This document shows positions 1 to 64,000 of a stretch of DNA of 64,000 nt, one piece after another; position 1 is the first letter of the stretch; every line of letters begins with the position of its first letter. The notes beneath the pieces were generated by a model. The model was given only the letters and a program-made list of their open reading frames with translations, was not told where the DNA came from and searched no databases. Position numbers and translations under genes: made by a program. The DNA comes from an uncultured Candidatus Rokubacteria bacterium (GTDB lineage Bacteria > Methylomirabilota > Methylomirabilia > Rokubacteriales > DASRDR01): the NCBI GenBank assembly GCA_963826115.1, contig CAWGVS010000006.1:1-64000 (forward strand). The letters run 5' to 3'.

Positions 1-3000
1 TCAACCCCCGGTCGCCATTCCGGGCGGTCCGTATTCCGCTTCCCTGGGCCAAGCAGTGGCCCTCGATGGCACCGGATCGCTTGACCCCGATGCCGCGTGC
101 GGCGACTCCATCGTCGCGTTTCGGTGGAAGTCGCCGGGCTGGCGGCTCTTACGGGAGCCACGCCGATCCTCAGCACCGCCCAGGTCCTCGCGCTCGGTCC
201 CGGCTCCCACACCGTGCAGCTCACGGTGACCGATAGCTTCGGGCTCACCGCGACGGCGTCGACGACCTTGTCGGTGGACACCCAGGAGCTCTTCGTCGCC
301 AACTATCAAGGCAGCACAGTGACCGTCTACGCGCGAACAGCAAACGGCAATCTCGCCCCGCTCCGCTCGATCGCCGGCGCCGCTACCGGCCTCGGCCAAC
401 CAACCGGCCTGGCGTTCGACCCCAATGACGACGAGATTATCGTGGCGAACGAGATCGGAAGTTCCATCACCGTCTACGCCAGGACCGCTGGCGGCAACAT
501 GGCACCCGTCCGGACCATTCAAGGCCCTCAGACCGGCTTGCAAGTGCCGACCGGAGTCACGCTCGACCTCGTGCACGACGAGATCCTCGTGGTGAGCCGC
601 GGTGATGATTCCGTCGGGTATTTCCGAGGACCGCGCAAGGCAATGTTGCCCCGGTTCGGGTGATCCAGGTCCGGCGACCGGCCTCAGCCTGCCGGTGGGG
701 CTCGTCGTCGACAACGTCCACGACGAGATCATCGTACCCAATGCAGACATATCCTCGGTGACCGTCTACGATCGTACTGCCAGCGGCAACGTCACGCCGC
801 TCCGCACCCTGCAGGGCGGGTCGACCGGCCTCGCCTTCCCGAACGGCATCGCCCTCGACCGAACCCGCGACGAGATCATCGTCGCGAACCGAACGACGTC
901 GCACATTACGGTCCATGCGCGTGCCGCGGATGGCGACGTGGCGCCCCTTCGAACCATCGGGGGCGCGTCGACCGGGGTGTCCCAGCCGGTTGGCGTCATT
1001 GTCGATCTCGTGAACGACCAGCTCGTGGTGGCGAACCTGGCGAATGGCGTCGTGACGTTCCCGAGGACGGCCGACGGAAACGTCTCGCCGGTGCGCCTTC
1101 TGACGGGCCCGAGCACCGGGCTGAACGGCCCCACCGGCATCGCGACCCTGCGACCCGTCACCCTCGCCGTGGTCAAGGACGGCTCGGGTGACGGAACCGT
1201 CACCAGCCTCGCCGGCCGGGATCGACTGCGGGACGGACTGTGCGGCGGTCTACGCCGCTGGTGCGGTCGTGACCCTGACGCCGACGCCGGCGCCCGGTAG
1301 TCTGTTCGACGGTTGGGCCGGAGACTGTGACGGCAGCGAGGATTGCACCGTCACGGTCGATCGGTCGCCGTCGATCACGGCGACCTTCTCATCTGCGCAA
1401 CTGCTCACCGTCACCGTCGCTGGATCGGGCAGCCTGACCAGCGATCCGCCCGGTGTGGCCTGTCCGGGGGACTGCTCGGAATCGTACGCGACCGAGACGA
1501 ACGTCACGCTGACGGTCACGCCGGCCGTGGGGTGGGTCTTCTCCGGCTTCGGCGGCGATCCGGACTGTGTCGACGGCACGGTCACGATGAGCGGACCGGT
1601 AACGTTGTACCGCCACGTTCAGACTGCCGGCCACCATCGCGCTCGGCAATCTCGCCCAAGTCTATGACGGCACGCCGCGGGCGGTAACGGCGTCGACGAC
1701 CCCGCCGGGGCTCGGCGTCGCCATCACCTATGGTGGGTCCGCTGCGGCGCCGATTCATGCCGGCAGCTACGCGATCGTGGCGACGCTCACCGAGCCGGGC
1801 TACCAGGCGAGCCCGGCCGTCCGGGACGCTGGTCGTCAGCCCGGCAAGCCAGGGCGTCATCTTCGCGCCGCTGTCTGACCGGACCTTCGGCGACCCGCCG
1901 TTCACGGTCGGCGCGACGGCCTCGTCGGGCCTCCCGGTGAGCTTCAGCGCGGCCGGCGCCTGCACGGTGGCCGGCACCACGGTCACGATCACCGGGGCGG
2001 GGAGCTGTACAGTCACCGCATCACAGGCCGGCAACACCGATTACTCGCCGGCGCCCGACGTTCCGCGAGGTTTCGTGACCGCGAAGGCGGCGGCAACGCT
2101 CCTGCTGGGCGATCTGAGCCAGATGTACGACGGGACGCCTCGGGCCTCGACGTTTACGACGACGCCAACGGACCTGTCTGGTGTCACGGTAACCTACGAC
2201 GGCTCGCCGGCGCCGCCGACGAACGCGGGGAGCTACGCCGTCCTCGCCGTCCTCGTGCATCCCGATTATCAAGCTCCTGATGTTGCCGGAACGCTGGTGA
2301 TCGCGAAGGCCAGCCAGACGATCACATTCGATCCCCTGTCCGACCGGAACCTGGGCGACCCGCCATTCCCTGTTGTCGCGACCGCTTCCTCAAACCTAGC
2401 CGTGGCGTTCGAGGTGACCGGCCCGTGCACGGTCTTGGGGACCTCCGTCACGTTGTCCGATATCGGGCTCTGCACCATCCAGGCCTCCCAGACTGGCGAC
2501 GGCAACTACGAGCCGGCGACACCTTCCACTCGAACATTTCTGGTCATTGGCACGAGCCTGCCCGGGACCTGGTCGCCCGTGGCTTCGATGATGACTGGTC
2601 GTTGGGCACACACCGCGACTCGTCTCTTGGATGGTCGCGTTCTCATCGTCGGAGGATCGACCGGCACGGTGCGGCTCGCGACGGCTGAGATCTACGATGT
2701 AGTTGATGAGACATGGGCGGCTACCCCGCCGTTCCAGAACGCGCGCTATGGGCACCAGGCGGTCCTGTTGCGGGACGGACGGGTGCTGATCGTGGGAGGC
2801 ACCGACGATACCGGAGTTCTCGCCAGCGTTCAGATCTACGATCCGGCCTCGAACGCGTGGGGCGCCACCGCACCCATGGCCGAGGGCCGGTACGTACCGA
2901 CGGCGACCCTTCTATCGGACGGTCGCGTTTTGGTCGCGGGAGGTGCTACTGCTTCCGGTCGGACCGACTCGACCGAGATCTACGATCCTGCGAGCGGAAC

Positions 3001-5544
3001 GTGGGCCGCCGGCCCGACCATGAATGCGCAACGATACGTCCACGCGGCGGTGGCGCTGCTCGACGGGCGCGTGCTGGTGGTCGGCGGCTTGTCACCCACG
3101 ACTGTCCACGCCAGCGCAGAGATTTACGATCCCGCGGCGGGCGTGTGGACGAGCGTCGCAAGCATGGCGACGGCGAGGGAATTCCCGGTGGCGACCCGGT
3201 TGCTCGATGGTCGCGTACTTGTCACGGGTGGGCGCAACACGTCAGGACAGTATGTCTCGAGCGCCGAGATCTATGACCCCACGACCGACACGTGGACATC
3301 AACCGCGCCCATGGGCTCGGCGCGTTATGATCACGCCGCCGTGCTCCTGCCGGATGGCCTAGTTCTCGTCGCCGGCGGCATCTTCCAGAGCGGCCTCCTG
3401 GCATCTTCCCAGCTGTACAATTGGCGCACCAACACTTGGACCGCGGGCCCGTCAATGGGCACGGGCCGACGGGCGTTCACCGCCACGGCCCTCACGAGTC
3501 ACCGGATCCTAGTAGCCGGCGGTGGCACGCTATCCAGCTTTAGCAATCCAGGTCCCGCCCAGGCGGGCGTCCAGGTCTACGGTAAGACGCCCCAGACGAT
3601 CACCTTCGCGGAGCTCCCTGATCGAACCCTGGGCGATCCACCCTTCTCGGTGGAGGCAACGAGCATCGTCCGACCTTGCCGCGGCCTTCGGCGCGGCCGG
3701 ACCCTGCTCCGTCACGGGCGCTCTGGTGACTCTGACCGGAGCCGGGAATTGCACGATTACCGCGCTCCAATCCGGGAGTGCGGAGTTTGCGCCGGCTCCG
3801 ACCGTCCCGCGGACCTTCGGGATCCTCGCGCCCCTGACGGTCTCGAAGGCTGGCACGGGAACGGGTACGGTGAGCAGCGCGCCCCCTGGCGTCAACTGCG
3901 GTGCGGACTGCGACGAGGCGTACGCCGCGGGCACGGCTGTATCGCTGACGGCGGCTCCGGCTGCCGGCTCGCTCTTTGGCGGCTGGGGAGGAGCGTGCAG
4001 CGGCACCGGGGGCTGCACCGTCACGATGACCGGTGCGCGGAACGTGACGGCCACATTCGTCCCGAACGACCAGGATCTCCTCGTGATCGCCGTCGTCGGG
4101 TCGCCGCCGGCCGTCGCTGGCCCGGCACCAGCTTCTCGATGACCGACACGACCCGGAATCAGGGCGGGCTGGCCGCGCCGAACTCGCGCACGAACTACGT
4201 CCTGTCCCTGGATGCTACGCGCGACGGCGCGGACGTGATCGTTGGCGGCCGCGGCGTGGGGGCGCTCGGCGCCGGCATCTCGTCCAGCGGGCGGTGACCG
4301 TGACGATTCCGGTCGCCGCGCCGTTCGGAACCTATCGCCTGCTGGTCTGCGCCGATGACGTGAAGGCGATCCCGGAAGCTGACGAGAGCAACAACTGTTC
4401 GTCGTCGCGGCTCGATCCAGGTGACCCGTCCGGACCTCGTCGCGACGGCCGTCGCCGTGTCGCCGGCGGCGGCTCTGCCCGGGGGGACGCTCCAGGTCAT
4501 CGACACCGTCCACAATCAGGGGTTGCTGCCGGCCGCCGCATCGACGATGCGGTACTACCTGTCCACCGACACGCAGAAGGACGCCGGCGATCGCCTGCTG
4601 AGCCCGACCCGCAGCGTGCCGGCCCTCGCCGCCGGCGCGACCTCGATGGGGCCGACAGCGCCGCCGATCGCCGTGGCGATCCCGAACAACGTGGCGCTGG
4701 GGTCCTACTACCTCCTGGCCTGCGCCGACGACACGACTGCGGTGGCCGAGACCAACGAGACGAACAACTGCCTCGCGTCCGCCTCGACGGTGCAGGTCAC
4801 TCGACCCGATCTCGTGACGACGGCGCTGAGTAGCCCGCCGCCGGCCGCGCTACCTGGTGCGACGTTCCAGGTCGTCGACACCGTCCTGAACCAGGGCGTG
4901 TCGGCAGCGGTGCATCGACGATGCGGTACTACCTGTCCGCCGACACGCAGAAGGACACCGGCGATCGCCTGCTGAGTCCGACCCGCCCTGTGCCGGCCCT
5001 CGCCCCCGGTGCGAGCTCGACCGCGCCGACGAGTCCACCGATCACCCTGACGATCCCGAACAACGTGGCGCTGGGGTCCTACTACCTCCTGGCCTGCGCC
5101 GACGACACGACTGCGGTGGCCGAGACCAACGAGACGAATAACTGCCTGGCGTCCGCCTCGACGGTGCAGGTTGCCCGTCCGGACCTGATCGAGTCCGGAC
5201 TCGGCGAGCCGCCTGCTACGGCTGCGCGGGGCAGCAGCTTCGCCGTCACGGAGACGGTCGTGAACCAGGGAGTTGTGGCCGCCGGGGCTTCGACCACCCG
5301 CTACTACCTGTCGACGGACGGCGTGGCTATGACCAAGCGGCTGAACGGCACCCGCGCCGTCGAGCCGCTCGGGCCCGGAGCGTCGTCTCCGGCGCCTCGA
5401 CCACGTCGGTGTCGGTTCCGAACAACACGGTGCTCGGGGACATATCGGCTGCTGGCTTGCGCTGACGACACCACGACGGTGACAGAGGGCGCCGAGACGA
5501 ACAACTGCCAGGCGTCGAGCGGAACCATCGTCGTGACACCGTGA
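1..5544 (+). CDS. Giant modular surface/secreted protein, 5'-truncated and frameshifted (PKD-like, NHL/YVTN-type propeller, InlB-B/Ig-like repeats, MBG-like, Kelch repeats, C-terminal CARDB repeats)
   Basis: Successive + ORFs (97-663, 602-1300, 1188-1667, 1730-4297, 3522-4142, 4421-4975, 4921-5544) continue one another across frame changes. Motifs: 'ELFVAN..SITVYARTA.GN.APLR', 'GIDCGTDC...VTLTPTP', Kelch 'HTATRLLDGRVLIVGG...AEIYD', CARDB 'YYLLACADD...ETNETNNC'. Stop at 5542-5544. Confidence 0.8.
4547..5175 (+). repeat. Near-identical tandem CARDB-coding DNA repeat (~374-bp period)
   Basis: atgcggtactacctgtcc..gacacgcagaaggac..cggcgatcgcctgctgag at 4547 and 4921, with shared downstream gatcccgaacaacgtggcgctggggtcctactacctcctggcctgcgccgacgacacgactgcggtggccgagaccaacgagacg. 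Confidence 0.85.
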
Positions 5545-5699
5545 GTTCTGGAGGTGAGGGTTGACGGCGGCGTCATACAGATGGCAGATGGTTAACAGGC
5601 AATCAATGGGCTAGCGAGGGGCTAGGTCGGTCCAGTACCTAATAGGCACCGTGTAGCATTCTGCAAGTCCAGCCCCCGCAACCAACGGCTAACGAACCG

Positions 5700-5723
5700 G
5701 CCTCCCAGGGTACCTTGGGAGGC
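5700..5723 (+). terminator. GC-rich hairpin downstream of the surface-protein gene
   Basis: gcctcccagg-gtac-cttgggaggc inverted repeat; no U-tract. Confidence 0.35.
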
Positions 5724-5871
5724 GCCACGTCCACTTTGCCACCACTTTGCTACATCGCCCGGCACAACCCGGCAATCCGGGGCACGCTGGGGCACTCATG
5801 AACCGTCGTGGACAGTACTGGGCCGAGCCCACGGAACCCCCCGCGATGGCGAGGAAATCCCGCGCGGAATG

Positions 5872-5880
5872 TGGTACCCT
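5872..5880 (+). promoter_or_regulatory. Possible extended -10 promoter of tRNA-Thr
   Basis: TG-G-TACCCT 11 nt upstream of the tRNA 5' end. Confidence 0.4.
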
Positions 5881-5891
5881 CCGGGTCCTGG

Positions 5892-5967
5892 GCCGACGTA
5901 GCTCAGTTGGTAGAGCAGTCGATTCGTAATCGACAGGTCATCGGTTCAAGTCCGATCGTCGGCTCCA
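5892..5967 (+). tRNA. tRNA-Thr(CGT), 76 nt with encoded CCA; integration target
   Basis: Acceptor GCCGACG/CGTCGGC, D arm GCTCAGTTGGTAGAGC, anticodon stem GTCGA/TCGAC with loop TT-CGT-AA (CGT 5925-5927), T arm ATCGG-TTCAAGT-CCGAT, CCA 5965-5967. Confidence 0.97.
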
Positions 5968-6243
5968 GCTTTTCAATCACCTCCACGCGGCTGGCATCAA
6001 GCTCCGTTGAATTGGCTACCACTCCAGAGTCGGCCGCGAGTTTCGTGGGCCGGCCAACGTGCCGATCCGGGTGCATGTCCGTATGGATCCGACGGCGAGA
6101 CAGCTTCTGGCCGCGGGGCCCAAGGTTGCGCGGAGTAGCCCGGCACCTCGCCGTGCATCCCAGCGCCGTGCGGCGCGCCCTCCTGCGTGGGGCTTCAGGC
6201 TCGGAGACGGCGCATGCGCGTGCCTTCGGCCCTTGCAGGGCCG

Positions 6244-7170
6244 CTATCGGCCGTCCGGGATGTGCGCCCCGCGCTCCTTGAGGACGACTGGCGAACCTGA
6301 TTCCATCGGCATGGCTCGCCGCCGTGCCAGGATGCCCGCGATTAGCCCGTGGCTCGGGGCCAGAAGCCAGACCAGGCCGAAGAGAACCGTGGCCACCAAG
6401 ACGATGGTCCCACCCGCCGCCACGTTCCCGTGATAAGAGACCACCAGCCCCACGACGCCTGACATCGCCCCGATGGCGGCACTCAGCCCGAGCATGATCG
6501 GCAGACGGTCCGTCAGCAGCCGAGCGGTCGCCGCGGGGGTGACGAGCATGGCCACCACGAGGATGTTCCCGACCGCGCTCAGCGACACGACGATCGTGAG
6601 CGAGATCATCGCCAGCAGGAGGAGGTTCACCCAGAACACCGGCACGCCCATCGCCTGCGCGGCCTCGCGGTCGAAGGCGACCAGCAGCAACTCCTTGTGA
6701 AGGAGGACGAGGAGCAGGAGGACGAGACCGCCGACGGCCGCCGACAGGGCGATGTCCGCCGTGGTCACTCCCAGGACATTGCCAAACAGGAAGGCGGCGA
6801 GGTCTCGCGAGTAATTCCGGGTCGTGCTGATCAGAACTACGCCGAGCGCGAACGACCCGGCGAACAGGACCCCGATGGCCGAGTCTTCCTTGACCCGGCG
6901 CGTGGTCGCGAGGACCACGATCGAGGCGGAGGTCAACAGCCCGAACGCGAGCGCACCCAGGAACACGCTGCGTCCCAGGAGGAAGGCAATGACCACGCCC
7001 GGGAAGATGGCGTGGGAGAGGGCATCGCCGATGAACGAGAGCCCTCGCAGCACGACGTACGTGCCGATCGCGCCCGTGACCGCGCCCATGAGGATCACCT
7101 CGATCAGGGCGCGTTGCATGAACGCGTGCGCGAACGGCTCCACGAGCCAGTGGACGATGGTTTCCATCAT
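6244..7170 (-). CDS. Zn/Mn ABC transporter permease (ZnuB/MntB family)
   Basis: 'GTYVVLRGLSFIGDALSHAIFPG', 'AVGNILVVAMLVTPAATA'; multiple TM segments. Confidence 0.92.
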   Translation of the reverse strand: MMETIVHWLVEPFAHAFMQRALIEVILMGAVTGAIGTYVVLRGLSFIGDALSHAIFPGVVIAFLLGRSVFLGALAFGLLTSASIVVLATTRRVKEDSAIGVLFAGSFALGVVLISTTRNYSRDLAAFLFGNVLGVTTADIALSAAVGGLVLLLLVLLHKELLLVAFDREAAQAMGVPVFWVNLLLLAMISLTIVVSLSAVGNILVVAMLVTPAATARLLTDRLPIMLGLSAAIGAMSGVVGLVVSYHGNVAAGGTIVLVATVLFGLVWLLAPSHGLIAGILARRRAMPMESGSPVVLKERGAHIPDGR

Positions 7171-8075
7171 TCGTGCTCGCGACCGAGAGGCTCGTGGACG
7201 TGTCGATGGTGAGGGTGCTCGACGGGGTGCGGGGCATGGGGCGGATGGGAGGAGGTGTGAGGCGGGACCACGGTCGCGGCAGACCCGGCCGGCCCCAGCA
7301 TGATGACCGGACCGCCGTACGTTTCAGCCAGTATCGCGGCCGTGTACGTCTCCCGCGTCGGCCCGTACGATACCAACCGCTGATTCAGGCAGCAGAGGCA
7401 GTCGCAGGCGCAGGATGCGCTGACGAGGTCGTGCGTGGCGAGCAGGACGATCTTCCCCGTCTGGCGCCCGCTGTCGATGATGGTCCGAATCACCTCTTGC
7501 GTCTGGGCGTCGATCCCGTTGAACGGCTCGTCGAGGAGGAGGACGTCGGCGGCCTGCGCGAGGGCTCGCGCGACGAAGACCCGCTGCTGCTGCCCGCCCG
7601 AGAGCTGGCCGATCTGCGTGCGACGGAGCTCCCACATCCCTACCTGGCGCAGCACCTGCGCCACGACCAGGGCATCGGCGGCGCCCGGCCGACGGAGCCA
7701 CCCGATATGAGGATAGCGGCCCATCATCACGACATCCCACACCGTCACGGGGAAGTCCCAATCGATCACCTCACGTTGAGGGACATAGGCGATGCGAGAC
7801 CGCAGGGTGGCTGACGGACGCCCGAACAGCGTCACCGACCCCTGCACGATCGGGACGACGCCGAGGATGGCCTTCAGGAGCGTGCTCTTGCCGCCCCCAT
7901 TCGGCCCAATGATGCCGATGACCTGACCCCGCTCGATGCGGGCATTGACGCCGCGCAAGACGACCTTCTGCTGGTAGGCGACGGTCAAGTCGCGGATGAC
8001 GAGCGCTTCATCAGTCTCGTCCTTGACGTTCCCGCGCGATGGAAGGTCGGTCGGCACGGTCGTCACGGTTATCAC
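7167..8075 (-). CDS. Zn/Mn ABC transporter ATPase with His-rich C-terminal tail
   Basis: Walker A GPNGGGKST, LSGGQQQR, LLDEP, 'YVPQR..DWDFP'; tail HPPHAPHPVEHPHHRHVHE. Confidence 0.93.
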   Translation of the reverse strand: MITVTTVPTDLPSRGNVKDETDEALVIRDLTVAYQQKVVLRGVNARIERGQVIGIIGPNGGGKSTLLKAILGVVPIVQGSVTLFGRPSATLRSRIAYVPQREVIDWDFPVTVWDVVMMGRYPHIGWLRRPGAADALVVAQVLRQVGMWELRRTQIGQLSGGQQQRVFVARALAQAADVLLLDEPFNGIDAQTQEVIRTIIDSGRQTGKIVLLATHDLVSASCACDCLCCLNQRLVSYGPTRETYTAAILAETYGGPVIMLGPAGSAATVVPPHTSSHPPHAPHPVEHPHHRHVHEPLGREHE

Positions 8076-8076
8076 C

Positions 8077-8982
8077 TTACTTCAGGGCGTCGGCGATCTT
8101 CCGGGCATTCGCGAGCCACATGCCCTCCACGGTCTCCGCCCCGCTCCCCGCCGGGCCCAGCGAGTCGCCATAGAGGTCCTCCACGATCTTCACGCCGGCC
8201 TCCTTGGCGAGCGTCGCGGCCAGCTTGGGATTGACGTTCGACTCCGCGAAGATCGCCTTGACCTTCTCGCGCCGGATGGTGTCGAGCAGCTTGGCCGTCT
8301 CCCCCGCGGAGGGCTCGGCCTGGGTCGACACGCTCGGGATGACCGCGCCGACGATCTTGAGGCCGAAGGCCTTCGCGAAGTAGCCCAAGGCGTCGTGGTT
8401 CGTCACCAGCTTCCGGCCGCCGGGCGGGATCTCGTTGAGGATCGCCTGCACCTGCGCGCGGGCCTCGTCGAGCCGCTTCTTGTAGGCCGTGGCCCTGGTC
8501 TCGTAGTCCGTCTTGTGCGCCGGATCGACCCGGGTCAGCGCGGCGACGATGTTGTCGACCATCTTCTTGGCGTTGGCGGGATCGTGCCAGACGTGCGGAT
8601 CGTCGACCATCTTCCCGTCCTCTTCCCCTTTCTGGAGGCGCACCCCGCGTGTCACCGTCACGACGGTCGCCCGCTTCCCCGCCTTCAAGGTCCGGTCCAA
8701 CCAGTCGTCGAGCCCGATCCCGTGCCGGAGGATCAGCGTGGCGCCCTCCAGGGCGACCAGGTCGCTGGCCACGGGCTCGAACTCGTGCGGGTCGACGCCC
8801 GCCGGGATGATGCCTTTGAGCGCGACCAGGTCGCCGGCCACCGCGGTCGTCAACGCGGTGATCTGCACGGTGGTCGCGATGACCTTGGACTGCTCCGCGG
8901 CGCCCAACGGGCTGGCGGCGAGGAGAGACACCAGCACCGCCGGAACGAGGACCCACGACAGGAGTCTTCTGAATACGCTCAT
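8077..8982 (-). CDS. Metal ABC substrate-binding protein (ZnuA/TroA family)
   Basis: Start MSVFRRLL with signal peptide; 'DPHEFEP', 'DPHVWHDP', 'TNHDALGYF'. Confidence 0.92.
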   Translation of the reverse strand: MSVFRRLLSWVLVPAVLVSLLAASPLGAAEQSKVIATTVQITALTTAVAGDLVALKGIIPAGVDPHEFEPVASDLVALEGATLILRHGIGLDDWLDRTLKAGKRATVVTVTRGVRLQKGEEDGKMVDDPHVWHDPANAKKMVDNIVAALTRVDPAHKTDYETRATAYKKRLDEARAQVQAILNEIPPGGRKLVTNHDALGYFAKAFGLKIVGAVIPSVSTQAEPSAGETAKLLDTIRREKVKAIFAESNVNPKLAATLAKEAGVKIVEDLYGDSLGPAGSGAETVEGMWLANARKIADALK

Positions 8983-9869
8983 TGTGATGCTCCTTTGCCG
9001 GTCACCACCGGCTCGACAGATGGGAATGCGGTGATTCCAGCCGTACGTCGGGCGCCGCGAACGTGTGTGATCAAGGACCAGAGCAGCAGCGCGAGCCCGA
9101 ACACACAAGCGACCGTGGCACCCGTCGGCAGGTCGAGGGTGGCCGAGGCGAGCATGCCGATCAGGCTCACCGCGGCGCCAAAGACCCACCCGACCACGAG
9201 GCGGGTGGCGACCGAGCCGCCGATGGCCAGCCCGGCCAAGGCCGGGACGATCAGGTACGCGAACACCAAGAGCACGCCGGCCACTCGGACGGAACTCGTC
9301 ACGACCACCCCGAACGAGGCGTAGAAGAGGAAGTCCCAGAGCCGGACCCGCCAGCCCTCGCGGAACGCGGCCGCCGGGTCCAGCGAGATCAGGAAGAACG
9401 GGCGTCGGCACAGCCAGTGGAAAAGTCCGACGGCCGCGTAGAGGGCCGCCACCTTGGCCACGTCCGGCGCGCGGACGGCGAGAATGCTGCCCACCAGCAT
9501 GGTTCGCAGATGCTCGGCGCCGTGGGGCGAGCGGTCGGCCAGGAGCACGGCCGCGGCGGACGAGACCGCGTAGACCACGCCGATCACGGCCTCCTGGGAC
9601 ACGCGGCGCGTGCGGCTCCGGGTCATGGCCAGCACCAGCGCGCCGAGCAGGGTGGCCGTGAGACCGAACCAGTACGATCCCGGATCCTCGGGGTCGAACC
9701 CCACCAGGAACGCGGCCGTCGCTCCCAGGGCCGCAATCTGGGCGAGGGCGATGTCCACAAACACCACTTCTCGGGCGATCACGTGAATGCCGAGATAGGC
9801 GTGGATCCCCGTCAGCACGAGGCACATGAGAAAGGGGGCCCACATCAGCGCGAGGAGATCGCCAGCCAT
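8979..9869 (-). CDS. Second metal ABC permease
   Basis: 'HAYLGIHVIAREVVFVDIALAQIAALG', 'GVLLVFAYLIVPA'. Confidence 0.88.
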   Translation of the reverse strand: MAGDLLALMWAPFLMCLVLTGIHAYLGIHVIAREVVFVDIALAQIAALGATAAFLVGFDPEDPGSYWFGLTATLLGALVLAMTRSRTRRVSQEAVIGVVYAVSSAAAVLLADRSPHGAEHLRTMLVGSILAVRAPDVAKVAALYAAVGLFHWLCRRPFFLISLDPAAAFREGWRVRLWDFLFYASFGVVVTSSVRVAGVLLVFAYLIVPALAGLAIGGSVATRLVVGWVFGAAVSLIGMLASATLDLPTGATVACVFGLALLLWSLITHVRGARRTAGITAFPSVEPVVTGKGASQ

Positions 9870-9883
9870 GCGAGCGTCGCCTC

Positions 9884-10837
9884 CTACCGCAACGCCTGGG
9901 CGAGGGTGTTCACGTTGTACGCGATCCAGTCGAGGTAGGCCTCGGCGCCCTTGACCGCGCCGGCTCCGGGGGCGAGGAGAACGACCCGCGCCCCGGTGTC
10001 GGCCGCCAGGCGGTCCGCCAGCTTCCGGTCACCCCAGGGCTCGAGGATGAGTGCCTTCACACTCTGCGCCTTCATTTGAGCGGCGAGCCGCACCAGGTGT
10101 CCTGGCGTCGGCGGAATGCCGGGTCGCTCCTCCACGGTCCCGCCCAGGACGAGGCCGTACCGCGCGAAGAAGTAGGCCCACTGGCTGTGGTCGACGACCA
10201 CCTTCGCGCCTTTGAACGGGGCCAAGGTTCGCGCCCAGTCCGCCATCGCCGGCTCGAGGCGCGCCAGGAACGCCGTCCGGCCGGCCTCGAAGGCCGGCCG
10301 CTGCTCCGGCGCGACCCGAGCGAGTCCATCGACGATGTTGGCGGTGATGATCGTGGCCATGCCCGGGTCGAGCGTGTAGTGGGGATTCCCCACCGGATGG
10401 ACGTCCCCCATCGAGCGGTCGACCTTGCCCGCCGGCACCTCGAGGACCGGAATGCCGATGGACGCGTCGACCCGCCCGGGCGCCCCGGGGATGAGCCGCG
10501 GGTTGTTGGCCCCCTGAATCGAGACCTCGGCCCAGCCGTCGAGCTCGAGGCCATTCAAGATCACGAGGTCGGCCCGTCTGAGCTTCACCATCTGCGACGG
10601 GCGAATCTCGAGGTCGTGCGGATTCTGGTTCCCGCGGGCCAGCGAGTCGACCTCGACCAGATCGCCGCCCACGGCCTGTGTGAGGGCCTTCAGGTCGGTC
10701 GTCGAGGCCACGACGCGGATCCGGTCGGCCCCTGCCGCCGGGCGGGGGCCAGGACCCCCCGCCCAGCCGAGCACGAGCCCGATGCCGATCACGGGGATCA
10801 CAGAGCGTGGGGCGAGCCGACGGATGAGTCGTCGCAT
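9884..10837 (-). CDS. Second metal ABC substrate-binding protein
   Basis: Start MRRLIRR; 'QNPHDLEIRPS', 'GDVHPVGNPHYTLDP', 'EERPGIPPTPGHL'. Confidence 0.9.
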   Translation of the reverse strand: MRRLIRRLAPRSVIPVIGIGLVLGWAGGPGPRPAAGADRIRVVASTTDLKALTQAVGGDLVEVDSLARGNQNPHDLEIRPSQMVKLRRADLVILNGLELDGWAEVSIQGANNPRLIPGAPGRVDASIGIPVLEVPAGKVDRSMGDVHPVGNPHYTLDPGMATIITANIVDGLARVAPEQRPAFEAGRTAFLARLEPAMADWARTLAPFKGAKVVVDHSQWAYFFARYGLVLGGTVEERPGIPPTPGHLVRLAAQMKAQSVKALILEPWGDRKLADRLAADTGARVVLLAPGAGAVKGAEAYLDWIAYNVNTLAQALR

Positions 10838-10850
10838 GTCCCAGTCCCCC

Positions 10851-12271
10851 TCAGAAGAGGTCCGCCGGATGGGCGCCGAGGATGAACGTCGCCTGGAACA
10901 GGAGCTCGTCGATCGAGCTCGGAGATCCGAGCCCCGACCGCTCGGTGTGCTTGTAGCCGAGGCGGAACCGCAGGAACTCCGTCGTGGAGAAGCTGATGTA
11001 GGGGCCGATCGCCCATTCGTGCCCGGCGCTGTTCGGGTCCTCGGTCCAGTCGTAGCGGAGCCCGAAGACCCATCGCTGCCAGGGTTGGACTTCCGTCCAC
11101 AGGTAGAAGCCGTAGGCGTCCCGCTTCTCGAACTCGGTGTCCGAGGCCGGTTCGGACGCCTCCTGGGCGAGCCGACGCCGCATGAGGGACGCCGTGACGC
11201 CACCGTCCCCGGCCGCCGTCGACGTGACCGGGTTGTTCCGATGCGCGAACAGGATCTCCCCACCCCCTGTCAGCAAAGGGTGCTTCCAGTTCTCGGGCGT
11301 GTACTTGTACTTGAAGTCAACGCCCCCGTAGCTGGCATGCTTGTCGTCGGTGGTCAGCCCCGTCATCGCCGAGGCCCCGAGCTGGATGGCGAGGGTGTCG
11401 GTGAGGTCGAAGAACGTGCGAAGGCGCCCGGTGACGAGCGGGTCTCGCAGGGTTCCTCCCCCGAAGGCGACGTCGTTGTCCCCGTCGAAGACGCCCAGGA
11501 TGGCCTGCAGGTAGAAGGGGGTCGGCGCCACCCACACGAGCTCGCCGCCGTTTTCCGCCAGGCCCTCATCGCCGAAGAAGCGGACCCAGACGTTCGGGTT
11601 GTCGATGAACGGCCGGTCGTGCTGGTGGAACTCGTTGAGGGAGCCCCAGCGCAGGCGCATGCGGCCGCCCTTGGCCTGGAAGCCCCAGGGAAGGGCCATG
11701 AGGGTCAGGTTCGCTTCCGCGAGCTCGGCGCCGAAGGAGCGCGTCCCGTCCTCCTCCAGCTCGTCACCCGCTTCGAACCGGACCTCGGCACGCGCGTAGG
11801 GATCGATCTGGCCGAAGAAGCTGACCTCGATCTCGCGGGGGAAGACGCGGTTCTCCTCGCCGGACAGCGAGCCGGCGCGCGCCTGCTCCACCCGCTTGGA
11901 CGTGAGACTCCCCGCGAAGTCCCCGGTCACGCCCATGTCGAAGAGCAGCTGGCCGGCTCCGCGACGCTCGTACAGCGCGAACGGCTCTCGCGGGCGGGCC
12001 AGGTCCAGCGCGGAGACCGCCGGCGGATGGGGGCTGCGCCGCGACGGCCGGTGCCGGCGGAGCGACGGCGGTGCGGGGCCGGCTGTGCTTCGAGGCGCTG
12101 TAGCCGGTCCGTCATGTCCTGGATCGTCTTCTGATACTGCTCCTGCATCATCTGGAGCTGCTGCTTCAGCTGCTCGAGCTCTCGGCGGAGGACCTCGGCT
12201 TCCTGTGCCCTGGCGGGGCTCTCGGCGAGGCCCAGACCCAGCGCCAGGCACACCACCACCCATGCGCGCAT
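10851..12271 (-). CDS. Outer-membrane beta-barrel (zinc-uptake-associated porin-like), frameshift near 12060
   Basis: Signal peptide and coiled coil (MRAWVVVCLALG...LEQLKQQLQ) in ORF 11927-12301, continued in ORF 10851-12758 ('REIEVSFFGQIDPY', C-terminal 'FILGAHPADLF'). Confidence 0.78.
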
Positions 12272-12342
12272 GACGATGCTCCCTGTCGATGGGAAGGACA
12301 CCGATCCACGTGGCGCCGGAGGCGGCCACGCGGGGTCGGCGG

Positions 12343-12699
12343 CTAGCCAACCACTGCGCGGGAACGGGGAGCGGCGACCTGGGGGTGGAGCCCGAGGATC
12401 GAACGACGCGGGCCTGGGGGGGAGTCGAGGCGAGGATCAGACGCGGGCGGCGGGAGCCAGCGTCCGGCGTGCATGCGAACAAGAACAGGTCCGGATTCGA
12501 GACGTCGCCGCGCGCGCCTCGTGGTGGCCAGGCAGCGGAGCGGACATTCCTCGTTGTAGAGACCCGGGTGCGTCGTGACCATGGACGTGGGCAGATCGCC
12601 CACGACGAGCAGGGCCAGGACGAGGCCGACCAGCCGCCGGCCCACCCAGGCGCGGGCCCGCGCGATCGTGTCCTGCAATCGGCTGCAGTGCTGGCGCAT
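12343..12699 (-). CDS. Leader ORF A (DUF2946-like exported peptide with RAPP motif), apparently frameshifted
   Basis: Hydrophobic N-terminus and 'GLYNEECPLRC'; alternative frames give 'HVHGHDAP' and 'SFDPRAPP' (RAPP codons at 12383-12394). Confidence 0.65.
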   Translation of the reverse strand: MRQHCSRLQDTIARARAWVGRRLVGLVLALLVVGDLPTSMVTTHPGLYNEECPLRCLATTRRARRRLESGPVLVRMHAGRWLPPPASDPRLDSPPGPRRSILGLHPQVAAPRSRAVVG

Positions 12700-12703
12700 G
12701 CCA

Positions 12704-13177
12704 TCACGTCGCGCACCGCCGGCAGAGCCCGAAGAGGCGCACTTCGTGCTCGCGTCACTTCGAACCGTCGCGTGCGGCGGACGTAGCGCGCAAGCCGGTC
12801 AGGGGCGCATCAGCGAGCAGACATCCCTCGAGGTCCTCGATGGCCCCACAGCCCTGGCAGATCAGGTGATGATGATGTCCCGGTGAATTCCTCGGACAGC
12901 TCGTATCGACGGCTGCCTCGGGTGGCCGCCCGAGGCCGTACGGCGCCGTAGGCCGAACGAGGCGCAGCCGCACGAGCAGGTGAACCGTACGGTAGACGGA
13001 CACGACGTGCGCGCGGATGCCACCGAGGCGCGGGTGGATCTCCGCCACGGTGAGGGGCTCACGGCTCTCCGCGAGCACATCGAGCACGGCGCGGCGCGGA
13101 CCCGTCAGGCGCAGGCCGCGCCGGGCAAGGGCGTGAGGCAACGTCTGCCGGATGTCGGCTGAAGCCCCAACACTCAT
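12704..13177 (-). CDS. Fur-family metalloregulator (probably Zur), frameshifted
   Basis: 'GLRLTGPRRAVLDVL', 'SVYRTVHLL', 'HHHHLICQGCG'; shifted frame ends 'EHEVRLFGLCRRCAT*' (TGA at 12704-12706). Confidence 0.85.
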
Positions 13178-13222
13178 ATGCAACTCGGTTGCATCGTAGT
13201 CCATCAACTTCGGGCTTGTCAA
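13178..13222 (-). promoter_or_regulatory. Sigma70 promoter overlapped by a Fur-family operator palindrome
   Basis: Minus strand TTGACA (13217-13222), 18 nt, TACGAT (13193-13198); perfect palindrome ATGCAAC-tcg-GTTGCAT at 13178-13194 abuts the ATG. Confidence 0.8.
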
Positions 13223-13625
13223 GACGCTGGACCAAACCGTCCGAGCCGCGGATCTGACCGGCGTGTTCGGAGGCGCCGGCGACGCGAGTCTCTGGCCACG
13301 AGCGGGCACCTGAGCAACAGCGATCTGACGTCAGCCGAGTCGACTGCCCGGCGGCCAGTCTGGCCCTCAGACCAGGCCCGTTCGGGGTGGAATCGGGAGG
13401 TCGCTTGGCCTTGAGCGACGGTAACGAGGGCTGTGGCGACGTGGACCTACCGCGTGGTTGCCACCCGCGGTTGCCACCAGTATCTGGGCAACCACCGTGG
13501 AAAACCGCAACGGTTGATCGCTGACTGCCGCGCTCCGCCGAATCGTCTCCGCTAGGGCGATCTGGGCCCTGCGCCAGCCGTCCTCTCGCATTTGGCAGCA
13601 GCGTTGTATCGCATGGTCCCGTCGC

Positions 13626-14285
13626 TCACGCTGGCCTGAGACAGCGGCGAGTCGAATCGACGATGACCATCCGCCGCCGGGCGCCACGGCCAGCACCGAC
13701 GCGGTGCTCCGCCGGTGCCACGGAGGCGCCCGGCGGGAGCCCGTAGAGCGACCGGATCGTCGCGATCACGTCCGGCGTGAACTGGCCATTTCCCCCATCG
13801 GCATCCATGAGACCCCCGTCCCGGGTGTGGTTCAGAAACCCGATGGCGTGGCCGATCTCGTGCGTCACCGTCCGCTGACAGAACGGTCCGCGAAAATCCC
13901 GGACCACCTGGATATCCACATCCGTGATCGCCCCCTGGTCGGTGTACCCGACCTCGGCGAGCCCACAGATGTCGGTGCCGAGTCCGTATCGGAACGACAC
14001 TTCCGCCCGGGCGGCGCTCCCGACGAACGTGAACGTGACGGCCCCGCCCGTGGCCTGCGTCCACGCGACAACTTCGTCCGCCCGCGCGATGCCGTTGAGG
14101 AACACGCGCACTGGCAGCGGGGCCCAACGCACGGTCGCCCCGTCGTTGAACTGGGCATTGTGCTCGTAGAGTCCCGCATTGCGGGTCGTTGGACCGGTCG
14201 GGCTGTCCTTCCCCCCGCAGGCGGCGAGGCCGCGCCCCAGCAGGAGCATCCCAACCCCCCGACACAGGGACCGTCGCGTCATCAT
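13626..14285 (-). CDS. Matrixin/metzincin zinc-metalloprotease lipoprotein (paralog 1)
   Basis: Lipobox LAAC; HEIGHAIGFLNH followed by Met-turn 'GGLM'; RBS AGGAGG. Confidence 0.85.
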   Translation of the reverse strand: MMTRRSLCRGVGMLLLGRGLAACGGKDSPTGPTTRNAGLYEHNAQFNDGATVRWAPLPVRVFLNGIARADEVVAWTQATGGAVTFTFVGSAARAEVSFRYGLGTDICGLAEVGYTDQGAITDVDIQVVRDFRGPFCQRTVTHEIGHAIGFLNHTRDGGLMDADGGNGQFTPDVIATIRSLYGLPPGASVAPAEHRVGAGRGARRRMVIVDSTRRCLRPA

Positions 14286-14747
14286 GCCCTGCCCTCCTGC
14301 CAGCCAGCCGCGCCGCGAGCGTCGCTGATCGGCGCACATCGAAGTGAGCACGCCCCGGACGTCCCGATCATCGGGAGAACCCGGCCGGCACGTCGGCGCC
14401 TGATGTCCTCAAAGTCCTGCCGGGGTCGTTACGCCCGCGGCTGAGCGGACCGTCGGCGCGCTCCCTGGACAACTCGCCTCCGTGGCCGTGGTCGGGCGCG
14501 CCCGGCCAACGGTCCCGGACAGCCTCGCGTACGACACCGGTGCACCCGGCCGAAACATCGCTCCCGGCGGCTTCGAGATCGGCCTGATCATCAGCGGATC
14601 CTCCTGCCCACCTTCCACCGGCGCTCAATGTTCACCCGTGACCTCATCGCTCCGAGGGACACGGACGAATCGACCGCCCGCATCGCGGAGCCCACACGTC
14701 GGCGACCCTCACGCGGCCGCGTCAGGCCGGTCGAGGTCGAGGGGCTG

Positions 14748-15083
14748 CTAGCGAAGCGTGGTGCGGGGACCGACTGGGGGACTGCGGGGACGGCCTGCGG
14801 TGGGCGACCAGAGGGCGACGATGGGGAGGCGGAGGAGGCCAGGGGCCAGCGCAGGAGGGTCGGGACACCACAGTGGGGGAAGAACGATCGGCCCGACACC
14901 GGGCGGGATCCGCTCCCCGCTGAGCAGCGGGCACTCCGCATCGAAGAACCCAGCCTCGTCCCCGTCATGCGCATGCGTGGGAACGGCATCGGCCCGAATC
15001 ACCAGGACGACAAGGGCGATCGCGAGAACCGGAGAGCCGCGCGCACCACAGCTGCTCGGGACGCGCCACAACCTGCCTAGCAT
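14748..15083 (-). CDS. Leader ORF B (DUF2946-like; HAH...FDAECPL...PRSPP)
   Basis: Signal-like 'VLAIALVVLVIRADA', then THAHDGDEAGFFDAECPL, Pro-rich region, 'GRPRSPP'. Confidence 0.65.
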   Translation of the reverse strand: MLGRLWRVPSSCGARGSPVLAIALVVLVIRADAVPTHAHDGDEAGFFDAECPLLSGERIPPGVGPIVLPPLWCPDPPALAPGLLRLPIVALWSPTAGRPRSPPVGPRTTLR

Positions 15084-15090
15084 CCCCCCG

Positions 15091-15119
15091 ATTCTAGGCA
15101 ACCGGGTAGCCAAGCTCAA
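15091..15119 (-). promoter_or_regulatory. Sigma70 promoter for leader B (near-leaderless)
   Basis: TTGAGC, 17 nt, TAGAAT; ATG 7 nt downstream. Confidence 0.6.
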
Positions 15120-15354
15120 GGAATTCCCCGGATAGGCCGCGACCGCCCCATCGACGTTGCGCCGGGCCAGGGGGGGACTTGGGCTCTATGGCCGAGTCTG
15201 GACCGATAGGTCATGCGTGTCCTTGGTCGAGCCCGCGGCCCTTCGGCGGCAAGACCGTGTTGACAGCCAAGGCGACCATCGTCGATGCTCGCCGTGAGCC
15301 GAGGCACGCAGGCGCCCTGCCCATCCTGGCCTCCGGCTTCTTCTGGAGGGGGCC

Positions 15355-16182
15355 ATGAATGCCGAGCGCAGCGCGGCCATCGACTGGCCAGCCTGGTTGG
15401 CCCGTTGGGACGCTCAACAGACAGGCTATCTTCCGGATCGCGAGGCGCGATTCTCGGCGATGTTCGATGCGCTCGAGGTCCTGCTCGGCTCGACGTTCTC
15501 AGCGCTCGATGTCGCGTGCGGCCCCGGATCCCTCAGTCGCCGGCTCCTCGCCAGGTTCCCCACCGCACGCGTGACGGCCGTGGACCTGGACCCGGTGCTC
15601 TTGGCGATGGGCAAGGCTTGCCTGGGCACCATGGACGGGCGCCTCACCTGGATCGAGGCTGATCTGAATGAGGAGACCTGGCCCGAAGCGCTCCCGGAGA
15701 GGCCCGTTGATGCCGCGTTGAGCACGACGGCCATTCACTGGCTGCCGCCTGGCCGGATCGTGACACTCTACCGCGTGCTCGCCAGCGTGATTCGACCGGG
15801 TGGGGTTCTCTTGAACGGGGACAACATGCGCTTCCCGCCCCAGGCCCCGTCCTTCCGGAAGCTCGCGCAGACGATCGCCGACCAGCGGCTGGCCGTTCAC
15901 CGGGCCCGACCCAGCGCCCAGGATTGGGAAACGTACTGGACGGCGCTTCGGGCCGAGCCGGCGCTCGCGGCGCTGTTTGCAGAGAGGGATCGCCGTTTCG
16001 ATTTCCGCCCGGCCGATCGAGAGGCCGCCGTCGGATCCACAACCCCGCGACGCAAGAACCTCGAGGCCGTCGTCCCCACGACGCTCGACCTCCACCGCGC
16101 CGCCCTCATCGACGCCGGATTCCAGGAGGTCGACGTGCTCTGGCAAAGCGTGGACAACCGCGTCCTCATGGCGGTGCGGTGA
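15355..16182 (+). CDS. Class I SAM-dependent methyltransferase
   Basis: 'ALDVACGPGSL', 'AVDLDPVLL', 'RPGGVLLNGD'. Confidence 0.88.
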   Translation: MNAERSAAIDWPAWLARWDAQQTGYLPDREARFSAMFDALEVLLGSTFSALDVACGPGSLSRRLLARFPTARVTAVDLDPVLLAMGKACLGTMDGRLTWIEADLNEETWPEALPERPVDAALSTTAIHWLPPGRIVTLYRVLASVIRPGGVLLNGDNMRFPPQAPSFRKLAQTIADQRLAVHRARPSAQDWETYWTALRAEPALAALFAERDRRFDFRPADREAAVGSTTPRRKNLEAVVPTTLDLHRAALIDAGFQEVDVLWQSVDNRVLMAVR

Positions 16183-16255
16183 GAACCTGGCCCTCTCCCG
16201 GGGATCTTCTTCGTGCGTACGATGGCGAAAGAACCGGCCGCACACGCAGGGGTCC

Positions 16256-17122
16256 ATGCCTGAGCCGATCGTCCTCGTGACCTGCGCGGCCTGGCCCGAC
16301 CTCTCGGTGAGCGACCAGTGTCTGGCGGAGGCGCTCGAGACACGGGGCCGACGCGTCGAGGTCGCCCCGTGGAACGGTCCGTTCCAGCCCTTCGCGCAAG
16401 CCGCGGCCATCGTCCTCCGTGCGACGTGGGATTATCACACCGCGCTCGACCCATATCGCGACTGGCTCGCCTCCCTTGATCCCGCCCGCACGTTCAACCC
16501 ACCTGCGCTGGTCCGGTGGAACCTGGAGAAGACCTATCTCCTGGATCTCGCGGCCCGTGGCGCGATGCTCCCGCGATCCATGGTCGTGCCCGCGGACACC
16601 GCCGCAGTCGCGGACGCCCTCGGGACCATGGGCGTCACGGACGCCGTGCTCAAACCCACGATTAGCGGGATTAGCGCCAGCGGCTTTGGCGTCGAGCGGG
16701 TGACACCCGGCGGTGAAACGACGGCGATCGATCGAATGCGGGCGACCAAAGCGGTCGACCGGCTGCTCGTCCAGGAGTTCGTGCCTGAGATCTCCGGGGG
16801 CGAGCTCGCCGGCGTCTTCTTCGACGGACACTTCTCGCACGGCCTCCGCCGCGTGCCTGCGCCTCACGACTTTCGCGTCAACGCCCAGTACGGCGGCCGC
16901 TTGGAACCGGCCACACTGAGCGACGAGACAGTCCGGCAGATGGCCGGCGTCCTCGCGCTCCTCCCCGTGGTCCCGCTCTATGCGCGCATCGACGGCGTGT
17001 TGCGCACCGGGCGCCTCCTCCTGATGGAGGTCGAGGTCAACGAACCCGGGCTCGGGCTCCACCTGGCGCCGGGCGCGGCGGAGCGCTTCGCGGACGCGTT
17101 GCTCGCGCGGCTGTCCTCGTAG
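16256..17122 (+). CDS. ATP-grasp ligase (glutathione synthetase/RimK-like)
   Basis: 'RATWDYH', 'WNLEKTYL', 'VLKP', 'VQEFVPEI', 'YARIDG', 'MEVEVNEP'. Confidence 0.82.
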   Translation: MPEPIVLVTCAAWPDLSVSDQCLAEALETRGRRVEVAPWNGPFQPFAQAAAIVLRATWDYHTALDPYRDWLASLDPARTFNPPALVRWNLEKTYLLDLAARGAMLPRSMVVPADTAAVADALGTMGVTDAVLKPTISGISASGFGVERVTPGGETTAIDRMRATKAVDRLLVQEFVPEISGGELAGVFFDGHFSHGLRRVPAPHDFRVNAQYGGRLEPATLSDETVRQMAGVLALLPVVPLYARIDGVLRTGRLLLMEVEVNEPGLGLHLAPGAAERFADALLARLSS

Positions 17123-17424
17123 ATCGGCATCCCGTTCTCAGGCGCACCTCGTGCTCCGACCTGCCTCCCCGGGCGGACGTGCGGCCGACGGGCACCGCGC
17201 ACCGTCCCGTATTCAATGGCCCTGTCCTGAATGGCCTTGTCCCGCTTGATGTCGGAGATCTCTTCGTCGAATTGCCCGACGCTCCCGTGTCAGGTCTGAT
17301 CCGATAGGAACTCGAGGAGCGCGCGGCGGGGATGTCCGAGCTTCCGTCGATCACGTACCTCACGCGTTCAGCAGCCGCTGCGGGAGGAAGGGCCGGAGTG
17401 TCGGACGTTCGCGCGCGGGGGCGG

Positions 17425-17433
17425 TGCTATACT
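17425..17433 (+). promoter_or_regulatory. Extended -10 promoter for leader C
   Basis: TG-C-TATACT, 10 nt before ATG 17444. Confidence 0.6.
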
Positions 17434-17443
17434 GCCCCCGGCG

Positions 17444-17734
17444 ATGAGTTGGACGGCGGTGCGGCACGCTCTGGCGGTAAGCCTCTCGCTGATCCTGATG
17501 GCCGCGGAGGCCCCGGTCTTTCATCGGCATGGCGGCGGCGCCCCCGCCATCTACGACGAAGCGTGCCCTCTTGCTCAGCTCGTCGCGAGCGGCAGCGAGG
17601 CCGGCCTGACTCGGCGAGTCGACCTGAGTCAGCCGTTGCCCGCGATCGACCTCGCCCCGTGTCCAGCGTCGCCGACGGACTCGCCGATCGACGTCCTTCC
17701 GTTCGAGCCGCGCGGCCCTCCGTTCGTCGTCTGA
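17444..17734 (+). CDS. Leader ORF C (DUF2946-like; HRH...YDEACPL...FEPRGPP)
   Basis: 96 aa; signal peptide, FHRHGGGAPAIYDEACPLAQL, C-terminal LPFEPRGPPFVV. Confidence 0.8.
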   Translation: MSWTAVRHALAVSLSLILMAAEAPVFHRHGGGAPAIYDEACPLAQLVASGSEAGLTRRVDLSQPLPAIDLAPCPASPTDSPIDVLPFEPRGPPFVV

Positions 17735-17955
17735 CGGCCTCCGTTCTCTAGCGCCGGGCGATTCATCGCCCGGGTGTCCCGCATCCACAGTCGGGGAATT
17801 GGTGTGCGCGGTTCCTGTCGTTCCGCGCGCTCGTAGCCACTGCGGCAGCTGGATCCGTATGGAGCCCCCGCTCCAGAACCGACGAATCGGCCGGAGGGCC
17901 CGTGGCCTTTCCGAGCGAAGAGAGTGGGCGATGGGTCGTAGGTTAGGCCGGTAGC

Positions 17956-19771
17956 GTGGCCAGGACAGGTCCCGTCGGGGTCGAAGCGGTAGCCCGGATC
18001 GAGCGCCTGCTCCTGGGTGGTGCCGAGGGAGCGCTCGGGGTCGCCCTCGTGGCTCTCGGCGGGCAGTACCTGGCTGGCTACGGCGTGCTCGCCCCGGTGG
18101 CCGTCTATCAGCTCCTTCTGGCCAGTGTCCTCTATGTCAGCCATGTCAGGGCGCGCTCCGCGGACCGGCCAGGGGTGCCGCCACCCAGACCTGCCGAGGA
18201 AGAGTCGGCGCGCGGTGAGACGGCCGAGCCTCCGGCTTCTGGCACTCACGCGGAGAGACCGCGCACGCCGAGGGGGCGCCATCCGGAGGCATTCGTTCTC
18301 CCGGTGGCGGGCGCCGCGGGGCTGAGCCTGATCGTCGCATCGCTGTGGGGCAACCTCGCATCGGGACCGGTCGGGCGGATCACGCTGCTGCTGGCCATCA
18401 GCCTCGGAATCCTTGCGTTTCTGCTTCTGGTCGCCGCTCGGGCCGTCGTGGCCTCCGCTCCGTCGCTCCCGGATTCCGTGGCCTTAGGGGAGTGGCTGCG
18501 GGGTGGCCAGTGGGTGGCCGCGCTGACCGGTGCCGGCCTGCTCGCGCGGGGTCTCGGCCTCGCGGCGGTGGACGTCGGCTTTTGGATCGCGGTGGTCTTG
18601 CTCACGGGATGCGCAGCGTGCGCAAGCGAGCTCTGGGTACGTAGCGCGCTTGGCGCGGTTCGTCCAGGGGATCCTCGACCGAGCGTCGTCCCTCCACGGC
18701 TCGTTACGCTTCAGGTTCTGCTCTACGGGGGCGTCTCCCTTCATGGTCTGGCGGAGCTCGCGGAACAGCGTCTCGGTCTCTCGCTGCGATCGACCTGGGC
18801 CATCACCTTCGTGCGCCGAAGCGCGGGCGTGCTCCTGGTGAGCCTCGTCGGGCTCGTCTGGCTTTCGACGATGCTCGTGGTCATCGGTCCGCAGGAAGAG
18901 GGGATCCGGCTGCGGTTCGGACGCCTCGCCTCGCGAATGCCCGTCGGCCCCGGCCTGCACCTCAAATGGCCGTGGCCCATGGAGACCGTCGATCGGTATC
19001 CCGTGACGCGCGTCCAGACCCTGGCGCTCGGCTACGCCGGGCCTCCCAAGGATTCTCTCCTGTGGGCGCGGACGCATGCGGGGGAGGAGTATCAGCTGCT
19101 TCTCGGTGATGGCCGGGAGCTGCTGTCGGTCGACGCGACGGTCAGCTATCGCATCCGTGACGTCGTCGCCTTCGCCTTCGGGTCGCAGAACACCCGGGAC
19201 ACCCTCGAAGCGCTGGCGTACCGGCTCCTCATGCGGGAGACCGTCGCCAGCGATCTGGACCGTGTGCTCACGGCCGACCGGACCGAGTTCGGGCGCCGGT
19301 TCACGGGCGCGCTCCAGCGGGCGTGCGACGAGCAGGGGCTTGGCTCTGGATGTGCTCCACGTGGGCTTCATCAGTCTCCACCCCCCGGTCGGGATCGCCA
19401 CCGCCTACGAGGACGTCGTGAGCGCGGAGATCGAGCGCGAGACGCGGGCCGCACGGGCACGCACCTACCAGGCGGCCACCGTACCGGCGGCCCAAACCGA
19501 GGCCACGCGTCGTGTCCGGGAAGCCGAGGCCGAGGGTGCCCGGCGCCTCGCCGACGCCAAGGGTGCGGCGGTCCGATTTCTGGCCACGCTCGGCGCCTTC
19601 CGGACCGGTCCCGAGCTCTTTCGGTTTCGCCGCCGGCTGGAGGCTCTGGAGGAGGGGTTGGCCGGCCGGAGCCTGTTCATCGTCGACCACCGGCTGCGGA
19701 CGGGCGCCGGCGAGCTCTGGATCGACGTGCGGCCAACGACGCCGAAACCCCGACAGAGGGAGAATCCATGA
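17956..19771 (+). CDS. HflK-like SPFH protein with N-terminal multi-TM extension (frameshift near 19345)
   Basis: 'EEGIRLRFGR..GPGLHLKWPWPMETV'; continuation 'LHPPVGIATAYEDVVSAE' in ORF 19076-19771. Confidence 0.78.
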
Positions 19772-20693
19772 TGGGGCGCTCGCTCGTCCGCTGGATACTC
19801 GCGGCTGGGATCCTGACCACGATCGTCGCGTCCAGCGTGGCCGTGGCCGTCCGCGAGGGGCAGGTGGCCGTCGTGACTCGGTTCGGCGCGCCACGGACGG
19901 TGTGGCCTGACGCGGGCCTCCACGTGAAGTGGCCGTGGCCGATCGAGCAAGTCTGGCGGTTCGACGCGCGCCAGCGACTCTTCAACTCGCGCTTCGTCGA
20001 GACACTCACGCGCGACAAGAAGAACATCGTCCTGCGCACGTTCGTCATCTGGTCGGTCGGGGACCCGCTCACCTTCCTGCAGTCAGTCGGGGATCTCGCG
20101 AGCGCGGAGGATCGACTCGATGGGCTCGTGACCAACGCGAAAAATGCCGTGCTGGGCCGATATGAGCTCGTCGCGCTCGTGTCCACCGATCCCACCCGGC
20201 TCAAGGTCCCCGAGATCGAGGCCGACATTCTCGCCGACGTGCGCGGCACGGCCCGCGAGCGCTTCGGGGTCGACGTGCGCCAGGTCGGGCTCAAGCAGCT
20301 CGGGTTGCCTCCCGAGAACGTCCCGTTCGTCTTCGAGCAGATGCGGACGGAGCGACAGCAGTTCGCGGCTCGGTACCGGGCGGAGGGCGAGCGCGAGGCG
20401 GCAGCCATTCGCTCGCAGGCCGACCTCGATGCCGCCAAGGTGCGCGCCGAGGCGACCCAGAGGGCCGCCGAGATCGGCGCGCGGTCCGAGGCGCAGGCCG
20501 CCCGCATCTACGCCGAAGCCCAGGCCGGGACCCTGAGCTCTATCGGTTCCTGCGCTCGCTGGATTCTCTGAAGACCATCCTCGGACAGCGCGCGACGGTC
20601 ATTCTCCGAACCGATGCCGCCCCCTTCAGTCTGCTGACGACCCCTGGCCTGGCCGAGGGAGTCGGCTCCACGCCCGGTCAGCAGTCGAAGTAG
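19768..20693 (+). CDS. hflC: HflC-like SPFH protein (frameshift near 20530)
   Basis: 'AVVTRFG..AGLHVKWPWP', 'TLTRDKKNI', 'VFEQMRTERQQFAARYRAEG'; shifted tail 'YRFLRSLDSL'. Confidence 0.8.
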
Positions 20694-20698
20694 GCATC

Positions 20699-21709
20699 AT
20701 GACGCCGTCAGCATTCGCGTCGCGGCTGCTGCTCGACAGTCTCACCAGCGTCTTCCGCCTCCTCAAGTGGGTCACGGCGCTGGCGGCCATCGCGGTCCTG
20801 GTGTCCGGAGTCACCGTGGTCAAGCCTGACGAGGTGGCGCTCCGGCTGCGGTTCGGGAAGCTGACGGGCCAGACACGAACCGAGCAGATCCATGGCCCTG
20901 GGCTGCTGATCGCCCTCCCGTATCTGATCGACGAGGTGATCCGGGTCCCCGTCAAGCGTGTGCAGGAGATGCGCATCGAAGCACTGACCGGCTGGGGCCA
21001 GGCGGGTGGCGACCGCCTGGACGTCACGACCACCGGATACGCGCTCACGGCCGATCACAACATCGTCCAGCCGCGCGCCGTGCTCAAGTACCAGATCGCC
21101 GATCCCGTGGCGTGGGCGCTCCGGGCGGTGGCACCGGAGCGCGTCGTCCACGATGCCGTGGTCTCCGCCCTCACCCGGACGCTCGGCGAAATGACGGTGG
21201 ATGCGGTCCTCGTCGAGGGCCAGAAGCAGCTCGCCGCTCAGGCGCTGGGGCGCGCCCAGTCTCGGCTGGATCAGGACGGACAGTGGGTACGGCTGCTCGC
21301 CCTTGAGTTCACGGCGCTCCGGCCGCCACCGCAGGTGGCGCCTGACTTCGATGCCGTGCAGAGCGCGTTTGTCGAGCGCAAGACCCGGGCTGATCAGGCG
21401 CGGAGCTACCGTGAGCAGGCCTTGCCGGGAGCAGCTGTGGACGCTCAGAACCAGGTCCGAGCGGCCGAGGCCGACGAGGCCGGCCGCCTCGCCGAGGCCC
21501 GGGGCGCAGCGGCCACATTTCTGGCGATCCAGGCGGAATACCGCCGGAGCCCCGCCGTCGTGCGGCAGCGGTTGTATCGCGAGGCAATGGAGCAGGCCGT
21601 GGCGGGGGTCGGCGGCCGGATCCTCGTGCCCCCCGGCCGGGACACAGGGCGGATCCTCATTCCGACCGAGGCCAGGTCCGGCGAGAGCGCGGGACCGGAC
21701 GAGCCATGA
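20699..21709 (+). CDS. HflK-like SPFH protein
   Basis: 'VVKPDEVALRLRFGK', 'GYALTADHNIV', 'RQRLYRE'. Confidence 0.82.
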   Translation: MTPSAFASRLLLDSLTSVFRLLKWVTALAAIAVLVSGVTVVKPDEVALRLRFGKLTGQTRTEQIHGPGLLIALPYLIDEVIRVPVKRVQEMRIEALTGWGQAGGDRLDVTTTGYALTADHNIVQPRAVLKYQIADPVAWALRAVAPERVVHDAVVSALTRTLGEMTVDAVLVEGQKQLAAQALGRAQSRLDQDGQWVRLLALEFTALRPPPQVAPDFDAVQSAFVERKTRADQARSYREQALPGAAVDAQNQVRAAEADEAGRLAEARGAAATFLAIQAEYRRSPAVVRQRLYREAMEQAVAGVGGRILVPPGRDTGRILIPTEARSGESAGPDEP

Positions 21710-23664
21710 CGGTGCTCGCGATTCACCCTCGCTCGCTCAGTGGGCACCTCCAGGCCGCGCTCGAATCCGGGCTGACGGCGGACGAGCGCCGCCGGATCGC
21801 GCGGCGGCTCGGGGGCGCGTTGGTTGCCGGAGTCCTGCTCGTCGCCGGCCTGGCGCACCGGTACCTCGTGCCGGGCCAGGCGGAGATCACGGCGGTGCTG
21901 CTGGCGCTCGGCGCGGTGGTCGCGATGGCCCCGGTCCTGGTGGCCGGGGTCCGCGGCTTTGTCACGCGCGACCCGAACTCCGCCGTGGATCAGCTTGTCA
22001 GCCTGGCGCTGCTCGCCGCCGCGGCGGTCGGAGAGTTCGAGACCGCGATCCTCGTGCCCCTCGTGATGGAGATCGGCCACTTCTTCGAAGAGCGCAGCAT
22101 TCTCGGCGCCCGCGCGGCGATCGAGGGGCTCAAGACCTTGCGGCCGGACACGGCCGCCAGGCTGGGGGCTCGCGGCGAGGAAGTGGTGGGCGTCGAGGAC
22201 CTCCGTCTGGGAGACACGATCCTCGTCCGGCCAGGCGAGGCCTTTCCGGCGGATGGTCGCGTCGGGCGCGGCCGCTCGGCCGTGGACCAGAGCACGATGA
22301 CGGGCGAGGCCGTGGCCGAGGAGGTCTCCCCCGGTTCCCAGGTGTTCGCCGGGACCCTCAACCTGTCGGGTGTCCTCGAGGTGGAGGTGACCGACCTCGC
22401 CGAGGCGACCGTGCTCGGCCGGATCGTCGAGCTGCTCCGGGCAGCCGAGCAGGCCAAGGCGCCGATCGTTCAGCTGATCGAGCAATACACCGAGTACTAT
22501 CTGCCCGCGGTACTCCTGGTCGCCGCCGCCGTGCTGGCCTTCACTCAGGATCTCACCCGCGCCATCGCGATCCTGGTGGTCAGCTGCCCCTGCGCGCTCG
22601 TCCTCGCGAGCCCCTCGGCCATGACCGCGGCGCTGGCCGTCGCGTCCCGTCTCGGCGTCCTCATCAAGAGCCCACGGGTCCTGGAGCGACTCGGGGATAT
22701 CGATACGCTGATCCTGGACAAGACCGGCACCGTGACCACCGGCCGGCTCGAAGTACTCGCCGTGCGGCCGCTCGGCGAGCAGGTCCCTGACGAGGTGCTC
22801 CGGGTGGCCGCGGTGTGCGCGATCGGATCCCGCCACCCCGTGTCTCAAGCCATCCTGGCGGCGGTCGGGGGCGCCCACGCTCGCGAGGCGGACGCGATCG
22901 AGGAAGCTCCCGGTCGCGGCGTCGCGGCCCGCCACAACGGGACGGTCGTGCGTCTCGGGTCCGCCGCGTGGCTCCGAGAATCGGGACTCGAGCCGCCGGA
23001 GTCCGGTCCGCCACACGCCGGGCCAGTCGTGTGGGTCGCGCGTGACCGCGAGGTGCTCGGGCTGGTGCTTCTGGCCGACCGCCCGCGACCGGGGAGCCGC
23101 GACGCCATCGCGGCCCTGCGAGGGCTCGGTGTGGCGCGCGCCGTCTTGATGACGGGTGATCGCGCCGACGTCGCGGAGCCCGTCGCCCGCGACCTCGGGG
23201 TCGACGAGTACCTGGCGAGCTGCCTCCCGGAAACCAAGCTCGCGGTGGTCCAGCGCGAGAAGGCGAGCGGGCATCGCGTGATGGTAGTGGGCGATGGCGT
23301 CAACGACGCGCTGGCCCTGCACGCGGCCGACGTCGGCGTCGCCATGGGCGCGATGGGGTCGGCCGTCGCCGTCCAGAGCGCGGACGTGGCGCTCATGGGC
23401 ACCGACCTCGGACGGCTCCCCCAGACGATGCGGCTCGCGCAGCGGACCCGCGCGGTCGTCAACCAGAATGTGCTGTTCGCCATCGGCGGCAGTCTGGCCA
23501 TCATCGTCGTCGCGGGCCTGGGCCTGATCAGCCCAATCATGGGCGCGGTGGTCCAGAACGTCGGCACGTTCGCCGTGATCGTGAACAGCGCGCGACTGCT
23601 CCGCTTCGATGACGCCTCGGAAGGACGGTCTTGGAGCGAAGGGCCGGATGCGCCCGGGAGTTGA
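21706..23664 (+). CDS. Heavy-metal P1B-type ATPase
   Basis: TGE, SCPC, DKTGT, SRHP, TGD, GDGVND; no N-terminal HMA domain. Confidence 0.93.
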   Translation: MTVLAIHPRSLSGHLQAALESGLTADERRRIARRLGGALVAGVLLVAGLAHRYLVPGQAEITAVLLALGAVVAMAPVLVAGVRGFVTRDPNSAVDQLVSLALLAAAAVGEFETAILVPLVMEIGHFFEERSILGARAAIEGLKTLRPDTAARLGARGEEVVGVEDLRLGDTILVRPGEAFPADGRVGRGRSAVDQSTMTGEAVAEEVSPGSQVFAGTLNLSGVLEVEVTDLAEATVLGRIVELLRAAEQAKAPIVQLIEQYTEYYLPAVLLVAAAVLAFTQDLTRAIAILVVSCPCALVLASPSAMTAALAVASRLGVLIKSPRVLERLGDIDTLILDKTGTVTTGRLEVLAVRPLGEQVPDEVLRVAAVCAIGSRHPVSQAILAAVGGAHAREADAIEEAPGRGVAARHNGTVVRLGSAAWLRESGLEPPESGPPHAGPVVWVARDREVLGLVLLADRPRPGSRDAIAALRGLGVARAVLMTGDRADVAEPVARDLGVDEYLASCLPETKLAVVQREKASGHRVMVVGDGVNDALALHAADVGVAMGAMGSAVAVQSADVALMGTDLGRLPQTMRLAQRTRAVVNQNVLFAIGGSLAIIVVAGLGLISPIMGAVVQNVGTFAVIVNSARLLRFDDASEGRSWSEGPDAPGS

Positions 23665-23670
23665 TCGACC

Positions 23671-25404
23671 ATGAACGAGCAGGGGATACGGGGGATCCTT
23701 CGCGAGGCCTGGGGGATCGCCCGGCCGTATTGGGTCTCGGAGGAGCGGTGGGCGGCGCTGGGTCTCCTGATCCTCGTCGTGATGCTGACCCTGGGCCAGG
23801 TCGCGCTCAACGTGCGGTTCAGCTATTGGTACAACGCCTTCTACAACACGCTGCAGAATCTGGACGCGCACGGCTTCTACGTGCAAATCGCGCTCTTCGC
23901 CGGCCTCGCGACGCTCTGGGTATTGATCGGCACCTCCCGCGGGTTCCTGAGCCAGATGCTACGCATCCGCTGGCGACGCTGGCTCACGGATCTCTACCTC
24001 AAGCGCTGGCTGGATCACCGCGCTTACTATCGGCTGCAGCTGACCGGTCGCTCGACCGACAACCCGGACCAGCGCATTGCCGAGGACGTGCGCGATTTCG
24101 TCGACAGCGCGCTGTCGCTGTCGCTCGGCCTGCTGAGCAGCATCGTTTCGTTCTTCTCGTTTGTCTTCATTCTGTGGTCGCTCTCGGGACCATTGACGAT
24201 CCCGCTCGGCTTCCTTGGCGCCGTGACGGTCCCCGCGTACATGGTCTGGCTCGTGATCGTCTACGTGGTCATTGGCACACTCGTGACCACGAAGATCGGG
24301 CGGCCGCTGATCGGACTCAACTTCAACCAGCAACGCTACGAGGCGGACTTCCGCTACAGCCTGGTGCGGCTGCGCGAGAACACCGAAAGCGTCGCCTTCT
24401 ACCGCGGCGAAGATCGCGAGTTCGACGTCGCGAGCGGCCGTTTCCGCCACGTGGTCGAGAACTTCTGGGCGATCATGTGGCGGAGCCTCAAGGTGAACGG
24501 ATTCACCTTCTCCTTCGGGCAGGCGTCCGTGCTGTTTCCCTACCTCGTGCAGGCGCCGCGGTTCTTCGCCAAACAGATCAGCCTGGGCGACCTGCAGCAG
24601 ACCGGGAACGCGTTCAATCAAGTGGTGGATTCGCTGTCGTTCATCATCAACGCCTTCGGCGACATCGCGATGTGGTTCGCGGTCGTCCGACGGCTTTCGA
24701 CCTTCGATGCCCACGTCGCCGAGATCGTCTCGGAGCCCCAGGCGTCCCGGACCTTGCCGATCGCCCGCCAGGGCACCGGTCTGACCGTGAGCGATCTGGC
24801 CCTCGACCTGCCGGACGGCCGACCGCTGATCTCCCGAATCGAGCTGAGCGCGGAGCCCGGTGGGGCGGTCCTGGTGGCCGGGCCCACAGGCATCGGGAAG
24901 AGCACAATGCTGCGCGCGATCGCGGGGCTCTGGCCGTTCAGCCGCGGCAAGGTGCGGCTCGCCCAGGGCCGCATCTTCTTCGTGCCGCAAAAGCCCTACA
25001 TTCCGCTCGGCAGTCTGCGTCAGGCGCTCGCCTATCCCGAGGATGGGACCGCGATCCCCGACGAGCGGCTCAGAGAGATCCTGCGGCAGGTTGGGCTCGA
25101 CGGCCTCGAGCGCGAGCTCGACCTGACCGATAACTGGTCTCAACGCCTCTCGGGAGGCGAGCAGCAGCGTCTGGCCTTCGCGCGGCTCTTCCTGGCCGAG
25201 CCCGCCGTCATCTTCCTCGACGAGGCGACCTCCGCGCTCGACGAGGAAACGGAAGCGCGGTTCTACCGCCTGCTGCGCGAGGCGCCCTGGCGCCCGACGA
25301 TCGTCAGCATCGGGCACCGTGGCACCCTGCGCGCCTTCCATGACCGGGTGCTCGATCTGGCCGCGCTGGCCGAGCATCCGGCTGCCGCGTCAGCCGTGCC
25401 GTGA
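23671..25404 (+). CDS. ABC transporter, fused permease/ATPase (YddA/BacA-like ABCD family)
   Basis: 'DNPDQRIAED', 'QQRYEADFRYSLVRLRENTESVAFYRGE', GPTGIGKST, LSGGEQQR, LDEATSALD. Confidence 0.92.
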   Translation: MNEQGIRGILREAWGIARPYWVSEERWAALGLLILVVMLTLGQVALNVRFSYWYNAFYNTLQNLDAHGFYVQIALFAGLATLWVLIGTSRGFLSQMLRIRWRRWLTDLYLKRWLDHRAYYRLQLTGRSTDNPDQRIAEDVRDFVDSALSLSLGLLSSIVSFFSFVFILWSLSGPLTIPLGFLGAVTVPAYMVWLVIVYVVIGTLVTTKIGRPLIGLNFNQQRYEADFRYSLVRLRENTESVAFYRGEDREFDVASGRFRHVVENFWAIMWRSLKVNGFTFSFGQASVLFPYLVQAPRFFAKQISLGDLQQTGNAFNQVVDSLSFIINAFGDIAMWFAVVRRLSTFDAHVAEIVSEPQASRTLPIARQGTGLTVSDLALDLPDGRPLISRIELSAEPGGAVLVAGPTGIGKSTMLRAIAGLWPFSRGKVRLAQGRIFFVPQKPYIPLGSLRQALAYPEDGTAIPDERLREILRQVGLDGLERELDLTDNWSQRLSGGEQQRLAFARLFLAEPAVIFLDEATSALDEETEARFYRLLREAPWRPTIVSIGHRGTLRAFHDRVLDLAALAEHPAAASAVP

Positions 25405-25889
25405 CCAGGCCTGCGTGGGACAAGAAGAGTCGGGGTGTGGCGTATGCCATCACCGTGCTCGCGTTCGGCGGCTGCGCGACACCCTCCGGGACGGGATCGG
25501 GAAGCCTGAAGCCATATACCGTCGAGGGTCACCGGTACGTTCCGGTGCTGCAATGGCAAGGGTTTGTGGAGGATGGGCTCGCCAGCTGGTACGGCCGGTC
25601 CTATGAGGGGCAGCCGACCGCCAGCGGCGAGCCGTTCGACCCGCACGCGCTAACAGCGGCCCACCCGGTCCTGCCCATGCAGGTGTGCGTGAAGGTCACC
25701 AACGCCGAGAGTCACGAGGCTGTCATCGTGAGGATCAACGACCGGGGACCCTTCGTGCCCGGCCGCATCATCGACCTGTCCGAGGCTGCAGCGATGAGCA
25801 TCGGGATCCTCGACGACGGTGTCGCCCGAGTGCATCTCGCGGCAGTCGGGAGTGCCGACCCGCGGGGAGCCTGCCGCAATGCTCCGTAG
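25401..25889 (+). CDS. rlpA: RlpA-family lytic transglycosylase lipoprotein
   Basis: 'GLASWYG..TASGEPFD..LTAAHPVLP', 'VRINDRGPF..GRIIDLS'. Confidence 0.88.
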   Translation: MTRPAWDKKSRGVAYAITVLAFGGCATPSGTGSGSLKPYTVEGHRYVPVLQWQGFVEDGLASWYGRSYEGQPTASGEPFDPHALTAAHPVLPMQVCVKVTNAESHEAVIVRINDRGPFVPGRIIDLSEAAAMSIGILDDGVARVHLAAVGSADPRGACRNAP

Positions 25890-26069
25890 GTGCCCCGCTC
25901 GCCGGCGGATCGACGCGGGCGCTGAAGGTAGTCCGTCTCAGGGAGCGCGTTCGCGTCTGATGCATGGACAGCGCCGCCGGACTGCTGAGCGCGGCGCACG
26001 ATCGACGTGCACCATCACGGTGCCGCACGGAGCCTGCCCGGGGGCGCGAGTGGTGGACTTCCAACGGCC

Positions 26070-26378
26070 ATGATCCGGACGGTCGTTCTGCGCGCGCTCG
26101 CGGTGGGCCTCACGCTCGTGCTGTTTGTCGCCGTGGCGCCGACGCTTCACGAGCACCGCGCGCTCCGGCCCGCCCTCTACGACGACGAGTGCCCGCTCGC
26201 GCAACTCGGGGCCAGCGGGATCGAGGGCGGTCTACCGCGCGTGGTCGATCTGGTCGCCCCGCTGCCTCCCGTCGAGATCGTGGTCCCTGACGTCCCGAGA
26301 GCCTCGTCCGGAGTCTCGCGCCTCTCGTTCGGGCCGCGCGGCCCGCCCCATCGCCGGTTGACCCCTCCGTCTCCATAG
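26070..26378 (+). CDS. Leader ORF D (DUF2946-like; HEH...YDDECPL...FGPRGPP)
   Basis: Signal peptide, LHEHRALRPALYDDECPLAQL, C-terminal LSFGPRGPP; clearly paralogous to 17444-17734. Confidence 0.8.
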   Translation: MIRTVVLRALAVGLTLVLFVAVAPTLHEHRALRPALYDDECPLAQLGASGIEGGLPRVVDLVAPLPPVEIVVPDVPRASSGVSRLSFGPRGPPHRRLTPPSP

Positions 26379-26506
26379 CCGCCCGGCGGTTGGGGCCAGC
26401 CTGCCCGGTTCTTCCCCCGGAGCGGAGGTATGGCTCCGTCCGCCGGACGGATTCGTGACTTCCCGAACAGGAAGGAGACGCGTGTGAACCCGACGAGTGA
26501 GGCTGC

Positions 26507-27175
26507 GTGGTGACCGGCCGTTCCTCCACGCGCAGGACCACGGTGGCTCGCGCCATCCTGCTGATCGCCTTCCTGATCGGCGGCTCGGGCTGCCACGGCG
26601 AGAGCAGCAGCGGGCCCTCCGGCAGCGCCCACGACCTCCTGGTAGCGCTCAACGCCAGCCAGAACGACGGCCGGACGGTGCGATGGGCGAGCCTGCCGAT
26701 CCCGGTCTTCCTCAACGGTGTCGCCCGGGCGGACGAGGTTAACGCATGGGCGGTCGCCACGGGAGGCGCGGTCACGTTCACCTTCGTGGGAAGCCCGCCA
26801 GCGGCCGGTATCTCCTTCCGATTCGGCGGTGGCAACGACGTCTGCGGCACGACGTTCATCGACTTCGAGGCCGACGGCCGCATCACCTCGGTGGACATCG
26901 AGGTCGTCCAGGCGATCTTCCGCGGGCCCCAGTGTCAACGTACCCCGGTCCACGAGACCGGCCACGCCATCGGATTCCTGGCCCATACGGCGGACGGCGG
27001 CCTGATGGATCCGGACGGCGGCAACGGTGTAATCACCCAGGAGGACGTGACGTTCATCCAATCGCTCTATGCCCTGGCTCCGGGCACGTTCGTGGGGCTC
27101 GGCGAGCGCATCCGGGTCCCAGTCGGACGGACGGGCCGGCGCTCGGTGACGATCGTCGACCCGGTACGTCGATGA
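26507..27175 (+). CDS. Matrixin/metzincin lipoprotein (paralog 2)
   Basis: HETGHAIGFLAH, 'GGLMDPDGG'; shares 'NDG.TVRWA.LP..VFLNG.ARADEV.AW..ATGGAVTFTFVGS' with 13626-14285. Confidence 0.85.
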   Translation: MVTGRSSTRRTTVARAILLIAFLIGGSGCHGESSSGPSGSAHDLLVALNASQNDGRTVRWASLPIPVFLNGVARADEVNAWAVATGGAVTFTFVGSPPAAGISFRFGGGNDVCGTTFIDFEADGRITSVDIEVVQAIFRGPQCQRTPVHETGHAIGFLAHTADGGLMDPDGGNGVITQEDVTFIQSLYALAPGTFVGLGERIRVPVGRTGRRSVTIVDPVRR

Positions 27176-27564
27176 CCCGCCGCTGGACCCTGGGGCTCGC
27201 GCTGATGTGGGCCGGGACGGTGGCAGCCAATACCGGCCCTGTGCGCATGGTCGTGGCGGATGCCCCGTACGCGCGCGTCTGGGCAGCGACCCTCGAGGCT
27301 GTTCGGGACTTCCCCGTCGACCGGATCGCCGAGGGTGACATCATGACCGGGTGGCGGGACCGGCCGGCGCGCGCAGAGGAGGAAGCCGTCGAGCGCATGG
27401 CGGAGCGCGTCCACCTCGAGGTGGAGGTGTTCGGCGACCGGATCACCCGGATCACGGCGACCGCAGAGGCGCGAGGCTGGCGGGACGGCGGCTGGGTCAA
27501 TGTCGGAGAGGCCGCACCCCTCGCACGAGATGTGCTCGCACGGATCCGAGCGGCGCTCGGTTGA
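27172..27564 (+). CDS. Exported hypothetical protein
   Basis: ATGA overlap with the previous gene; signal-like N-terminus. Confidence 0.6.
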   Translation: MTRRWTLGLALMWAGTVAANTGPVRMVVADAPYARVWAATLEAVRDFPVDRIAEGDIMTGWRDRPARAEEEAVERMAERVHLEVEVFGDRITRITATAEARGWRDGGWVNVGEAAPLARDVLARIRAALG

Positions 27565-27741
27565 CGCGGAGGACTGCGCGTGCCGAGACACGGTTGTCGC
27601 TTGGAGGGGAGGTCCCCCCCCCGCCTCGCCGATCACGGTGCCTTCCCGCGAGACCCGTTCGGCCGGCGGACCCTCGAGACCGAGAGTCCGTCCCGTGACG
27701 GTACGCCGATTCGAGGTATGAGTCGACCCGGGCGATGCGCG

Positions 27742-28317
27742 ATGCGTGGAGTCCGAATCGCGGCCTTGGCGGGCATCCTCGCTGCTGTTGCGTCCACCTC
27801 GGCCGTGGCCCATCCGCATGTGTTCGTCGACTACGCGGTGACGCTCGTGGTGGTTGGCGAGCGCCTGACGGGCGTGCGGCTCACCTGGACGTTCGACGAC
27901 CTCTTCAGCGGCTTCATCCTCCAGGAGTTCGACAAGGATCGGAACGGCGTGCTCTCGCCGTCGGAGGCCCAGCGCCTCGAGGAGAAGCACGTGCCCGAGT
28001 TCAAGCGCGTCGGGTACTATACGACCATCAGCATCAACGGAAAGCCGGTTCCCATCCCTGAGGCGCGCGAGTTCCGGGCGACCGCCGCCAAGGGCATCGT
28101 GACGTACGAGTTCACGCTTCCCCTCGGCGTCTCGCTCGCGTCCACGACGGCGATCGAGGTCGTGACCGACGATCCGGTTTACTACATCGCGTACATACCG
28201 GCTGCCGTCACACCCCAGACGCAGACGATCGGCGCGTACAGCGTGGAGTGCCGGGTGGTCCCGGACAAGACCGGCGTGACCCCGGACGTGGTGCGCTGCG
28301 GGATCCGGCGACGCTGA
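27742..28317 (+). CDS. DUF1007-family periplasmic metal-binding protein
   Basis: Signal peptide then 'AHPHVFVD', 'WTFDDLFS', 'DPVYY'. Confidence 0.85.
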   Translation: MRGVRIAALAGILAAVASTSAVAHPHVFVDYAVTLVVVGERLTGVRLTWTFDDLFSGFILQEFDKDRNGVLSPSEAQRLEEKHVPEFKRVGYYTTISINGKPVPIPEAREFRATAAKGIVTYEFTLPLGVSLASTTAIEVVTDDPVYYIAYIPAAVTPQTQTIGAYSVECRVVPDKTGVTPDVVRCGIRRR

Positions 28318-29246
28318 TGGGTCGACTCACGGTCCATCTCATCGTCGCCCTCGCGCTCGTTCTGGCCGTGGCCATTCGATCGGAGGCCCAGGTGCCGGCC
28401 CCTACCCAACCCGGGGGTCCGGTGGGCGTCGGTCCGGCCGGAGGCCTTGCCGGGGAAGCCCAGCCGCAGTGGCTCCGTGGCGTGCTCGCCCGCGTCAATG
28501 CAGCGCAGCGCCAGCTGAATCAGGCGCTCTCGCGAGAGCTGCGGCGGCTCCGGGGGGGTGAGGTTACCGGAGCCGCGCTCAGCGTGGCCTGGATCGCGTT
28601 CCTCTACGGCGTGCTCCACGCCGTCGGCCCCGGCCACGGCAAGCTCGTGGTGTCCTCGCTGTTCCTCGCCCGGCATGTTCGCTTGCGCACCGCACTGGGC
28701 ATCTCATGGCTCGTCTCGGTCCTCCAGACGATGTCATCGATCGCGATCGTGACGGTCGTGGCCTTGGCGCTCGGGCGCGGCGGCTTTGATGCCCTCCACG
28801 ACTCTCGACGTATCGAGCTCATCTGCTATGGACTGATCGCCCTGATCGGCCTGGTCATGCTCACGGACGCCCTCCGTGAGGTCTGGGTCCACCGGCGTCG
28901 CGCGGAGGGGGTCTCGGGCCACGGCCAACGCGTCGCGTCCGGGGGACTCGTGCTGGCCACCGGGCTCACACCCTGTGCCAGCGCGATCATCATTCTGCTG
29001 TTCGCCCTCGGGCAGGGGGTGTATCTCGTTGGGGTTGCGGCCTCACTCGTGATGGCCGTCGGGATGGGACTCACGGTGTCGCTGGTGGGCCTGGCGGCCG
29101 TCGCGGCGCGGCGGGGCACGCTCCGCGTCGCCGGCCCGTCATCTGCCCCTGCGCGATGGATCGTGGCCGCGCTGAGTATTGCGGGCGCCGCCGCGATCGC
29201 CGGGGTCGGACTTCTTCTCTTGTTGGGCGCCTGGACCTCTGTCTAG
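28317..29246 (+). CDS. Ni/Co transporter (RcnA/NiCoT family)
   Basis: 'FLYGVLHAVGPGHGK', 'GLTPCASAIIILLF'. Confidence 0.88.
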   Translation: MGRLTVHLIVALALVLAVAIRSEAQVPAPTQPGGPVGVGPAGGLAGEAQPQWLRGVLARVNAAQRQLNQALSRELRRLRGGEVTGAALSVAWIAFLYGVLHAVGPGHGKLVVSSLFLARHVRLRTALGISWLVSVLQTMSSIAIVTVVALALGRGGFDALHDSRRIELICYGLIALIGLVMLTDALREVWVHRRRAEGVSGHGQRVASGGLVLATGLTPCASAIIILLFALGQGVYLVGVAASLVMAVGMGLTVSLVGLAAVAARRGTLRVAGPSSAPARWIVAALSIAGAAAIAGVGLLLLLGAWTSV

Positions 29247-29706
29247 GCCTGCCGAACCTCGGGGCTGGGACGGCGAGCGGTCCTGGAGAAGCAGCAGACG
29301 ATGTCGAAACGACGCTGGTCGCGGCGAGGGTCATTCGCCCGCGAACCAGGCGGTGCGACCCTCCGAATGCTGTATGTCGGAGCCAGGACTCCCCGGTCAA
29401 CTCACCGCGAAGGTCTGCGGACTTGCGGGGGAAGGGGTAGTGGGAAAGGAATGTGCTCGGGATTCCCGCACTGGTCGCAGGAGAGCTGCACGTTTCCGAT
29501 CATCGGTGTGCCTCCATGGGGCGTACCTCGCATTGGCCTCGCCCACATTGTCGCACCACGTCCCGGTGCAGAACAAGGCCAGGCGACGAGTCGAGGTTTG
29601 AGTGCTGTCGGGCCACGGTGCACGCTTAGAGCTCGTGCCGCCGGCGGGCGGGTCGCCCGCAGGTGAGGCGCAGAGTCGTTAGACCGACGTCCGAACTGGC
29701 ACCACC

Positions 29707-30882
29707 GTGAACATCGTCATCAACGGTATCGGCATCGCCGGTCCTGCTCTCGCCTACTGGCTGACAAGATCGGGGCACGCGGTCCTGCTCGTCGAGGAGG
29801 CATCGCAGCTTCGCCCCGACGGCTACGTCATTGATTTCTGGGGAATCGGCTACGACATCGCCGAGCGGATGGGCCTGATCGGCGACATCCGGCGCCTGGG
29901 CTACCAGATGCGCGAGGTACGCTTCGTCGATCGCGATGGTCGAAAACGCGGCGGCTTCGACGTCGAAGTCTTCGGCCGTATGACCAACGACCGATTCACG
30001 AGCGTTCGCCGCGCCGACGTCTCGGCGACGATCTACCACGCCCTCGAGGGGCGGGTCGAGACGATCTTCGGCGACTCGGTGGCCGGTATCGAAGAGCGTG
30101 ACGACGGCGTCCTCCTCACCTTTGATCACGCGCCGCCGCGACACGCCGACCTCGTCATTGGCGCCGACGGCCTTCATTCGCGGATCCGCCGTCTCACGTT
30201 CGGACCGGAGTCGGAGTTCGAAGTGTCGCTAGGTTACCACGTGGCGGCATTCGAGGTCGAAGGCTACCGGCCGCGCGACGAGCTGGTCTACGTCAGCCAT
30301 GGCCTCCCTGGGAGGCAAGTGTCACGATTCGCGATGCGCAACGACAAGACGCTTTTCCTCCTGATCTTTCGCGACGAGTACCTGCGTGGTGACGACCCGA
30401 ACTCGGTGCTCAGAAATGCATTCGCTGGGGCCGGCTGGGAGTGGCCGCAGATCGAGAGGGAGCTCGAAGGCGCGAGCGGCCTGTATTTCGACACCGTGAG
30501 CCAGATTCGGATGAACCGCTGGACCAAAGGACGAATCGCGCTGGTCGGAGACGCGGCGGCGTGCGTCTCGCTGATGGCCGGCGAAGGGACCGGTCTGGCC
30601 ATCGTCGAAGCCTATGTCCTGGCCGGTGAGCTTCACGCGTGCGCCGGGGATTTCGCCACTGCGTTCGCCCGTTACGAACAGACACTGATGCCATTTCTCA
30701 GAACGAAACAGGCGTCGGCGGCGAGATTTGCCTCGTCGTTCGCGCCGGGGACCGCGTTGGGGATCACCTTCAGGAATGTGGTGACGAAGCTGATGCGGGT
30801 GCCGTTCATCGCCGAGTATTTCGTTGGCCGCGATCTTCGCGATGATATCGAGCTGCCGCATTACGACTTCGTGCCACAGTGA
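29707..30882 (+). CDS. FAD-dependent monooxygenase
   Basis: GIGIAG, 'GYVIDFWG', 'DLVIGADGLHS', 'LVGDAA..SLMAGEG'. Confidence 0.9.
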   Translation: MNIVINGIGIAGPALAYWLTRSGHAVLLVEEASQLRPDGYVIDFWGIGYDIAERMGLIGDIRRLGYQMREVRFVDRDGRKRGGFDVEVFGRMTNDRFTSVRRADVSATIYHALEGRVETIFGDSVAGIEERDDGVLLTFDHAPPRHADLVIGADGLHSRIRRLTFGPESEFEVSLGYHVAAFEVEGYRPRDELVYVSHGLPGRQVSRFAMRNDKTLFLLIFRDEYLRGDDPNSVLRNAFAGAGWEWPQIERELEGASGLYFDTVSQIRMNRWTKGRIALVGDAAACVSLMAGEGTGLAIVEAYVLAGELHACAGDFATAFARYEQTLMPFLRTKQASAARFASSFAPGTALGITFRNVVTKLMRVPFIAEYFVGRDLRDDIELPHYDFVPQ

Positions 30883-31000
30883 TCAGGATCGCTGTGTGTG
30901 GGTATCAGGGGTGCCGGTGGTTACTGTCGTGGTGTAGTACCACCACTCCGGTGTTCCTCCCCAACGCGTCCGGGCTTGGAGCGCGGTGGCAGCCAGGCGT

Positions 31001-31387
31001 TCAGGTCACGCTCGGGATTCGCACGCCTCGCTGTCTTGACCGATTCGATCTGTGCCCTACGGTTGCCTCGGCGCCGGCTCTTGGATTCCAAGTTCCCTGG
31101 ATGCTCTTGAGGAACTGTCGCGCGAATCCCATGTCCGAGTCCCCCGTACCCCCAGCTGTCGGTCGTCGATAGTAGGGCACGATGCCGCTTATGAGCGCAC
31201 ACGCGCCGACCGCCGCCAAGACCAGGATGGGAGCCGCGTAGACGAGCAGCAAGAGCTCGACAACAAACAATGCTATTCCCGGGAATCGGGCCAGCGTCAA
31301 CGTCCGCCACCATCTCGCGACGCGGTCCTCCAGAGCGATCACCCTCTCGTCCCACTTCCATGCAACGATCAGGACGATAACCAGCAC
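31001..31387 (-). CDS. Small membrane hypothetical protein
   Basis: Three hydrophobic segments; no recognisable family. Confidence 0.4.
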   Translation of the reverse strand: MLVIVLIVAWKWDERVIALEDRVARWWRTLTLARFPGIALFVVELLLLVYAAPILVLAAVGACALISGIVPYYRRPTAGGTGDSDMGFARQFLKSIQGTWNPRAGAEATVGHRSNRSRQRGVRIPSVT

Positions 31388-31483
31388 GACCCTGTTCGAG
31401 GGAGCCTAAGTTCGTGTCGTTCCGGACCTGTCGAGTCCTCTCAAGGGTGACAGGGAATCGACTGCCCGTGGTGGCCGAGCCGG

Positions 31484-31721
31484 TTGGTCACCAACTGGTC
31501 ACCAAGGCAGGTGAACTACGACGATCGGGCAGGGTCGTCGGGTCGGGGCGAACGGTCGGAATGTAGGCCGGTTGGAGCGTCTGAGGTCTGCTGAGTGTCT
31601 GCGCGTTCGAATCGTCAGCAGTTCGTAATCGACAGGTCATCGGTTCAAGTCCGATCGTCGGCTCCAGCTTTTCAATCACCTCCACGACATCGCCAGCCCC
31701 TACAGCCCGATTGGTCACCAA
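31484..31721 (+). repeat. att junction 2: paired 11-bp arm motifs, tRNA-Thr 3' half, downstream arm motif
   Basis: ttggtcaccaa-ctggtcaccaa 31484-31505; core 31622-31686 identical to 5923-5987; ttggtcaccaa 31711-31721. Confidence 0.93.
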
Positions 31722-31738
31722 CGGGTTACCACGGGCCT

Positions 31739-31795
31739 TCACGCCGCGCCGTCCAAGGCGTCGACCTTCTCTCCTCGCGGGAGTCAGTGTGCGAC
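31739..31795 (-). pseudogene. Relic of tyrosine-integrase C-terminus
   Basis: Translates VAH*LPRGEKVDALDGAA* (TGG to TGA), matching the relic at 38726-38785. Confidence 0.6.
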
Positions 31796-31900
31796 GACGT
31801 CCTAGCCGGCGGCCACTCCGCGGTCGCAGAGGTGTCGACTTCGGCCGGCGCGAGGGCTCCCCGGGCGCGGGCGCGCGCTACCGTGCGGTTCTGGCGTGGA

Positions 31901-32827
31901 TCATCGCCCCCGGCTCCGGGCGCGAAGGAGGTGACGGATTCCCCACAGCTGGCCCAGCGCGACCAGCGGCCGGCCCTGGCGGAGGAGCCGCCAGACGCCC
32001 CGGAGCGCCCATTCCGTGTAGGCGGCGCGGGCGCGCCGGGCGACCGCGGGCCCGACGTCCGGTCCGAGGTACCCTTGCCCCCGCTCCACGCTCCACGCGA
32101 TCTCGCGCAGGTTCCGCCCTGACCGGAGCAGCCGACCGGTCGCCGACCCCGGATGAATCCGGCAGCAGGCCAGTCGATCCGGCTCGTACCAGATCGGCGT
32201 GCTCGCGGCGATTCGCTGCCACATGTCCCAGTCGAGACAGTAGCGGAGCTCCGCGTCGAAGCCGCCGAGGCGTTCGTACACGCTTCGCCGGACGATGATC
32301 CCGGCGCAGGCGAACTTCAGCTGGACAAAAACGTGCTCGACCCAGTCGTCGAGTAGGCCGGATCGCCCCGACACCTGGGCCCCCCGGGGCAGTGGGTGGC
32401 CGGCCGGGTCCACGTAGCTCGGCTGGACGAAGGCGGCGCCCGCGTCGGGATGCGCGGCCAGACCAGTCTCTACCCGGGCGTAGAAGCCGGCGCGCACGAA
32501 GTCGTCCTGGTGGAGGATGTGCACCAGGTGGCCGCGCGCCAGCTCGAGGCACCGGTTCCAGTTCCTGGCGATCCCGAGGCGGCGCGGGTTGCGCTCGAGC
32601 GTGACTGCCCCCGCCATCCCGCCGCGAAGACAAGCCGAGCCGTCGAAGCCTGGCGAGGCGTCGTCGACGATCGTTACTTGAAACCGCTCGAGGGCGTGCG
32701 CCTGCGCCAGGACGCTGTCGAGCGCCTCCGTCAGGAAGGTGGGATCCGGCCGCCACGTCGGGATCATGACCGACCAGAGCGGGCGGTCGGGATACGGAGG
32801 AAGAGGGGGCACCGGGGGAATGCTCAT
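31901..32827 (-). CDS. Glycosyltransferase family 2
   Basis: 'WSVMIPTW', 'IVDDAS', 'HILHQDD', 'GGFD..L.YCLDWDMW'. Confidence 0.88.
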   Translation of the reverse strand: MSIPPVPPLPPYPDRPLWSVMIPTWRPDPTFLTEALDSVLAQAHALERFQVTIVDDASPGFDGSACLRGGMAGAVTLERNPRRLGIARNWNRCLELARGHLVHILHQDDFVRAGFYARVETGLAAHPDAGAAFVQPSYVDPAGHPLPRGAQVSGRSGLLDDWVEHVFVQLKFACAGIIVRRSVYERLGGFDAELRYCLDWDMWQRIAASTPIWYEPDRLACCRIHPGSATGRLLRSGRNLREIAWSVERGQGYLGPDVGPAVARRARAAYTEWALRGVWRLLRQGRPLVALGQLWGIRHLLRARSRGR

Positions 32828-32905
32828 CCGGAAGCCGATTGACCTGAACCATAGCACGGCCCGCCCTGGGGCCTGCAAAGCGCCGTGCTAGGATCATTGC
32901 CGACC

Positions 32906-33688
32906 ATGGGGCACGAATCCCGCGCGCCGCTCGTCTCAGTGATTCTTCCGACCTACAATCGTGCGGCGTTGATCGGGTCTGCGATCCGGAGCGTGCTGGA
33001 CCAGACCTTCGTCGACCTCGAGCTCTGGGTGATCGACGACGGGTCGACCGACGACACCCACGCGGTCGTGCACGCCATCGCGGACGAGCGGCTCCGCTAC
33101 AGCCGTCTGGACAGGAACCGGGGCCAGGCGGCCGCCCGCAACGAGGGGTTGCGGCGGGCCCGCGGCGAATATCTCGCCTTCCAGGACTCCGACGATCGCT
33201 GGGCGCCGGAAAAGCTCGAGCGCTCGATGGGGATCATGGGCGGCGCCCGGCCCGAGATCGGCGCCGTCTACTGCGACATGATGCGGGTGTGGCGCGATGG
33301 CCGCGTCACCTACCACCGCTCGCCGACACTCAAGCGTGGACGCTGGATCGATCCGGAGACCGGCTGGTACCAGGTCCATCTTCTGGGTATCCAGGCGACG
33401 TTGATCCGGCGCCGGTGCCTCGACGCGGTGGGCCACTTCGACGAGGAGCTCCGCCACTTCGAGGACATGGAGCTGTTCATGCGGCTCTCCCGGGTCTACG
33501 ATCTCGTGCATCTCCGGGAGCCGCTGGTGGACTACGTCCAAACCGCGGGAGTGTCCGAGGACATGGCGGGAAAGTGGCGGGCGAGATGGCGCATCCTCCG
33601 CCGGCACGGGCCGGCCATCCTCCGGGAGTCCCCGTGCTTCCTGGTCCTGGAGAGCCGTCGGATCCTGCGGCAGCGCTTCGGGCGGTGA
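32906..33688 (+). CDS. Glycosyltransferase family 2
   Basis: 'VSVILPTYNR', 'IDDGSTD', 'AFQDSDD'. Confidence 0.9.
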   Translation: MGHESRAPLVSVILPTYNRAALIGSAIRSVLDQTFVDLELWVIDDGSTDDTHAVVHAIADERLRYSRLDRNRGQAAARNEGLRRARGEYLAFQDSDDRWAPEKLERSMGIMGGARPEIGAVYCDMMRVWRDGRVTYHRSPTLKRGRWIDPETGWYQVHLLGIQATLIRRRCLDAVGHFDEELRHFEDMELFMRLSRVYDLVHLREPLVDYVQTAGVSEDMAGKWRARWRILRRHGPAILRESPCFLVLESRRILRQRFGR

Positions 33689-33746
33689 TCCCGGCTCGTC
33701 CCGCCCGCGGCCGGCACAACTCTGACGACCCCCTGGAGGGGAGCGC

Positions 33747-35828
33747 GTGAGGATCGCCTACGTCAACGCGCGCTACCGTCTCGACACACACGACGGCCCG
33801 AACGCGCATTCCCGTCAGTTCGTGGAGAACGCGGTGGCCCTCGGCCACGACGTCTGGATGGGGCCCGGCCAGGAGCATCCCCTCGCCCAGAGGCTGCCGC
33901 GAGCCCGGCTGGCCCGAGTCCGGGTCCTCCGGACGATGGATGTCGTGTACGTCCGGCTTGAGCACCGGCTGCCTGTTCCGTGTCGCTGGGCTGTGGGTCC
34001 GCGGCGCACCCTCCTCGGTGACCCCCTGATGGTCTGGGAGTTCAACACGGTTCCGGAGTTCGGCGTCTACGCCGACGAGACGCTTTCGCGGATCGCGCGG
34101 AACATCGAGGGCTTTCGGCGCTTCGGCCGGGGCTGTGATCTCGCCGTCTGCGTCTCGCCGCATCTCGCCGAGTACGTGCGCGGCCGACTCGGCATCGAGC
34201 GCACCCTGGTGGCCCCCAACGGATCCGACCCCGAGCTCTACCGGCCCGACGCGCCAATCGTCCGGCATCTTCGCGACGGGGACCCTCGGTCCTTCCACGT
34301 GCTGTGGATGGGCAGCGCCTACGTCCCCTGGCACGACTTCGACCTGCTGAAGGCCGCCGCAGAGATTATCTGGAACCGCGGAAACCCCCACCACATCGCC
34401 GTCCACCTCATCGGGAAGGACGTGCGGCTGATCGGGGAGCTGCCGCCCAACGTGCACTACCACGGGATGGAGGAATATCTGCGCCTGCCGGGATGGATGA
34501 GCGCGATGCATGTCGGTCTCTGCCTCTACCGTCCCGGGCCGGCCGACTACAGCTCCCCCCTGAAGCTGTTCGACTATCTGTCCAGCGGGCTGGCCGTGGT
34601 GGCGACCCGTCAACCTCAGACCGCGCAGATTCTCGGGGAGCTGGACACGCCTGACCTGCTGATCGCGCCGCAGGACGCAGAGGGCCTCGCCAACCGGCTG
34701 GAAGCGCTGGCGGGCGACCGCGAGCGGGTGCGGCAGATCGGTCGGCGCGCCCGAGAACTCCTCGTGAGCAAGTACACCTGGCGCGCGACGGTGACGGCCA
34801 CCCTCGCCGAGATTGAGCGGCTGGTGAGCGGCCGGGCCAGGCCAGCCCGCCGGCTCCGTGCTCCGCCGCGCTCGCCGTCGCGGCCTCATCAACCGTCCGC
34901 GACAGGGGCACTCAGCGACCCCAGCACCGGTCCGGTGCCGGTGAGCGTCTGCATCGCGACGTACCGGCGACCCGATTCGCTCGGGTGGCTGCTCGAGGGG
35001 CTCACCAAGCTCGGTTCCCGGACCCCTGGCTTCGAGGTCGTGGTCATCGACAACGACGCCGCCGGCTCGGCGGTGCCGGTGGCCGCGGCATTCGCCGACC
35101 GGCTGCCATTGCGGGTCGCCGTCGAGCCCCGACGGAGCGTCGCGCACGCACGGAACCTGGGCGTTACGCTGGCCCGCGGCGAGTTCGTCGCCTTCATCGA
35201 CGACGACGAGGTGCCGGATCCTCGATGGCTGGCGGAGCTTCACGCAGCGGTGTCGGCGACCGGCGCCGACGGCGGTTTCGGGCCGGTCGAGGTGCGCTTC
35301 GACGACGACGTTCCGCCCTGGATCCAGCGCTGCGCCTTCTTCGAGCGCTCCGTCCTCGCCACCGGCGCCACCGTGCCGTGGTGGCAGGCCCGCTCGGGCA
35401 ACGCACTGATCCGCCGCTCGTCGCTCGGGAATCGGGCCCAGCCGTTCGACCCGCGCTTCGGATTGACGGGCGGAGAGGACACCGATCTCTTCTATCGCAT
35501 GATACAGGGGGGGGCGCGCTTCATCGCGGTAGAGTCGGCGCGAGTGGTCGAGCGACGCTCCCGCCATCGGTCTTCAGGCTGGTGGATGCTGAGGCGAAGC
35601 TTCCGTCAGGGCGGCACGATCGTGGACGTGTCGCTGCGAAACGAGCGGGTTGCTACCCAACTACGCGCCTGGTCTCGGGCGGCTGTCAGGGTGGTGGCCG
35701 AAGGATGCCGGGCAGTCCGTCACTTCCGGACGAGAGATCGCTGGTTCGAGCACCTGCTGAACGCGACCCAGTCGCTGGGGATGCTGGCGGTCGTGTTCGG
35801 ACTGCGGTACCGCGAGTACGGAAGGTAG
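33747..35828 (+). CDS. GT4 + GT2 fusion glycosyltransferase
   Basis: N-half 'SPLKLFDYLSSGLAVV' (GT4); C-half 'VSVCIATYRR..FIDDDE..GGEDTDL' (ExoM-like GT2). Confidence 0.85.
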   Translation: MRIAYVNARYRLDTHDGPNAHSRQFVENAVALGHDVWMGPGQEHPLAQRLPRARLARVRVLRTMDVVYVRLEHRLPVPCRWAVGPRRTLLGDPLMVWEFNTVPEFGVYADETLSRIARNIEGFRRFGRGCDLAVCVSPHLAEYVRGRLGIERTLVAPNGSDPELYRPDAPIVRHLRDGDPRSFHVLWMGSAYVPWHDFDLLKAAAEIIWNRGNPHHIAVHLIGKDVRLIGELPPNVHYHGMEEYLRLPGWMSAMHVGLCLYRPGPADYSSPLKLFDYLSSGLAVVATRQPQTAQILGELDTPDLLIAPQDAEGLANRLEALAGDRERVRQIGRRARELLVSKYTWRATVTATLAEIERLVSGRARPARRLRAPPRSPSRPHQPSATGALSDPSTGPVPVSVCIATYRRPDSLGWLLEGLTKLGSRTPGFEVVVIDNDAAGSAVPVAAAFADRLPLRVAVEPRRSVAHARNLGVTLARGEFVAFIDDDEVPDPRWLAELHAAVSATGADGGFGPVEVRFDDDVPPWIQRCAFFERSVLATGATVPWWQARSGNALIRRSSLGNRAQPFDPRFGLTGGEDTDLFYRMIQGGARFIAVESARVVERRSRHRSSGWWMLRRSFRQGGTIVDVSLRNERVATQLRAWSRAAVRVVAEGCRAVRHFRTRDRWFEHLLNATQSLGMLAVVFGLRYREYGR

Positions 35829-36199
35829 ACGCTCCAACGCATGTACTTGTCTCCCGCCACCAGCCTAGAGCGCCCAGCGGAACCGTATCGGGAACAGAGG
35901 CGGTTTGGCCGCCGATCTTTTCGCCGGCAAACGCGTATCTGCATGTCCACTCGACCGTGGCTGAGAGTGGCGAGATCCGGGGTCACCTGAAAACGTGCCT
36001 TCCGTTGTTGGTGTCCGACTACCGTTCCATACTATGGTGGCCGAAAATGAAATGCCGCGTCCGGGAGAGGGAGCCGGTTCCGCCTAACTCGACGAAGCGC
36101 GAAACGTCCCAGGAAATCCATATGCCGGTCGTCTTCGGCACAAGCGGCGGCACGCCGATTCGAGCCGGACGAAACCGCGATAAAGTGCCGGAGAAGACG

Positions 36200-37075
36200 A
36201 TGGCCCCGAGCCTGACACGCATTAGGAGCCAATGTGGTTCCATTTATCACCGGCAGCGCTCGCGGCGTCTGCTTAAGTCCCTCGAACACGACAGCGATCA
36301 CGTCGTACGCGCAGTCGCGCAGGCGCTCCAGGCTGTCCTCGATGACAATGTTCCGGCAGAAGAACGCGCCTGGATTGATCGCATCGAACGCCTGCGTGCA
36401 GAGATGAATGCCTCGACCGTTTCGATTTCGAATGTCGATTATGGAGCCCAGACTCCCGGCGATACACTTTCGGTTGACGAAATGGCCCGAGGGCAAGTTG
36501 TGACGCGCACTTTGGGGGAGGTGTGCCTCACCTCCAGCATGCCCTATCGCTGGGCGTTGTTGCTGCTCAAGCTCGTTCGCACGCTGCAGCCTTCGACGTG
36601 CCTGGAACTGGGGACCTGTGTCGGCATCTCGGCGGCATACCAGGCCGTTGCCCTGGAACTGAATCAACGGGGCCGGCTGATCACGCTCGACGGCGCCGCG
36701 CCCCTGGCGCACATCGCGCATCAGAATCTCGACTTATTGGGCCTCACTCAACGTCTGACCGTCAAGGTTGGGCGATTCAGTGACACGCTGGGCAGCGTCC
36801 TCCGCGAGCACAGCCCTGTGGACCTCGTCTTCATCGACGGCCATCATGACAGGCAGGCCACGCTCGATTACTTCGAGCAGATTTATCCGCATCTGTCGCC
36901 CAGTGCCGTTCTGCTGTGCGATGACATTCACTGGTCCCCCGGCATGCTGCAAGCGTGGCAAACTATCTCCGGCGATCGACGCCACATTCTGTCGATTGAT
37001 CTGCAACAGATCGGCATCTGCCGCGTGGGCGGCAAAGGGACGCCTCCTCGGGAAATGCGCATGCGTCTTGTGTGA
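36200..37075 (+). CDS. Class I SAM methyltransferase (Methyltransf_24-like)
   Basis: 'LELGTCVGIS', 'VFIDGHH', 'DDIHWS'; RBS GGAG. Confidence 0.85.
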   Translation: MAPSLTRIRSQCGSIYHRQRSRRLLKSLEHDSDHVVRAVAQALQAVLDDNVPAEERAWIDRIERLRAEMNASTVSISNVDYGAQTPGDTLSVDEMARGQVVTRTLGEVCLTSSMPYRWALLLLKLVRTLQPSTCLELGTCVGISAAYQAVALELNQRGRLITLDGAAPLAHIAHQNLDLLGLTQRLTVKVGRFSDTLGSVLREHSPVDLVFIDGHHDRQATLDYFEQIYPHLSPSAVLLCDDIHWSPGMLQAWQTISGDRRHILSIDLQQIGICRVGGKGTPPREMRMRLV

Positions 37076-37132
37076 CGAGCGAGGACCCTGCCCGGGGCGG
37101 CCCCGAGCCCAAGGAATGTCGTTCCGGGGTCT

Positions 37133-37380
37133 TCGGCCACCGATTGGTCACCAAGGGAGGCGGACTAGGACGAATCTGGATGGTGTCCCCCCTGGCCGCT
37201 GCGTTCGGAAACGAGCGGAGTTACGTCCTGCGAGGTTCGCTCAGTAGCGCTCAGTCTCGCGTCCTCTTCCGTTCGTAATCGACAGGTCATCGGTTCAAGT
37301 CCGATCGTCGGCTCCAGAATTTCCAGCACTTCGACGACAGCGTTCCCATCGAGCGACGAAACTGTGCGAAAGTGTGCGAA
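37133..37380 (+). repeat. att junction 3
   Basis: tcggccaccga-ttggtcaccaa 37133-37154; exact 46-bp tRNA 3' half 37272-37317; downstream actgtgcgaa-agtgtgcgaa 37361-37380. Confidence 0.9.
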
Positions 37381-38651
37381 TGCGCATTCGCCGCGCGTCG
37401 ACTGGAATGGCGAGGCGGGCTACTTGTCGCCGCAGACGACGATCGCGGATCCGTTGAAACGGGTCTTGCCACCGGCCGAGCTCTGAGCGGCCAGCCCGAG
37501 GACCACCTCCTTGATCTTGGCGCGCGTGGGCTCGTCCGCCTTGGCGATACCCGCCACCACCGGCGGGGCGATTTCGTTCATGAAGGTGAAGTACTCTTCG
37601 GGGCTGTTGAATTGGACCGGGACGCCGACCTCCTTTTCCGTCACGTTTCTCAGGCCGGCGTCGCGAAAGACCCCGGCCATGTAGCCGGCCGCGGCGCAAC
37701 GGAAGAGGCCCGGCGCGCCGGGAGGCGGCGCGGGCATCTCGACGTGTTTGGCGACCGTGCCCATGATGGTGGTCGCCCACGGATTCTTCTCTGGCGGACC
37801 CCACACGGCGGTGCAGACGCGGGCGCCGGGTTTGGCCACACGGGCGAGCTCGCGGGCTGCCCCCGAGACGTCGGGGAAGAACATGAAGGCGAAGCGGGCC
37901 GTGACCGCGTCGAACGTGTTGTCGGCGAAGGGTAGCGCGCCGGCGTCGCACTGGCGCGTCTCAACGTTGCGGAGACCACGGCGCGCGGCACTCTCCTTGG
38001 CGACGAGGAGCATCTTCTCGGCGAGGTCGGTCATCATGACCTTGCCTTGCGGGCAGCGAGAGGCCGCACTGAGCGCCGGCTCTCCGGTCCCCGACGCGAT
38101 GTCGAGGACGTAGGAGTCGGGCCGCAGGCGGGCACTGTCCAGAAGCTCCAGGCCGACGGGCGCGAGCCAGCCCAGCACGAGGTCGTCCCACTTCTTCCAG
38201 CCTGCTGAAAACTTGTCCCAGGTTGCCTGCTGTTGGTCCCGGATCTGCTCGGGGTGTGTTGCCATCGGTTCCTCCGCTGCCGTGTGTGACGTGACCGAAG
38301 CGGCTTGCTTGCACCAGGTGACCAGCTAGTAGCACTTTGCCGGCTGAACTGTCAAACACTGGTTGCGTGGTTTGACCGGAGAGCGCCATTTTCGGGGAAA
38401 CGGGCCAACGGCCTCGTCTGACGGTAGCTGAGTAGTCTTCAGCTTCGCCCCATCCGCCCAGACTCTCTTGGCCACCAATCGGTCACCAAGAGAGGCGAAC
38501 TAGGAGGACCCTGCCGGATCTTCGCTCGCGGGCAAGCGCTCCAAAGCAGGCAGCCTTAGGTCGTCTGAGGTCGGCTCAGTAGTTCTCAGTTCGCCCGTGT
38601 TCTCAGTTCGGAATCGACAGGTCGTCGGTTCAAGTCCGATCGTCGGCTCCA
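37317..38651. mobile_element. Unit 3 (~1.3 kb), single-gene cassette
   Basis: Lies between cores at 37272 and 38607; one gene. Confidence 0.78.
37420..38265 (-). CDS. Class I SAM methyltransferase (UbiE-like)
   Basis: 'VLDIASGTGEP', 'LPFADNTFDAV', 'RVAKPGAR'; RBS GGAGG. Confidence 0.9.
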   Translation of the reverse strand: MATHPEQIRDQQQATWDKFSAGWKKWDDLVLGWLAPVGLELLDSARLRPDSYVLDIASGTGEPALSAASRCPQGKVMMTDLAEKMLLVAKESAARRGLRNVETRQCDAGALPFADNTFDAVTARFAFMFFPDVSGAARELARVAKPGARVCTAVWGPPEKNPWATTIMGTVAKHVEMPAPPPGAPGLFRCAAAGYMAGVFRDAGLRNVTEKEVGVPVQFNSPEEYFTFMNEIAPPVVAGIAKADEPTRAKIKEVVLGLAAQSSAGGKTRFNGSAIVVCGDK

Positions 38652-38706
38652 GCGTTTCGATCATGTCCACGACGCCTTCCGCCCCAACCGCCCAATTGGT
38701 CACCAA
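38468..38706 (+). repeat. att junction 4
   Basis: ttggccaccaa-tcggtcaccaa 38468-38489; tRNA half 38607-38652 (2 mismatches); ttggtcaccaa 38696-38706. Confidence 0.9.
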
Positions 38707-38725
38707 GCGCTTTTGAACTCGCGTT

Positions 38726-38785
38726 GTCGAGCGCGTCCACCCAATGGGTGTCGGCCTGCGGGAGCCAGTGCGCGTACCACTGGAG
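38726..38785 (-). pseudogene. Relic of tyrosine-integrase C-terminus
   Basis: Translates LQWYAHWLPQADTHWVDALD, resembling the catalytic-Tyr 'Y[AG]HWLP...VDxLD' tail of phage-type integrases; points into the att arm. Confidence 0.65.
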
Positions 38786-39019
38786 CGATCCGCGCCCGTC
38801 ACTGTCCCGGGCGGGACCCGTCGCCGGTGGGCGAGCTGCGCCATGGGAGTGACGTTGATGAGCCCGTCCTCGACGGTATCCGCGGGAATGCTTGTGGCGC
38901 CATCTTTCCGTGTCCCGCCGAGCACGCTTCTCGCGATGGGTGCACAGAAAGCAGGGCAGGGGGCTCCCAACGAACGCCTGCATGCGCCCGAACTATCGGA
39001 GAATCGCGGGGTTCCGCAA

Positions 39020-39061
39020 GGTGCACAGTCTACAGTGCAGGGTGCACAGTCTACAGTGCAG
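39020..39061 (+). repeat. Perfect 21-bp tandem repeat
   Basis: ggtgcacagtctacagtgcag x2. Confidence 0.9.
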
Positions 39062-39335
39062 CGTCCTCCAACTCGGCGATTCCCAACTGCTTTCGGCACG
39101 AGCCGTGGAGCTGCCATGGAGCAGACTGCCTTGCCTGGTGTGCACCGGTCGCGAGATAGGCGCGCGCAGTCCGAGCGTGTGTGGAAGCTCTTAAGCGCTC
39201 GTCACGGCAGGACGATCCCGTTCTCCCAGCTGGACGTCCGTTGTTGGCGCGAATCTCGCTAGGTGGCTCGTGTAACGCTCGCGATGGGATCGCCCTTACA
39301 CCGCCTGCCGGCGCGGCGGCGTACTAGATGAGCGT

Positions 39336-39734
39336 ATGGACGATGTGACAGGCGTGGAATATCGGCGTGTTGGGCTCGTATGGCTTCTCAGCGCATGGAC
39401 GGCTGCGGCCGGGTGCGCCATTCCGGTCCGGACCAACGGGGAAGAACGAGCGGGCCCGGCCGCCTTCGCCGTCTACGCGCTCTCGCGAGGCCGAGGCGTT
39501 CCCGAGGCGACCTCGCGCGCGTGGCACGCGGCGTGGACGTTGCTCGAGGATGCCCGGCGAGAGGGCAAGGTCGCGCAGCTCCAGCAAACCCGCATCGGTC
39601 TCGAGGGCGAGATCCGCCTGTGCGCCGAGTTCTCGGACGCGGCGCGCGCGCGGGAGCTCCTGGAACGCGTGCGGGAGATCGGGAAAGGGGTCGATTTGCT
39701 CAATGTGGTCGAGGAGCCATGTTCGAGGCAGTGA
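39336..39734 (+). CDS. Hypothetical lipoprotein
   Basis: Hydrophobic stretch ending AAGC; co-oriented with the protease gene. Confidence 0.6.
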   Translation: MDDVTGVEYRRVGLVWLLSAWTAAAGCAIPVRTNGEERAGPAAFAVYALSRGRGVPEATSRAWHAAWTLLEDARREGKVAQLQQTRIGLEGEIRLCAEFSDAARARELLERVREIGKGVDLLNVVEEPCSRQ

Positions 39735-39761
39735 TATCCGGCCGCACAAAGGAGAACGGTC

Positions 39762-41108
39762 ATGCATAAGCGCGCTCGATCCACGTGGGTAGTGCTCGCG
39801 TGCGTCCTCGGTCTGACGGTGTTCGGCTGTCAGGCCATGCGGAGCGGCGGCTCCAAGATCCAGCCGGCCATGGGGACCGCCGTGCAGGCGACGCCCGAGG
39901 CGATCGAAGAGGCGCGCGCCGAGGTCTTGAGGAAAGACCGGGCCCAGCGCGCCGTGTGGGCGACCAAGACCTTCGAAGAGTTCGAGCGGTCCGTCTACAA
40001 GGAACCGTTTCCGGGGGGCAAGTACATAGTCAACGGCGACATCGCCATCTCGGATCGCAAGCAGCTCAAGGAGTTCTTCGAGACGAGCATCAAGCAGGAG
40101 CCGCCGCAAACCCAGCCGGGGCGGCTGATCGTCCAGCATTCGGGGGTCGACGCGGTCTGGAACAGCACCCAAAAGAAGCAGATCACGTACTGTGTGAGCA
40201 CGACCTTCGGCACTCGCCGCGCGAGCGTCGTGAGCGCCATGCAGGCGGCGACCGGCGCGTGGTCGCAGGTGGCCGACGTCGCCTACGTGTACGTCGCGTC
40301 CCAGGACACCACCTGCACCCCGAATAACGCGAACGTCGTGTTCGACGTCAACCCCGTCAACGTGAACGGCGAGTACCTCGCCCGAGCCTTCTTTCCCAAC
40401 GAGCCTCGGGCGGTGCGCAATGTGCTGATCGACGAGACGGCATTCCAGCTCGACCCGAGCGGCAAGCTGACGCTCGTCGGCATTCTTCGCCATGAACTCG
40501 GACACACCCTGGGCTGGCGGCACGAGCACACGCGCCCGGAGTCCGGCACCTGTTTCGAGGACAACGAGTGGCGGCCCCTGACGTCATACGACAGCTTTTC
40601 CGTCATGCACTATCCGCAGTGCAATGGCGCCGGGGACTGGTCGCTCACCCTCACCAACTTCGACAAGAATGGCGCCGCGTGCCTCTATGGGGCGGCGCCC
40701 GGGTTCGTGATGGATCCCAGCCTCGTGGTGAGTCCGGGGGCCTGTCAGGTCGCGGGCACGCCCACCACGCCGCCGGGGTGCGGACAGCAGCAAGTCAAGA
40801 CACTCAACGATCAGCGGGTGGCGAACGGCGAGGAGAAGTCGTACCCCGCCTTCACCGTCTCGCCCGGAAGCCGCTTCGAGGTCAAGATGATCGGCGACGG
40901 CACCGCGCCGGGCGATCCTGATCTGTACGTCCAGTTCGGCCAGGCCCCGACGCGTGTCGCGAACGGCTACGCGTGCCGGCCCTTCGTCAGCGGGCCATCG
41001 GAGGGTTGCGCGCTCGACGTCCCGGCAGGGAAGACGACCGCCTTTGTCATGGTGCACGGCTACACCGCGGGTGCCTACGATCTGACCGTCACCTACACCG
41101 GTCCCTAG
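39762..41108 (+). CDS. Secreted zinc metalloprotease (M57/matrixin-like) with C-terminal PPC domain
   Basis: 'YIVNGDI', 'ARAFFP', HELGHTLGWRH, 'SVMHY', PPC 'GDPDLYV..G.AP'. Confidence 0.88.
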   Translation: MHKRARSTWVVLACVLGLTVFGCQAMRSGGSKIQPAMGTAVQATPEAIEEARAEVLRKDRAQRAVWATKTFEEFERSVYKEPFPGGKYIVNGDIAISDRKQLKEFFETSIKQEPPQTQPGRLIVQHSGVDAVWNSTQKKQITYCVSTTFGTRRASVVSAMQAATGAWSQVADVAYVYVASQDTTCTPNNANVVFDVNPVNVNGEYLARAFFPNEPRAVRNVLIDETAFQLDPSGKLTLVGILRHELGHTLGWRHEHTRPESGTCFEDNEWRPLTSYDSFSVMHYPQCNGAGDWSLTLTNFDKNGAACLYGAAPGFVMDPSLVVSPGACQVAGTPTTPPGCGQQQVKTLNDQRVANGEEKSYPAFTVSPGSRFEVKMIGDGTAPGDPDLYVQFGQAPTRVANGYACRPFVSGPSEGCALDVPAGKTTAFVMVHGYTAGAYDLTVTYTGP

Positions 41109-41158
41109 GCGCGTCGGCTCGGTGGCGCAACGGGCGTTCGGGAGGGAGTGACACTCGC

Positions 41159-42655
41159 ATGCCGATCCGTTTCCTCCCGAACGACCCGTTCGCGCTCGCG
41201 CTCGTTCCGCCACGAGAGCAGCCGCCTCGACCGGATCCAAATGTCCGGCAGGTCGGCTTCAGCTACACCGCGGCGATCCCGGAAGCGGTCTATCCGGTCG
41301 ACAGCGCCGAGTTTCGATTCTGGCAGTGTCGAGAAGCCGCCTTGGCCACGCTCGAGGCCTGGGCGGCGCTGGCGCCGCCGCTCCAGGCCTGGCAGAACGG
41401 CCAGCGGCTGCTTCCGCTGGTGCACGACGCCGGACGAGGGCTCAACGCCCACTACGACCGCGCGGCCGTGGCATTTTTCGGCTGGGAAACCGCCGCTCGG
41501 AGCACCTATCCGGCGGCCAGCACCGACGCGGTGGCGCACGAGGTCGGGCATGCGCTCCTCGACGCCGCCCGCCCCGAGCTGTGGGCGAGCGTGTATCCGG
41601 AGCCGGCCGCGTTTCACGAAGCCTTCGCGGATTGCATGGCCCTACTCGTGAGTCTCTTCGACGCGGGGCCGCGTCAGGCTCTGCTCCAGGGCGGTGGGCA
41701 TCTGCGAGTCGCGAACTTCCTCGAGACCCTGGCCGAGGACGTGGCCGAAGGCGTGCGACTCGAGAATCCCAATGACCCCCAGTCGCTGCCCCGCCGCGCC
41801 TTGAACACGCTCCAGTGGGAGATCCCGGTGACCCTGCCGCCGGCTGGCCTTCCCGCGGCTCTCACGTCGGAGCCGCACAGCTACAGCCGCATCTTCACCG
41901 GCTGCTTCTACGACGCCGTCTGCAACATCTTCGCGGGCCAGCCGGCTCAGGATGAACAGGGGCTTCTCGCGGCGGCGCAGACGGCGGGTCGGCTGCTGAT
42001 CGCCGGCGCTCAGGGCGCGCCTGAGGTCCCGCGTTTCTTCCAAGCCGTAGGCCGCGCCATGATGCTCGCCGACGAGACTGCGAGCGGGGGCGCCCATCAC
42101 GCGGCCATTCGCGACGCGTTCGCCGGTCACCAGATCGCGATCGGGAGCACGGTGATGCTGGCCCCGACGTCGGGGCTGGCCGGCCCCGCGCCCGCCGTGG
42201 ATGCGGCGACCGGGACGGCACGCCTTCCCGCCGTCGCCGTTCGCGATCTCCTGACGCGCATCGGCGCCCCGCGCGGCCGGCTGACCGTGACCGCCCACAA
42301 GGTCGGCGGCCAAGCCGTCGCCAAGGCCATCCATCGACGCGACATCGCCCTGGGGAAGCTCGATCGACGCCTCAAGGGAGTCGTCGTGCCCGCCGTCGAG
42401 TCTGTGCTCGTCGGTGCCAGCGCCGCACGAGCCGTCGTCTTGGGTCACCTGCCGAATGCGCACACGACCCTCGACGAGGTCCATCACTTCGTCGGAACGT
42501 TGCTGGAGCATGGCGCCATCGTCATGTCGACTGCCAAGCGCCCGAGGACACGGAAGACCGCGGCGCCCTACAGGGCACTCCTGCCGACTCACAGGCTCCA
42601 GACGCGCGGCAGCAAGAAGGTCCTCCAGCGCGTGCGTTTTTCGTGTGGCCCGTGA
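41159..42655 (+). CDS. M4/M36-like (gluzincin) metallopeptidase
   Basis: 'LNAHYDR', 'DAVAHEVGHALLD', 'AFHEAFAD', 'EPHSYS'. Confidence 0.8.
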   Translation: MPIRFLPNDPFALALVPPREQPPRPDPNVRQVGFSYTAAIPEAVYPVDSAEFRFWQCREAALATLEAWAALAPPLQAWQNGQRLLPLVHDAGRGLNAHYDRAAVAFFGWETAARSTYPAASTDAVAHEVGHALLDAARPELWASVYPEPAAFHEAFADCMALLVSLFDAGPRQALLQGGGHLRVANFLETLAEDVAEGVRLENPNDPQSLPRRALNTLQWEIPVTLPPAGLPAALTSEPHSYSRIFTGCFYDAVCNIFAGQPAQDEQGLLAAAQTAGRLLIAGAQGAPEVPRFFQAVGRAMMLADETASGGAHHAAIRDAFAGHQIAIGSTVMLAPTSGLAGPAPAVDAATGTARLPAVAVRDLLTRIGAPRGRLTVTAHKVGGQAVAKAIHRRDIALGKLDRRLKGVVVPAVESVLVGASAARAVVLGHLPNAHTTLDEVHHFVGTLLEHGAIVMSTAKRPRTRKTAAPYRALLPTHRLQTRGSKKVLQRVRFSCGP

Positions 42656-42795
42656 TCAGCCGACGGCATCCCGGGACCCGACCTAACCAGCGTGTTGTCG
42701 CGATGCGTGGCCCGCGCGCCGCCGAGACACGGCCCAGAAGGCGCCTTCGCTGAGCCAATCGACCGATCCCGTGGAGAGCCGAGGTACGCTCAGAA

Positions 42796-42933
42796 TCGGC
42801 GACCAATTGGCGCCGAGCTAGCCGAACTGCCCCGACCCGGGACGATCAGGGCCACCTGGCTCTTCGCTGAGATGTCGCTCGCTGACGTCGTCTGGGATCG
42901 CGCCGAAGCCCGACGCATTCGAGCACGCAATCA
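42796..42933 (+). repeat. Orphan att arm without tRNA core
   Basis: tcggcgaccaa-ttggcgccga followed by arm-like sequence; gtcgtctgggatcg lies at the same offset (71 nt) as gtcgactgagatcg in junction 6. Confidence 0.6.
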
Positions 42934-42984
42934 GCGGCCCCGTCAATCCGAGACGCTACGGGCCGAGACGCTACGGGGACTTCA

Positions 42985-43872
42985 CTAGTGGTCGGCGGCA
43001 CGAGAGACGAGATCATGCCAGCTGCCGGAAGGCGTCCAGCCGAGTTCCCGGCGAGCGCGCTCATTGTCGTAGGGGCTGGCGCGTGGATTCTGACGGTAGA
43101 TCTCCGGTTTCCGGATCTCGGGAAGGGTGCCGTACACGTCGTGGAGATGATCGAGCGTCGGCCGTGGCTCGAACGTGTCGTCGGCTGTAATGAGGTAGGT
43201 GGCGAAGGCGGGGCCTGCCCGCTCGAGCGCCAGCCGGACCGCAAACGCGACGTCCCAAGGTGCGACGTACGAACGCAATAGCGGGATCGGCTCCGGGGGG
43301 TGAGCAGGATCGCCCGGAGACCCGAGACCATCCACCAGGCGTGCCACGATGTCCGGGAACATGATCCACGCGGGCCGAAGGCACGTGAAGGCCATCGGGC
43401 CGCGGCGGGCGAAGCTGTGCGCGATGTCTTCGCCGAGTTGCTTGCTGAGGCCGTAGGGCTGCGTGGGGCGGAGTGGGTGATCTTCGTCGATCGGGAGGTA
43501 CAAGGGCGGCCGGGTGGGGTTCGTGTGGTCGATCCCGAATGCCGAGACGCTGCTGCAGAGGACGACCCGCTGCACGCCATTCGACTGCGCTGCGTCGATC
43601 ACGTTCCAGGTGCCGCGGACGTTCGTCTCGAAGACGGTCGCCGGGGGGGCCGGGACCGACGCGTCAATCGCCGCCAGGTGAACGATCGCGTGCACACCCC
43701 GCAAGACGCGCTGGAGGTCCGGCAGATCGAGGATGTCGATGGGGAGGTCCGGCGCGATGTGGGTCTGGGCGAGGTCGAGAGTGGTCACGCGGTAGTGGGG
43801 CCGGAGCGCGGCGACGACGAACCGTCCGAGCCGCCCTGTCCCTCCGGTGACGAGCACGTGTTCGATCTGCAC
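42985..43872 (-). CDS. NAD-dependent epimerase/dehydratase
   Basis: TGGTGRLG, 'VHLAA', YGLSK. Confidence 0.88.
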   Translation of the reverse strand: MQIEHVLVTGGTGRLGRFVVAALRPHYRVTTLDLAQTHIAPDLPIDILDLPDLQRVLRGVHAIVHLAAIDASVPAPPATVFETNVRGTWNVIDAAQSNGVQRVVLCSSVSAFGIDHTNPTRPPLYLPIDEDHPLRPTQPYGLSKQLGEDIAHSFARRGPMAFTCLRPAWIMFPDIVARLVDGLGSPGDPAHPPEPIPLLRSYVAPWDVAFAVRLALERAGPAFATYLITADDTFEPRPTLDHLHDVYGTLPEIRKPEIYRQNPRASPYDNERARRELGWTPSGSWHDLVSRAADH

Positions 43873-44247
43873 TGTGATCTCCGGCACGAGAGTATGTGGT
43901 GGGAGAACTCGGGCTCTCAATAACCAATGGCTCGAAGATATGGGCAGCGACAGCTTCGGGCAAGAGCATCGTCGATGGCAGTGGCGGGGGAGTTGTCTGT
44001 TCCATCACTTCCACGCCGCTCGTAGCACGCTCCGTTGAAGAGGCTACCCTTTGGCGACCAACCTCTTGCGATTCCTACCGACCTCGTCCAGCCCCACCCC
44101 ACGACGGGCCGCTGCAGCGGACGAGCATGGCGGGCACGCCGAGCAGGTCCTGTGCTCAATCCTTGGGGCAATCCCGCGTCAATCGCGGACGCGTGGCCGG
44201 TCCGACTTGCCAACTTCGGCCAGCCAGCGCTCGATCGGGTCTCGACC

Positions 44248-45261
44248 TCAGCGCCCGCGTTGCATGGTCTTCTCCCAGAAGCGGATGGCGTCGGCCATCC
44301 ATCCTTGGGCACTCGTGCCTGTACCGAGCCCGAAGCCATGGCCGAGATTTACGAACTTGTGATACTCGACCAGCGTACCGGCCTTGCGAAGGGCCGCGAT
44401 CCGCCGCTCCATGCTCGACGCGGGCGCAATCACATCTTGGTCACCGACGACGACAAAGGTCGGAGGCTCATCGGACGAATAGTCTGAGTGAGCGGTGTAC
44501 GCCATCACGACGGCGGACGGTCTTGGAAGGTCGTCACCCCCAAACCCTAAAACACCCTGCGAAGCGATTGCAGCCGCCATCCTCGCGCCCGCCGAACTAC
44601 CCCACACCGAATAGTCCTTGGTGCTGACTCCGAGCGTACCTGCACTCCTGAAGATATAGGAGATGGCTGCCGCCATGTCCTCGGTGGCCGCCGCGCTGCC
44701 ATGGCCGGCCCGGTATTTCAGGACGAAGGCGTTGTATCCATTCCGGCTGATCTCCACTGCATGGGGGAAGCCTTCGTGGACGGAGCCCACGTAGGAGAAC
44801 CCGCCACCCGGGGCGACAACGGCAAACGGCGCTCCGGCCTTTCCGCGGAAGAAGAACAACCCCGTATGTTCTTTCGATGGCTCTGCCCGCTTCTGCGCCT
44901 CGGCGTAGAAATCAAAGAACATGGTCGTGCCCCTGTTCACATCGTCGATCATGTGATTCAAGGCACCCACCACGACGTCCGGACTCACATGGCTGTGATA
45001 CGGCAGCAGCGAGCCGATGTTGCTCAGCCGCGTGTCTTGATCATGGGCGCGATCGTCCCAGGGCAGTATCAACCGCCCATGACCTGCGAACGCCGGATGA
45101 TTCAGGACGTCCCGGATACGGCTGGCCACGCTCAGGTGGCCGTCGGTCACCATCTCACTCGCGACACCACGGGAGAGGACACCCTCGCTCTTTCCAGCCT
45201 CCGCAAGCGAAGCCATGGATAGCAGCGATAGCGCCCAGCCAGTGGTTCTGAGGAGATCCAT
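44248..45261 (-). CDS. Secreted alpha/beta hydrolase (esterase)
   Basis: 'PGGGFSY', GSSAG nucleophile motif, 'GHGFGLG'. Confidence 0.88.
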   Translation of the reverse strand: MDLLRTTGWALSLLSMASLAEAGKSEGVLSRGVASEMVTDGHLSVASRIRDVLNHPAFAGHGRLILPWDDRAHDQDTRLSNIGSLLPYHSHVSPDVVVGALNHMIDDVNRGTTMFFDFYAEAQKRAEPSKEHTGLFFFRGKAGAPFAVVAPGGGFSYVGSVHEGFPHAVEISRNGYNAFVLKYRAGHGSAAATEDMAAAISYIFRSAGTLGVSTKDYSVWGSSAGARMAAAIASQGVLGFGGDDLPRPSAVVMAYTAHSDYSSDEPPTFVVVGDQDVIAPASSMERRIAALRKAGTLVEYHKFVNLGHGFGLGTGTSAQGWMADAIRFWEKTMQRGR

Positions 45262-45570
45262 TCTCCTAATTGTGGACCCTTGTCCCGGCCGCCGCCAACG
45301 TGATGGCGGTGAACCTGCCTCGGTTGCTCGGTCGTGCGCGGCGGAACGCAGGCGATCCTCGCCACGGCCCTCGGGCTACGCCTCCCGGGGCGCCGGCCCG
45401 CCCTTTGACCGCCGCCGGAACCATAGCGCGGCTCCGCCGGGGCCGGTCAAAACGGCTGGAGCTCATGACCGCTTCCGCCTATACCGGACGAGGCGGGACT
45501 TGACTGATGTCCCCATCGAAGGCGGCGGGCCCGAGCGTCGCGAGGAGCCGTCGCACCGCGTGCGGGTCCG

Positions 45571-46674
45571 TCACCGCCCCCGGGATCCGGCGCGGGCCGC
45601 CGCGGCGCGCCGGCGGGAAGGGCGCGAGGCCTTGCCTGCGCGTCGTCCCCCAGCCGTAGCAAGTCTCTTCCGCGCCAGCGCGGCGCCCTCCGCCAGGGCT
45701 TTCAGCTTGGCGAGGGCGACCTCGCGCGCCATCGGCGCCATGCCGCAGTTGGTGCACGGGAACAGGTGCTTCGCCGGCACGTACTTCAGCGCCCGCCGGA
45801 TGGTCGCCGCGACCTCCTGCGGCGTTTCGACGTCGTCGGAGGCGACGTCGATCACCCCGACCAGCACGTCCTTGCCCTTGAGCAGTCCCAGCAGCTCGAC
45901 CGGCACCTTGGAGTGAATGCATTCCAGCGAGATCTGGTCGACCTTGCTCTTCGCCAGCGCCGGGAAGATCTCCTCGTACTGGCGCCATTCGCCGCCGAGG
46001 GTCTGTTTCCAGTCGAGGTTGGCCTTGATGCCGTAGCCGTAGCAGATGTGCACGACGGTCGTGCACTTGAGACCGGCGATCGCGCGGTGTACCGCGGCGA
46101 TGCCCCATTTCTTCACGTCTTCCATGTAGACGTTGAACGCCGGCTCGTCGAGCTGGATCACGTCGACGCCGTCCTTCTCCAGCGCGCGCGCCTCCTGGTT
46201 GAGCAGCTCGGCGAACGCCATCGCCAGCTTCACCTTGTCGCCGTAATGGCGATCGGCGATGGTGTCGACGATGGTCATCGGCCCCGGCATGGTGATCTTC
46301 ACCTTGTGCGTCGTGTTGCTGCGCAGCAGGGCGGCGTCCTTCTGGTGGACGCGCCCCTTCAGCCGCAGCGGCGCGACTACCACCGGCACCATGGCGTCGT
46401 AGCGGTTGTTGCGGATCCCCATCTTCACCTTGTGCTCGAAGTCGATGCCCTCGACGTACTCGAGGAAGCCGTGCACGAAGTGCTGCCGCGACTGCTCGCC
46501 GTCGGTGACGATGTCGATGCCGGCGACCTCCTGCTCCTTCAGCCAGAGCAGGGTGGCGTCGCGCTTGGCGCGCTCGAGCTCCTCGCCCGCGGTGCGCCAC
46601 GCCGGCCACAGCTTGTTGGTCTCGGCGAGCCAGCCGGGCTTCGGCAGACTTCCGGCGATGGTGGTTTCGAACAC
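45571..46674 (-). CDS. Cobalamin-independent methionine synthase, core catalytic domain only (MesD-like)
   Basis: 'AGSLPKP.WLAE', 'DGEQSRQHFV', 'HICYGYG', 'PCTNCGM'. Confidence 0.88.
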   Translation of the reverse strand: MFETTIAGSLPKPGWLAETNKLWPAWRTAGEELERAKRDATLLWLKEQEVAGIDIVTDGEQSRQHFVHGFLEYVEGIDFEHKVKMGIRNNRYDAMVPVVVAPLRLKGRVHQKDAALLRSNTTHKVKITMPGPMTIVDTIADRHYGDKVKLAMAFAELLNQEARALEKDGVDVIQLDEPAFNVYMEDVKKWGIAAVHRAIAGLKCTTVVHICYGYGIKANLDWKQTLGGEWRQYEEIFPALAKSKVDQISLECIHSKVPVELLGLLKGKDVLVGVIDVASDDVETPQEVAATIRRALKYVPAKHLFPCTNCGMAPMAREVALAKLKALAEGAALARKRLATAGGRRAGKASRPSRRRAAAARAGSRGR

Positions 46675-46972
46675 GGTCGGTTTTCCTCCTGGCAGGATCC
46701 GACGGCCGAGCGGTACTGTGTCTCACTCTGGCGGCCGGCTTCGTCGCGCTGGCCTGCCTCGGGGCGCTGGAGTACAGCAACCGTCTCCGTCCGGAGCGGC
46801 GACGTCAGCGGACAGAATCCGCGTACGCGTCCTCTGCTTCGCACGGTCCCCGACTGGCTTGGTTCCCCGATCGTTGCCCGCGCCTTGCTGCTGGGAGTCG
46901 TCCCGGACGCTTCTTCGTCGGTGCGGGGCGCCGAGCTGACGCCCCGCACCGACGCCCTTCCTGGGCTATGGG

Positions 46973-47392
46973 CTACTGGCTTGCGATGTTCCCGCAGAAA
47001 ACGTAGGTGTTGGCTTCCTGGGCCGACTTGTGGCCGTTGATGGCGAAGCCTTTCCGGAGATCGCCGATCTGCACGTCAATCACCGTCTCCGACTTGCCAT
47101 CGGTCAGCGTCGTGAGCCCGAAGGTCGGCTTGGGATCGATTTGCGCGCACGTCCCCTTGTGGACGTGCAGCGGCTGACCGACGCCCGCCGGCGCGCCCTT
47201 GATGTTGACGACGACCTTGGTCTTCGTCCCCGCCGCCTCCTCGCTGAGCACGGCGGTTCCCGACTCACCCGAGCTGTTCAGCGGCCCCAGCTGGACCGTG
47301 ATGGGCTCCGCCGCATTGGCCACTCCCGCTCCAACGAGTGCCAGGACGCCGACCGCTACCAGTGTCGAACCGAATGATCGAAGCATCGTCAC
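46973..47392 (-). CDS. Small secreted protein (CHRD/Cu-Zn SOD-fold-like)
   Basis: Signal peptide; 'QPLHVHKGTC', 'AINGHKS..CGNI'. Confidence 0.65.
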   Translation of the reverse strand: MTMLRSFGSTLVAVGVLALVGAGVANAAEPITVQLGPLNSSGESGTAVLSEEAAGTKTKVVVNIKGAPAGVGQPLHVHKGTCAQIDPKPTFGLTTLTDGKSETVIDVQIGDLRKGFAINGHKSAQEANTYVFCGNIASQ

Positions 47393-47641
47393 CTCCTGTG
47401 TTGTTCGACGGGACTGTCATCCCACCGACACTGGCCATGATCCCCCAGCCGTATCGCGCCCGCAAGGCCCATGTCCCTGGCCGGCGCGTCGACACCGAGC
47501 GGAAGGAGGCGGGTTCTTCGGAGCCGTCGGCCACGGGATGGATGAGCTGCCCGGGCGGCACGTCGCGAAGCGCGGCGATCGCCGGGCGGCGCTGGAGCCG
47601 ATTCCCCGGGGCGTCCGCCCGCTATCGGCGGGCGCGATCTA

Positions 47642-47824
47642 GTCTCGGGGCGTTCCGTCGAAAGCGGGCGGGGTCATGTCGACTCAGGTCGGCTGAGTAA
47701 CGCTGGGGTTCGGCATCCTCATCCGTTCGCAATCGACGGGTCATCGGTTCAAGTGGGATCGTCGGCTCCAGTCTTTCGACCACGTCCACGACGCCTCGGC
47801 CGCTGCAGCCCGATTGGTCCCCGA
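47642..47824 (+). repeat. att junction 5
   Basis: Upstream arm closely similar to that of junction 6; tRNA half 47726-47771 (4 mismatches); ttggtccccga 47814-47824. Confidence 0.85.
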
Positions 47825-47948
47825 TCGTCAGGTACGGGCACGTCCCGCGGAGCACGAGTGGTTGACGGCCGTTCGCTCCTGGATGGCTGCGAGCCATGAG
47901 GGCTCCGACTGCCTTGGACGACCGCAGGCGCGGTGGGCGGCAGGCACG

Positions 47949-47954
47949 TATAAT
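47949..47954 (+). promoter_or_regulatory. -10 box of the Tim44-domain gene
   Basis: Perfect TATAAT in GC-rich context; AGGAG RBS before ATG 47991. Confidence 0.55.
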
Positions 47955-47990
47955 GACGCCGTAGCTGTTGACCCAGATGAGGAGAGCGCA

Positions 47991-48950
47991 ATGAAGCGGT
48001 GGATCGTGATGATTGCCCTGACCAGCCTGACGGTTCTTCCGGCCCTTTGGGGCAGCGATGCGTGGGCGCGAGCGGGCGGCGGAGGCTCGAGCGGGAGCCG
48101 TGGATCGCGCAGCTATTCGGCGCCTTCCTCGCCGAGGGTTGCGCCGACGAGCCCGGCCCGCCCGAGTCCGGCGCCCCCGGCGGGCTTCCAGCAATCGCCG
48201 CAGCGGTCCGGCTGGGGGGCCGGCATCGGCGGGATGCTCGGCGGCCTCGTTCTGGGCGGCCTCATCGGTAGCCTCCTCTTCGGCGGCGCGGGGCAGATGA
48301 GCGGCGGCATCGGTCTTCTCGAGATCATGCTTGTCGCGGGGCTCGCCTACTTCGCGTTCTCATTCTTCCGCCGGCGCCAGGCCCTCACCGCGGCACCCGC
48401 GGGGTACGCCGATCCGGGCGCGATGGGCGCGGCCTGGCACCCCGAGCCCACGTCGCGGTCCACCGCGGTCCTCGAGACCCCGGCTCCGACCGCGGCGACT
48501 GATCTCGCCCGCGGCGTCGCGCACATCCGCCAGATGGACCCGGGCTTCGATCCGGCGCGCTTCGGCGAGCCGGCATCGGACGTGTTCTTCCGCGTTCAGG
48601 CGGCATGGATGGCCCGCGACGTGGGGAGCGTGCGTGCCGCGCTCACCGAGGAGATGCACGCGACGATGCAGGCCCAGTGTCACCAGCTTCGGGCACAGCG
48701 TCGCGTGAACCGGCTCGAGAACATCGCGGTGCGCTCCGTGGATGTCACCGAGGCCTGGCAGGAAGGCGGCCAGGACTTCGTGACGGTCTGCTTCCTCGCG
48801 AGCCTGCTAGACTTCACGACGGACGAAAGCGGGACCCAGTTGCTCGAGGGCAGCCGCACCGAGCCCGTCAAGTTCGAGGAGTACTGGACCTTTGCGCGTC
48901 CGGTGGGGTCCGGTCCCTGGCGGCTGTCGGCGATCCAGCAGCCCAGCTGA
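47991..48950 (+). CDS. Tim44-domain membrane protein
   Basis: 'ARAGGGGSSGSRGSRSYS', Gly-rich TM region, 'DPGFD', 'KFEEYWTFARP...W.LSAIQQ'. Confidence 0.88.
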   Translation: MKRWIVMIALTSLTVLPALWGSDAWARAGGGGSSGSRGSRSYSAPSSPRVAPTSPARPSPAPPAGFQQSPQRSGWGAGIGGMLGGLVLGGLIGSLLFGGAGQMSGGIGLLEIMLVAGLAYFAFSFFRRRQALTAAPAGYADPGAMGAAWHPEPTSRSTAVLETPAPTAATDLARGVAHIRQMDPGFDPARFGEPASDVFFRVQAAWMARDVGSVRAALTEEMHATMQAQCHQLRAQRRVNRLENIAVRSVDVTEAWQEGGQDFVTVCFLASLLDFTTDESGTQLLEGSRTEPVKFEEYWTFARPVGSGPWRLSAIQQPS

Positions 48951-49034
48951 GGCGGAGCGACCGCTACCGCTCGATTGCCTTCGGGGCGTTGCTGCCAGTG
49001 CTCACCGTCAGGGGCTTTTCCTCCGATGGCCATT

Positions 49035-49215
49035 CTGGCGACCGAGAGGTCACCTAGCCGGACGAACCACGAGAACCTGGCGGGACCTTCGTCTCGGAGT
49101 ACTCCGTCGAAAACAGGCGCGGTTACGTCGACTGAGATCGGCTGAGTAACGCCGGGTTCGGTATCCGCATCCGTTCGTAGTCGACAGGTCATCGGTTCAG
49201 CCCGATCGTCGCCTC
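49035..49215 (+). repeat. att junction 6 (most degenerate; right end of array)
   Basis: ctggcgaccga-gaggtcaccta 49035-49056; degenerate tRNA half 49174-49215 lacking CCA and downstream arm. Confidence 0.8.
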
Positions 49216-49429
49216 GCCCAGGCGAGTCGACCCAGGACACTGGGATTCGCGACCGGAGGGGAGCGATCGGCGCGCTCCTCAGAAGGACGCGATACACGGG
49301 ACACTCACCGCCCTAGTCCCCTGGGTGACGGTCAGGCGCGCTTCCGGCTCGGGCCCAGGGGCACCGCTGCCACCGAGCAGGCTCCAGCGGGAGCATGGCG
49401 GCACAAGCCGCCCGGCGCCGGGCGCGCGG

Positions 49430-50701
49430 CTATGCCAGGGGAGTCGCGCTGGACACGGGGGTGGAACCAGTCTGGAGTCGCGTCGCGGCCCTCCGCGCCA
49501 CGAGCGTGTCCTTGACGAGACGCTCGATCTCGGGGATGCGAGTCGTCCAGTCGTTCTGCCGCGCGACGGCGAGACGCCGCGCCACGTCCTCGCTTGACGC
49601 CGGCCCCGCGGCCTCCCGGACCGCGGCGGCGAACGTCTCCTCGTCGCTGGCGACGCGCACCACGGATCCGTGGGCGGCATTGAGCCGTCGGATCTCGACC
49701 AGGTCGGTCGCCACCACCGGCAATCCCATCGCCAGGTACTCGTTGAGCTTGGCGGGATAGACGGCCGCGGTGTAATCGGTGAGACGGTAGGGCACCACCG
49801 CCACGTCGAACCCCTTGAGATACGTCGGCACCTGCACGTGCGGTTGTGGTCCCAGGAGCCGGACGTTCGGGCATTGTCGGAGCGTCGAGACGTCCGTCTC
49901 GATCGGGCCGACCAGGACGAAGCTCGCGTCCGGCAGGCGCCGCGCGATCCCCGCCAAGAGGACCTGGTCCACCTTGGAGTTCACGCTTCCCAGGTACCCG
50001 ACCCGGGGGTGGGGCAGGTCCCGGACCTCGGGCGGCGGGGAAGCGAGGGACAGCCGCTCGCGCTCGAACTGGCGATAGCCGACACCGAAGGGGAACAGGT
50101 GGACCCGATCCCGATACCGGAGCGCTCGCCGCGAGAGCCTCTCGCTCGTCACCAGCACGAGGTCGGCGCTCCGGAAGAGCTCCGCCTCGCTCTGGCCGAC
50201 GCGGCGAGCGCCGGGCGAGCTCGATGGAAGGTCGTCGACGCAGAAGTAGACCACGAGCTCGGGATCGATCTCGGCGATCGCGTCGCGGGTGAGGGGCGTC
50301 GGGAGAAACGTCCAGACGATCGGTCGGGAACCACCGGTGGCGCGTAACCAGCGCCGGATGGGGCGCATGAGGAGCGTCCGGTTGATCCGGCGGGCCACCG
50401 GCGAGTAAGGGAACGGCAGGATCAGGGGTGAGTAGATGGAGAGGTTCGCCCGCTCCGTGCGGAGCCCGCCCGCCCCGCGGCGCCAGTTCCGGAGGCGTCG
50501 GGCCAGCCGCGGCAGGTCTCGGAGCTCGGGAGTCCGGACCCCGGTGTTCTCGACGAACAGTACGCGGCTTCCCTCGGCCGCGAGGGTGGCCATGATCTCG
50601 TGGTGTCCCTGCCAGTTGAAGTCCCAGTCGATCGACGAGATGCACACGATGCGCTCGCCGGCGCGCGGATGTGCGTCGCCACGCGGGGCGTCGTCAGCCA
50701 T
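49430..50701 (-). CDS. Glycosyltransferase family 4 (TuaH-like)
   Basis: 'CISSIDWDFNWQGHHE', 'YPAKLNEYLAMGLPVV'. Confidence 0.87.
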   Translation of the reverse strand: MADDAPRGDAHPRAGERIVCISSIDWDFNWQGHHEIMATLAAEGSRVLFVENTGVRTPELRDLPRLARRLRNWRRGAGGLRTERANLSIYSPLILPFPYSPVARRINRTLLMRPIRRWLRATGGSRPIVWTFLPTPLTRDAIAEIDPELVVYFCVDDLPSSSPGARRVGQSEAELFRSADLVLVTSERLSRRALRYRDRVHLFPFGVGYRQFERERLSLASPPPEVRDLPHPRVGYLGSVNSKVDQVLLAGIARRLPDASFVLVGPIETDVSTLRQCPNVRLLGPQPHVQVPTYLKGFDVAVVPYRLTDYTAAVYPAKLNEYLAMGLPVVATDLVEIRRLNAAHGSVVRVASDEETFAAAVREAAGPASSEDVARRLAVARQNDWTTRIPEIERLVKDTLVARRAATRLQTGSTPVSSATPLA

Positions 50702-51366
50702 TTGCCCGGCCTGGCTGGAGCGCCGCGAAGACCTCTGCGGCGGAGTCAGCCGTCTCGACGAACGTCCGATCGAGCTCCGTGAGCCGCATGTCGCCGTCAA
50801 TCCCTCGGAGCGCCGCCGCGGGGGGCCGCCGTCAGCGATCGCTCCGGTGAGATCGGGAAGAGCGCCGGGGCCGCGCGACCGCGCATCGCGCAACTCTACC
50901 ACGGCGCCATTTCGGCCGAGACGCGCTCGGCCTGCAGTGAGCTGGCCGAGCGCGGCCACTTGGTGTTCTCCGTCACTCGGGAGGAGGGTCGATCCTCGAT
51001 CGCGCATCCCGGCGTTCACCGCGTTACCTGCGAGCCCCGCCTTCGCTCGGGATCGCGACCGACGCTCGGCCCCGGCGAGGGGGGTGAAGGGCGTCCCCCA
51101 GGCGACTCGCTTCCTCTGGTGGCTCGCGCTTCTCGGGGCGGGCGAGACCGGCGGGGCGGGCCGCCGCCTGCCGCGCCGAAGGCTCGCTGATCCCTTCGAT
51201 CGGCGCGCCCGGCGAGTTCGGCAAGGAGGCTCTCGCGTCCACGGCGGCTCGTCGGATATCCTGGGCCGGCCTGTCAGGCTGGTCCTGCGCAGATCAGGGG
51301 AGAGACGATGCTGAGCGATCATGCCTTCGCCGCGCCGAGGGGCCGCCAGGTCTGAGCGGATCGAGC

Positions 51367-52965
51367 GTGACCCGCGACGATCCCGCCGACGTCCTCGTGA
51401 TCGGCGCCGGGGCGGCCGGCGCGGCCGTGGCCTGGATGCTCGCGCGCGCCGGCATCGGCGTCACGTGCCTCGAGCAGGGGGACTGGGTCGACCCGCGCGC
51501 CCTGCCGCACTGGGGAACCGACTGGGAGCTCCATCGCAACACCGACTGGAGCGCCGAGCCCAACGTGCGGCGGCTTCCCCAGGACTACCCGGTCAACGAC
51601 GCCGGGTCGCCGATCGCGCCGCTGATGTACAACGCGGTCGGGGGAAGCACGATTCACTGGAGCGCCCACTTCCCGCGCTTCCGTCCCTCGGACTTTCGCG
51701 TGCGGACTCTCGACGGGGTCGCGGACGACTGGCCGGTCGACTACGCCACGCTCGAGCCGTTCTTCGACCTGAACGATCGCATGATGGGCGTCGCGGGCGT
51801 CACCGGCGACCCCGCGTATCCCCCGAAGTCACCGCGGCAGACGCCGCCGGTCCCGCTGGACACGCTGGGCGGGACGATGGCCCGCGGGTTCGATCGACTC
51901 GGCTGGCACTGGTGGCCGTCGGACAGCGCCATCCTCACGCGCGAGTACGACGGCCGCCGGGCCTGTACCAACTGCGGGCCGTGCGACCTCGGCTGCCCGA
52001 CGGGCGCCAAGGCGAGCACCGATCTCACCTACTGGCCCAAGGCCCTGGCCGCCGGCGCGCGGTTGCTGACGCGGGCGCGGGTGCGGGAGATCACGCTCGA
52101 CCCGGACGGACGGGCTGCCGGCGCCCTCTACCACGACGCCGAGGGGCGTGTCCGCGAGCAGAAGGCGCGCGCGGTGGTCCTGGCCGCCAACGGGATCGGC
52201 ACGCCGCGGCTCCTGCTGAACTCGCGCTCGGCGCGGTTCCCGGACGGGCTGGCCAATCGCAGCGGACTCGTGGGCCGGAATCTCATGTTCCATCCCTATG
52301 CGATGGTGCGCGGCATCTTCGACCGGCCGCTCGGCGGATACCGGGGTCCCATCGGCTGCAGCCTCATCAGCCAGGAGTTCTACGAGACGGATCTCTCGCG
52401 CGGTTTCGTGCGCGGGTACTCGTTCCAGGTCGCCCGCGGACTCTCGCCGATCGCCTCGGCCCGCGGTGGGTTCATCGCGGACCGCGTGCCCTGGGGCCGC
52501 GCGCACCGCCAGGCCTACGACGCGCGCTTCGATCGCACGATCACGGTCGCGGTCATCGCCGAGGACCTGCCCGAGCCGGGGAACCGCGTGGACCTCGACC
52601 CCGCGCTCACCGACGGTCACGGGATCCCCGCGCCGCGCGTGTCGTACACGCTCAGCGAGAACAGCCGGCGCATGCTCGCGCACGGCGTCGCCCGGGCGAC
52701 CGAGGCCCTGGAAGCGGCCGGCGCCCGCGAGATCTCGGCCAATCCCCTCCTGCGCGCCGGCGGCTGGCACCTGATGGGCACGGCGCGCATGGGACGGGAT
52801 CCGGCGACCTCGGTGATCGACGCTCAGGGGCGCTGCCACGACGTGCCGAACCTCTACGTCGTGGACGGCAGCACGCTGGTGACCGGCGCCGCGGTGAACC
52901 CCACTTCGACGATCCAGGCGGTGGCGCTCTACATCGCCGACGGGATGATCCGGAGGCGCGCGTGA
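51367..52965 (+). CDS. GMC-family flavoprotein oxidoreductase
   Basis: GAGAAG, 'VGGSTIHW', CTNCGPC..GC, 'HLMGTARMG', 'NPTSTIQA'. Confidence 0.92.
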   Translation: MTRDDPADVLVIGAGAAGAAVAWMLARAGIGVTCLEQGDWVDPRALPHWGTDWELHRNTDWSAEPNVRRLPQDYPVNDAGSPIAPLMYNAVGGSTIHWSAHFPRFRPSDFRVRTLDGVADDWPVDYATLEPFFDLNDRMMGVAGVTGDPAYPPKSPRQTPPVPLDTLGGTMARGFDRLGWHWWPSDSAILTREYDGRRACTNCGPCDLGCPTGAKASTDLTYWPKALAAGARLLTRARVREITLDPDGRAAGALYHDAEGRVREQKARAVVLAANGIGTPRLLLNSRSARFPDGLANRSGLVGRNLMFHPYAMVRGIFDRPLGGYRGPIGCSLISQEFYETDLSRGFVRGYSFQVARGLSPIASARGGFIADRVPWGRAHRQAYDARFDRTITVAVIAEDLPEPGNRVDLDPALTDGHGIPAPRVSYTLSENSRRMLAHGVARATEALEAAGAREISANPLLRAGGWHLMGTARMGRDPATSVIDAQGRCHDVPNLYVVDGSTLVTGAAVNPTSTIQAVALYIADGMIRRRA

Positions 52966-53414
52966 CGGGATCGCAGCTGGCCGGGCAGCGCGACCTGCTG
53001 ATCGTGGTCCTGGACGCGCTGGTGCCGGAGGACGCGGGCTTCCCCGACGCCGGCGCGGTCGCGGTCGACCATCTCCTCGCCGTGGCGGCCGCGTCGGCGG
53101 ATCTGGACAGTCTGCTCTCCGGGGGGTTGCGGGCGGTGGAGCAGGCGAGCCGGGCCGCCGGCGCCACGGGTCTCGGGTCGCTGAGCGCCGACGGGCGCGA
53201 GGCGGTGCTTCGCCGCGTCGAGCAGTCGCACGCCGCCTTCTTCGAAGCGCTGGTCGGGCATGCGTACGACGGGTACTACAGTCACCCGACGGTCGTCGCG
53301 CGACTGGGGCTCGATCCGAGCCCGCTCCATCCCCGCGGTCACCGTGTCGAGACGGCGGACGCGCCCGACCTCGCCCGCGTCAGCGCGCGTGGCCCGATCT
53401 ATCGCCGCGCCTGA
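52962..53414 (+). CDS. Gluconate-2-dehydrogenase subunit-3-like partner
   Basis: GTGA overlap with the GMC gene; 'LDALVP..FPDAG', 'GYYSHP'. Confidence 0.72.
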   Translation: MTGSQLAGQRDLLIVVLDALVPEDAGFPDAGAVAVDHLLAVAAASADLDSLLSGGLRAVEQASRAAGATGLGSLSADGREAVLRRVEQSHAAFFEALVGHAYDGYYSHPTVVARLGLDPSPLHPRGHRVETADAPDLARVSARGPIYRRA

Positions 53415-53508
53415 GAGCAATGGGGGCGCGAGGCTCACGCGCCGGGACCGCGCGGTGCCCTGACGCGTTGACTGATCTGCATCCGATTGATACGCAAGGA
53501 ATGCCACC

Positions 53509-54288
53509 ATGCGTGCCCCGGAGATCGGGAAGGTCGCCACGGCGCAGGACGGAGCGCCTGCTCGGGCCGTGACTCGAGGCGATCGGTCGTCCGGAGTCCC
53601 GCCGGTCCGCCCGACGCTCAGGCGGCGGGCGACGGCCGAGGCGCTCGGCACCGGGCTCCTGGTCGCGGCGGTCGTGGGGTCCGGGATCATGGGGGAGCGC
53701 CTGGCTGGCGGTAACGCGGGCCTGGCCCTCCTGGCGAATACCGCCGCCACCGGCGCGGCCCTGGTGGCGTTGATCCTCGCGCTCGGCCCCGTGTCCGGCG
53801 CCCACTTCAACCCCGTCGTGACGCTGGGCGCGAGCGTGACCGGCGCGCTGACCCGGGGTGACGTCCCCGCCTACGTCGCGGCGCAGGTGCTCGGGGGCCT
53901 GCTCGGCGCGGCGATCGCCAACCTCATGTTCGAGGGCCCCATCTTCTCGCTCGCGCAGCACGCGCGGCACGGGCCGGCCCAGCTCCTGAGCGAGGTCGTC
54001 GCGACGTTCGGGCTGCTCCTCGTCATCGGTCTGGGCGTGCGGCACCGGCCGGCCGCCGTGCCGTTCGCGGTGGCGGCGTACATCACGGCAGCGTACTGGT
54101 TCACGGCGTCGACGTCCTTCGCCAACCCCGCGGTGACGCTGGCGCGCGCCCTCAGCGACTCGTTCGCGGGGATCCGGCCGCAGGACGTCCCGGGATTCGT
54201 CGCCGCGCAGTGCGTCGGCGGAGCGCTGGCGATCGGGGTCGTGCGCTGGCTCCTGACCCCCCCGGCCGGCAGCCCGGAGCCCGAGTGA
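53509..54288 (+). CDS. MIP/aquaglyceroporin (AqpS-like arsenite channel)
   Basis: 'SGAHFNPVVT', 'YWFTASTSFANPAVT'. Confidence 0.9.
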   Translation: MRAPEIGKVATAQDGAPARAVTRGDRSSGVPPVRPTLRRRATAEALGTGLLVAAVVGSGIMGERLAGGNAGLALLANTAATGAALVALILALGPVSGAHFNPVVTLGASVTGALTRGDVPAYVAAQVLGGLLGAAIANLMFEGPIFSLAQHARHGPAQLLSEVVATFGLLLVIGLGVRHRPAAVPFAVAAYITAAYWFTASTSFANPAVTLARALSDSFAGIRPQDVPGFVAAQCVGGALAIGVVRWLLTPPAGSPEPE

Positions 54289-55220
54289 TGCGCCGGCAGG
54301 TGCTGTTCCTGTGCACGCACAACTCCGCCCGGAGCCAGATGGCGGAGGGATGGCTGCGGCATCTGGCGGGGGACCGCTTCGAGGCGGCGAGCGCCGGCAC
54401 CGAGGCGACGCGCGTCCATCCGCTCGCGATCCAGGCCATGCGCGAGGTTGCGATCGACCTGGGCTCCCACTCCTCGAAGACCCTGGACGCCCTCCCGGAT
54501 CGCCCGTGGGACTTCGTGATCACCGTGTGCGATGCCGCCAACGAGCGGTGCCCGCTGTTCCCGGGACGCACCACGCGGCTTCACTGGAGCTTCGAAGACC
54601 CGTCTCGAGCGGCCGGGAGCGAGGCGGAGCGCCTCGCCACCTTCCGGCGCGTCCGCGACGAGATCCGCGCGCGGCTCGAGGGCTGGCTGGCCACCGCGCG
54701 TGATGCCGACGTGGCCCTGACCAGTCGCCTCGCGACCGGCGCCGACGCCGAGGCGATCGCGCGCATCTACAACGAGGGCATCGAGGAGCGCATCGCCACG
54801 TTCGAGACCGAGCCGCGCTCGGCGGCGCAGCTCGAGCGTCAGCTGGCGGAGAAGGGCGACCGCTATCCCACGGTCGTGGTGGAGCGGGAGGGCGAGGTCG
54901 TGGCCTGGGCGAGCGCCGGCCCCTACCGCGCGCGGGATGCCTACGCGGGGGTCGCGGAGCACTCGGTCTACACCGCGCGACGCGCCCGGGGCCTCGGCGC
55001 CGGACGGGTCGCCCTGGACGCGCTGATCCGCGCCTACGAGGCGCGGGGGTTCTGGAAGCTCGTGTCCCGGATCTTCCCCGAGAACCAGGCGAGCCTGGCC
55101 CTCCACGAGCGCGCGGGCTTCCGCGTCGTCGGCGTCTATCGCCGGCACGGCCGGCTCGAGGGTGCCTGGCGCGACTGCGTCATCGTGGAGCGGCTCCTCG
55201 GCCAGGCCGCGCGCGACTGA
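54288..55220 (+). CDS. arsC: Arsenate reductase ArsC (LMW-PTP type) fused to ArsN1-like GNAT acetyltransferase
   Basis: 'FLCTHNSARSQMAEG...HWSFEDP...FRRVRDEI', then 'IYNEGIEERIATFETEPR...WKLVSRIFPEN'. Confidence 0.85.
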   Translation: MRRQVLFLCTHNSARSQMAEGWLRHLAGDRFEAASAGTEATRVHPLAIQAMREVAIDLGSHSSKTLDALPDRPWDFVITVCDAANERCPLFPGRTTRLHWSFEDPSRAAGSEAERLATFRRVRDEIRARLEGWLATARDADVALTSRLATGADAEAIARIYNEGIEERIATFETEPRSAAQLERQLAEKGDRYPTVVVEREGEVVAWASAGPYRARDAYAGVAEHSVYTARRARGLGAGRVALDALIRAYEARGFWKLVSRIFPENQASLALHERAGFRVVGVYRRHGRLEGAWRDCVIVERLLGQAARD

Positions 55221-55268
55221 CGACTACGGCCCGGGCCCGGGCATGGCGCCGAGACGTGTGAAGGGAAC

Positions 55269-56552
55269 GTGGCGTCGTGCTGGCGCGAGGCCCCCCACGC
55301 GATGCCGCTGAAGCGCGGAGTGGTGGCGATGTGCGCCGCGCAGGCCTGCGCCCAGATCGGCGCGTTCGCCGTGGCGGCGCTCCTGCCGACGCTGATCGCC
55401 GCCTGGTCGCTGACCAACACCGAGGCGGGGTGGATCAGCGGCATCTACTACGCCGCGTACACGCTCGTCGTTCCGCTTCTCGCGTCCCTGACGGATCGCG
55501 TCGATCCCCGACGCGTCTACCTGGGCTCGGTTGCCGTGACCGCGATGGCCTTCTTCGGGTTCGCGTGGCTCGCCACCGGCTTCTGGTCGGCGCTGGCGTG
55601 CCGGGCGCTCATGGGCGCCGGATGGGCGGGAAGCTACATGCCGGGCCTCAAGGCCTTGAGCGACCTCGCGGAGGGCCCGCAGCAATCCCGCGCCGTGGCC
55701 GCGCACGCGGCGGCGGTGGGAGTGAGCGGCGCGCTCTCGTTCGGCGTGGCCGGAGCGGTGAACGCCGCGCTCGGTTGGCAGTGGGCGCTGATGCCGGGGG
55801 CCATCGGCGCGGCCGTGGCGTTCGTGCTGGTGCTGGCCGGCCTGCCGCCGCGGCCCGTCAGCCCGCCGACCGGCTCGCGCGGCGCCCTGCTCGACTTCCG
55901 CCCCGTCCTCCGGAACCGCTCCGCCCTGGCGTACTCGGTCGCCTACTGCGTCCATACGTGGGAGATGTCCGCCCTGCGCGGCTGGGTCGTCGCGTTCCTG
56001 ACGTTCGCGGCCGCTCGGGCTCCGGAGTCCTGGGTTCCGCTCGCCCCGGCCACCGTCGCCAGCGCGATGGGTCTGCTCGGCGTGTGGGCCAGCGTGTGGG
56101 GAAACGAGCTCGCCATGCGAGTTGGACGCCGCCGTTTCATCCTGGGCACCATGCTCGCCTCCGCTGCGCTGGCGGCCGGGATCGGCTTCAGCGCGGCCCT
56201 CCCGTACGCGGGCGCGGCCGCGCTGGTGTTCCTCTACGCGGTGCTGATCTGGTCCGATTCCTCGTCACTGACCGCGGGAAGCGCCGGCAGCGCCGAGCCA
56301 GGCCGACGCGGCGCGACGCTCGCCGTCCACTCGACGCTCGGGTACGCCGGCGGCTTCCTCGGGCCGCTGGCCCTCGGGGCGACGCTCGATCTGCTGGGCG
56401 GCGCGAGCGTGCGGGGGTGGGGGGTGGCCTTTGCCCACGTCACGATCGCGCTACTGCTGGGTGCGTTCCTGTTCGCGCGGCTCGGCCCCGCGGATCTGGC
56501 CGGTGATCGCTCGGCGCGTCCGGCCAAGGCAGGCGCTTCGGGTCGGTCCTGA
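55269..56552 (+). CDS. MFS transporter
   Basis: About 12 TM segments; 'SLTDRVDPRR', 'YMPGLKAL'. Confidence 0.85.
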   Translation: MASCWREAPHAMPLKRGVVAMCAAQACAQIGAFAVAALLPTLIAAWSLTNTEAGWISGIYYAAYTLVVPLLASLTDRVDPRRVYLGSVAVTAMAFFGFAWLATGFWSALACRALMGAGWAGSYMPGLKALSDLAEGPQQSRAVAAHAAAVGVSGALSFGVAGAVNAALGWQWALMPGAIGAAVAFVLVLAGLPPRPVSPPTGSRGALLDFRPVLRNRSALAYSVAYCVHTWEMSALRGWVVAFLTFAAARAPESWVPLAPATVASAMGLLGVWASVWGNELAMRVGRRRFILGTMLASAALAAGIGFSAALPYAGAAALVFLYAVLIWSDSSSLTAGSAGSAEPGRRGATLAVHSTLGYAGGFLGPLALGATLDLLGGASVRGWGVAFAHVTIALLLGAFLFARLGPADLAGDRSARPAKAGASGRS

Positions 56553-56619
56553 GGCGGGGCCGCTCCAGGGGCGGGGGTCGCGGGAGCGTGATCCCGATCC
56601 CGTCGAATCAGAATCGGGC

Positions 56620-56655
56620 TTGACATGAGTCCCAATGAGTCGTAATACTACGACT
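56620..56655 (+). promoter_or_regulatory. arsR promoter with operator palindrome
   Basis: TTGACA 56620-56625, 17 nt, TAATAC; inverted repeat AGTCGTA-atac-TACGACT 56638-56655. Confidence 0.7.
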
Positions 56656-56656
56656 T

Positions 56657-57019
56657 GTGAACGCGCAAAGCCCCCTCCGTACCGCGCCGGGTGCCGCCGC
56701 GAGTCCCCCCTCGAGGGGGGGGGCTGTCGCATCCCGCGGCCTCGCGATCACGCCGGCCGACGAGGAGCTCGCCGGGTTCACCCGGGCGCTCGGCCATCCG
56801 ATCCGAGTGGCGATCATGCGGCACCTCCTCGAGCGGGGCGAGTCTGTCTGCACGGACCTGTCTGACGTCGTCCCGCTCGCCCACTCCACGACGATGCAGC
56901 ACCTCAAGGTGCTCAAGGAGGCCGGCCTGGTCTCCACCGGCCGGTGTGGCCGGAACGTCCTCTACTGCGTGAACCCCGAGGCGCTGCGGCAGCTCCGCGC
57001 CCTGGTGGGTCGCCTGTAG
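56657..57019 (+). CDS. arsR: ArsR-family repressor
   Basis: 'ALGHPIRVAI', 'VCTDL', 'QHLKVLKEAGLV', 'YCVNPE'. Confidence 0.88.
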   Translation: MNAQSPLRTAPGAAASPPSRGGAVASRGLAITPADEELAGFTRALGHPIRVAIMRHLLERGESVCTDLSDVVPLAHSTTMQHLKVLKEAGLVSTGRCGRNVLYCVNPEALRQLRALVGRL

Positions 57020-57077
57020 TTTTTTTGCCGTGAGAAGTCGTCAGACGCCGACACACGACTCAGAGGAGATACCGACG

Positions 57078-58571
57078 ATGTCGACTTCCTCGCTCCCGAT
57101 CGCGATCATCGGCGCGGGCCCCGTGGGACTGGCCGCAGCCGCCCACCTCCTCCGCCGCGGCGAGATGCCGATCGTCCTGGAGGCGGGCGTCCAGGTGGGC
57201 GCGGCGGTGCGACAGTGGGCGCACGTGCGGGTCTTCTCGCCCTGGCGCTACAACGTCGACCCCGTCGCCGCCGCGATGCTGGAGAAAGCGGGCTGGACGA
57301 CGCCCGACCCGGATCACCTGCCGACCGGGGGGGAGCTCGTCGCCGAGTATCTCGAGCCGCTCGCGGCGCTGCCCGAGATGGCCCCGTCGCTCCGGCTCGG
57401 CACGCGTGTCGTCAGCGTCAGCCGCGAGGGCTTCGACAAGCTCCGGACGGACGGCCGTGACGCGGCCCCGTTCGTGCTGCGTGTCCTCACGCCCGCCGGT
57501 GAGGAGGAGGAGATCCGAGCCCGGGCGGTCGTCGACGCCTCGGGCACCTACGGCGGCCCGAATCCCCTCGGGGCGGACGGGACTCCCGCCCGCGGAGAGG
57601 CCCGGATCCGGGACCGCGTCTTTTACGGCATCCCCGACGTGCTCGGGACGCATCGGCACCGCTACGCCGGCCGGCGCGTGGCGGTCGTGGGGAGCGGCCA
57701 CTCCGCGCTCAACACTCTCATCGACCTCGCGGCGCTGCGCGACGCGGCCCCCGGGACCGAGATCGTGTGGATCGTCCGGCGTCCGCCGGCGGCGCGCGTG
57801 TTCGGCGGCGGCGCGGCCGACGCCTTGCCCGCGCGGAGCGCGCTGGGGCAGCAGGCGCGCCGATTCCTGGATCGCGGCGCGGTGACGCTCGTTGTCGGGC
57901 GCATCGCGGCTGTTGCCCAAACCGCCCGCGGCGTCTCGATCCACGACGAGGCCGGCCGAAACCTGGCGGCGATCGACGAGGTGGTGGCCGTGACGGGCTT
58001 TCGACCGGACCTCGGCCCGCTCCGGGAGCTGCGCCTCGACCTCGACCCGATCATGGAAGCTCCGCGGGCGCTGGCCCCGCTGATCGACCCGAACGTCCAC
58101 AGCTGCGGGACGGTGCCGCCGCACGGCGTCGAGGAGCTCGCGCAGCCCGAGCCCGGCCTCTTCGTGGTCGGCATGAAGAGCTACGGGCGCGCGCCGACGT
58201 TCCTCATGCTGACCGGCTACGAGCAGGTCCGGTCGATCGCCTGCGCGCTGACCGGAGACTGGACCGGCGCGCGGCGCGTCGAGCTCACGTTGCCCCCGAC
58301 GGGGGTCTGCAGCGCGACCCCGAGCGACGCGCGCGTGGAGGACGCCGAGCCGGTGGTGTCCTGCTGTGGCGGCCCGGCGCCGGTGACGGTGAACGCCTGC
58401 TGCGCCGCGGACGCCGACGCCAAGGCGACCGGGCAGGAGGGCTGCGGCTGCGGGCCGGAGAGCTCGGCCGAGACCGGGCGGATGGGCGCGGCGGGGGAGG
58501 CGCCACGAAGGCCGTTGCTGAGCATCGTCGCGCCCCGACCGGACTCGCCCGCGAGCTCCTGCTGCAGCTAG
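57078..58571 (+). CDS. ArsO-like flavin-dependent oxidoreductase with Cys-rich tail
   Basis: GAGPVG, 'WAHVRVFSPW', 'HSCGTV.PHG', 'GMKSYGRAPTFL..TGYEQ'; tail SCCGGP..ACCAAD..GCGC..SSCCS. Confidence 0.85.
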   Translation: MSTSSLPIAIIGAGPVGLAAAAHLLRRGEMPIVLEAGVQVGAAVRQWAHVRVFSPWRYNVDPVAAAMLEKAGWTTPDPDHLPTGGELVAEYLEPLAALPEMAPSLRLGTRVVSVSREGFDKLRTDGRDAAPFVLRVLTPAGEEEEIRARAVVDASGTYGGPNPLGADGTPARGEARIRDRVFYGIPDVLGTHRHRYAGRRVAVVGSGHSALNTLIDLAALRDAAPGTEIVWIVRRPPAARVFGGGAADALPARSALGQQARRFLDRGAVTLVVGRIAAVAQTARGVSIHDEAGRNLAAIDEVVAVTGFRPDLGPLRELRLDLDPIMEAPRALAPLIDPNVHSCGTVPPHGVEELAQPEPGLFVVGMKSYGRAPTFLMLTGYEQVRSIACALTGDWTGARRVELTLPPTGVCSATPSDARVEDAEPVVSCCGGPAPVTVNACCAADADAKATGQEGCGCGPESSAETGRMGAAGEAPRRPLLSIVAPRPDSPASSCCS

Positions 58572-58593
58572 GAGTGCCCGGGTCCCCGGCCTG

Positions 58594-59808
58594 ATGGGGC
58601 GGATCACCCCGGCGCGGTACGGCTGGGTGATCGTGGCGACGCTCTCCGTCACCGAGACGGTGACGTGGGGCATCGTCTACTACGGATTCCCCGTGTTCCT
58701 GCGGTCGATGGAGCAGGACCTCGGTGCCTCGCGCGTGGCCGTGACCGGCGCGTTCTCCGTCGGGCTCGGCGTGTCGGCCCTGGCGGCCCTGCCGGTCGGA
58801 CGCTGGATCGACCGCCACGGGTCCCGTGGTCTCATGACGGCGGGCTCCTGCCTGGCCACGGTCCTCACCTTCGCGTGGGCCCGGGTCCAGAGCCTGCCCG
58901 CGCTCTACGCCGTCTGGTTCGGCATGGGCGTGGCCATGGCGGCCACGCTCTACGAGCCGGCGTTCGCCACCATCGTGTCGTGGTTCTCGCGGCGACGGGA
59001 CCGGGCGCTCCTCACCGTGACGCTGGTGGCGGGGCTCGCGAGCACGATCTTCATGCCGATCGAGGCCTGGCTCCTCGTCCGGGTCGGCTGGCGGGATGCG
59101 CTCACGATCTTGACGGTCGTCCTCGGCGCGATCACGATCCCGCTCCACGCCGCGCTGCTCCGGCGGGCGCCCGCGAGCGACGCTCGGCCCGCGACGCCCG
59201 GCGTGCCGGTGCCGACGGTCCCGGGCATGACACTGGGCGCGGCCCGACGCACCACGGTCTTCTGGGTGCTGGGCGCCGCGTTCTTCGTGAGCAACTTCGC
59301 GACCGCGGCCCTCAGCACCCACCTGATCCCCTACCTCGTGGGCCGCGGCTACTCCCCGCCGCTCGCGGCCACGGCGATCGGCTGGATGGGCGCGATGCAG
59401 CTGCCCGGGCGGCTCCTGTTCGTGCCGATCTCGGCACGTCTCGGGGCGCGCGTGATGGTGGGGGCGGTGTTCGTCGCCCAGGCTCTGGGAATCGGCCAGC
59501 TCCCACTGCTCGGGCTGATCGGCACGCTTCTGCCGTTCATCTTTCTCCAGGGCGCGGCGAACGGTATGGCAACGCTCGCCCGGGCCACCTCGCTGGCGGA
59601 GTTCTTCGGCACGCGCCACTACGGGGCGATCGCGGGCGCCGTCGCGCTGGGTGCCAACGGCGCCCGGGCGATCGGCCCGGTCGGCGCCTCGCTGCTCTGG
59701 GTCGCGCTCGGCTCCTATCCCGCCGTGTTCTGGCTCCTGGCCGTCTCGCTGATCCTCGCGGGCGCGGCGCTGCTCGCTTTCGGGTCCCGGCCGCCCCAGC
59801 CCGAGTAG
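58594..59808 (+). CDS. MFS transporter (ArsK-like)
   Basis: 'TVTWGIVYYGFPV', 'LYEPAFA', 'TLVAGLASTIF'; downstream of arsR and arsO. Confidence 0.8.
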   Translation: MGRITPARYGWVIVATLSVTETVTWGIVYYGFPVFLRSMEQDLGASRVAVTGAFSVGLGVSALAALPVGRWIDRHGSRGLMTAGSCLATVLTFAWARVQSLPALYAVWFGMGVAMAATLYEPAFATIVSWFSRRRDRALLTVTLVAGLASTIFMPIEAWLLVRVGWRDALTILTVVLGAITIPLHAALLRRAPASDARPATPGVPVPTVPGMTLGAARRTTVFWVLGAAFFVSNFATAALSTHLIPYLVGRGYSPPLAATAIGWMGAMQLPGRLLFVPISARLGARVMVGAVFVAQALGIGQLPLLGLIGTLLPFIFLQGAANGMATLARATSLAEFFGTRHYGAIAGAVALGANGARAIGPVGASLLWVALGSYPAVFWLLAVSLILAGAALLAFGSRPPQPE

Positions 59809-59929
59809 GGGTGCCCGTCGCCGGCGCCTCGCGGGGCCGGGGGTAGTGCGGGATCGGCCGCCAGGGGTACAGTCGTGAGCGGATCGCATCCCGTCCCCGG
59901 CCGCTCACCCGACGCTGCAGGAGAACGCC

Positions 59930-60754
59930 ATGTTCGTGCGCACCCTCGACGACCTGACCGCGGCCGGCATGGTGAAGGCGGTGGGCACGGGTACCCGCTC
60001 CGCGCGCTACCTCACGACGAAAGACGGCATGGGCTTCTCCTACAACGACAACCGGATCGCCGCCGGCAGCGAGATGACGCTCTGGTACAAGCACCACTGG
60101 GAGGCGAACTTCATACTCTCGGGCCGGGGCACGGTGACGGACCTGACGACCGGCCAGTCGTGGATGCTCGAGCGCGGCGTCCTCTACACCGTCGGGCCGA
60201 ACGACCGCCACCGGCTCGTGCTGACGGAGGACACCCACCTGGTCAGCGTGTTCTGCCCGCCGCTCAAGGGGGACGAGCGCCATGACCCGGACGGCGCGTA
60301 CCCGGCGAGCGGGGCATCGCCGCGGACGGACCGGCGGATGTTCGTGAAGCGCGCCGACGAGATGCGCACCGCGGGCCACGAGATGACCGTCGCGAACGGA
60401 CAGGCCCGCACGCTCCGCATGCTGACGAAGGCCGACGACGTCGGGTTCGGCTTCTCGGACGTGCACCTGGCGGCCGGCGCCGACACCACGCTCTGGTACA
60501 AGCACCACTGGGAGGCGAACCACATCATCGCCGGCCGAGGCCGGGTCACGGACCTGACGACCGGGCAGGCCTGGACGCTCGAGTCCGGCGTGAGCTACAA
60601 CGTGGGCCCGAAGGACCGGCACCAGCTGCGCGCCGACACCGAGCTCCACCTGGTCAGCGTGTTCTGCCCGCCGCTCGAGGGGCGGGAGCAGCACGACCGG
60701 GACGGCGCGCTCACGCCGAGCGGCCCCGTGCCGCCGGGGCCGGCCGGGCACTGA
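59930..60754 (+). CDS. Tandem two-domain ectoine synthase-like (EctC) protein
   Basis: Two copies of 'GF(S/G)..', 'LWYKHHWEAN.I..GRG.VTDLTTGQ.W.LE.GV.Y.VGP.DRH.L...HLVSVFCPPL.G.E.HD.DG'. Confidence 0.85.
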   Translation: MFVRTLDDLTAAGMVKAVGTGTRSARYLTTKDGMGFSYNDNRIAAGSEMTLWYKHHWEANFILSGRGTVTDLTTGQSWMLERGVLYTVGPNDRHRLVLTEDTHLVSVFCPPLKGDERHDPDGAYPASGASPRTDRRMFVKRADEMRTAGHEMTVANGQARTLRMLTKADDVGFGFSDVHLAAGADTTLWYKHHWEANHIIAGRGRVTDLTTGQAWTLESGVSYNVGPKDRHQLRADTELHLVSVFCPPLEGREQHDRDGALTPSGPVPPGPAGH

Positions 60755-60786
60755 GGGGTGGGCGCGCCGCGACGGCGGCGCGCGCG

Positions 60787-61215
60787 CTACTTCCGGTTCA
60801 GCGTCGCGGTCCGTGGGGCAGGGCAGCCCGCGAGGCCGACCTCGGTCACCTCGAGGGAGATCGCGTGCTGCTGTCCCTTCCACCGGACGATCTGCGGGGT
60901 GACTCGCGGGTCCTGGGTCCGCGTCTCGAGCACGATCTCGAAGCTCGTGACCTGGCCCGTCACGTCCCAGCTCGCGGTGCCCCACGGGTACGTGGTGGCG
61001 GCGAGGCCCATGATGCGCCCGCCCTCCTCGATCGTCACGTCGAAGTTGAACGGCACGCACGCGTCGATGTCGCCGCTGCTCCGGCCCGCGTAGTAGTCCC
61101 CGCGCCAGAGGCCGATGCAGCCCGTCAGGAGGAGGGCCGCGAACGGGACGACGACCGCTCGCCGCGCCGCCCGGATGCCACGCGTTGCTCGTCCAGTCCC
61201 TTCGTGTCGTCTCAA
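60787..61215 (-). CDS. Hypothetical lipoprotein
   Basis: Lipobox LLTGC. Confidence 0.6.
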   Translation of the reverse strand: MRRHEGTGRATRGIRAARRAVVVPFAALLLTGCIGLWRGDYYAGRSSGDIDACVPFNFDVTIEEGGRIMGLAATTYPWGTASWDVTGQVTSFEIVLETRTQDPRVTPQIVRWKGQQHAISLEVTEVGLAGCPAPRTATLNRK

Positions 61216-61289
61216 GGGTCGCTCCTACTCATTGCCAGGACGGGACGCTTTGGCAGGTGCCCGTCCCCGCCCGGCGGCCGCCGGCCCCA

Positions 61290-62857
61290 TCATACACAGG
61301 CGACCCACGGGAGGCACGGCAGGGCCGGCTCGGGATAGACGCCGTCGATGCCCGGCTGTGGAACGACCCGATTGTACGAGGGCAGGATGGAGTAGGACGC
61401 CGGAGGCGCGACCTGCTTTCGCACCTCGAGCTGGCCGAACTGCGCGACGCTCGTGAACCCCTCGATCTCGGCCGTCGAGACTCGGCACACGATGTGGCTC
61501 GCGTACGCCCGCGGGCCAGGACGGCCATTCCGCCACATGGCGCTCTCGTGCTCGGGAAGGTAGAGGGGGACATCGCGACGCAGGTAGGAATAGCCTCCGG
61601 TGTGCCACCACTCGACGTCCTTCAGCAGCACGCCGGCCAGATCGGCCTGCCGATAGAGGAACAGGAAGGCGCGTATCTCGTCCTGCTGCGCGAAGAGTGG
61701 CTGGTTCGGGTAGAGCGCGCGCTCGAAGGGCAGGCGGTTCATGAACCCGACGAGCGAGATGAGGGCGAGCGCTCCCGCGACCGTCCACGGCAGCAGGGTC
61801 GGGCGCGGGCCGGCCATGCGCGCGGCGACGAGGGTCGTCACCCGGCCATCAGCACCAGGAGCACCGGGATCGCGGCCACGATGAACCGGTACTCCTTGTG
61901 CGGGATCATCGTGTGGACGCCCACGATCGCGAACAGCGTGACCATGAGAATCCAGAGACGCCGGGCGAAACCGAGGCTCGCGAGGGCGGCGAGTGGCAGG
62001 AGGCCCGCCGAGGCGACACCGAGCTTGAGTACGTGCCGATCCGCCGGAGACGTGCCGAACAGGGCCGAGGCGTCGCGGACGACGTTGAACTCGTAAGTGC
62101 TGTAGTGCGAGGCGAACCAGCTTCCCCAGCTCAGCTTGTCGACGTAGCCCGCCAGCAGGCCGACGCCGACGAGGGCGACGGCGCTCCGGACGAGCGCACG
62201 CCCGGACCATCTGCCGATCGCGAGCAGGGCCAGGAACCCCGCGGCCGGCAGGTACTGAACCCGGAGCGCGACCGCTAGGCCCACGCACAGGCCGAAGAGG
62301 ACTGGCCGGCGCCCTCGGCGCGGGTCGGTGACGCTCGCGAGTGCCGCTAGCAGGAAGTACGTCGAGAGCACCTCGGGCATCGGTCGGGGCGCGAAGTAGA
62401 CGAGCTCGTACCAGAAGCAGGCCAGTAGCGCCGCGAGCCGCCCGGCGCTCTCTGAGACGAGATTCCGGCCGATGCGATAGCAGGACACGATCAGCGAGAC
62501 TGAGAGCAGACAGAGAAGGGCCTTCACGAGGAACTGGGAGCTCGCGGGATCGTCCACGCCGACGAGCTTGCAGAGATGGAGCGGCGCCGCGAGGGCCAGC
62601 GGCCGCAGCCAGGATCGGGATCCGAAGCGGAACTCCCATGGAATGAGCCCGTAGCCGAACACGAACCGATGAGCCTGCTCGAGGTACTGGAACACCTCGT
62701 CGGAAAGGTGGATGTTCAGGGCGACGAACGAGAACGTCAGGCGCAACAGCAGACCGGCGAGGACCAGCGCGGGAAGGCCGCGCCAGAGGCGCACGTCCGG
62801 GGAGCCAGCCGGCGGTGCCGCCGCCGCTGCGCCGCCACCCCATCGAGTTCCGATCAC
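61290..62857 (-). CDS. Alg9/PIG-B-like (GT22) membrane mannosyltransferase, frameshift near 61840
   Basis: 'DEVFQYLEQAH..G..PWEF..G.RS', 'PHKEYRFI'; C-terminal part in the adjacent frame. Confidence 0.78.
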
Positions 62858-63012
62858 GCGCCCCCCCCGAGCGAGACGGATACGCTCGGATCACCGGACC
62901 GCGATCCCCATCGATGGCTCCCATAGTAGCCCGAAGCGCCGGCGGAGCACCCCTGGGCCGAGTGCCGGGTCGCGTTTGGAAGGGCCCGGCCCCTCGCGCT
63001 AGACTGCTGGCC

Positions 63013-64000
63013 GTGCCGGGCGAATCTCCCTCTGGGCGCGTGCGGGTGTCGGTGGTCCTCCCGACCTACAACGAGGCGCCGAACCTCCCCGAGCTGGTCC
63101 CGAAGATCGTCGAGACCCTCCAGGGCATTAGGCACGAGGTGATTCTGGTGGACGACGACTCCCCCGACGGGACCTGGCGGGTGGCCGAGAAGCTAGGTGA
63201 TCGCTTCGCGGAGGTCCGGCTCGTCCGACGGATCGGCCGGCGGGGTCTGGCCTCGGCCGTCATCGAGGGTTTCCTGGCCGCCAAGGGTGCGGTGCTCGTC
63301 GCCGCGGACGCCGACGGTCAGCATGACTTCCGGCTCCTCACCGAGCTGCTCTCGGCCGTCGAGGGCGACGCCGCCGACCTGGCGGTCGCCTCACGCTACG
63401 TGCCGGGCGGCAGCGTCGGCGACTGGGACGAGCGGCGTCAGGCGCTGAGCCGATTCGCGACGCGGCTGGCGCAGCGCCTGTGCCGGGTGCCGGTGACCGA
63501 CCCCTTGAGCGGCTTCTTCGCGGTGAGCCGCTCGACGTTCACGGCCGCGCTTCCCCACCTCAACCCTGTCGGCTTCAAGATCCTGCTGGACCTGCTCGTG
63601 CATTTGCCGCCGGGCGCGCGTGTCTGCGAGGTCCCGCTGCGGTTCGGGTCTCGGCGTCACGGGACCAGCAAGCTGTCCCGGCTGGTCCAGCTCCAGTTCC
63701 TGGAGTTCATCTACGACGTCACCCTGGGTCGCCGCGTGCCGCTGACGCTGGTGAAGTACTGCGTCGTGGGGGCGCTCGGTGTCATCGTCAACACCCTCGC
63801 ATTTTTGGCGGTTTCCGCCATGCTCGGTCCGGTGGCGCAGGATACACTGCACGGATTCTCCATCGCGGTGATCGTGGCGACCGAGGCGGCGATCGTCTTC
63901 AATTTCATCCTGAACAACGCCTGGACGTTCTCGCTCGCCCGGCTGTCTGGGGCGCGCGTCGTCGCCGGATTCCTCCTCTACAACGCCGCGTGCGCGCTCG
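63013..64000 (+). CDS. Dolichol/polyprenol-phosphate mannosyltransferase with GtrA-like C-terminus, 3'-truncated
   Basis: Read directly: VSVVLPTYNE, VDDDSPDGT, DADGQH, DPLSGFF, GFKILL, GTSKL, 'KYCVVGALGVIVN', 'NFILNNAWTF'. Confidence 0.88.
   Translation, partial: MPGESPSGRVRVSVVLPTYNEAPNLPELVPKIVETLQGIRHEVILVDDDSPDGTWRVAEKLGDRFAEVRLVRRIGRRGLASAVIEGFLAAKGAVLVAADADGQHDFRLLTELLSAVEGDAADLAVASRYVPGGSVGDWDERRQALSRFATRLAQRLCRVPVTDPLSGFFAVSRSTFTAALPHLNPVGFKILLDLLVHLPPGARVCEVPLRFGSRRHGTSKLSRLVQLQFLEFIYDVTLGRRVPLTLVKYCVVGALGVIVNTLAFLAVSAMLGPVAQDTLHGFSIAVIVATEAAIVFNFILNNAWTFSLARLSGARVVAGFLLYNAACAL

Follow-up and report, generated by a model that had tools for sequence, protein, structure and literature searches.

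Blocks of accessory genes stacked behind tRNA-Thr(CGT) in a soil Rokubacteria genome: probable serial integration followed by loss of mobility modules

How do five head-to-tail blocks of ordinary accessory genes, each bounded by the second half of a tRNA-Thr(CGT) gene, come to lie behind that gene? The window, the whole stretch of 64,000 nucleotides analysed here, is part of a 1.24-Mb contig of a 6.24-Mb metagenome-assembled genome (99% complete, estimated contamination 5.3%) of a soil Rokubacteria bacterium, and tRNA-Thr(CGT) is its only tRNA gene (ARAGORN). A first-pass annotation had read the locus as an integron-like array of non-autonomous mini-islands, captured at the tRNA and mobilised by an integrase in trans. 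The parts of that interpretation that concern att sites, accretion and a CIME-type state are supported, whereas capture as mini-islands moved in trans is not. We consider it probable that the locus is a hotspot of integration, where members of a family of tyrosine-integrase elements inserted site-specifically one after another and later lost their mobility modules.

The repeated core of 45 nt opens with TTCGTAATC at the very start of the anticodon loop. Five further copies in direct orientation start at 31622, 37272, 38607, 47726 and 49174, and their decay grows with distance from the tRNA (0, 0 and 2 mismatches in a pattern search, then 4, then truncation). With up to three mismatches allowed, the core matches the window four times, the tRNA itself at 5923 counted, against none expected from 100 shuffles. 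Start-to-start distances are 25699, 5650, 1335, 9119 and 1448 nt, so that both the recurrence and the unit sizes given in the first-pass annotation are confirmed. The repeats are not limited to the tRNA half, however, as arms upstream and downstream are also common to the copies. The G+C content of the array (0.63–0.70) is lower than that of the flank at 51–60 kb (0.72–0.74) and that of the contigs (0.705–0.728).

Each internal core copy lies within an attP-like module of ~250 nt with paired GGTCACCAA-type arm repeats (Table 1). The copies at 31622, 37272, 38607 and 49174 have in common ~140–170 nt of P-arm-like upstream sequence with paired repeats such as GGTCACCAACTGGTCACCAAGG, of which only ~85 nt, without the arm repeat, are left at 47726, and ~55–70 nt of P'-like downstream sequence are common to the internal copies and the true tRNA. 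The tRNA possesses the downstream arm only, the internal copies possess both arms and the copy at 49174 the upstream arm only, and the two ends thus match the expectation for attL and attR. The analysis supports the proposals that the repeats are tyrosine-integrase att sites with crossover in the segment from the anticodon loop to the 3' end, that tandem accretion built the array and that its internal junctions are attP-like. The TTGGTCACCAA motif occurs four times in the whole genome, each time within the Thr array. Thr arrays contain several arm-repeat classes (GGTCACC, GGCTACC, CTTATCGAC and TGTGCGGG), and a second array of this genome, at tRNA-Lys(CTT), contains at least four, which means several integrase specificities and not one resident enzyme.

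Table 1. Positions of the tRNA gene, units, junctions and neighbouring features in the window.
Feature	Position	Strand	Basis and details
tRNA-Thr(CGT)	5892..5967	+	ARAGORN; attachment target, last 45 nt (5923-5967) = repeated core
P'-like arm, attL side, GGCTACC subclass	5968..6022	+	In common with downstream sides of internal copies
Unit 1, 25.7 kb, metal-homeostasis cargo	5968..31621		Pfam
Junction 1, attP-like	31480..31735	+	Core 31622-31666, 45/45 identical; 65/65 identical to 5923-5987; P arm TTGGTCACCAACTGGTCACCAAGG at 31484-31507; P' arm TTGGTCACCAA at 31711
Unit 2, 5.65 kb	31667..37271		Pfam: three GT2-type glycosyltransferases and a Methyltransf_24 protein
Junction 2, attP-like	37130..37395	+	Core 37272-37316, 45/45 identical; P arm GGCCACCGATTGGTCACCAAGG at 37135-37156; P' arm of TGTGCG-repeat class, as next to the tRNA in G014 (intact element)
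Unit 3 cargo, single SAM methyltransferase	37420..38265	-	Pfam; unit extent 37317-38606, 1.3 kb
Junction 3, attP-like	38465..38710	+	Core 38607-38651, 43/45 identical; P arm GGCCACCAATCGGTCACCAAG; P' arm TTGGTCACCAA at 38696
Unit 4, 9.1 kb	38652..47725		Pfam
Orphan P'-like remnant in unit 4	43997..44048	+	81% identity to 5969-6020
Junction 4, decayed	47642..47825	+	Core 47726-47770, 41/45 identical; P arm truncated, without GGTCACC pair; P' arm degenerate (GATTGGTCCCCGA)
Unit 5 cargo, single Tim44-like protein	47991..48950	+	Pfam; unit extent 47771-49173, 1.45 kb
Terminal attR-like site	49037..49215	+	P arm GGCGACCGAGAGGTCACCTAG; degenerate, 3'-truncated core 49174-49215; no P' arm
GT1-type glycosyltransferase	49430..51322	-	Pfam and synteny; between last att copy and conserved flank

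As the array comes from a metagenome-assembled genome with some estimated contamination, in which misjoins at tRNA-like repeats are possible, the repeats could be joins of unrelated contigs at conserved tRNA sequence. We regard such an assembly artefact as extremely improbable, since the window lies inside a contig of more than a megabase and the copies differ from one another, decay in a graded manner and carry distinct arms. Also, six further genomes and the metagenome contig L148 independently contain junctions of this kind, and contigs from public runs match 31622-32053 and, across the 38607 junction, 38592-38838 (X2 record 11) with no differences from the window.

Pfam matches agree with the cargo first described for the five units. 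Unit 1 encodes two ZnuA/ABC-3 sets, Fur, a methyltransferase, an ATP-grasp protein, two Band_7 proteins, a P-type ATPase, an SbmA/BacA-type ABC protein, a DPBB protein, DUF1007 plus NicO and an FAD mono-oxygenase; homologous clusters are present at other locations in relatives, and the unit is probably composite because its left and right arms belong to different subclasses. Unit 4, with M10-like and M4-like peptidases, an epimerase, an alpha/beta hydrolase, a MetE-like protein and one small unidentified ORF, is probably a merger of at least two units. The P'-like remnant within it, adjoined by neither core nor P arm, is the scar of a deleted junction, and together with the truncated P arm at 47642 it shows that deletions reach into junctions. 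In units 1, 2, 3 and 5 the core is separated from the first cargo gene by 100–280 nt. Beyond the last att copy, the GT1-type glycosyltransferase gene has no counterpart at the corresponding junction in the relatives G003 and G002, based on synteny, and possibly represents an older unit that has lost its distal att; the conserved chromosomal flank starts near 51362.

No recombinase was detected in any unit, in line with the first-pass annotation. No mobility genes were detected among 37 in-array ORFs with Pfam or among 10 ORFs with PHROGs; PF00589 has ten matches and PF00239 one match (contig C5) genome-wide, none of them in the window, and tblastn searches with the integrases of four relatives at E values up to 10 gave no match in C6:1-64000. 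This supports the CIME-type state of the units. The cognate integrase is also without a close homologue in the 6.2-Mb genome, the best match being a 38%-identical paralogue on contig C2, and the proposed analogue of an integron served by an integrase in trans is not supported. At tRNA-Lys(CTT), which heads a 12-copy array, the single integrase trace is a C-terminal fragment directly behind copy 629730, and hence an integrase signal is found at 1/13 Lys positions versus 0/6 Thr positions.

Same-genus Candidatus Rokubacteria genomes possess variable arrays at the corresponding tRNA. In G014, the tRNA is followed by an intact element comprising a P' arm, a 399-aa PF00589 tyrosine integrase, HTH_3 and HTH_17 proteins, a DnaB-type helicase (DnaB_C) and cargo; the first of these genes begins 73 nt from the tRNA, the cargo is followed by a core copy with P arm at a distance of 52.9 kb, and the 10 genes of the element that were scanned include no conjugation genes. 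G005 has a 76%-identical integrase in the equivalent position. Among the 18 copies of the tRNA or att site in the stretches analysed from G003, G004, G008, G013 and G014, 8 have an integrase signal just distal to them and the other 10 have none. One signal is full length (G014) and another is a 318-aa frame, while the other six comprise a 240-aa frame, three frameshifted pieces, 42–43-aa fragments and a below-cutoff PF00589 match (361-aa open frame, G013). Comparing unit content downstream of the tRNA, as the first-pass annotation had proposed, reveals a different composition in every relative compared. From window position 51362 onward, the distal flank recurs in G003 and, behind a tRNA-Glu fragment, in G002, and the gene upstream of the tRNA is common to G002, G003, G005, G008 and L148 but not to the present genome.

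We propose that the array originated from intact elements consisting of a P' arm, an integrase (~400 aa) encoded on the strand opposite to the tRNA, a Cro/CI-type HTH protein, an excisionase-like HTH_17 protein, a DnaB-type helicase, cargo and a P arm, each bringing its own 45-nt tRNA 3' end as a replacement; such elements exist in relatives and are presumed for the present genome. Crossover by the integrase within the 45-nt identity would leave the tRNA intact and followed by P', with a core copy preceded by P at the far end. Next, newcomers would enter at the intact tRNA and displace older elements outwards, which would turn the internal junctions into P-core-P' hybrids, an order of events suggested by the decay gradient and contig L148. 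The integrase and replication module beside P' would subsequently be deleted, some deletions also taking out junctions and merging units; every stage of this loss is represented in relatives and only the end state in the present genome. Useful or harmless cargo would be retained and the att scars would drift neutrally. The unit 3 P' arm is 78% identical to that of L148 with 12 gaps (third codon positions, 83.4%) and the unit 5 P arm is 82.4% identical to that of G008 (third codon positions, 84.3%), so the arms drift at about the synonymous rate with no sign of constraint.

Some findings sit uneasily with serial loss. None of the five Thr units has an integrase trace even at the permissive tblastn threshold, and a module of 4–5 kb would have been deleted every time, yet the P' arm of 55–70 nt was spared. 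This sparing is partly an ascertainment effect, because units with a deleted junction drop out of the count, but it remains striking for the two one-gene units. These observations fit a cassette platform, in which non-autonomous units (cargo plus a ~250-nt attP) would leave as circles and integrate at the tRNA with the help of integrases supplied in trans, or in cis from a neighbouring or incoming intact element, in an integron-like manner without a resident integrase. The one-gene units of 1.3 and 1.45 kb have both arms intact and clean ends, and 11/12 Lys units, like all Thr units, lack an integrase trace. The unit 3 junction (core, P' and methyltransferase) recurs in L148 with ~90% identity directly behind a complete tRNA-Thr gene; this integrase-less junction is evidently old, and its first position in L148 implies that the array continued to grow after unit 3 had become integrase-less. 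A block orthologous to unit 5 (90% identity, P arm and core included) is found in G008:C95 in another context, where it closes a unit of 17.8 kb and a P' arm comes next. The unit 3 methyltransferase gene is present with ~86–93% nucleotide identity in 14 contigs containing the whole gene, the homology being limited to the ORF plus 10–70 nt, and in soil metagenomes it lies near tRNA-Thr, tRNA-Glu(CTC), tRNA-Met, tRNA-Val and tRNA-Arg(TCT) genes or fragments on different contigs. In L088-L090 and L092 it is bracketed by direct repeats of tRNA-Glu att-side sequence. On the sequences compared, simple decay does not explain the association of one gene with five different tRNAs. In addition, in a single short contig of ~8x depth (public run X1, record 1), a variant tRNA-like 5' half is followed by the 432 nt of 31622-32053 without any difference from the window, a weak hint that another population has the integrase-less left end of unit 2 immediately after a tRNA. 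The literature accepts that adjacent elements mobilise CIMEs in cis (PMC5704250, PMC3146451).

Despite these points, we consider a cassette platform rather unlikely. A genome that is nearly complete lacks a close homologue of the cognate integrase, several integrases would be required by the several arm classes, and contigs of low-depth public runs contained no excision product. A maintained set of trans-mobilised mini-islands is also not borne out by the relatives, which exhibit every stage of integrase decay beside att copies, at exactly these positions, nor by the att sites themselves: arms are under no greater constraint than synonymous sites, some are degenerate or truncated, junction 4 is without arm repeats, and cores decay with distance from the tRNA up to the truncated last copy. 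Taken together, integrase absence, the decay stages of relatives, arm classes, arm drift and core decay fit a model of integration, decay and renewed integration better than a maintained cassette platform.

Homologous recombination is another potential source of the variable content. The att modules, at 100–300 nt, might serve as portable homology for RecA-dependent crossovers between the arrays of different strains. Once initial scars are in place, DNA uptake would then suffice for the gain, loss or exchange of units, and a site-specific recombinase would not be required. Cores are perfectly identical over 45–65 nt at 5923, 31622 and 37272 and over 40 nt at five Lys copies, array content varies between a constant distal flank and, in most relatives, a constant gene upstream of the tRNA, and the sequence around the cargo is mosaic, its breakpoints coinciding with the ends of genes. 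However, recombination provides no origin for the first att copies or arms, and deletion between direct repeats should collapse arrays before they reach 5 and 12 units, which makes this explanation improbable.

Integrons likewise stack accessory-gene units at one site, with the newest closest to the insertion point, and their units are without their own recombinase and in some cases consist of a single gene. In contrast, no resident intI is present beside the site here, the boundaries are not attC hairpins but ~250-nt attP-like duplex sites with arm repeats, and there are several arm specificities in the array. The units extend up to 25 kb and contain several operons in mixed orientation, unlike cassettes. 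The islands in tRNA/tmRNA genes that Islander/TIGER map are reportedly limited by direct repeats of the 3' part of a tRNA and form tandem arrays at hot tRNA genes; as these methods are said to require either an integrase gene or a comparison with empty sites, they would miss arrays without any integrase, such as the present one, or call them remnants.

By analogy, the preferred reading, serial integration followed by loss of mobility modules, probably parallels CIME accretion, tycheposon islands and the Dehalococcoides ssrA islands. Integration, decay to a CIME and further integration is a published sequence of events (PMC5704250). The CIMEs related to ICESt1/ICESt3 of Streptococcus thermophilus have lost integration and transfer genes but kept attL and attR, and members of that class are documented to be mobilised in cis when a functional element lies next to them (PMC5704250); here, there are 5 units (12 at tRNA-Lys), no functional partner element in the genome, a tRNA as target, an uncultured soil phylum as host, and parent elements with an integrase, an excisionase-like protein and a helicase but no conjugation genes among those scanned in G014. 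Tycheposons of Prochlorococcus are tyrosine-recombinase elements in tRNA genes that leave partial tRNAs and combine a small module (recombinase, excisionase, helicase or primase) with nutrient-uptake cargo, including zinc homeostasis; several can lie abreast with a partial tRNA alone between them, newcomers push older ones inwards, and stray partial tRNAs and fragmented integrases are taken as older integrations (bioRxiv 10.1101/2020.12.28.424599). Compared by layout and gene types, the present arrays differ in their phylum and high-G+C soil genome, extend over more sequence and contain no recombinase gene that could be detected. In Dehalococcoides, multiple tandem islands are delimited by ssrA, their target, and by directly repeated copies of the ssrA 3' end, a reverse-strand integration module is located immediately beside attL, and islands without the module are discussed as cis-mobilisable or fixed (PMC3146451). 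There, however, the target is a tmRNA gene with a 20-bp repeat and the enzyme a large serine recombinase (DsiB), versus a tyrosine integrase with arm sites here.

As the genome encodes no close homologue of the cognate integrase, the array would be either fixed or mobile only with an integrase from outside. Repeated insertion of elements whose integrase genes have since gone is a known route of genomic-island growth.

The window covers the initial 64 kb of a 1.24-Mb contig from a metagenome-assembled genome of 6.24 Mb with 72% G+C and contains a single tRNA gene recognized by ARAGORN, tRNA-Thr(CGT). The final 45 nt of this gene, whose first base is also that of the anticodon loop and which are referred to here as the core, recur in five direct copies downstream, where none would be expected by chance. 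The copies delimit five cargo blocks (units 1-5), and the first four are denoted junctions 1-4 (see table). The measured distances agree with the repeat spacings of the first-pass annotation, which had described the repeats as the 3' half of the tRNA; the five direct copies stand, but the repeats are larger and possess flanking arms on both sides. A stretch of ~140-170 nt upstream of the core (the P arm) is common to four of the five copies, the exception being junction 4, and contains a pair of direct 9-10-nt repeats, e.g. TTGGTCACCAACTGGTCACCAAGG, ~125-135 nt 5' of the core. The true tRNA gene has ~55-70 nt downstream (the P' arm), often with another TTGGTCACCAA, in common with the internal copies. 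The tRNA gene has the downstream arm only, the last copy the upstream arm only and the internal copies both. This is the layout that elements with a P-core-P' attP leave behind when they integrate in tandem: attL, then attP-like hybrid junctions, then attR, with the paired direct repeats as putative arm-type integrase-binding sites. All four occurrences of TTGGTCACCAA in the whole genome fall inside the array, a whole-genome search found no member of the att repeat family elsewhere in the genome, and an exact search of viral contigs with the 45-nt core gave 0 matches. Core decay increases with distance from the tRNA, junction 4 is devoid of arm repeats, and an orphan P' remnant lacking a core is found within unit 4. 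The G+C content of the array (0.63-0.70) is lower than that of the flank past 51 kb (0.72-0.74). An origin of the repeats in faulty assembly is very unlikely, since the copies differ from each other in a graded manner and junctions of the same kind occur independently in other genomes and contigs.

Coordinates and contexts of the tRNA-Thr(CGT) array, related sites and cargo homologues (positions without a contig name refer to the window; G-numbers, same-genus relatives; C-numbers, contigs; L-numbers, individual contig loci)
Feature	Location	Description
tRNA-Thr(CGT)	5892-5967	
Core copy, junction 1	31622	direct; 0 mismatches to last 45 nt of tRNA-Thr
Core copy, junction 2	37272	direct; 0 mismatches
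Core copy, junction 3	38607	direct; 2 mismatches
Core copy, junction 4	47726	direct; 4 mismatches
Last core copy	49174	direct; degenerate, 3' end truncated
Orphan P' remnant	43997-44048	
Unit-3 methyltransferase	37420-38265	
Unit-1 paralogues	13626-14351 (-), 26507-27175 (+)	69% identical
Unit-1 internal paralogues, further region	region 6244-10801	unit 1 also has two Band_7 genes and two ZnuA + ABC-3 sets
Large repeat proteins upstream of tRNA-Thr	319-1029, 4326-5516	
Kelch/MBG-domain ORF	1730-4297	855 aa
tRNA-Lys(CTT) array (L078-L081)	C12:593851-647576	12 further direct copies
Integrase fragment in tRNA-Lys array	C12:629404-629568	C-terminal; directly behind one copy
tRNA-Glu(CTC) with partial copy	C6:676349-686661	~10 kb downstream
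tRNA-Glu(CTC) 3'-end copy	C1:76013-76038	
tRNA-Glu(CTC) 3'-end copy (L066)	G002:C2:11691-11717	end of G002 unit-1 homologue
tRNA-Pyl(CTA) call	C12:686301-686373	ARAGORN
tRNA-Arg(TCT) 3'-end match	C12:685028-685067	near the tRNA-Pyl call
Integrase paralogue	C2:35923-36975	38% identical
Segment inverted in G003 (L059)	61339-63998	compared: 61290-64000 vs G003:C8:3656156-3658883
Own homologue of gene upstream of tRNA-Thr in relatives	C4:227313-228587	G002, G003, G005, G008, L148
Segment with homologue behind G003 att copy	51362-53406	
Array, G004		tRNA + four copies; units of 32.8, 36.1, 9.7, 30.2 kb
Array, G014		tRNA + one copy
Array, G003		tRNA + one copy
Array, G013		two copies
Array, G008		seven copies across three contigs
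Unit-1 cluster, G002		end abuts tRNA-Glu(CTC) fragment, then homologue of own flank
Unit-1 cluster, G003		adjoins tRNA-Lys(CTT) array
Unit-1 cluster, G008		adjoins tRNA-Leu + integrase-like ORF
Unit-1 cluster, G012		~4 kb from tRNA-Phe fragment
Unit-1 cluster, G004		elsewhere on array contig
Methyltransferase neighbour	L148	complete tRNA-Thr gene + same P' junction
Methyltransferase neighbour	L088, L090 (by eye L089, L092)	tRNA-Glu(CTC) gene or fragments
Methyltransferase neighbour	L094	tRNA-Met fragment
Methyltransferase neighbour	L099	tRNA-Val gene
Methyltransferase neighbour	G008	tRNA-Arg(TCT) fragment + ORF resembling IS110-type transposase remnant by eye

Pfam scans of the 37 ORFs in the array bear out the cargo list of the first-pass annotation (metal homeostasis in unit 1, glycosylation in unit 2, a single methyltransferase in unit 3, proteases and Met synthase in unit 4 and a single Tim44 gene in unit 5) and detected no recombinase, transposase, relaxase or phage gene among them. 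A PHROGs scan of 10 ORFs, eight of which have no Pfam match, returned nothing. None of the 10 genome-wide matches to PF00589 and not the single genome match to PF00239 (serine recombinase) is located in the window, and tblastn searches with the integrases of relatives gave no match there, hence none in any of the five units, so that the earlier view of units without a recombinase of their own holds. A resident recombinase upstream of tRNA-Thr was likewise not found, here or in the relatives examined. The search of the own genome for a cognate integrase gave, as its best match, a paralogue with no tRNA fragment alongside, besides small fragments on C1 and C12. Paralogues occur within unit 1: two genes without an assigned function, one with a weak M10-like match, in addition to the duplicated Band_7 genes and ZnuA + ABC-3 sets; they suggest that unit 1 is itself composite. 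Upstream of the tRNA gene, the large repeat proteins comprise one region of five 147-nt tandem units and another of four ~374-nt units, up to 98% identical over an aligned 81-nt segment, both adjoining the Kelch/MBG-domain ORF.

Integrons combine a resident intI gene, an attI site beside it and a promoter for the cassettes; the cassettes, mostly single co-oriented ORFs, are bounded by attC sites, imperfect palindromes that are recombined as folded single strands. In contrast, the window contains no tyrosine recombinase and has Kelch/MBG repeat proteins upstream of the tRNA, and its units end in tRNA-half cores accompanied by direct arm repeats rather than in attC sites and hold ~1 to 25 genes on both strands.

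With junction 3 as the query, 11 of 14 same-genus genomes matched, several with more than one copy per contig; G012 was rejected as a repeat-lacking relative, its assembly having no match even to the tRNA part of the query. The arrays of the five genomes examined (G003, G004, G008, G013 and G014) contain 18 tRNA or att copies in total. At the DNA level, their cargo is unrelated to that of the own array with one exception: G008 carries the gene, P arm and core of unit 5 at 90% identity, as a block at the end of a 17.8-kb unit with a P' arm behind it. An intact element is found in G014, starting 73 nt behind the tRNA and encoding on the opposite strand a 399-aa tyrosine integrase (P0001), a Cro/CI-type HTH protein, an HTH_17 protein and a DnaB_C-type helicase, past which the cargo includes, for instance, an aquaporin (MIP) and an MscS channel. 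G005 encodes a 76%-identical integrase at the matching position. The P and P' arms of the window array are common to the G014 element and other copies in the genus, consistent with attL/attR-type flanks. A tyrosine integrase inside the island next to the att site is absent from the window and present at the same att family in G014, G005 and G004. Among the 18 copies, an integrase signal is located just distal to eight and is absent from 10; G014 alone has a full-length integrase there, and the other seven signals comprise frames of 318 and 240 aa, a 361-aa open frame with a below-cutoff match, three pieces with frameshifts and fragments of 42-43 aa.

The units themselves vary between relatives. 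In G003, a 9.1-kb unit of other content follows the tRNA, and behind it come an att copy and a homologue of a segment beyond the own array; in the metagenome contig L148, unit 3 immediately follows the tRNA, and G004, G008, G013 and G014 carry other units. As the first-pass annotation had anticipated, relatives sharing flanks therefore differ in the presence or absence of whole units. Homologues of the window's distal end sit inverted just upstream of tRNA-Thr in G003, and the gene upstream of tRNA-Thr in five relatives or contigs, a Pro/Ala-rich lipoprotein-like ORF where the own genome has Kelch/MBG repeat proteins, has its own homologue on C4. The own segment from the tRNA to ~61 kb hence seems inverted or rearranged relative to the relatives.

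Tandem arrays are not confined to tRNA-Thr. The last 40 nt of every tRNA were screened against the own genome with blastn-short, and for tRNA-Lys(CTT) the further copies comprise these 40 nt plus the terminator hairpin. This array has the architecture of the Thr array, with units of 1.0-10.6 kb and paired upstream arm repeats in at least four classes. Its cargo is ordinary metabolism, transport and regulation, with some gene fragments, and its sole recombinase trace is a C-terminal integrase fragment. The two arrays add up to seventeen att-bounded units in this genome and contain only one integrase fragment. Other tRNAs of the genome have one or two extra copies of their 3' part. tRNA-Glu(CTC) also has a partial copy downstream, and islands anchored on tRNA genes seem to be typical of the genus in general. 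The tRNA-Pyl(CTA) called on C12 probably represents a pseudo-tRNA or an att remnant rather than a real pyrrolysine tRNA.

Homologues of the cargo are also found near tRNA genes. The unit-1 metal cluster is present in five relatives at 72-92% identity, behind tRNA-Thr in none of them. In G014, the unit-4 peptidases recur at 91% identity at a site outside the array, and the unit-4 hydrolase lies inside a tRNA-Glu island. The unit-3 methyltransferase was found at 80 metagenome loci (relatives considered: L088-L099, L148 and L060); in 14 soil metagenome contigs the whole gene has ~86-93% nucleotide identity, homology ending 10-70 nt from the ORF. In L088-L090 and L092 it is flanked by direct repeats of tRNA-Glu att-side sequence. 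A short hairpin just past its stop codon is common to several contexts. These varied neighbours show that flexible genes of the genus circulate among tRNA-anchored islands.

A three-step model, in which an integrated element decays until att sites flank a remnant without integrase and the target then takes up further elements, is set out in PMC5704250, and this model is likewise described for tycheposon islands (bioRxiv 10.1101/2020.12.28.424599) and Dehalococcoides ssrA islands (PMC3146451). Because our data fit the three-step model, we consider serial integration at the tRNA followed by loss of mobility modules the most likely origin of the array, a reading in which we place reasonable, not high, confidence. 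A derivation of the units by decay of complete elements may be read from the stages of integrase degradation in relatives and the junction scar within unit 4, while none of the five own units (0/5) carries an integrase remnant. The array resembles tandem tRNA-gene islands in that it begins with a complete tRNA and that direct repeats of the tRNA's 3' part bound the islands, and CIMEs in the attL/attR-type flanks of an integrative element family together with the absence of integration and transfer genes from the units. The likeness to tycheposons is one of layout: the G014 element carries a tyrosine integrase, HTH_3, HTH_17, DnaB_C and cargo in a tRNA, whereas the window has no such module.

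The first-pass annotation had instead proposed integron-like cassettes captured and moved in trans, for which no positive result was obtained here and which we judge unlikely, albeit worth weighing. The one-gene units with clean ends, the lack of any integrase trace in all five Thr units and 11 of the 12 Lys units, the age of the integrase-less unit-3 junction and the occurrence of the methyltransferase near five different tRNAs (Thr, Glu, Met, Val and Arg) speak for it; the own genome, however, lacks a close homologue of the cognate integrase. Unit 3 and L148, whose core is the working tRNA itself, agree at 45/45 core positions, and their identity is 78% in the P' arm, with 12 gaps, against 83.4% at third codon positions of the gene next to it; for unit 5 and G008, the corresponding values are 82.4% (P arm) and 84.3% (third codon positions). 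These small samples of aligned sequence give no sign of constraint on the arms. Read evidence came from short, low-depth Logan contigs of four runs (best share of words 0.35), in which rare excision products are beyond reach and depth and uncovered regions are uninformative. The sole joint close to att copies, from 31688 to 37391, skipping 5702 nt with 27 letters on its short side, was set aside as a repeat artefact, since it is out of register with the 5650-nt repeat spacing. One low-depth contig of the public run X1 also favours movement in trans: it matches 31622-32053 with 0 differences, and in front of this match stands a tRNA-like 5' half with ~5/30 positions unlike the own tRNA-Thr, so that in another population the left end of unit 2 may immediately follow a different tRNA-Thr. 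Homologous exchange via att modules could add to either process, though we regard this as improbable.

Serial integration with module loss is a kind of process already known, and this instance is new for the phylum as far as a literature search on Rokubacteria, integrase and tRNA shows; the mechanism of the array is ordinary and its number of integrase-less units extreme. The relatives allow the cognate element type to be named (integrase, excisionase-like protein, helicase and cargo), and the parts for an excision/integration assay are defined, namely integrase P0001, arm repeats and one-gene units. We speculate, with low expectation, that the flexible gene pool of Rokubacteria could largely reside in actively shuffled tRNA-anchored stacks whose units never need their own recombinase, small units of one gene plus a ~250-nt att module being moved by integrases of several arm specificities on rare complete elements, and single genes such as the unit-3 methyltransferase being repackaged behind Thr, Glu, Met, Val and Arg tRNAs by a hypothetical cassette-forming step. 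If true, such stacks would amount to an integron counterpart built on tRNAs. The locus also bears on the question of whether integrase-less units are dead scars or cargo still movable in trans, and it shows accessory functions, namely zinc/metal uptake, glycosylation, secreted peptidases and methyltransferases, piling up behind tRNA genes in a barely studied soil phylum.
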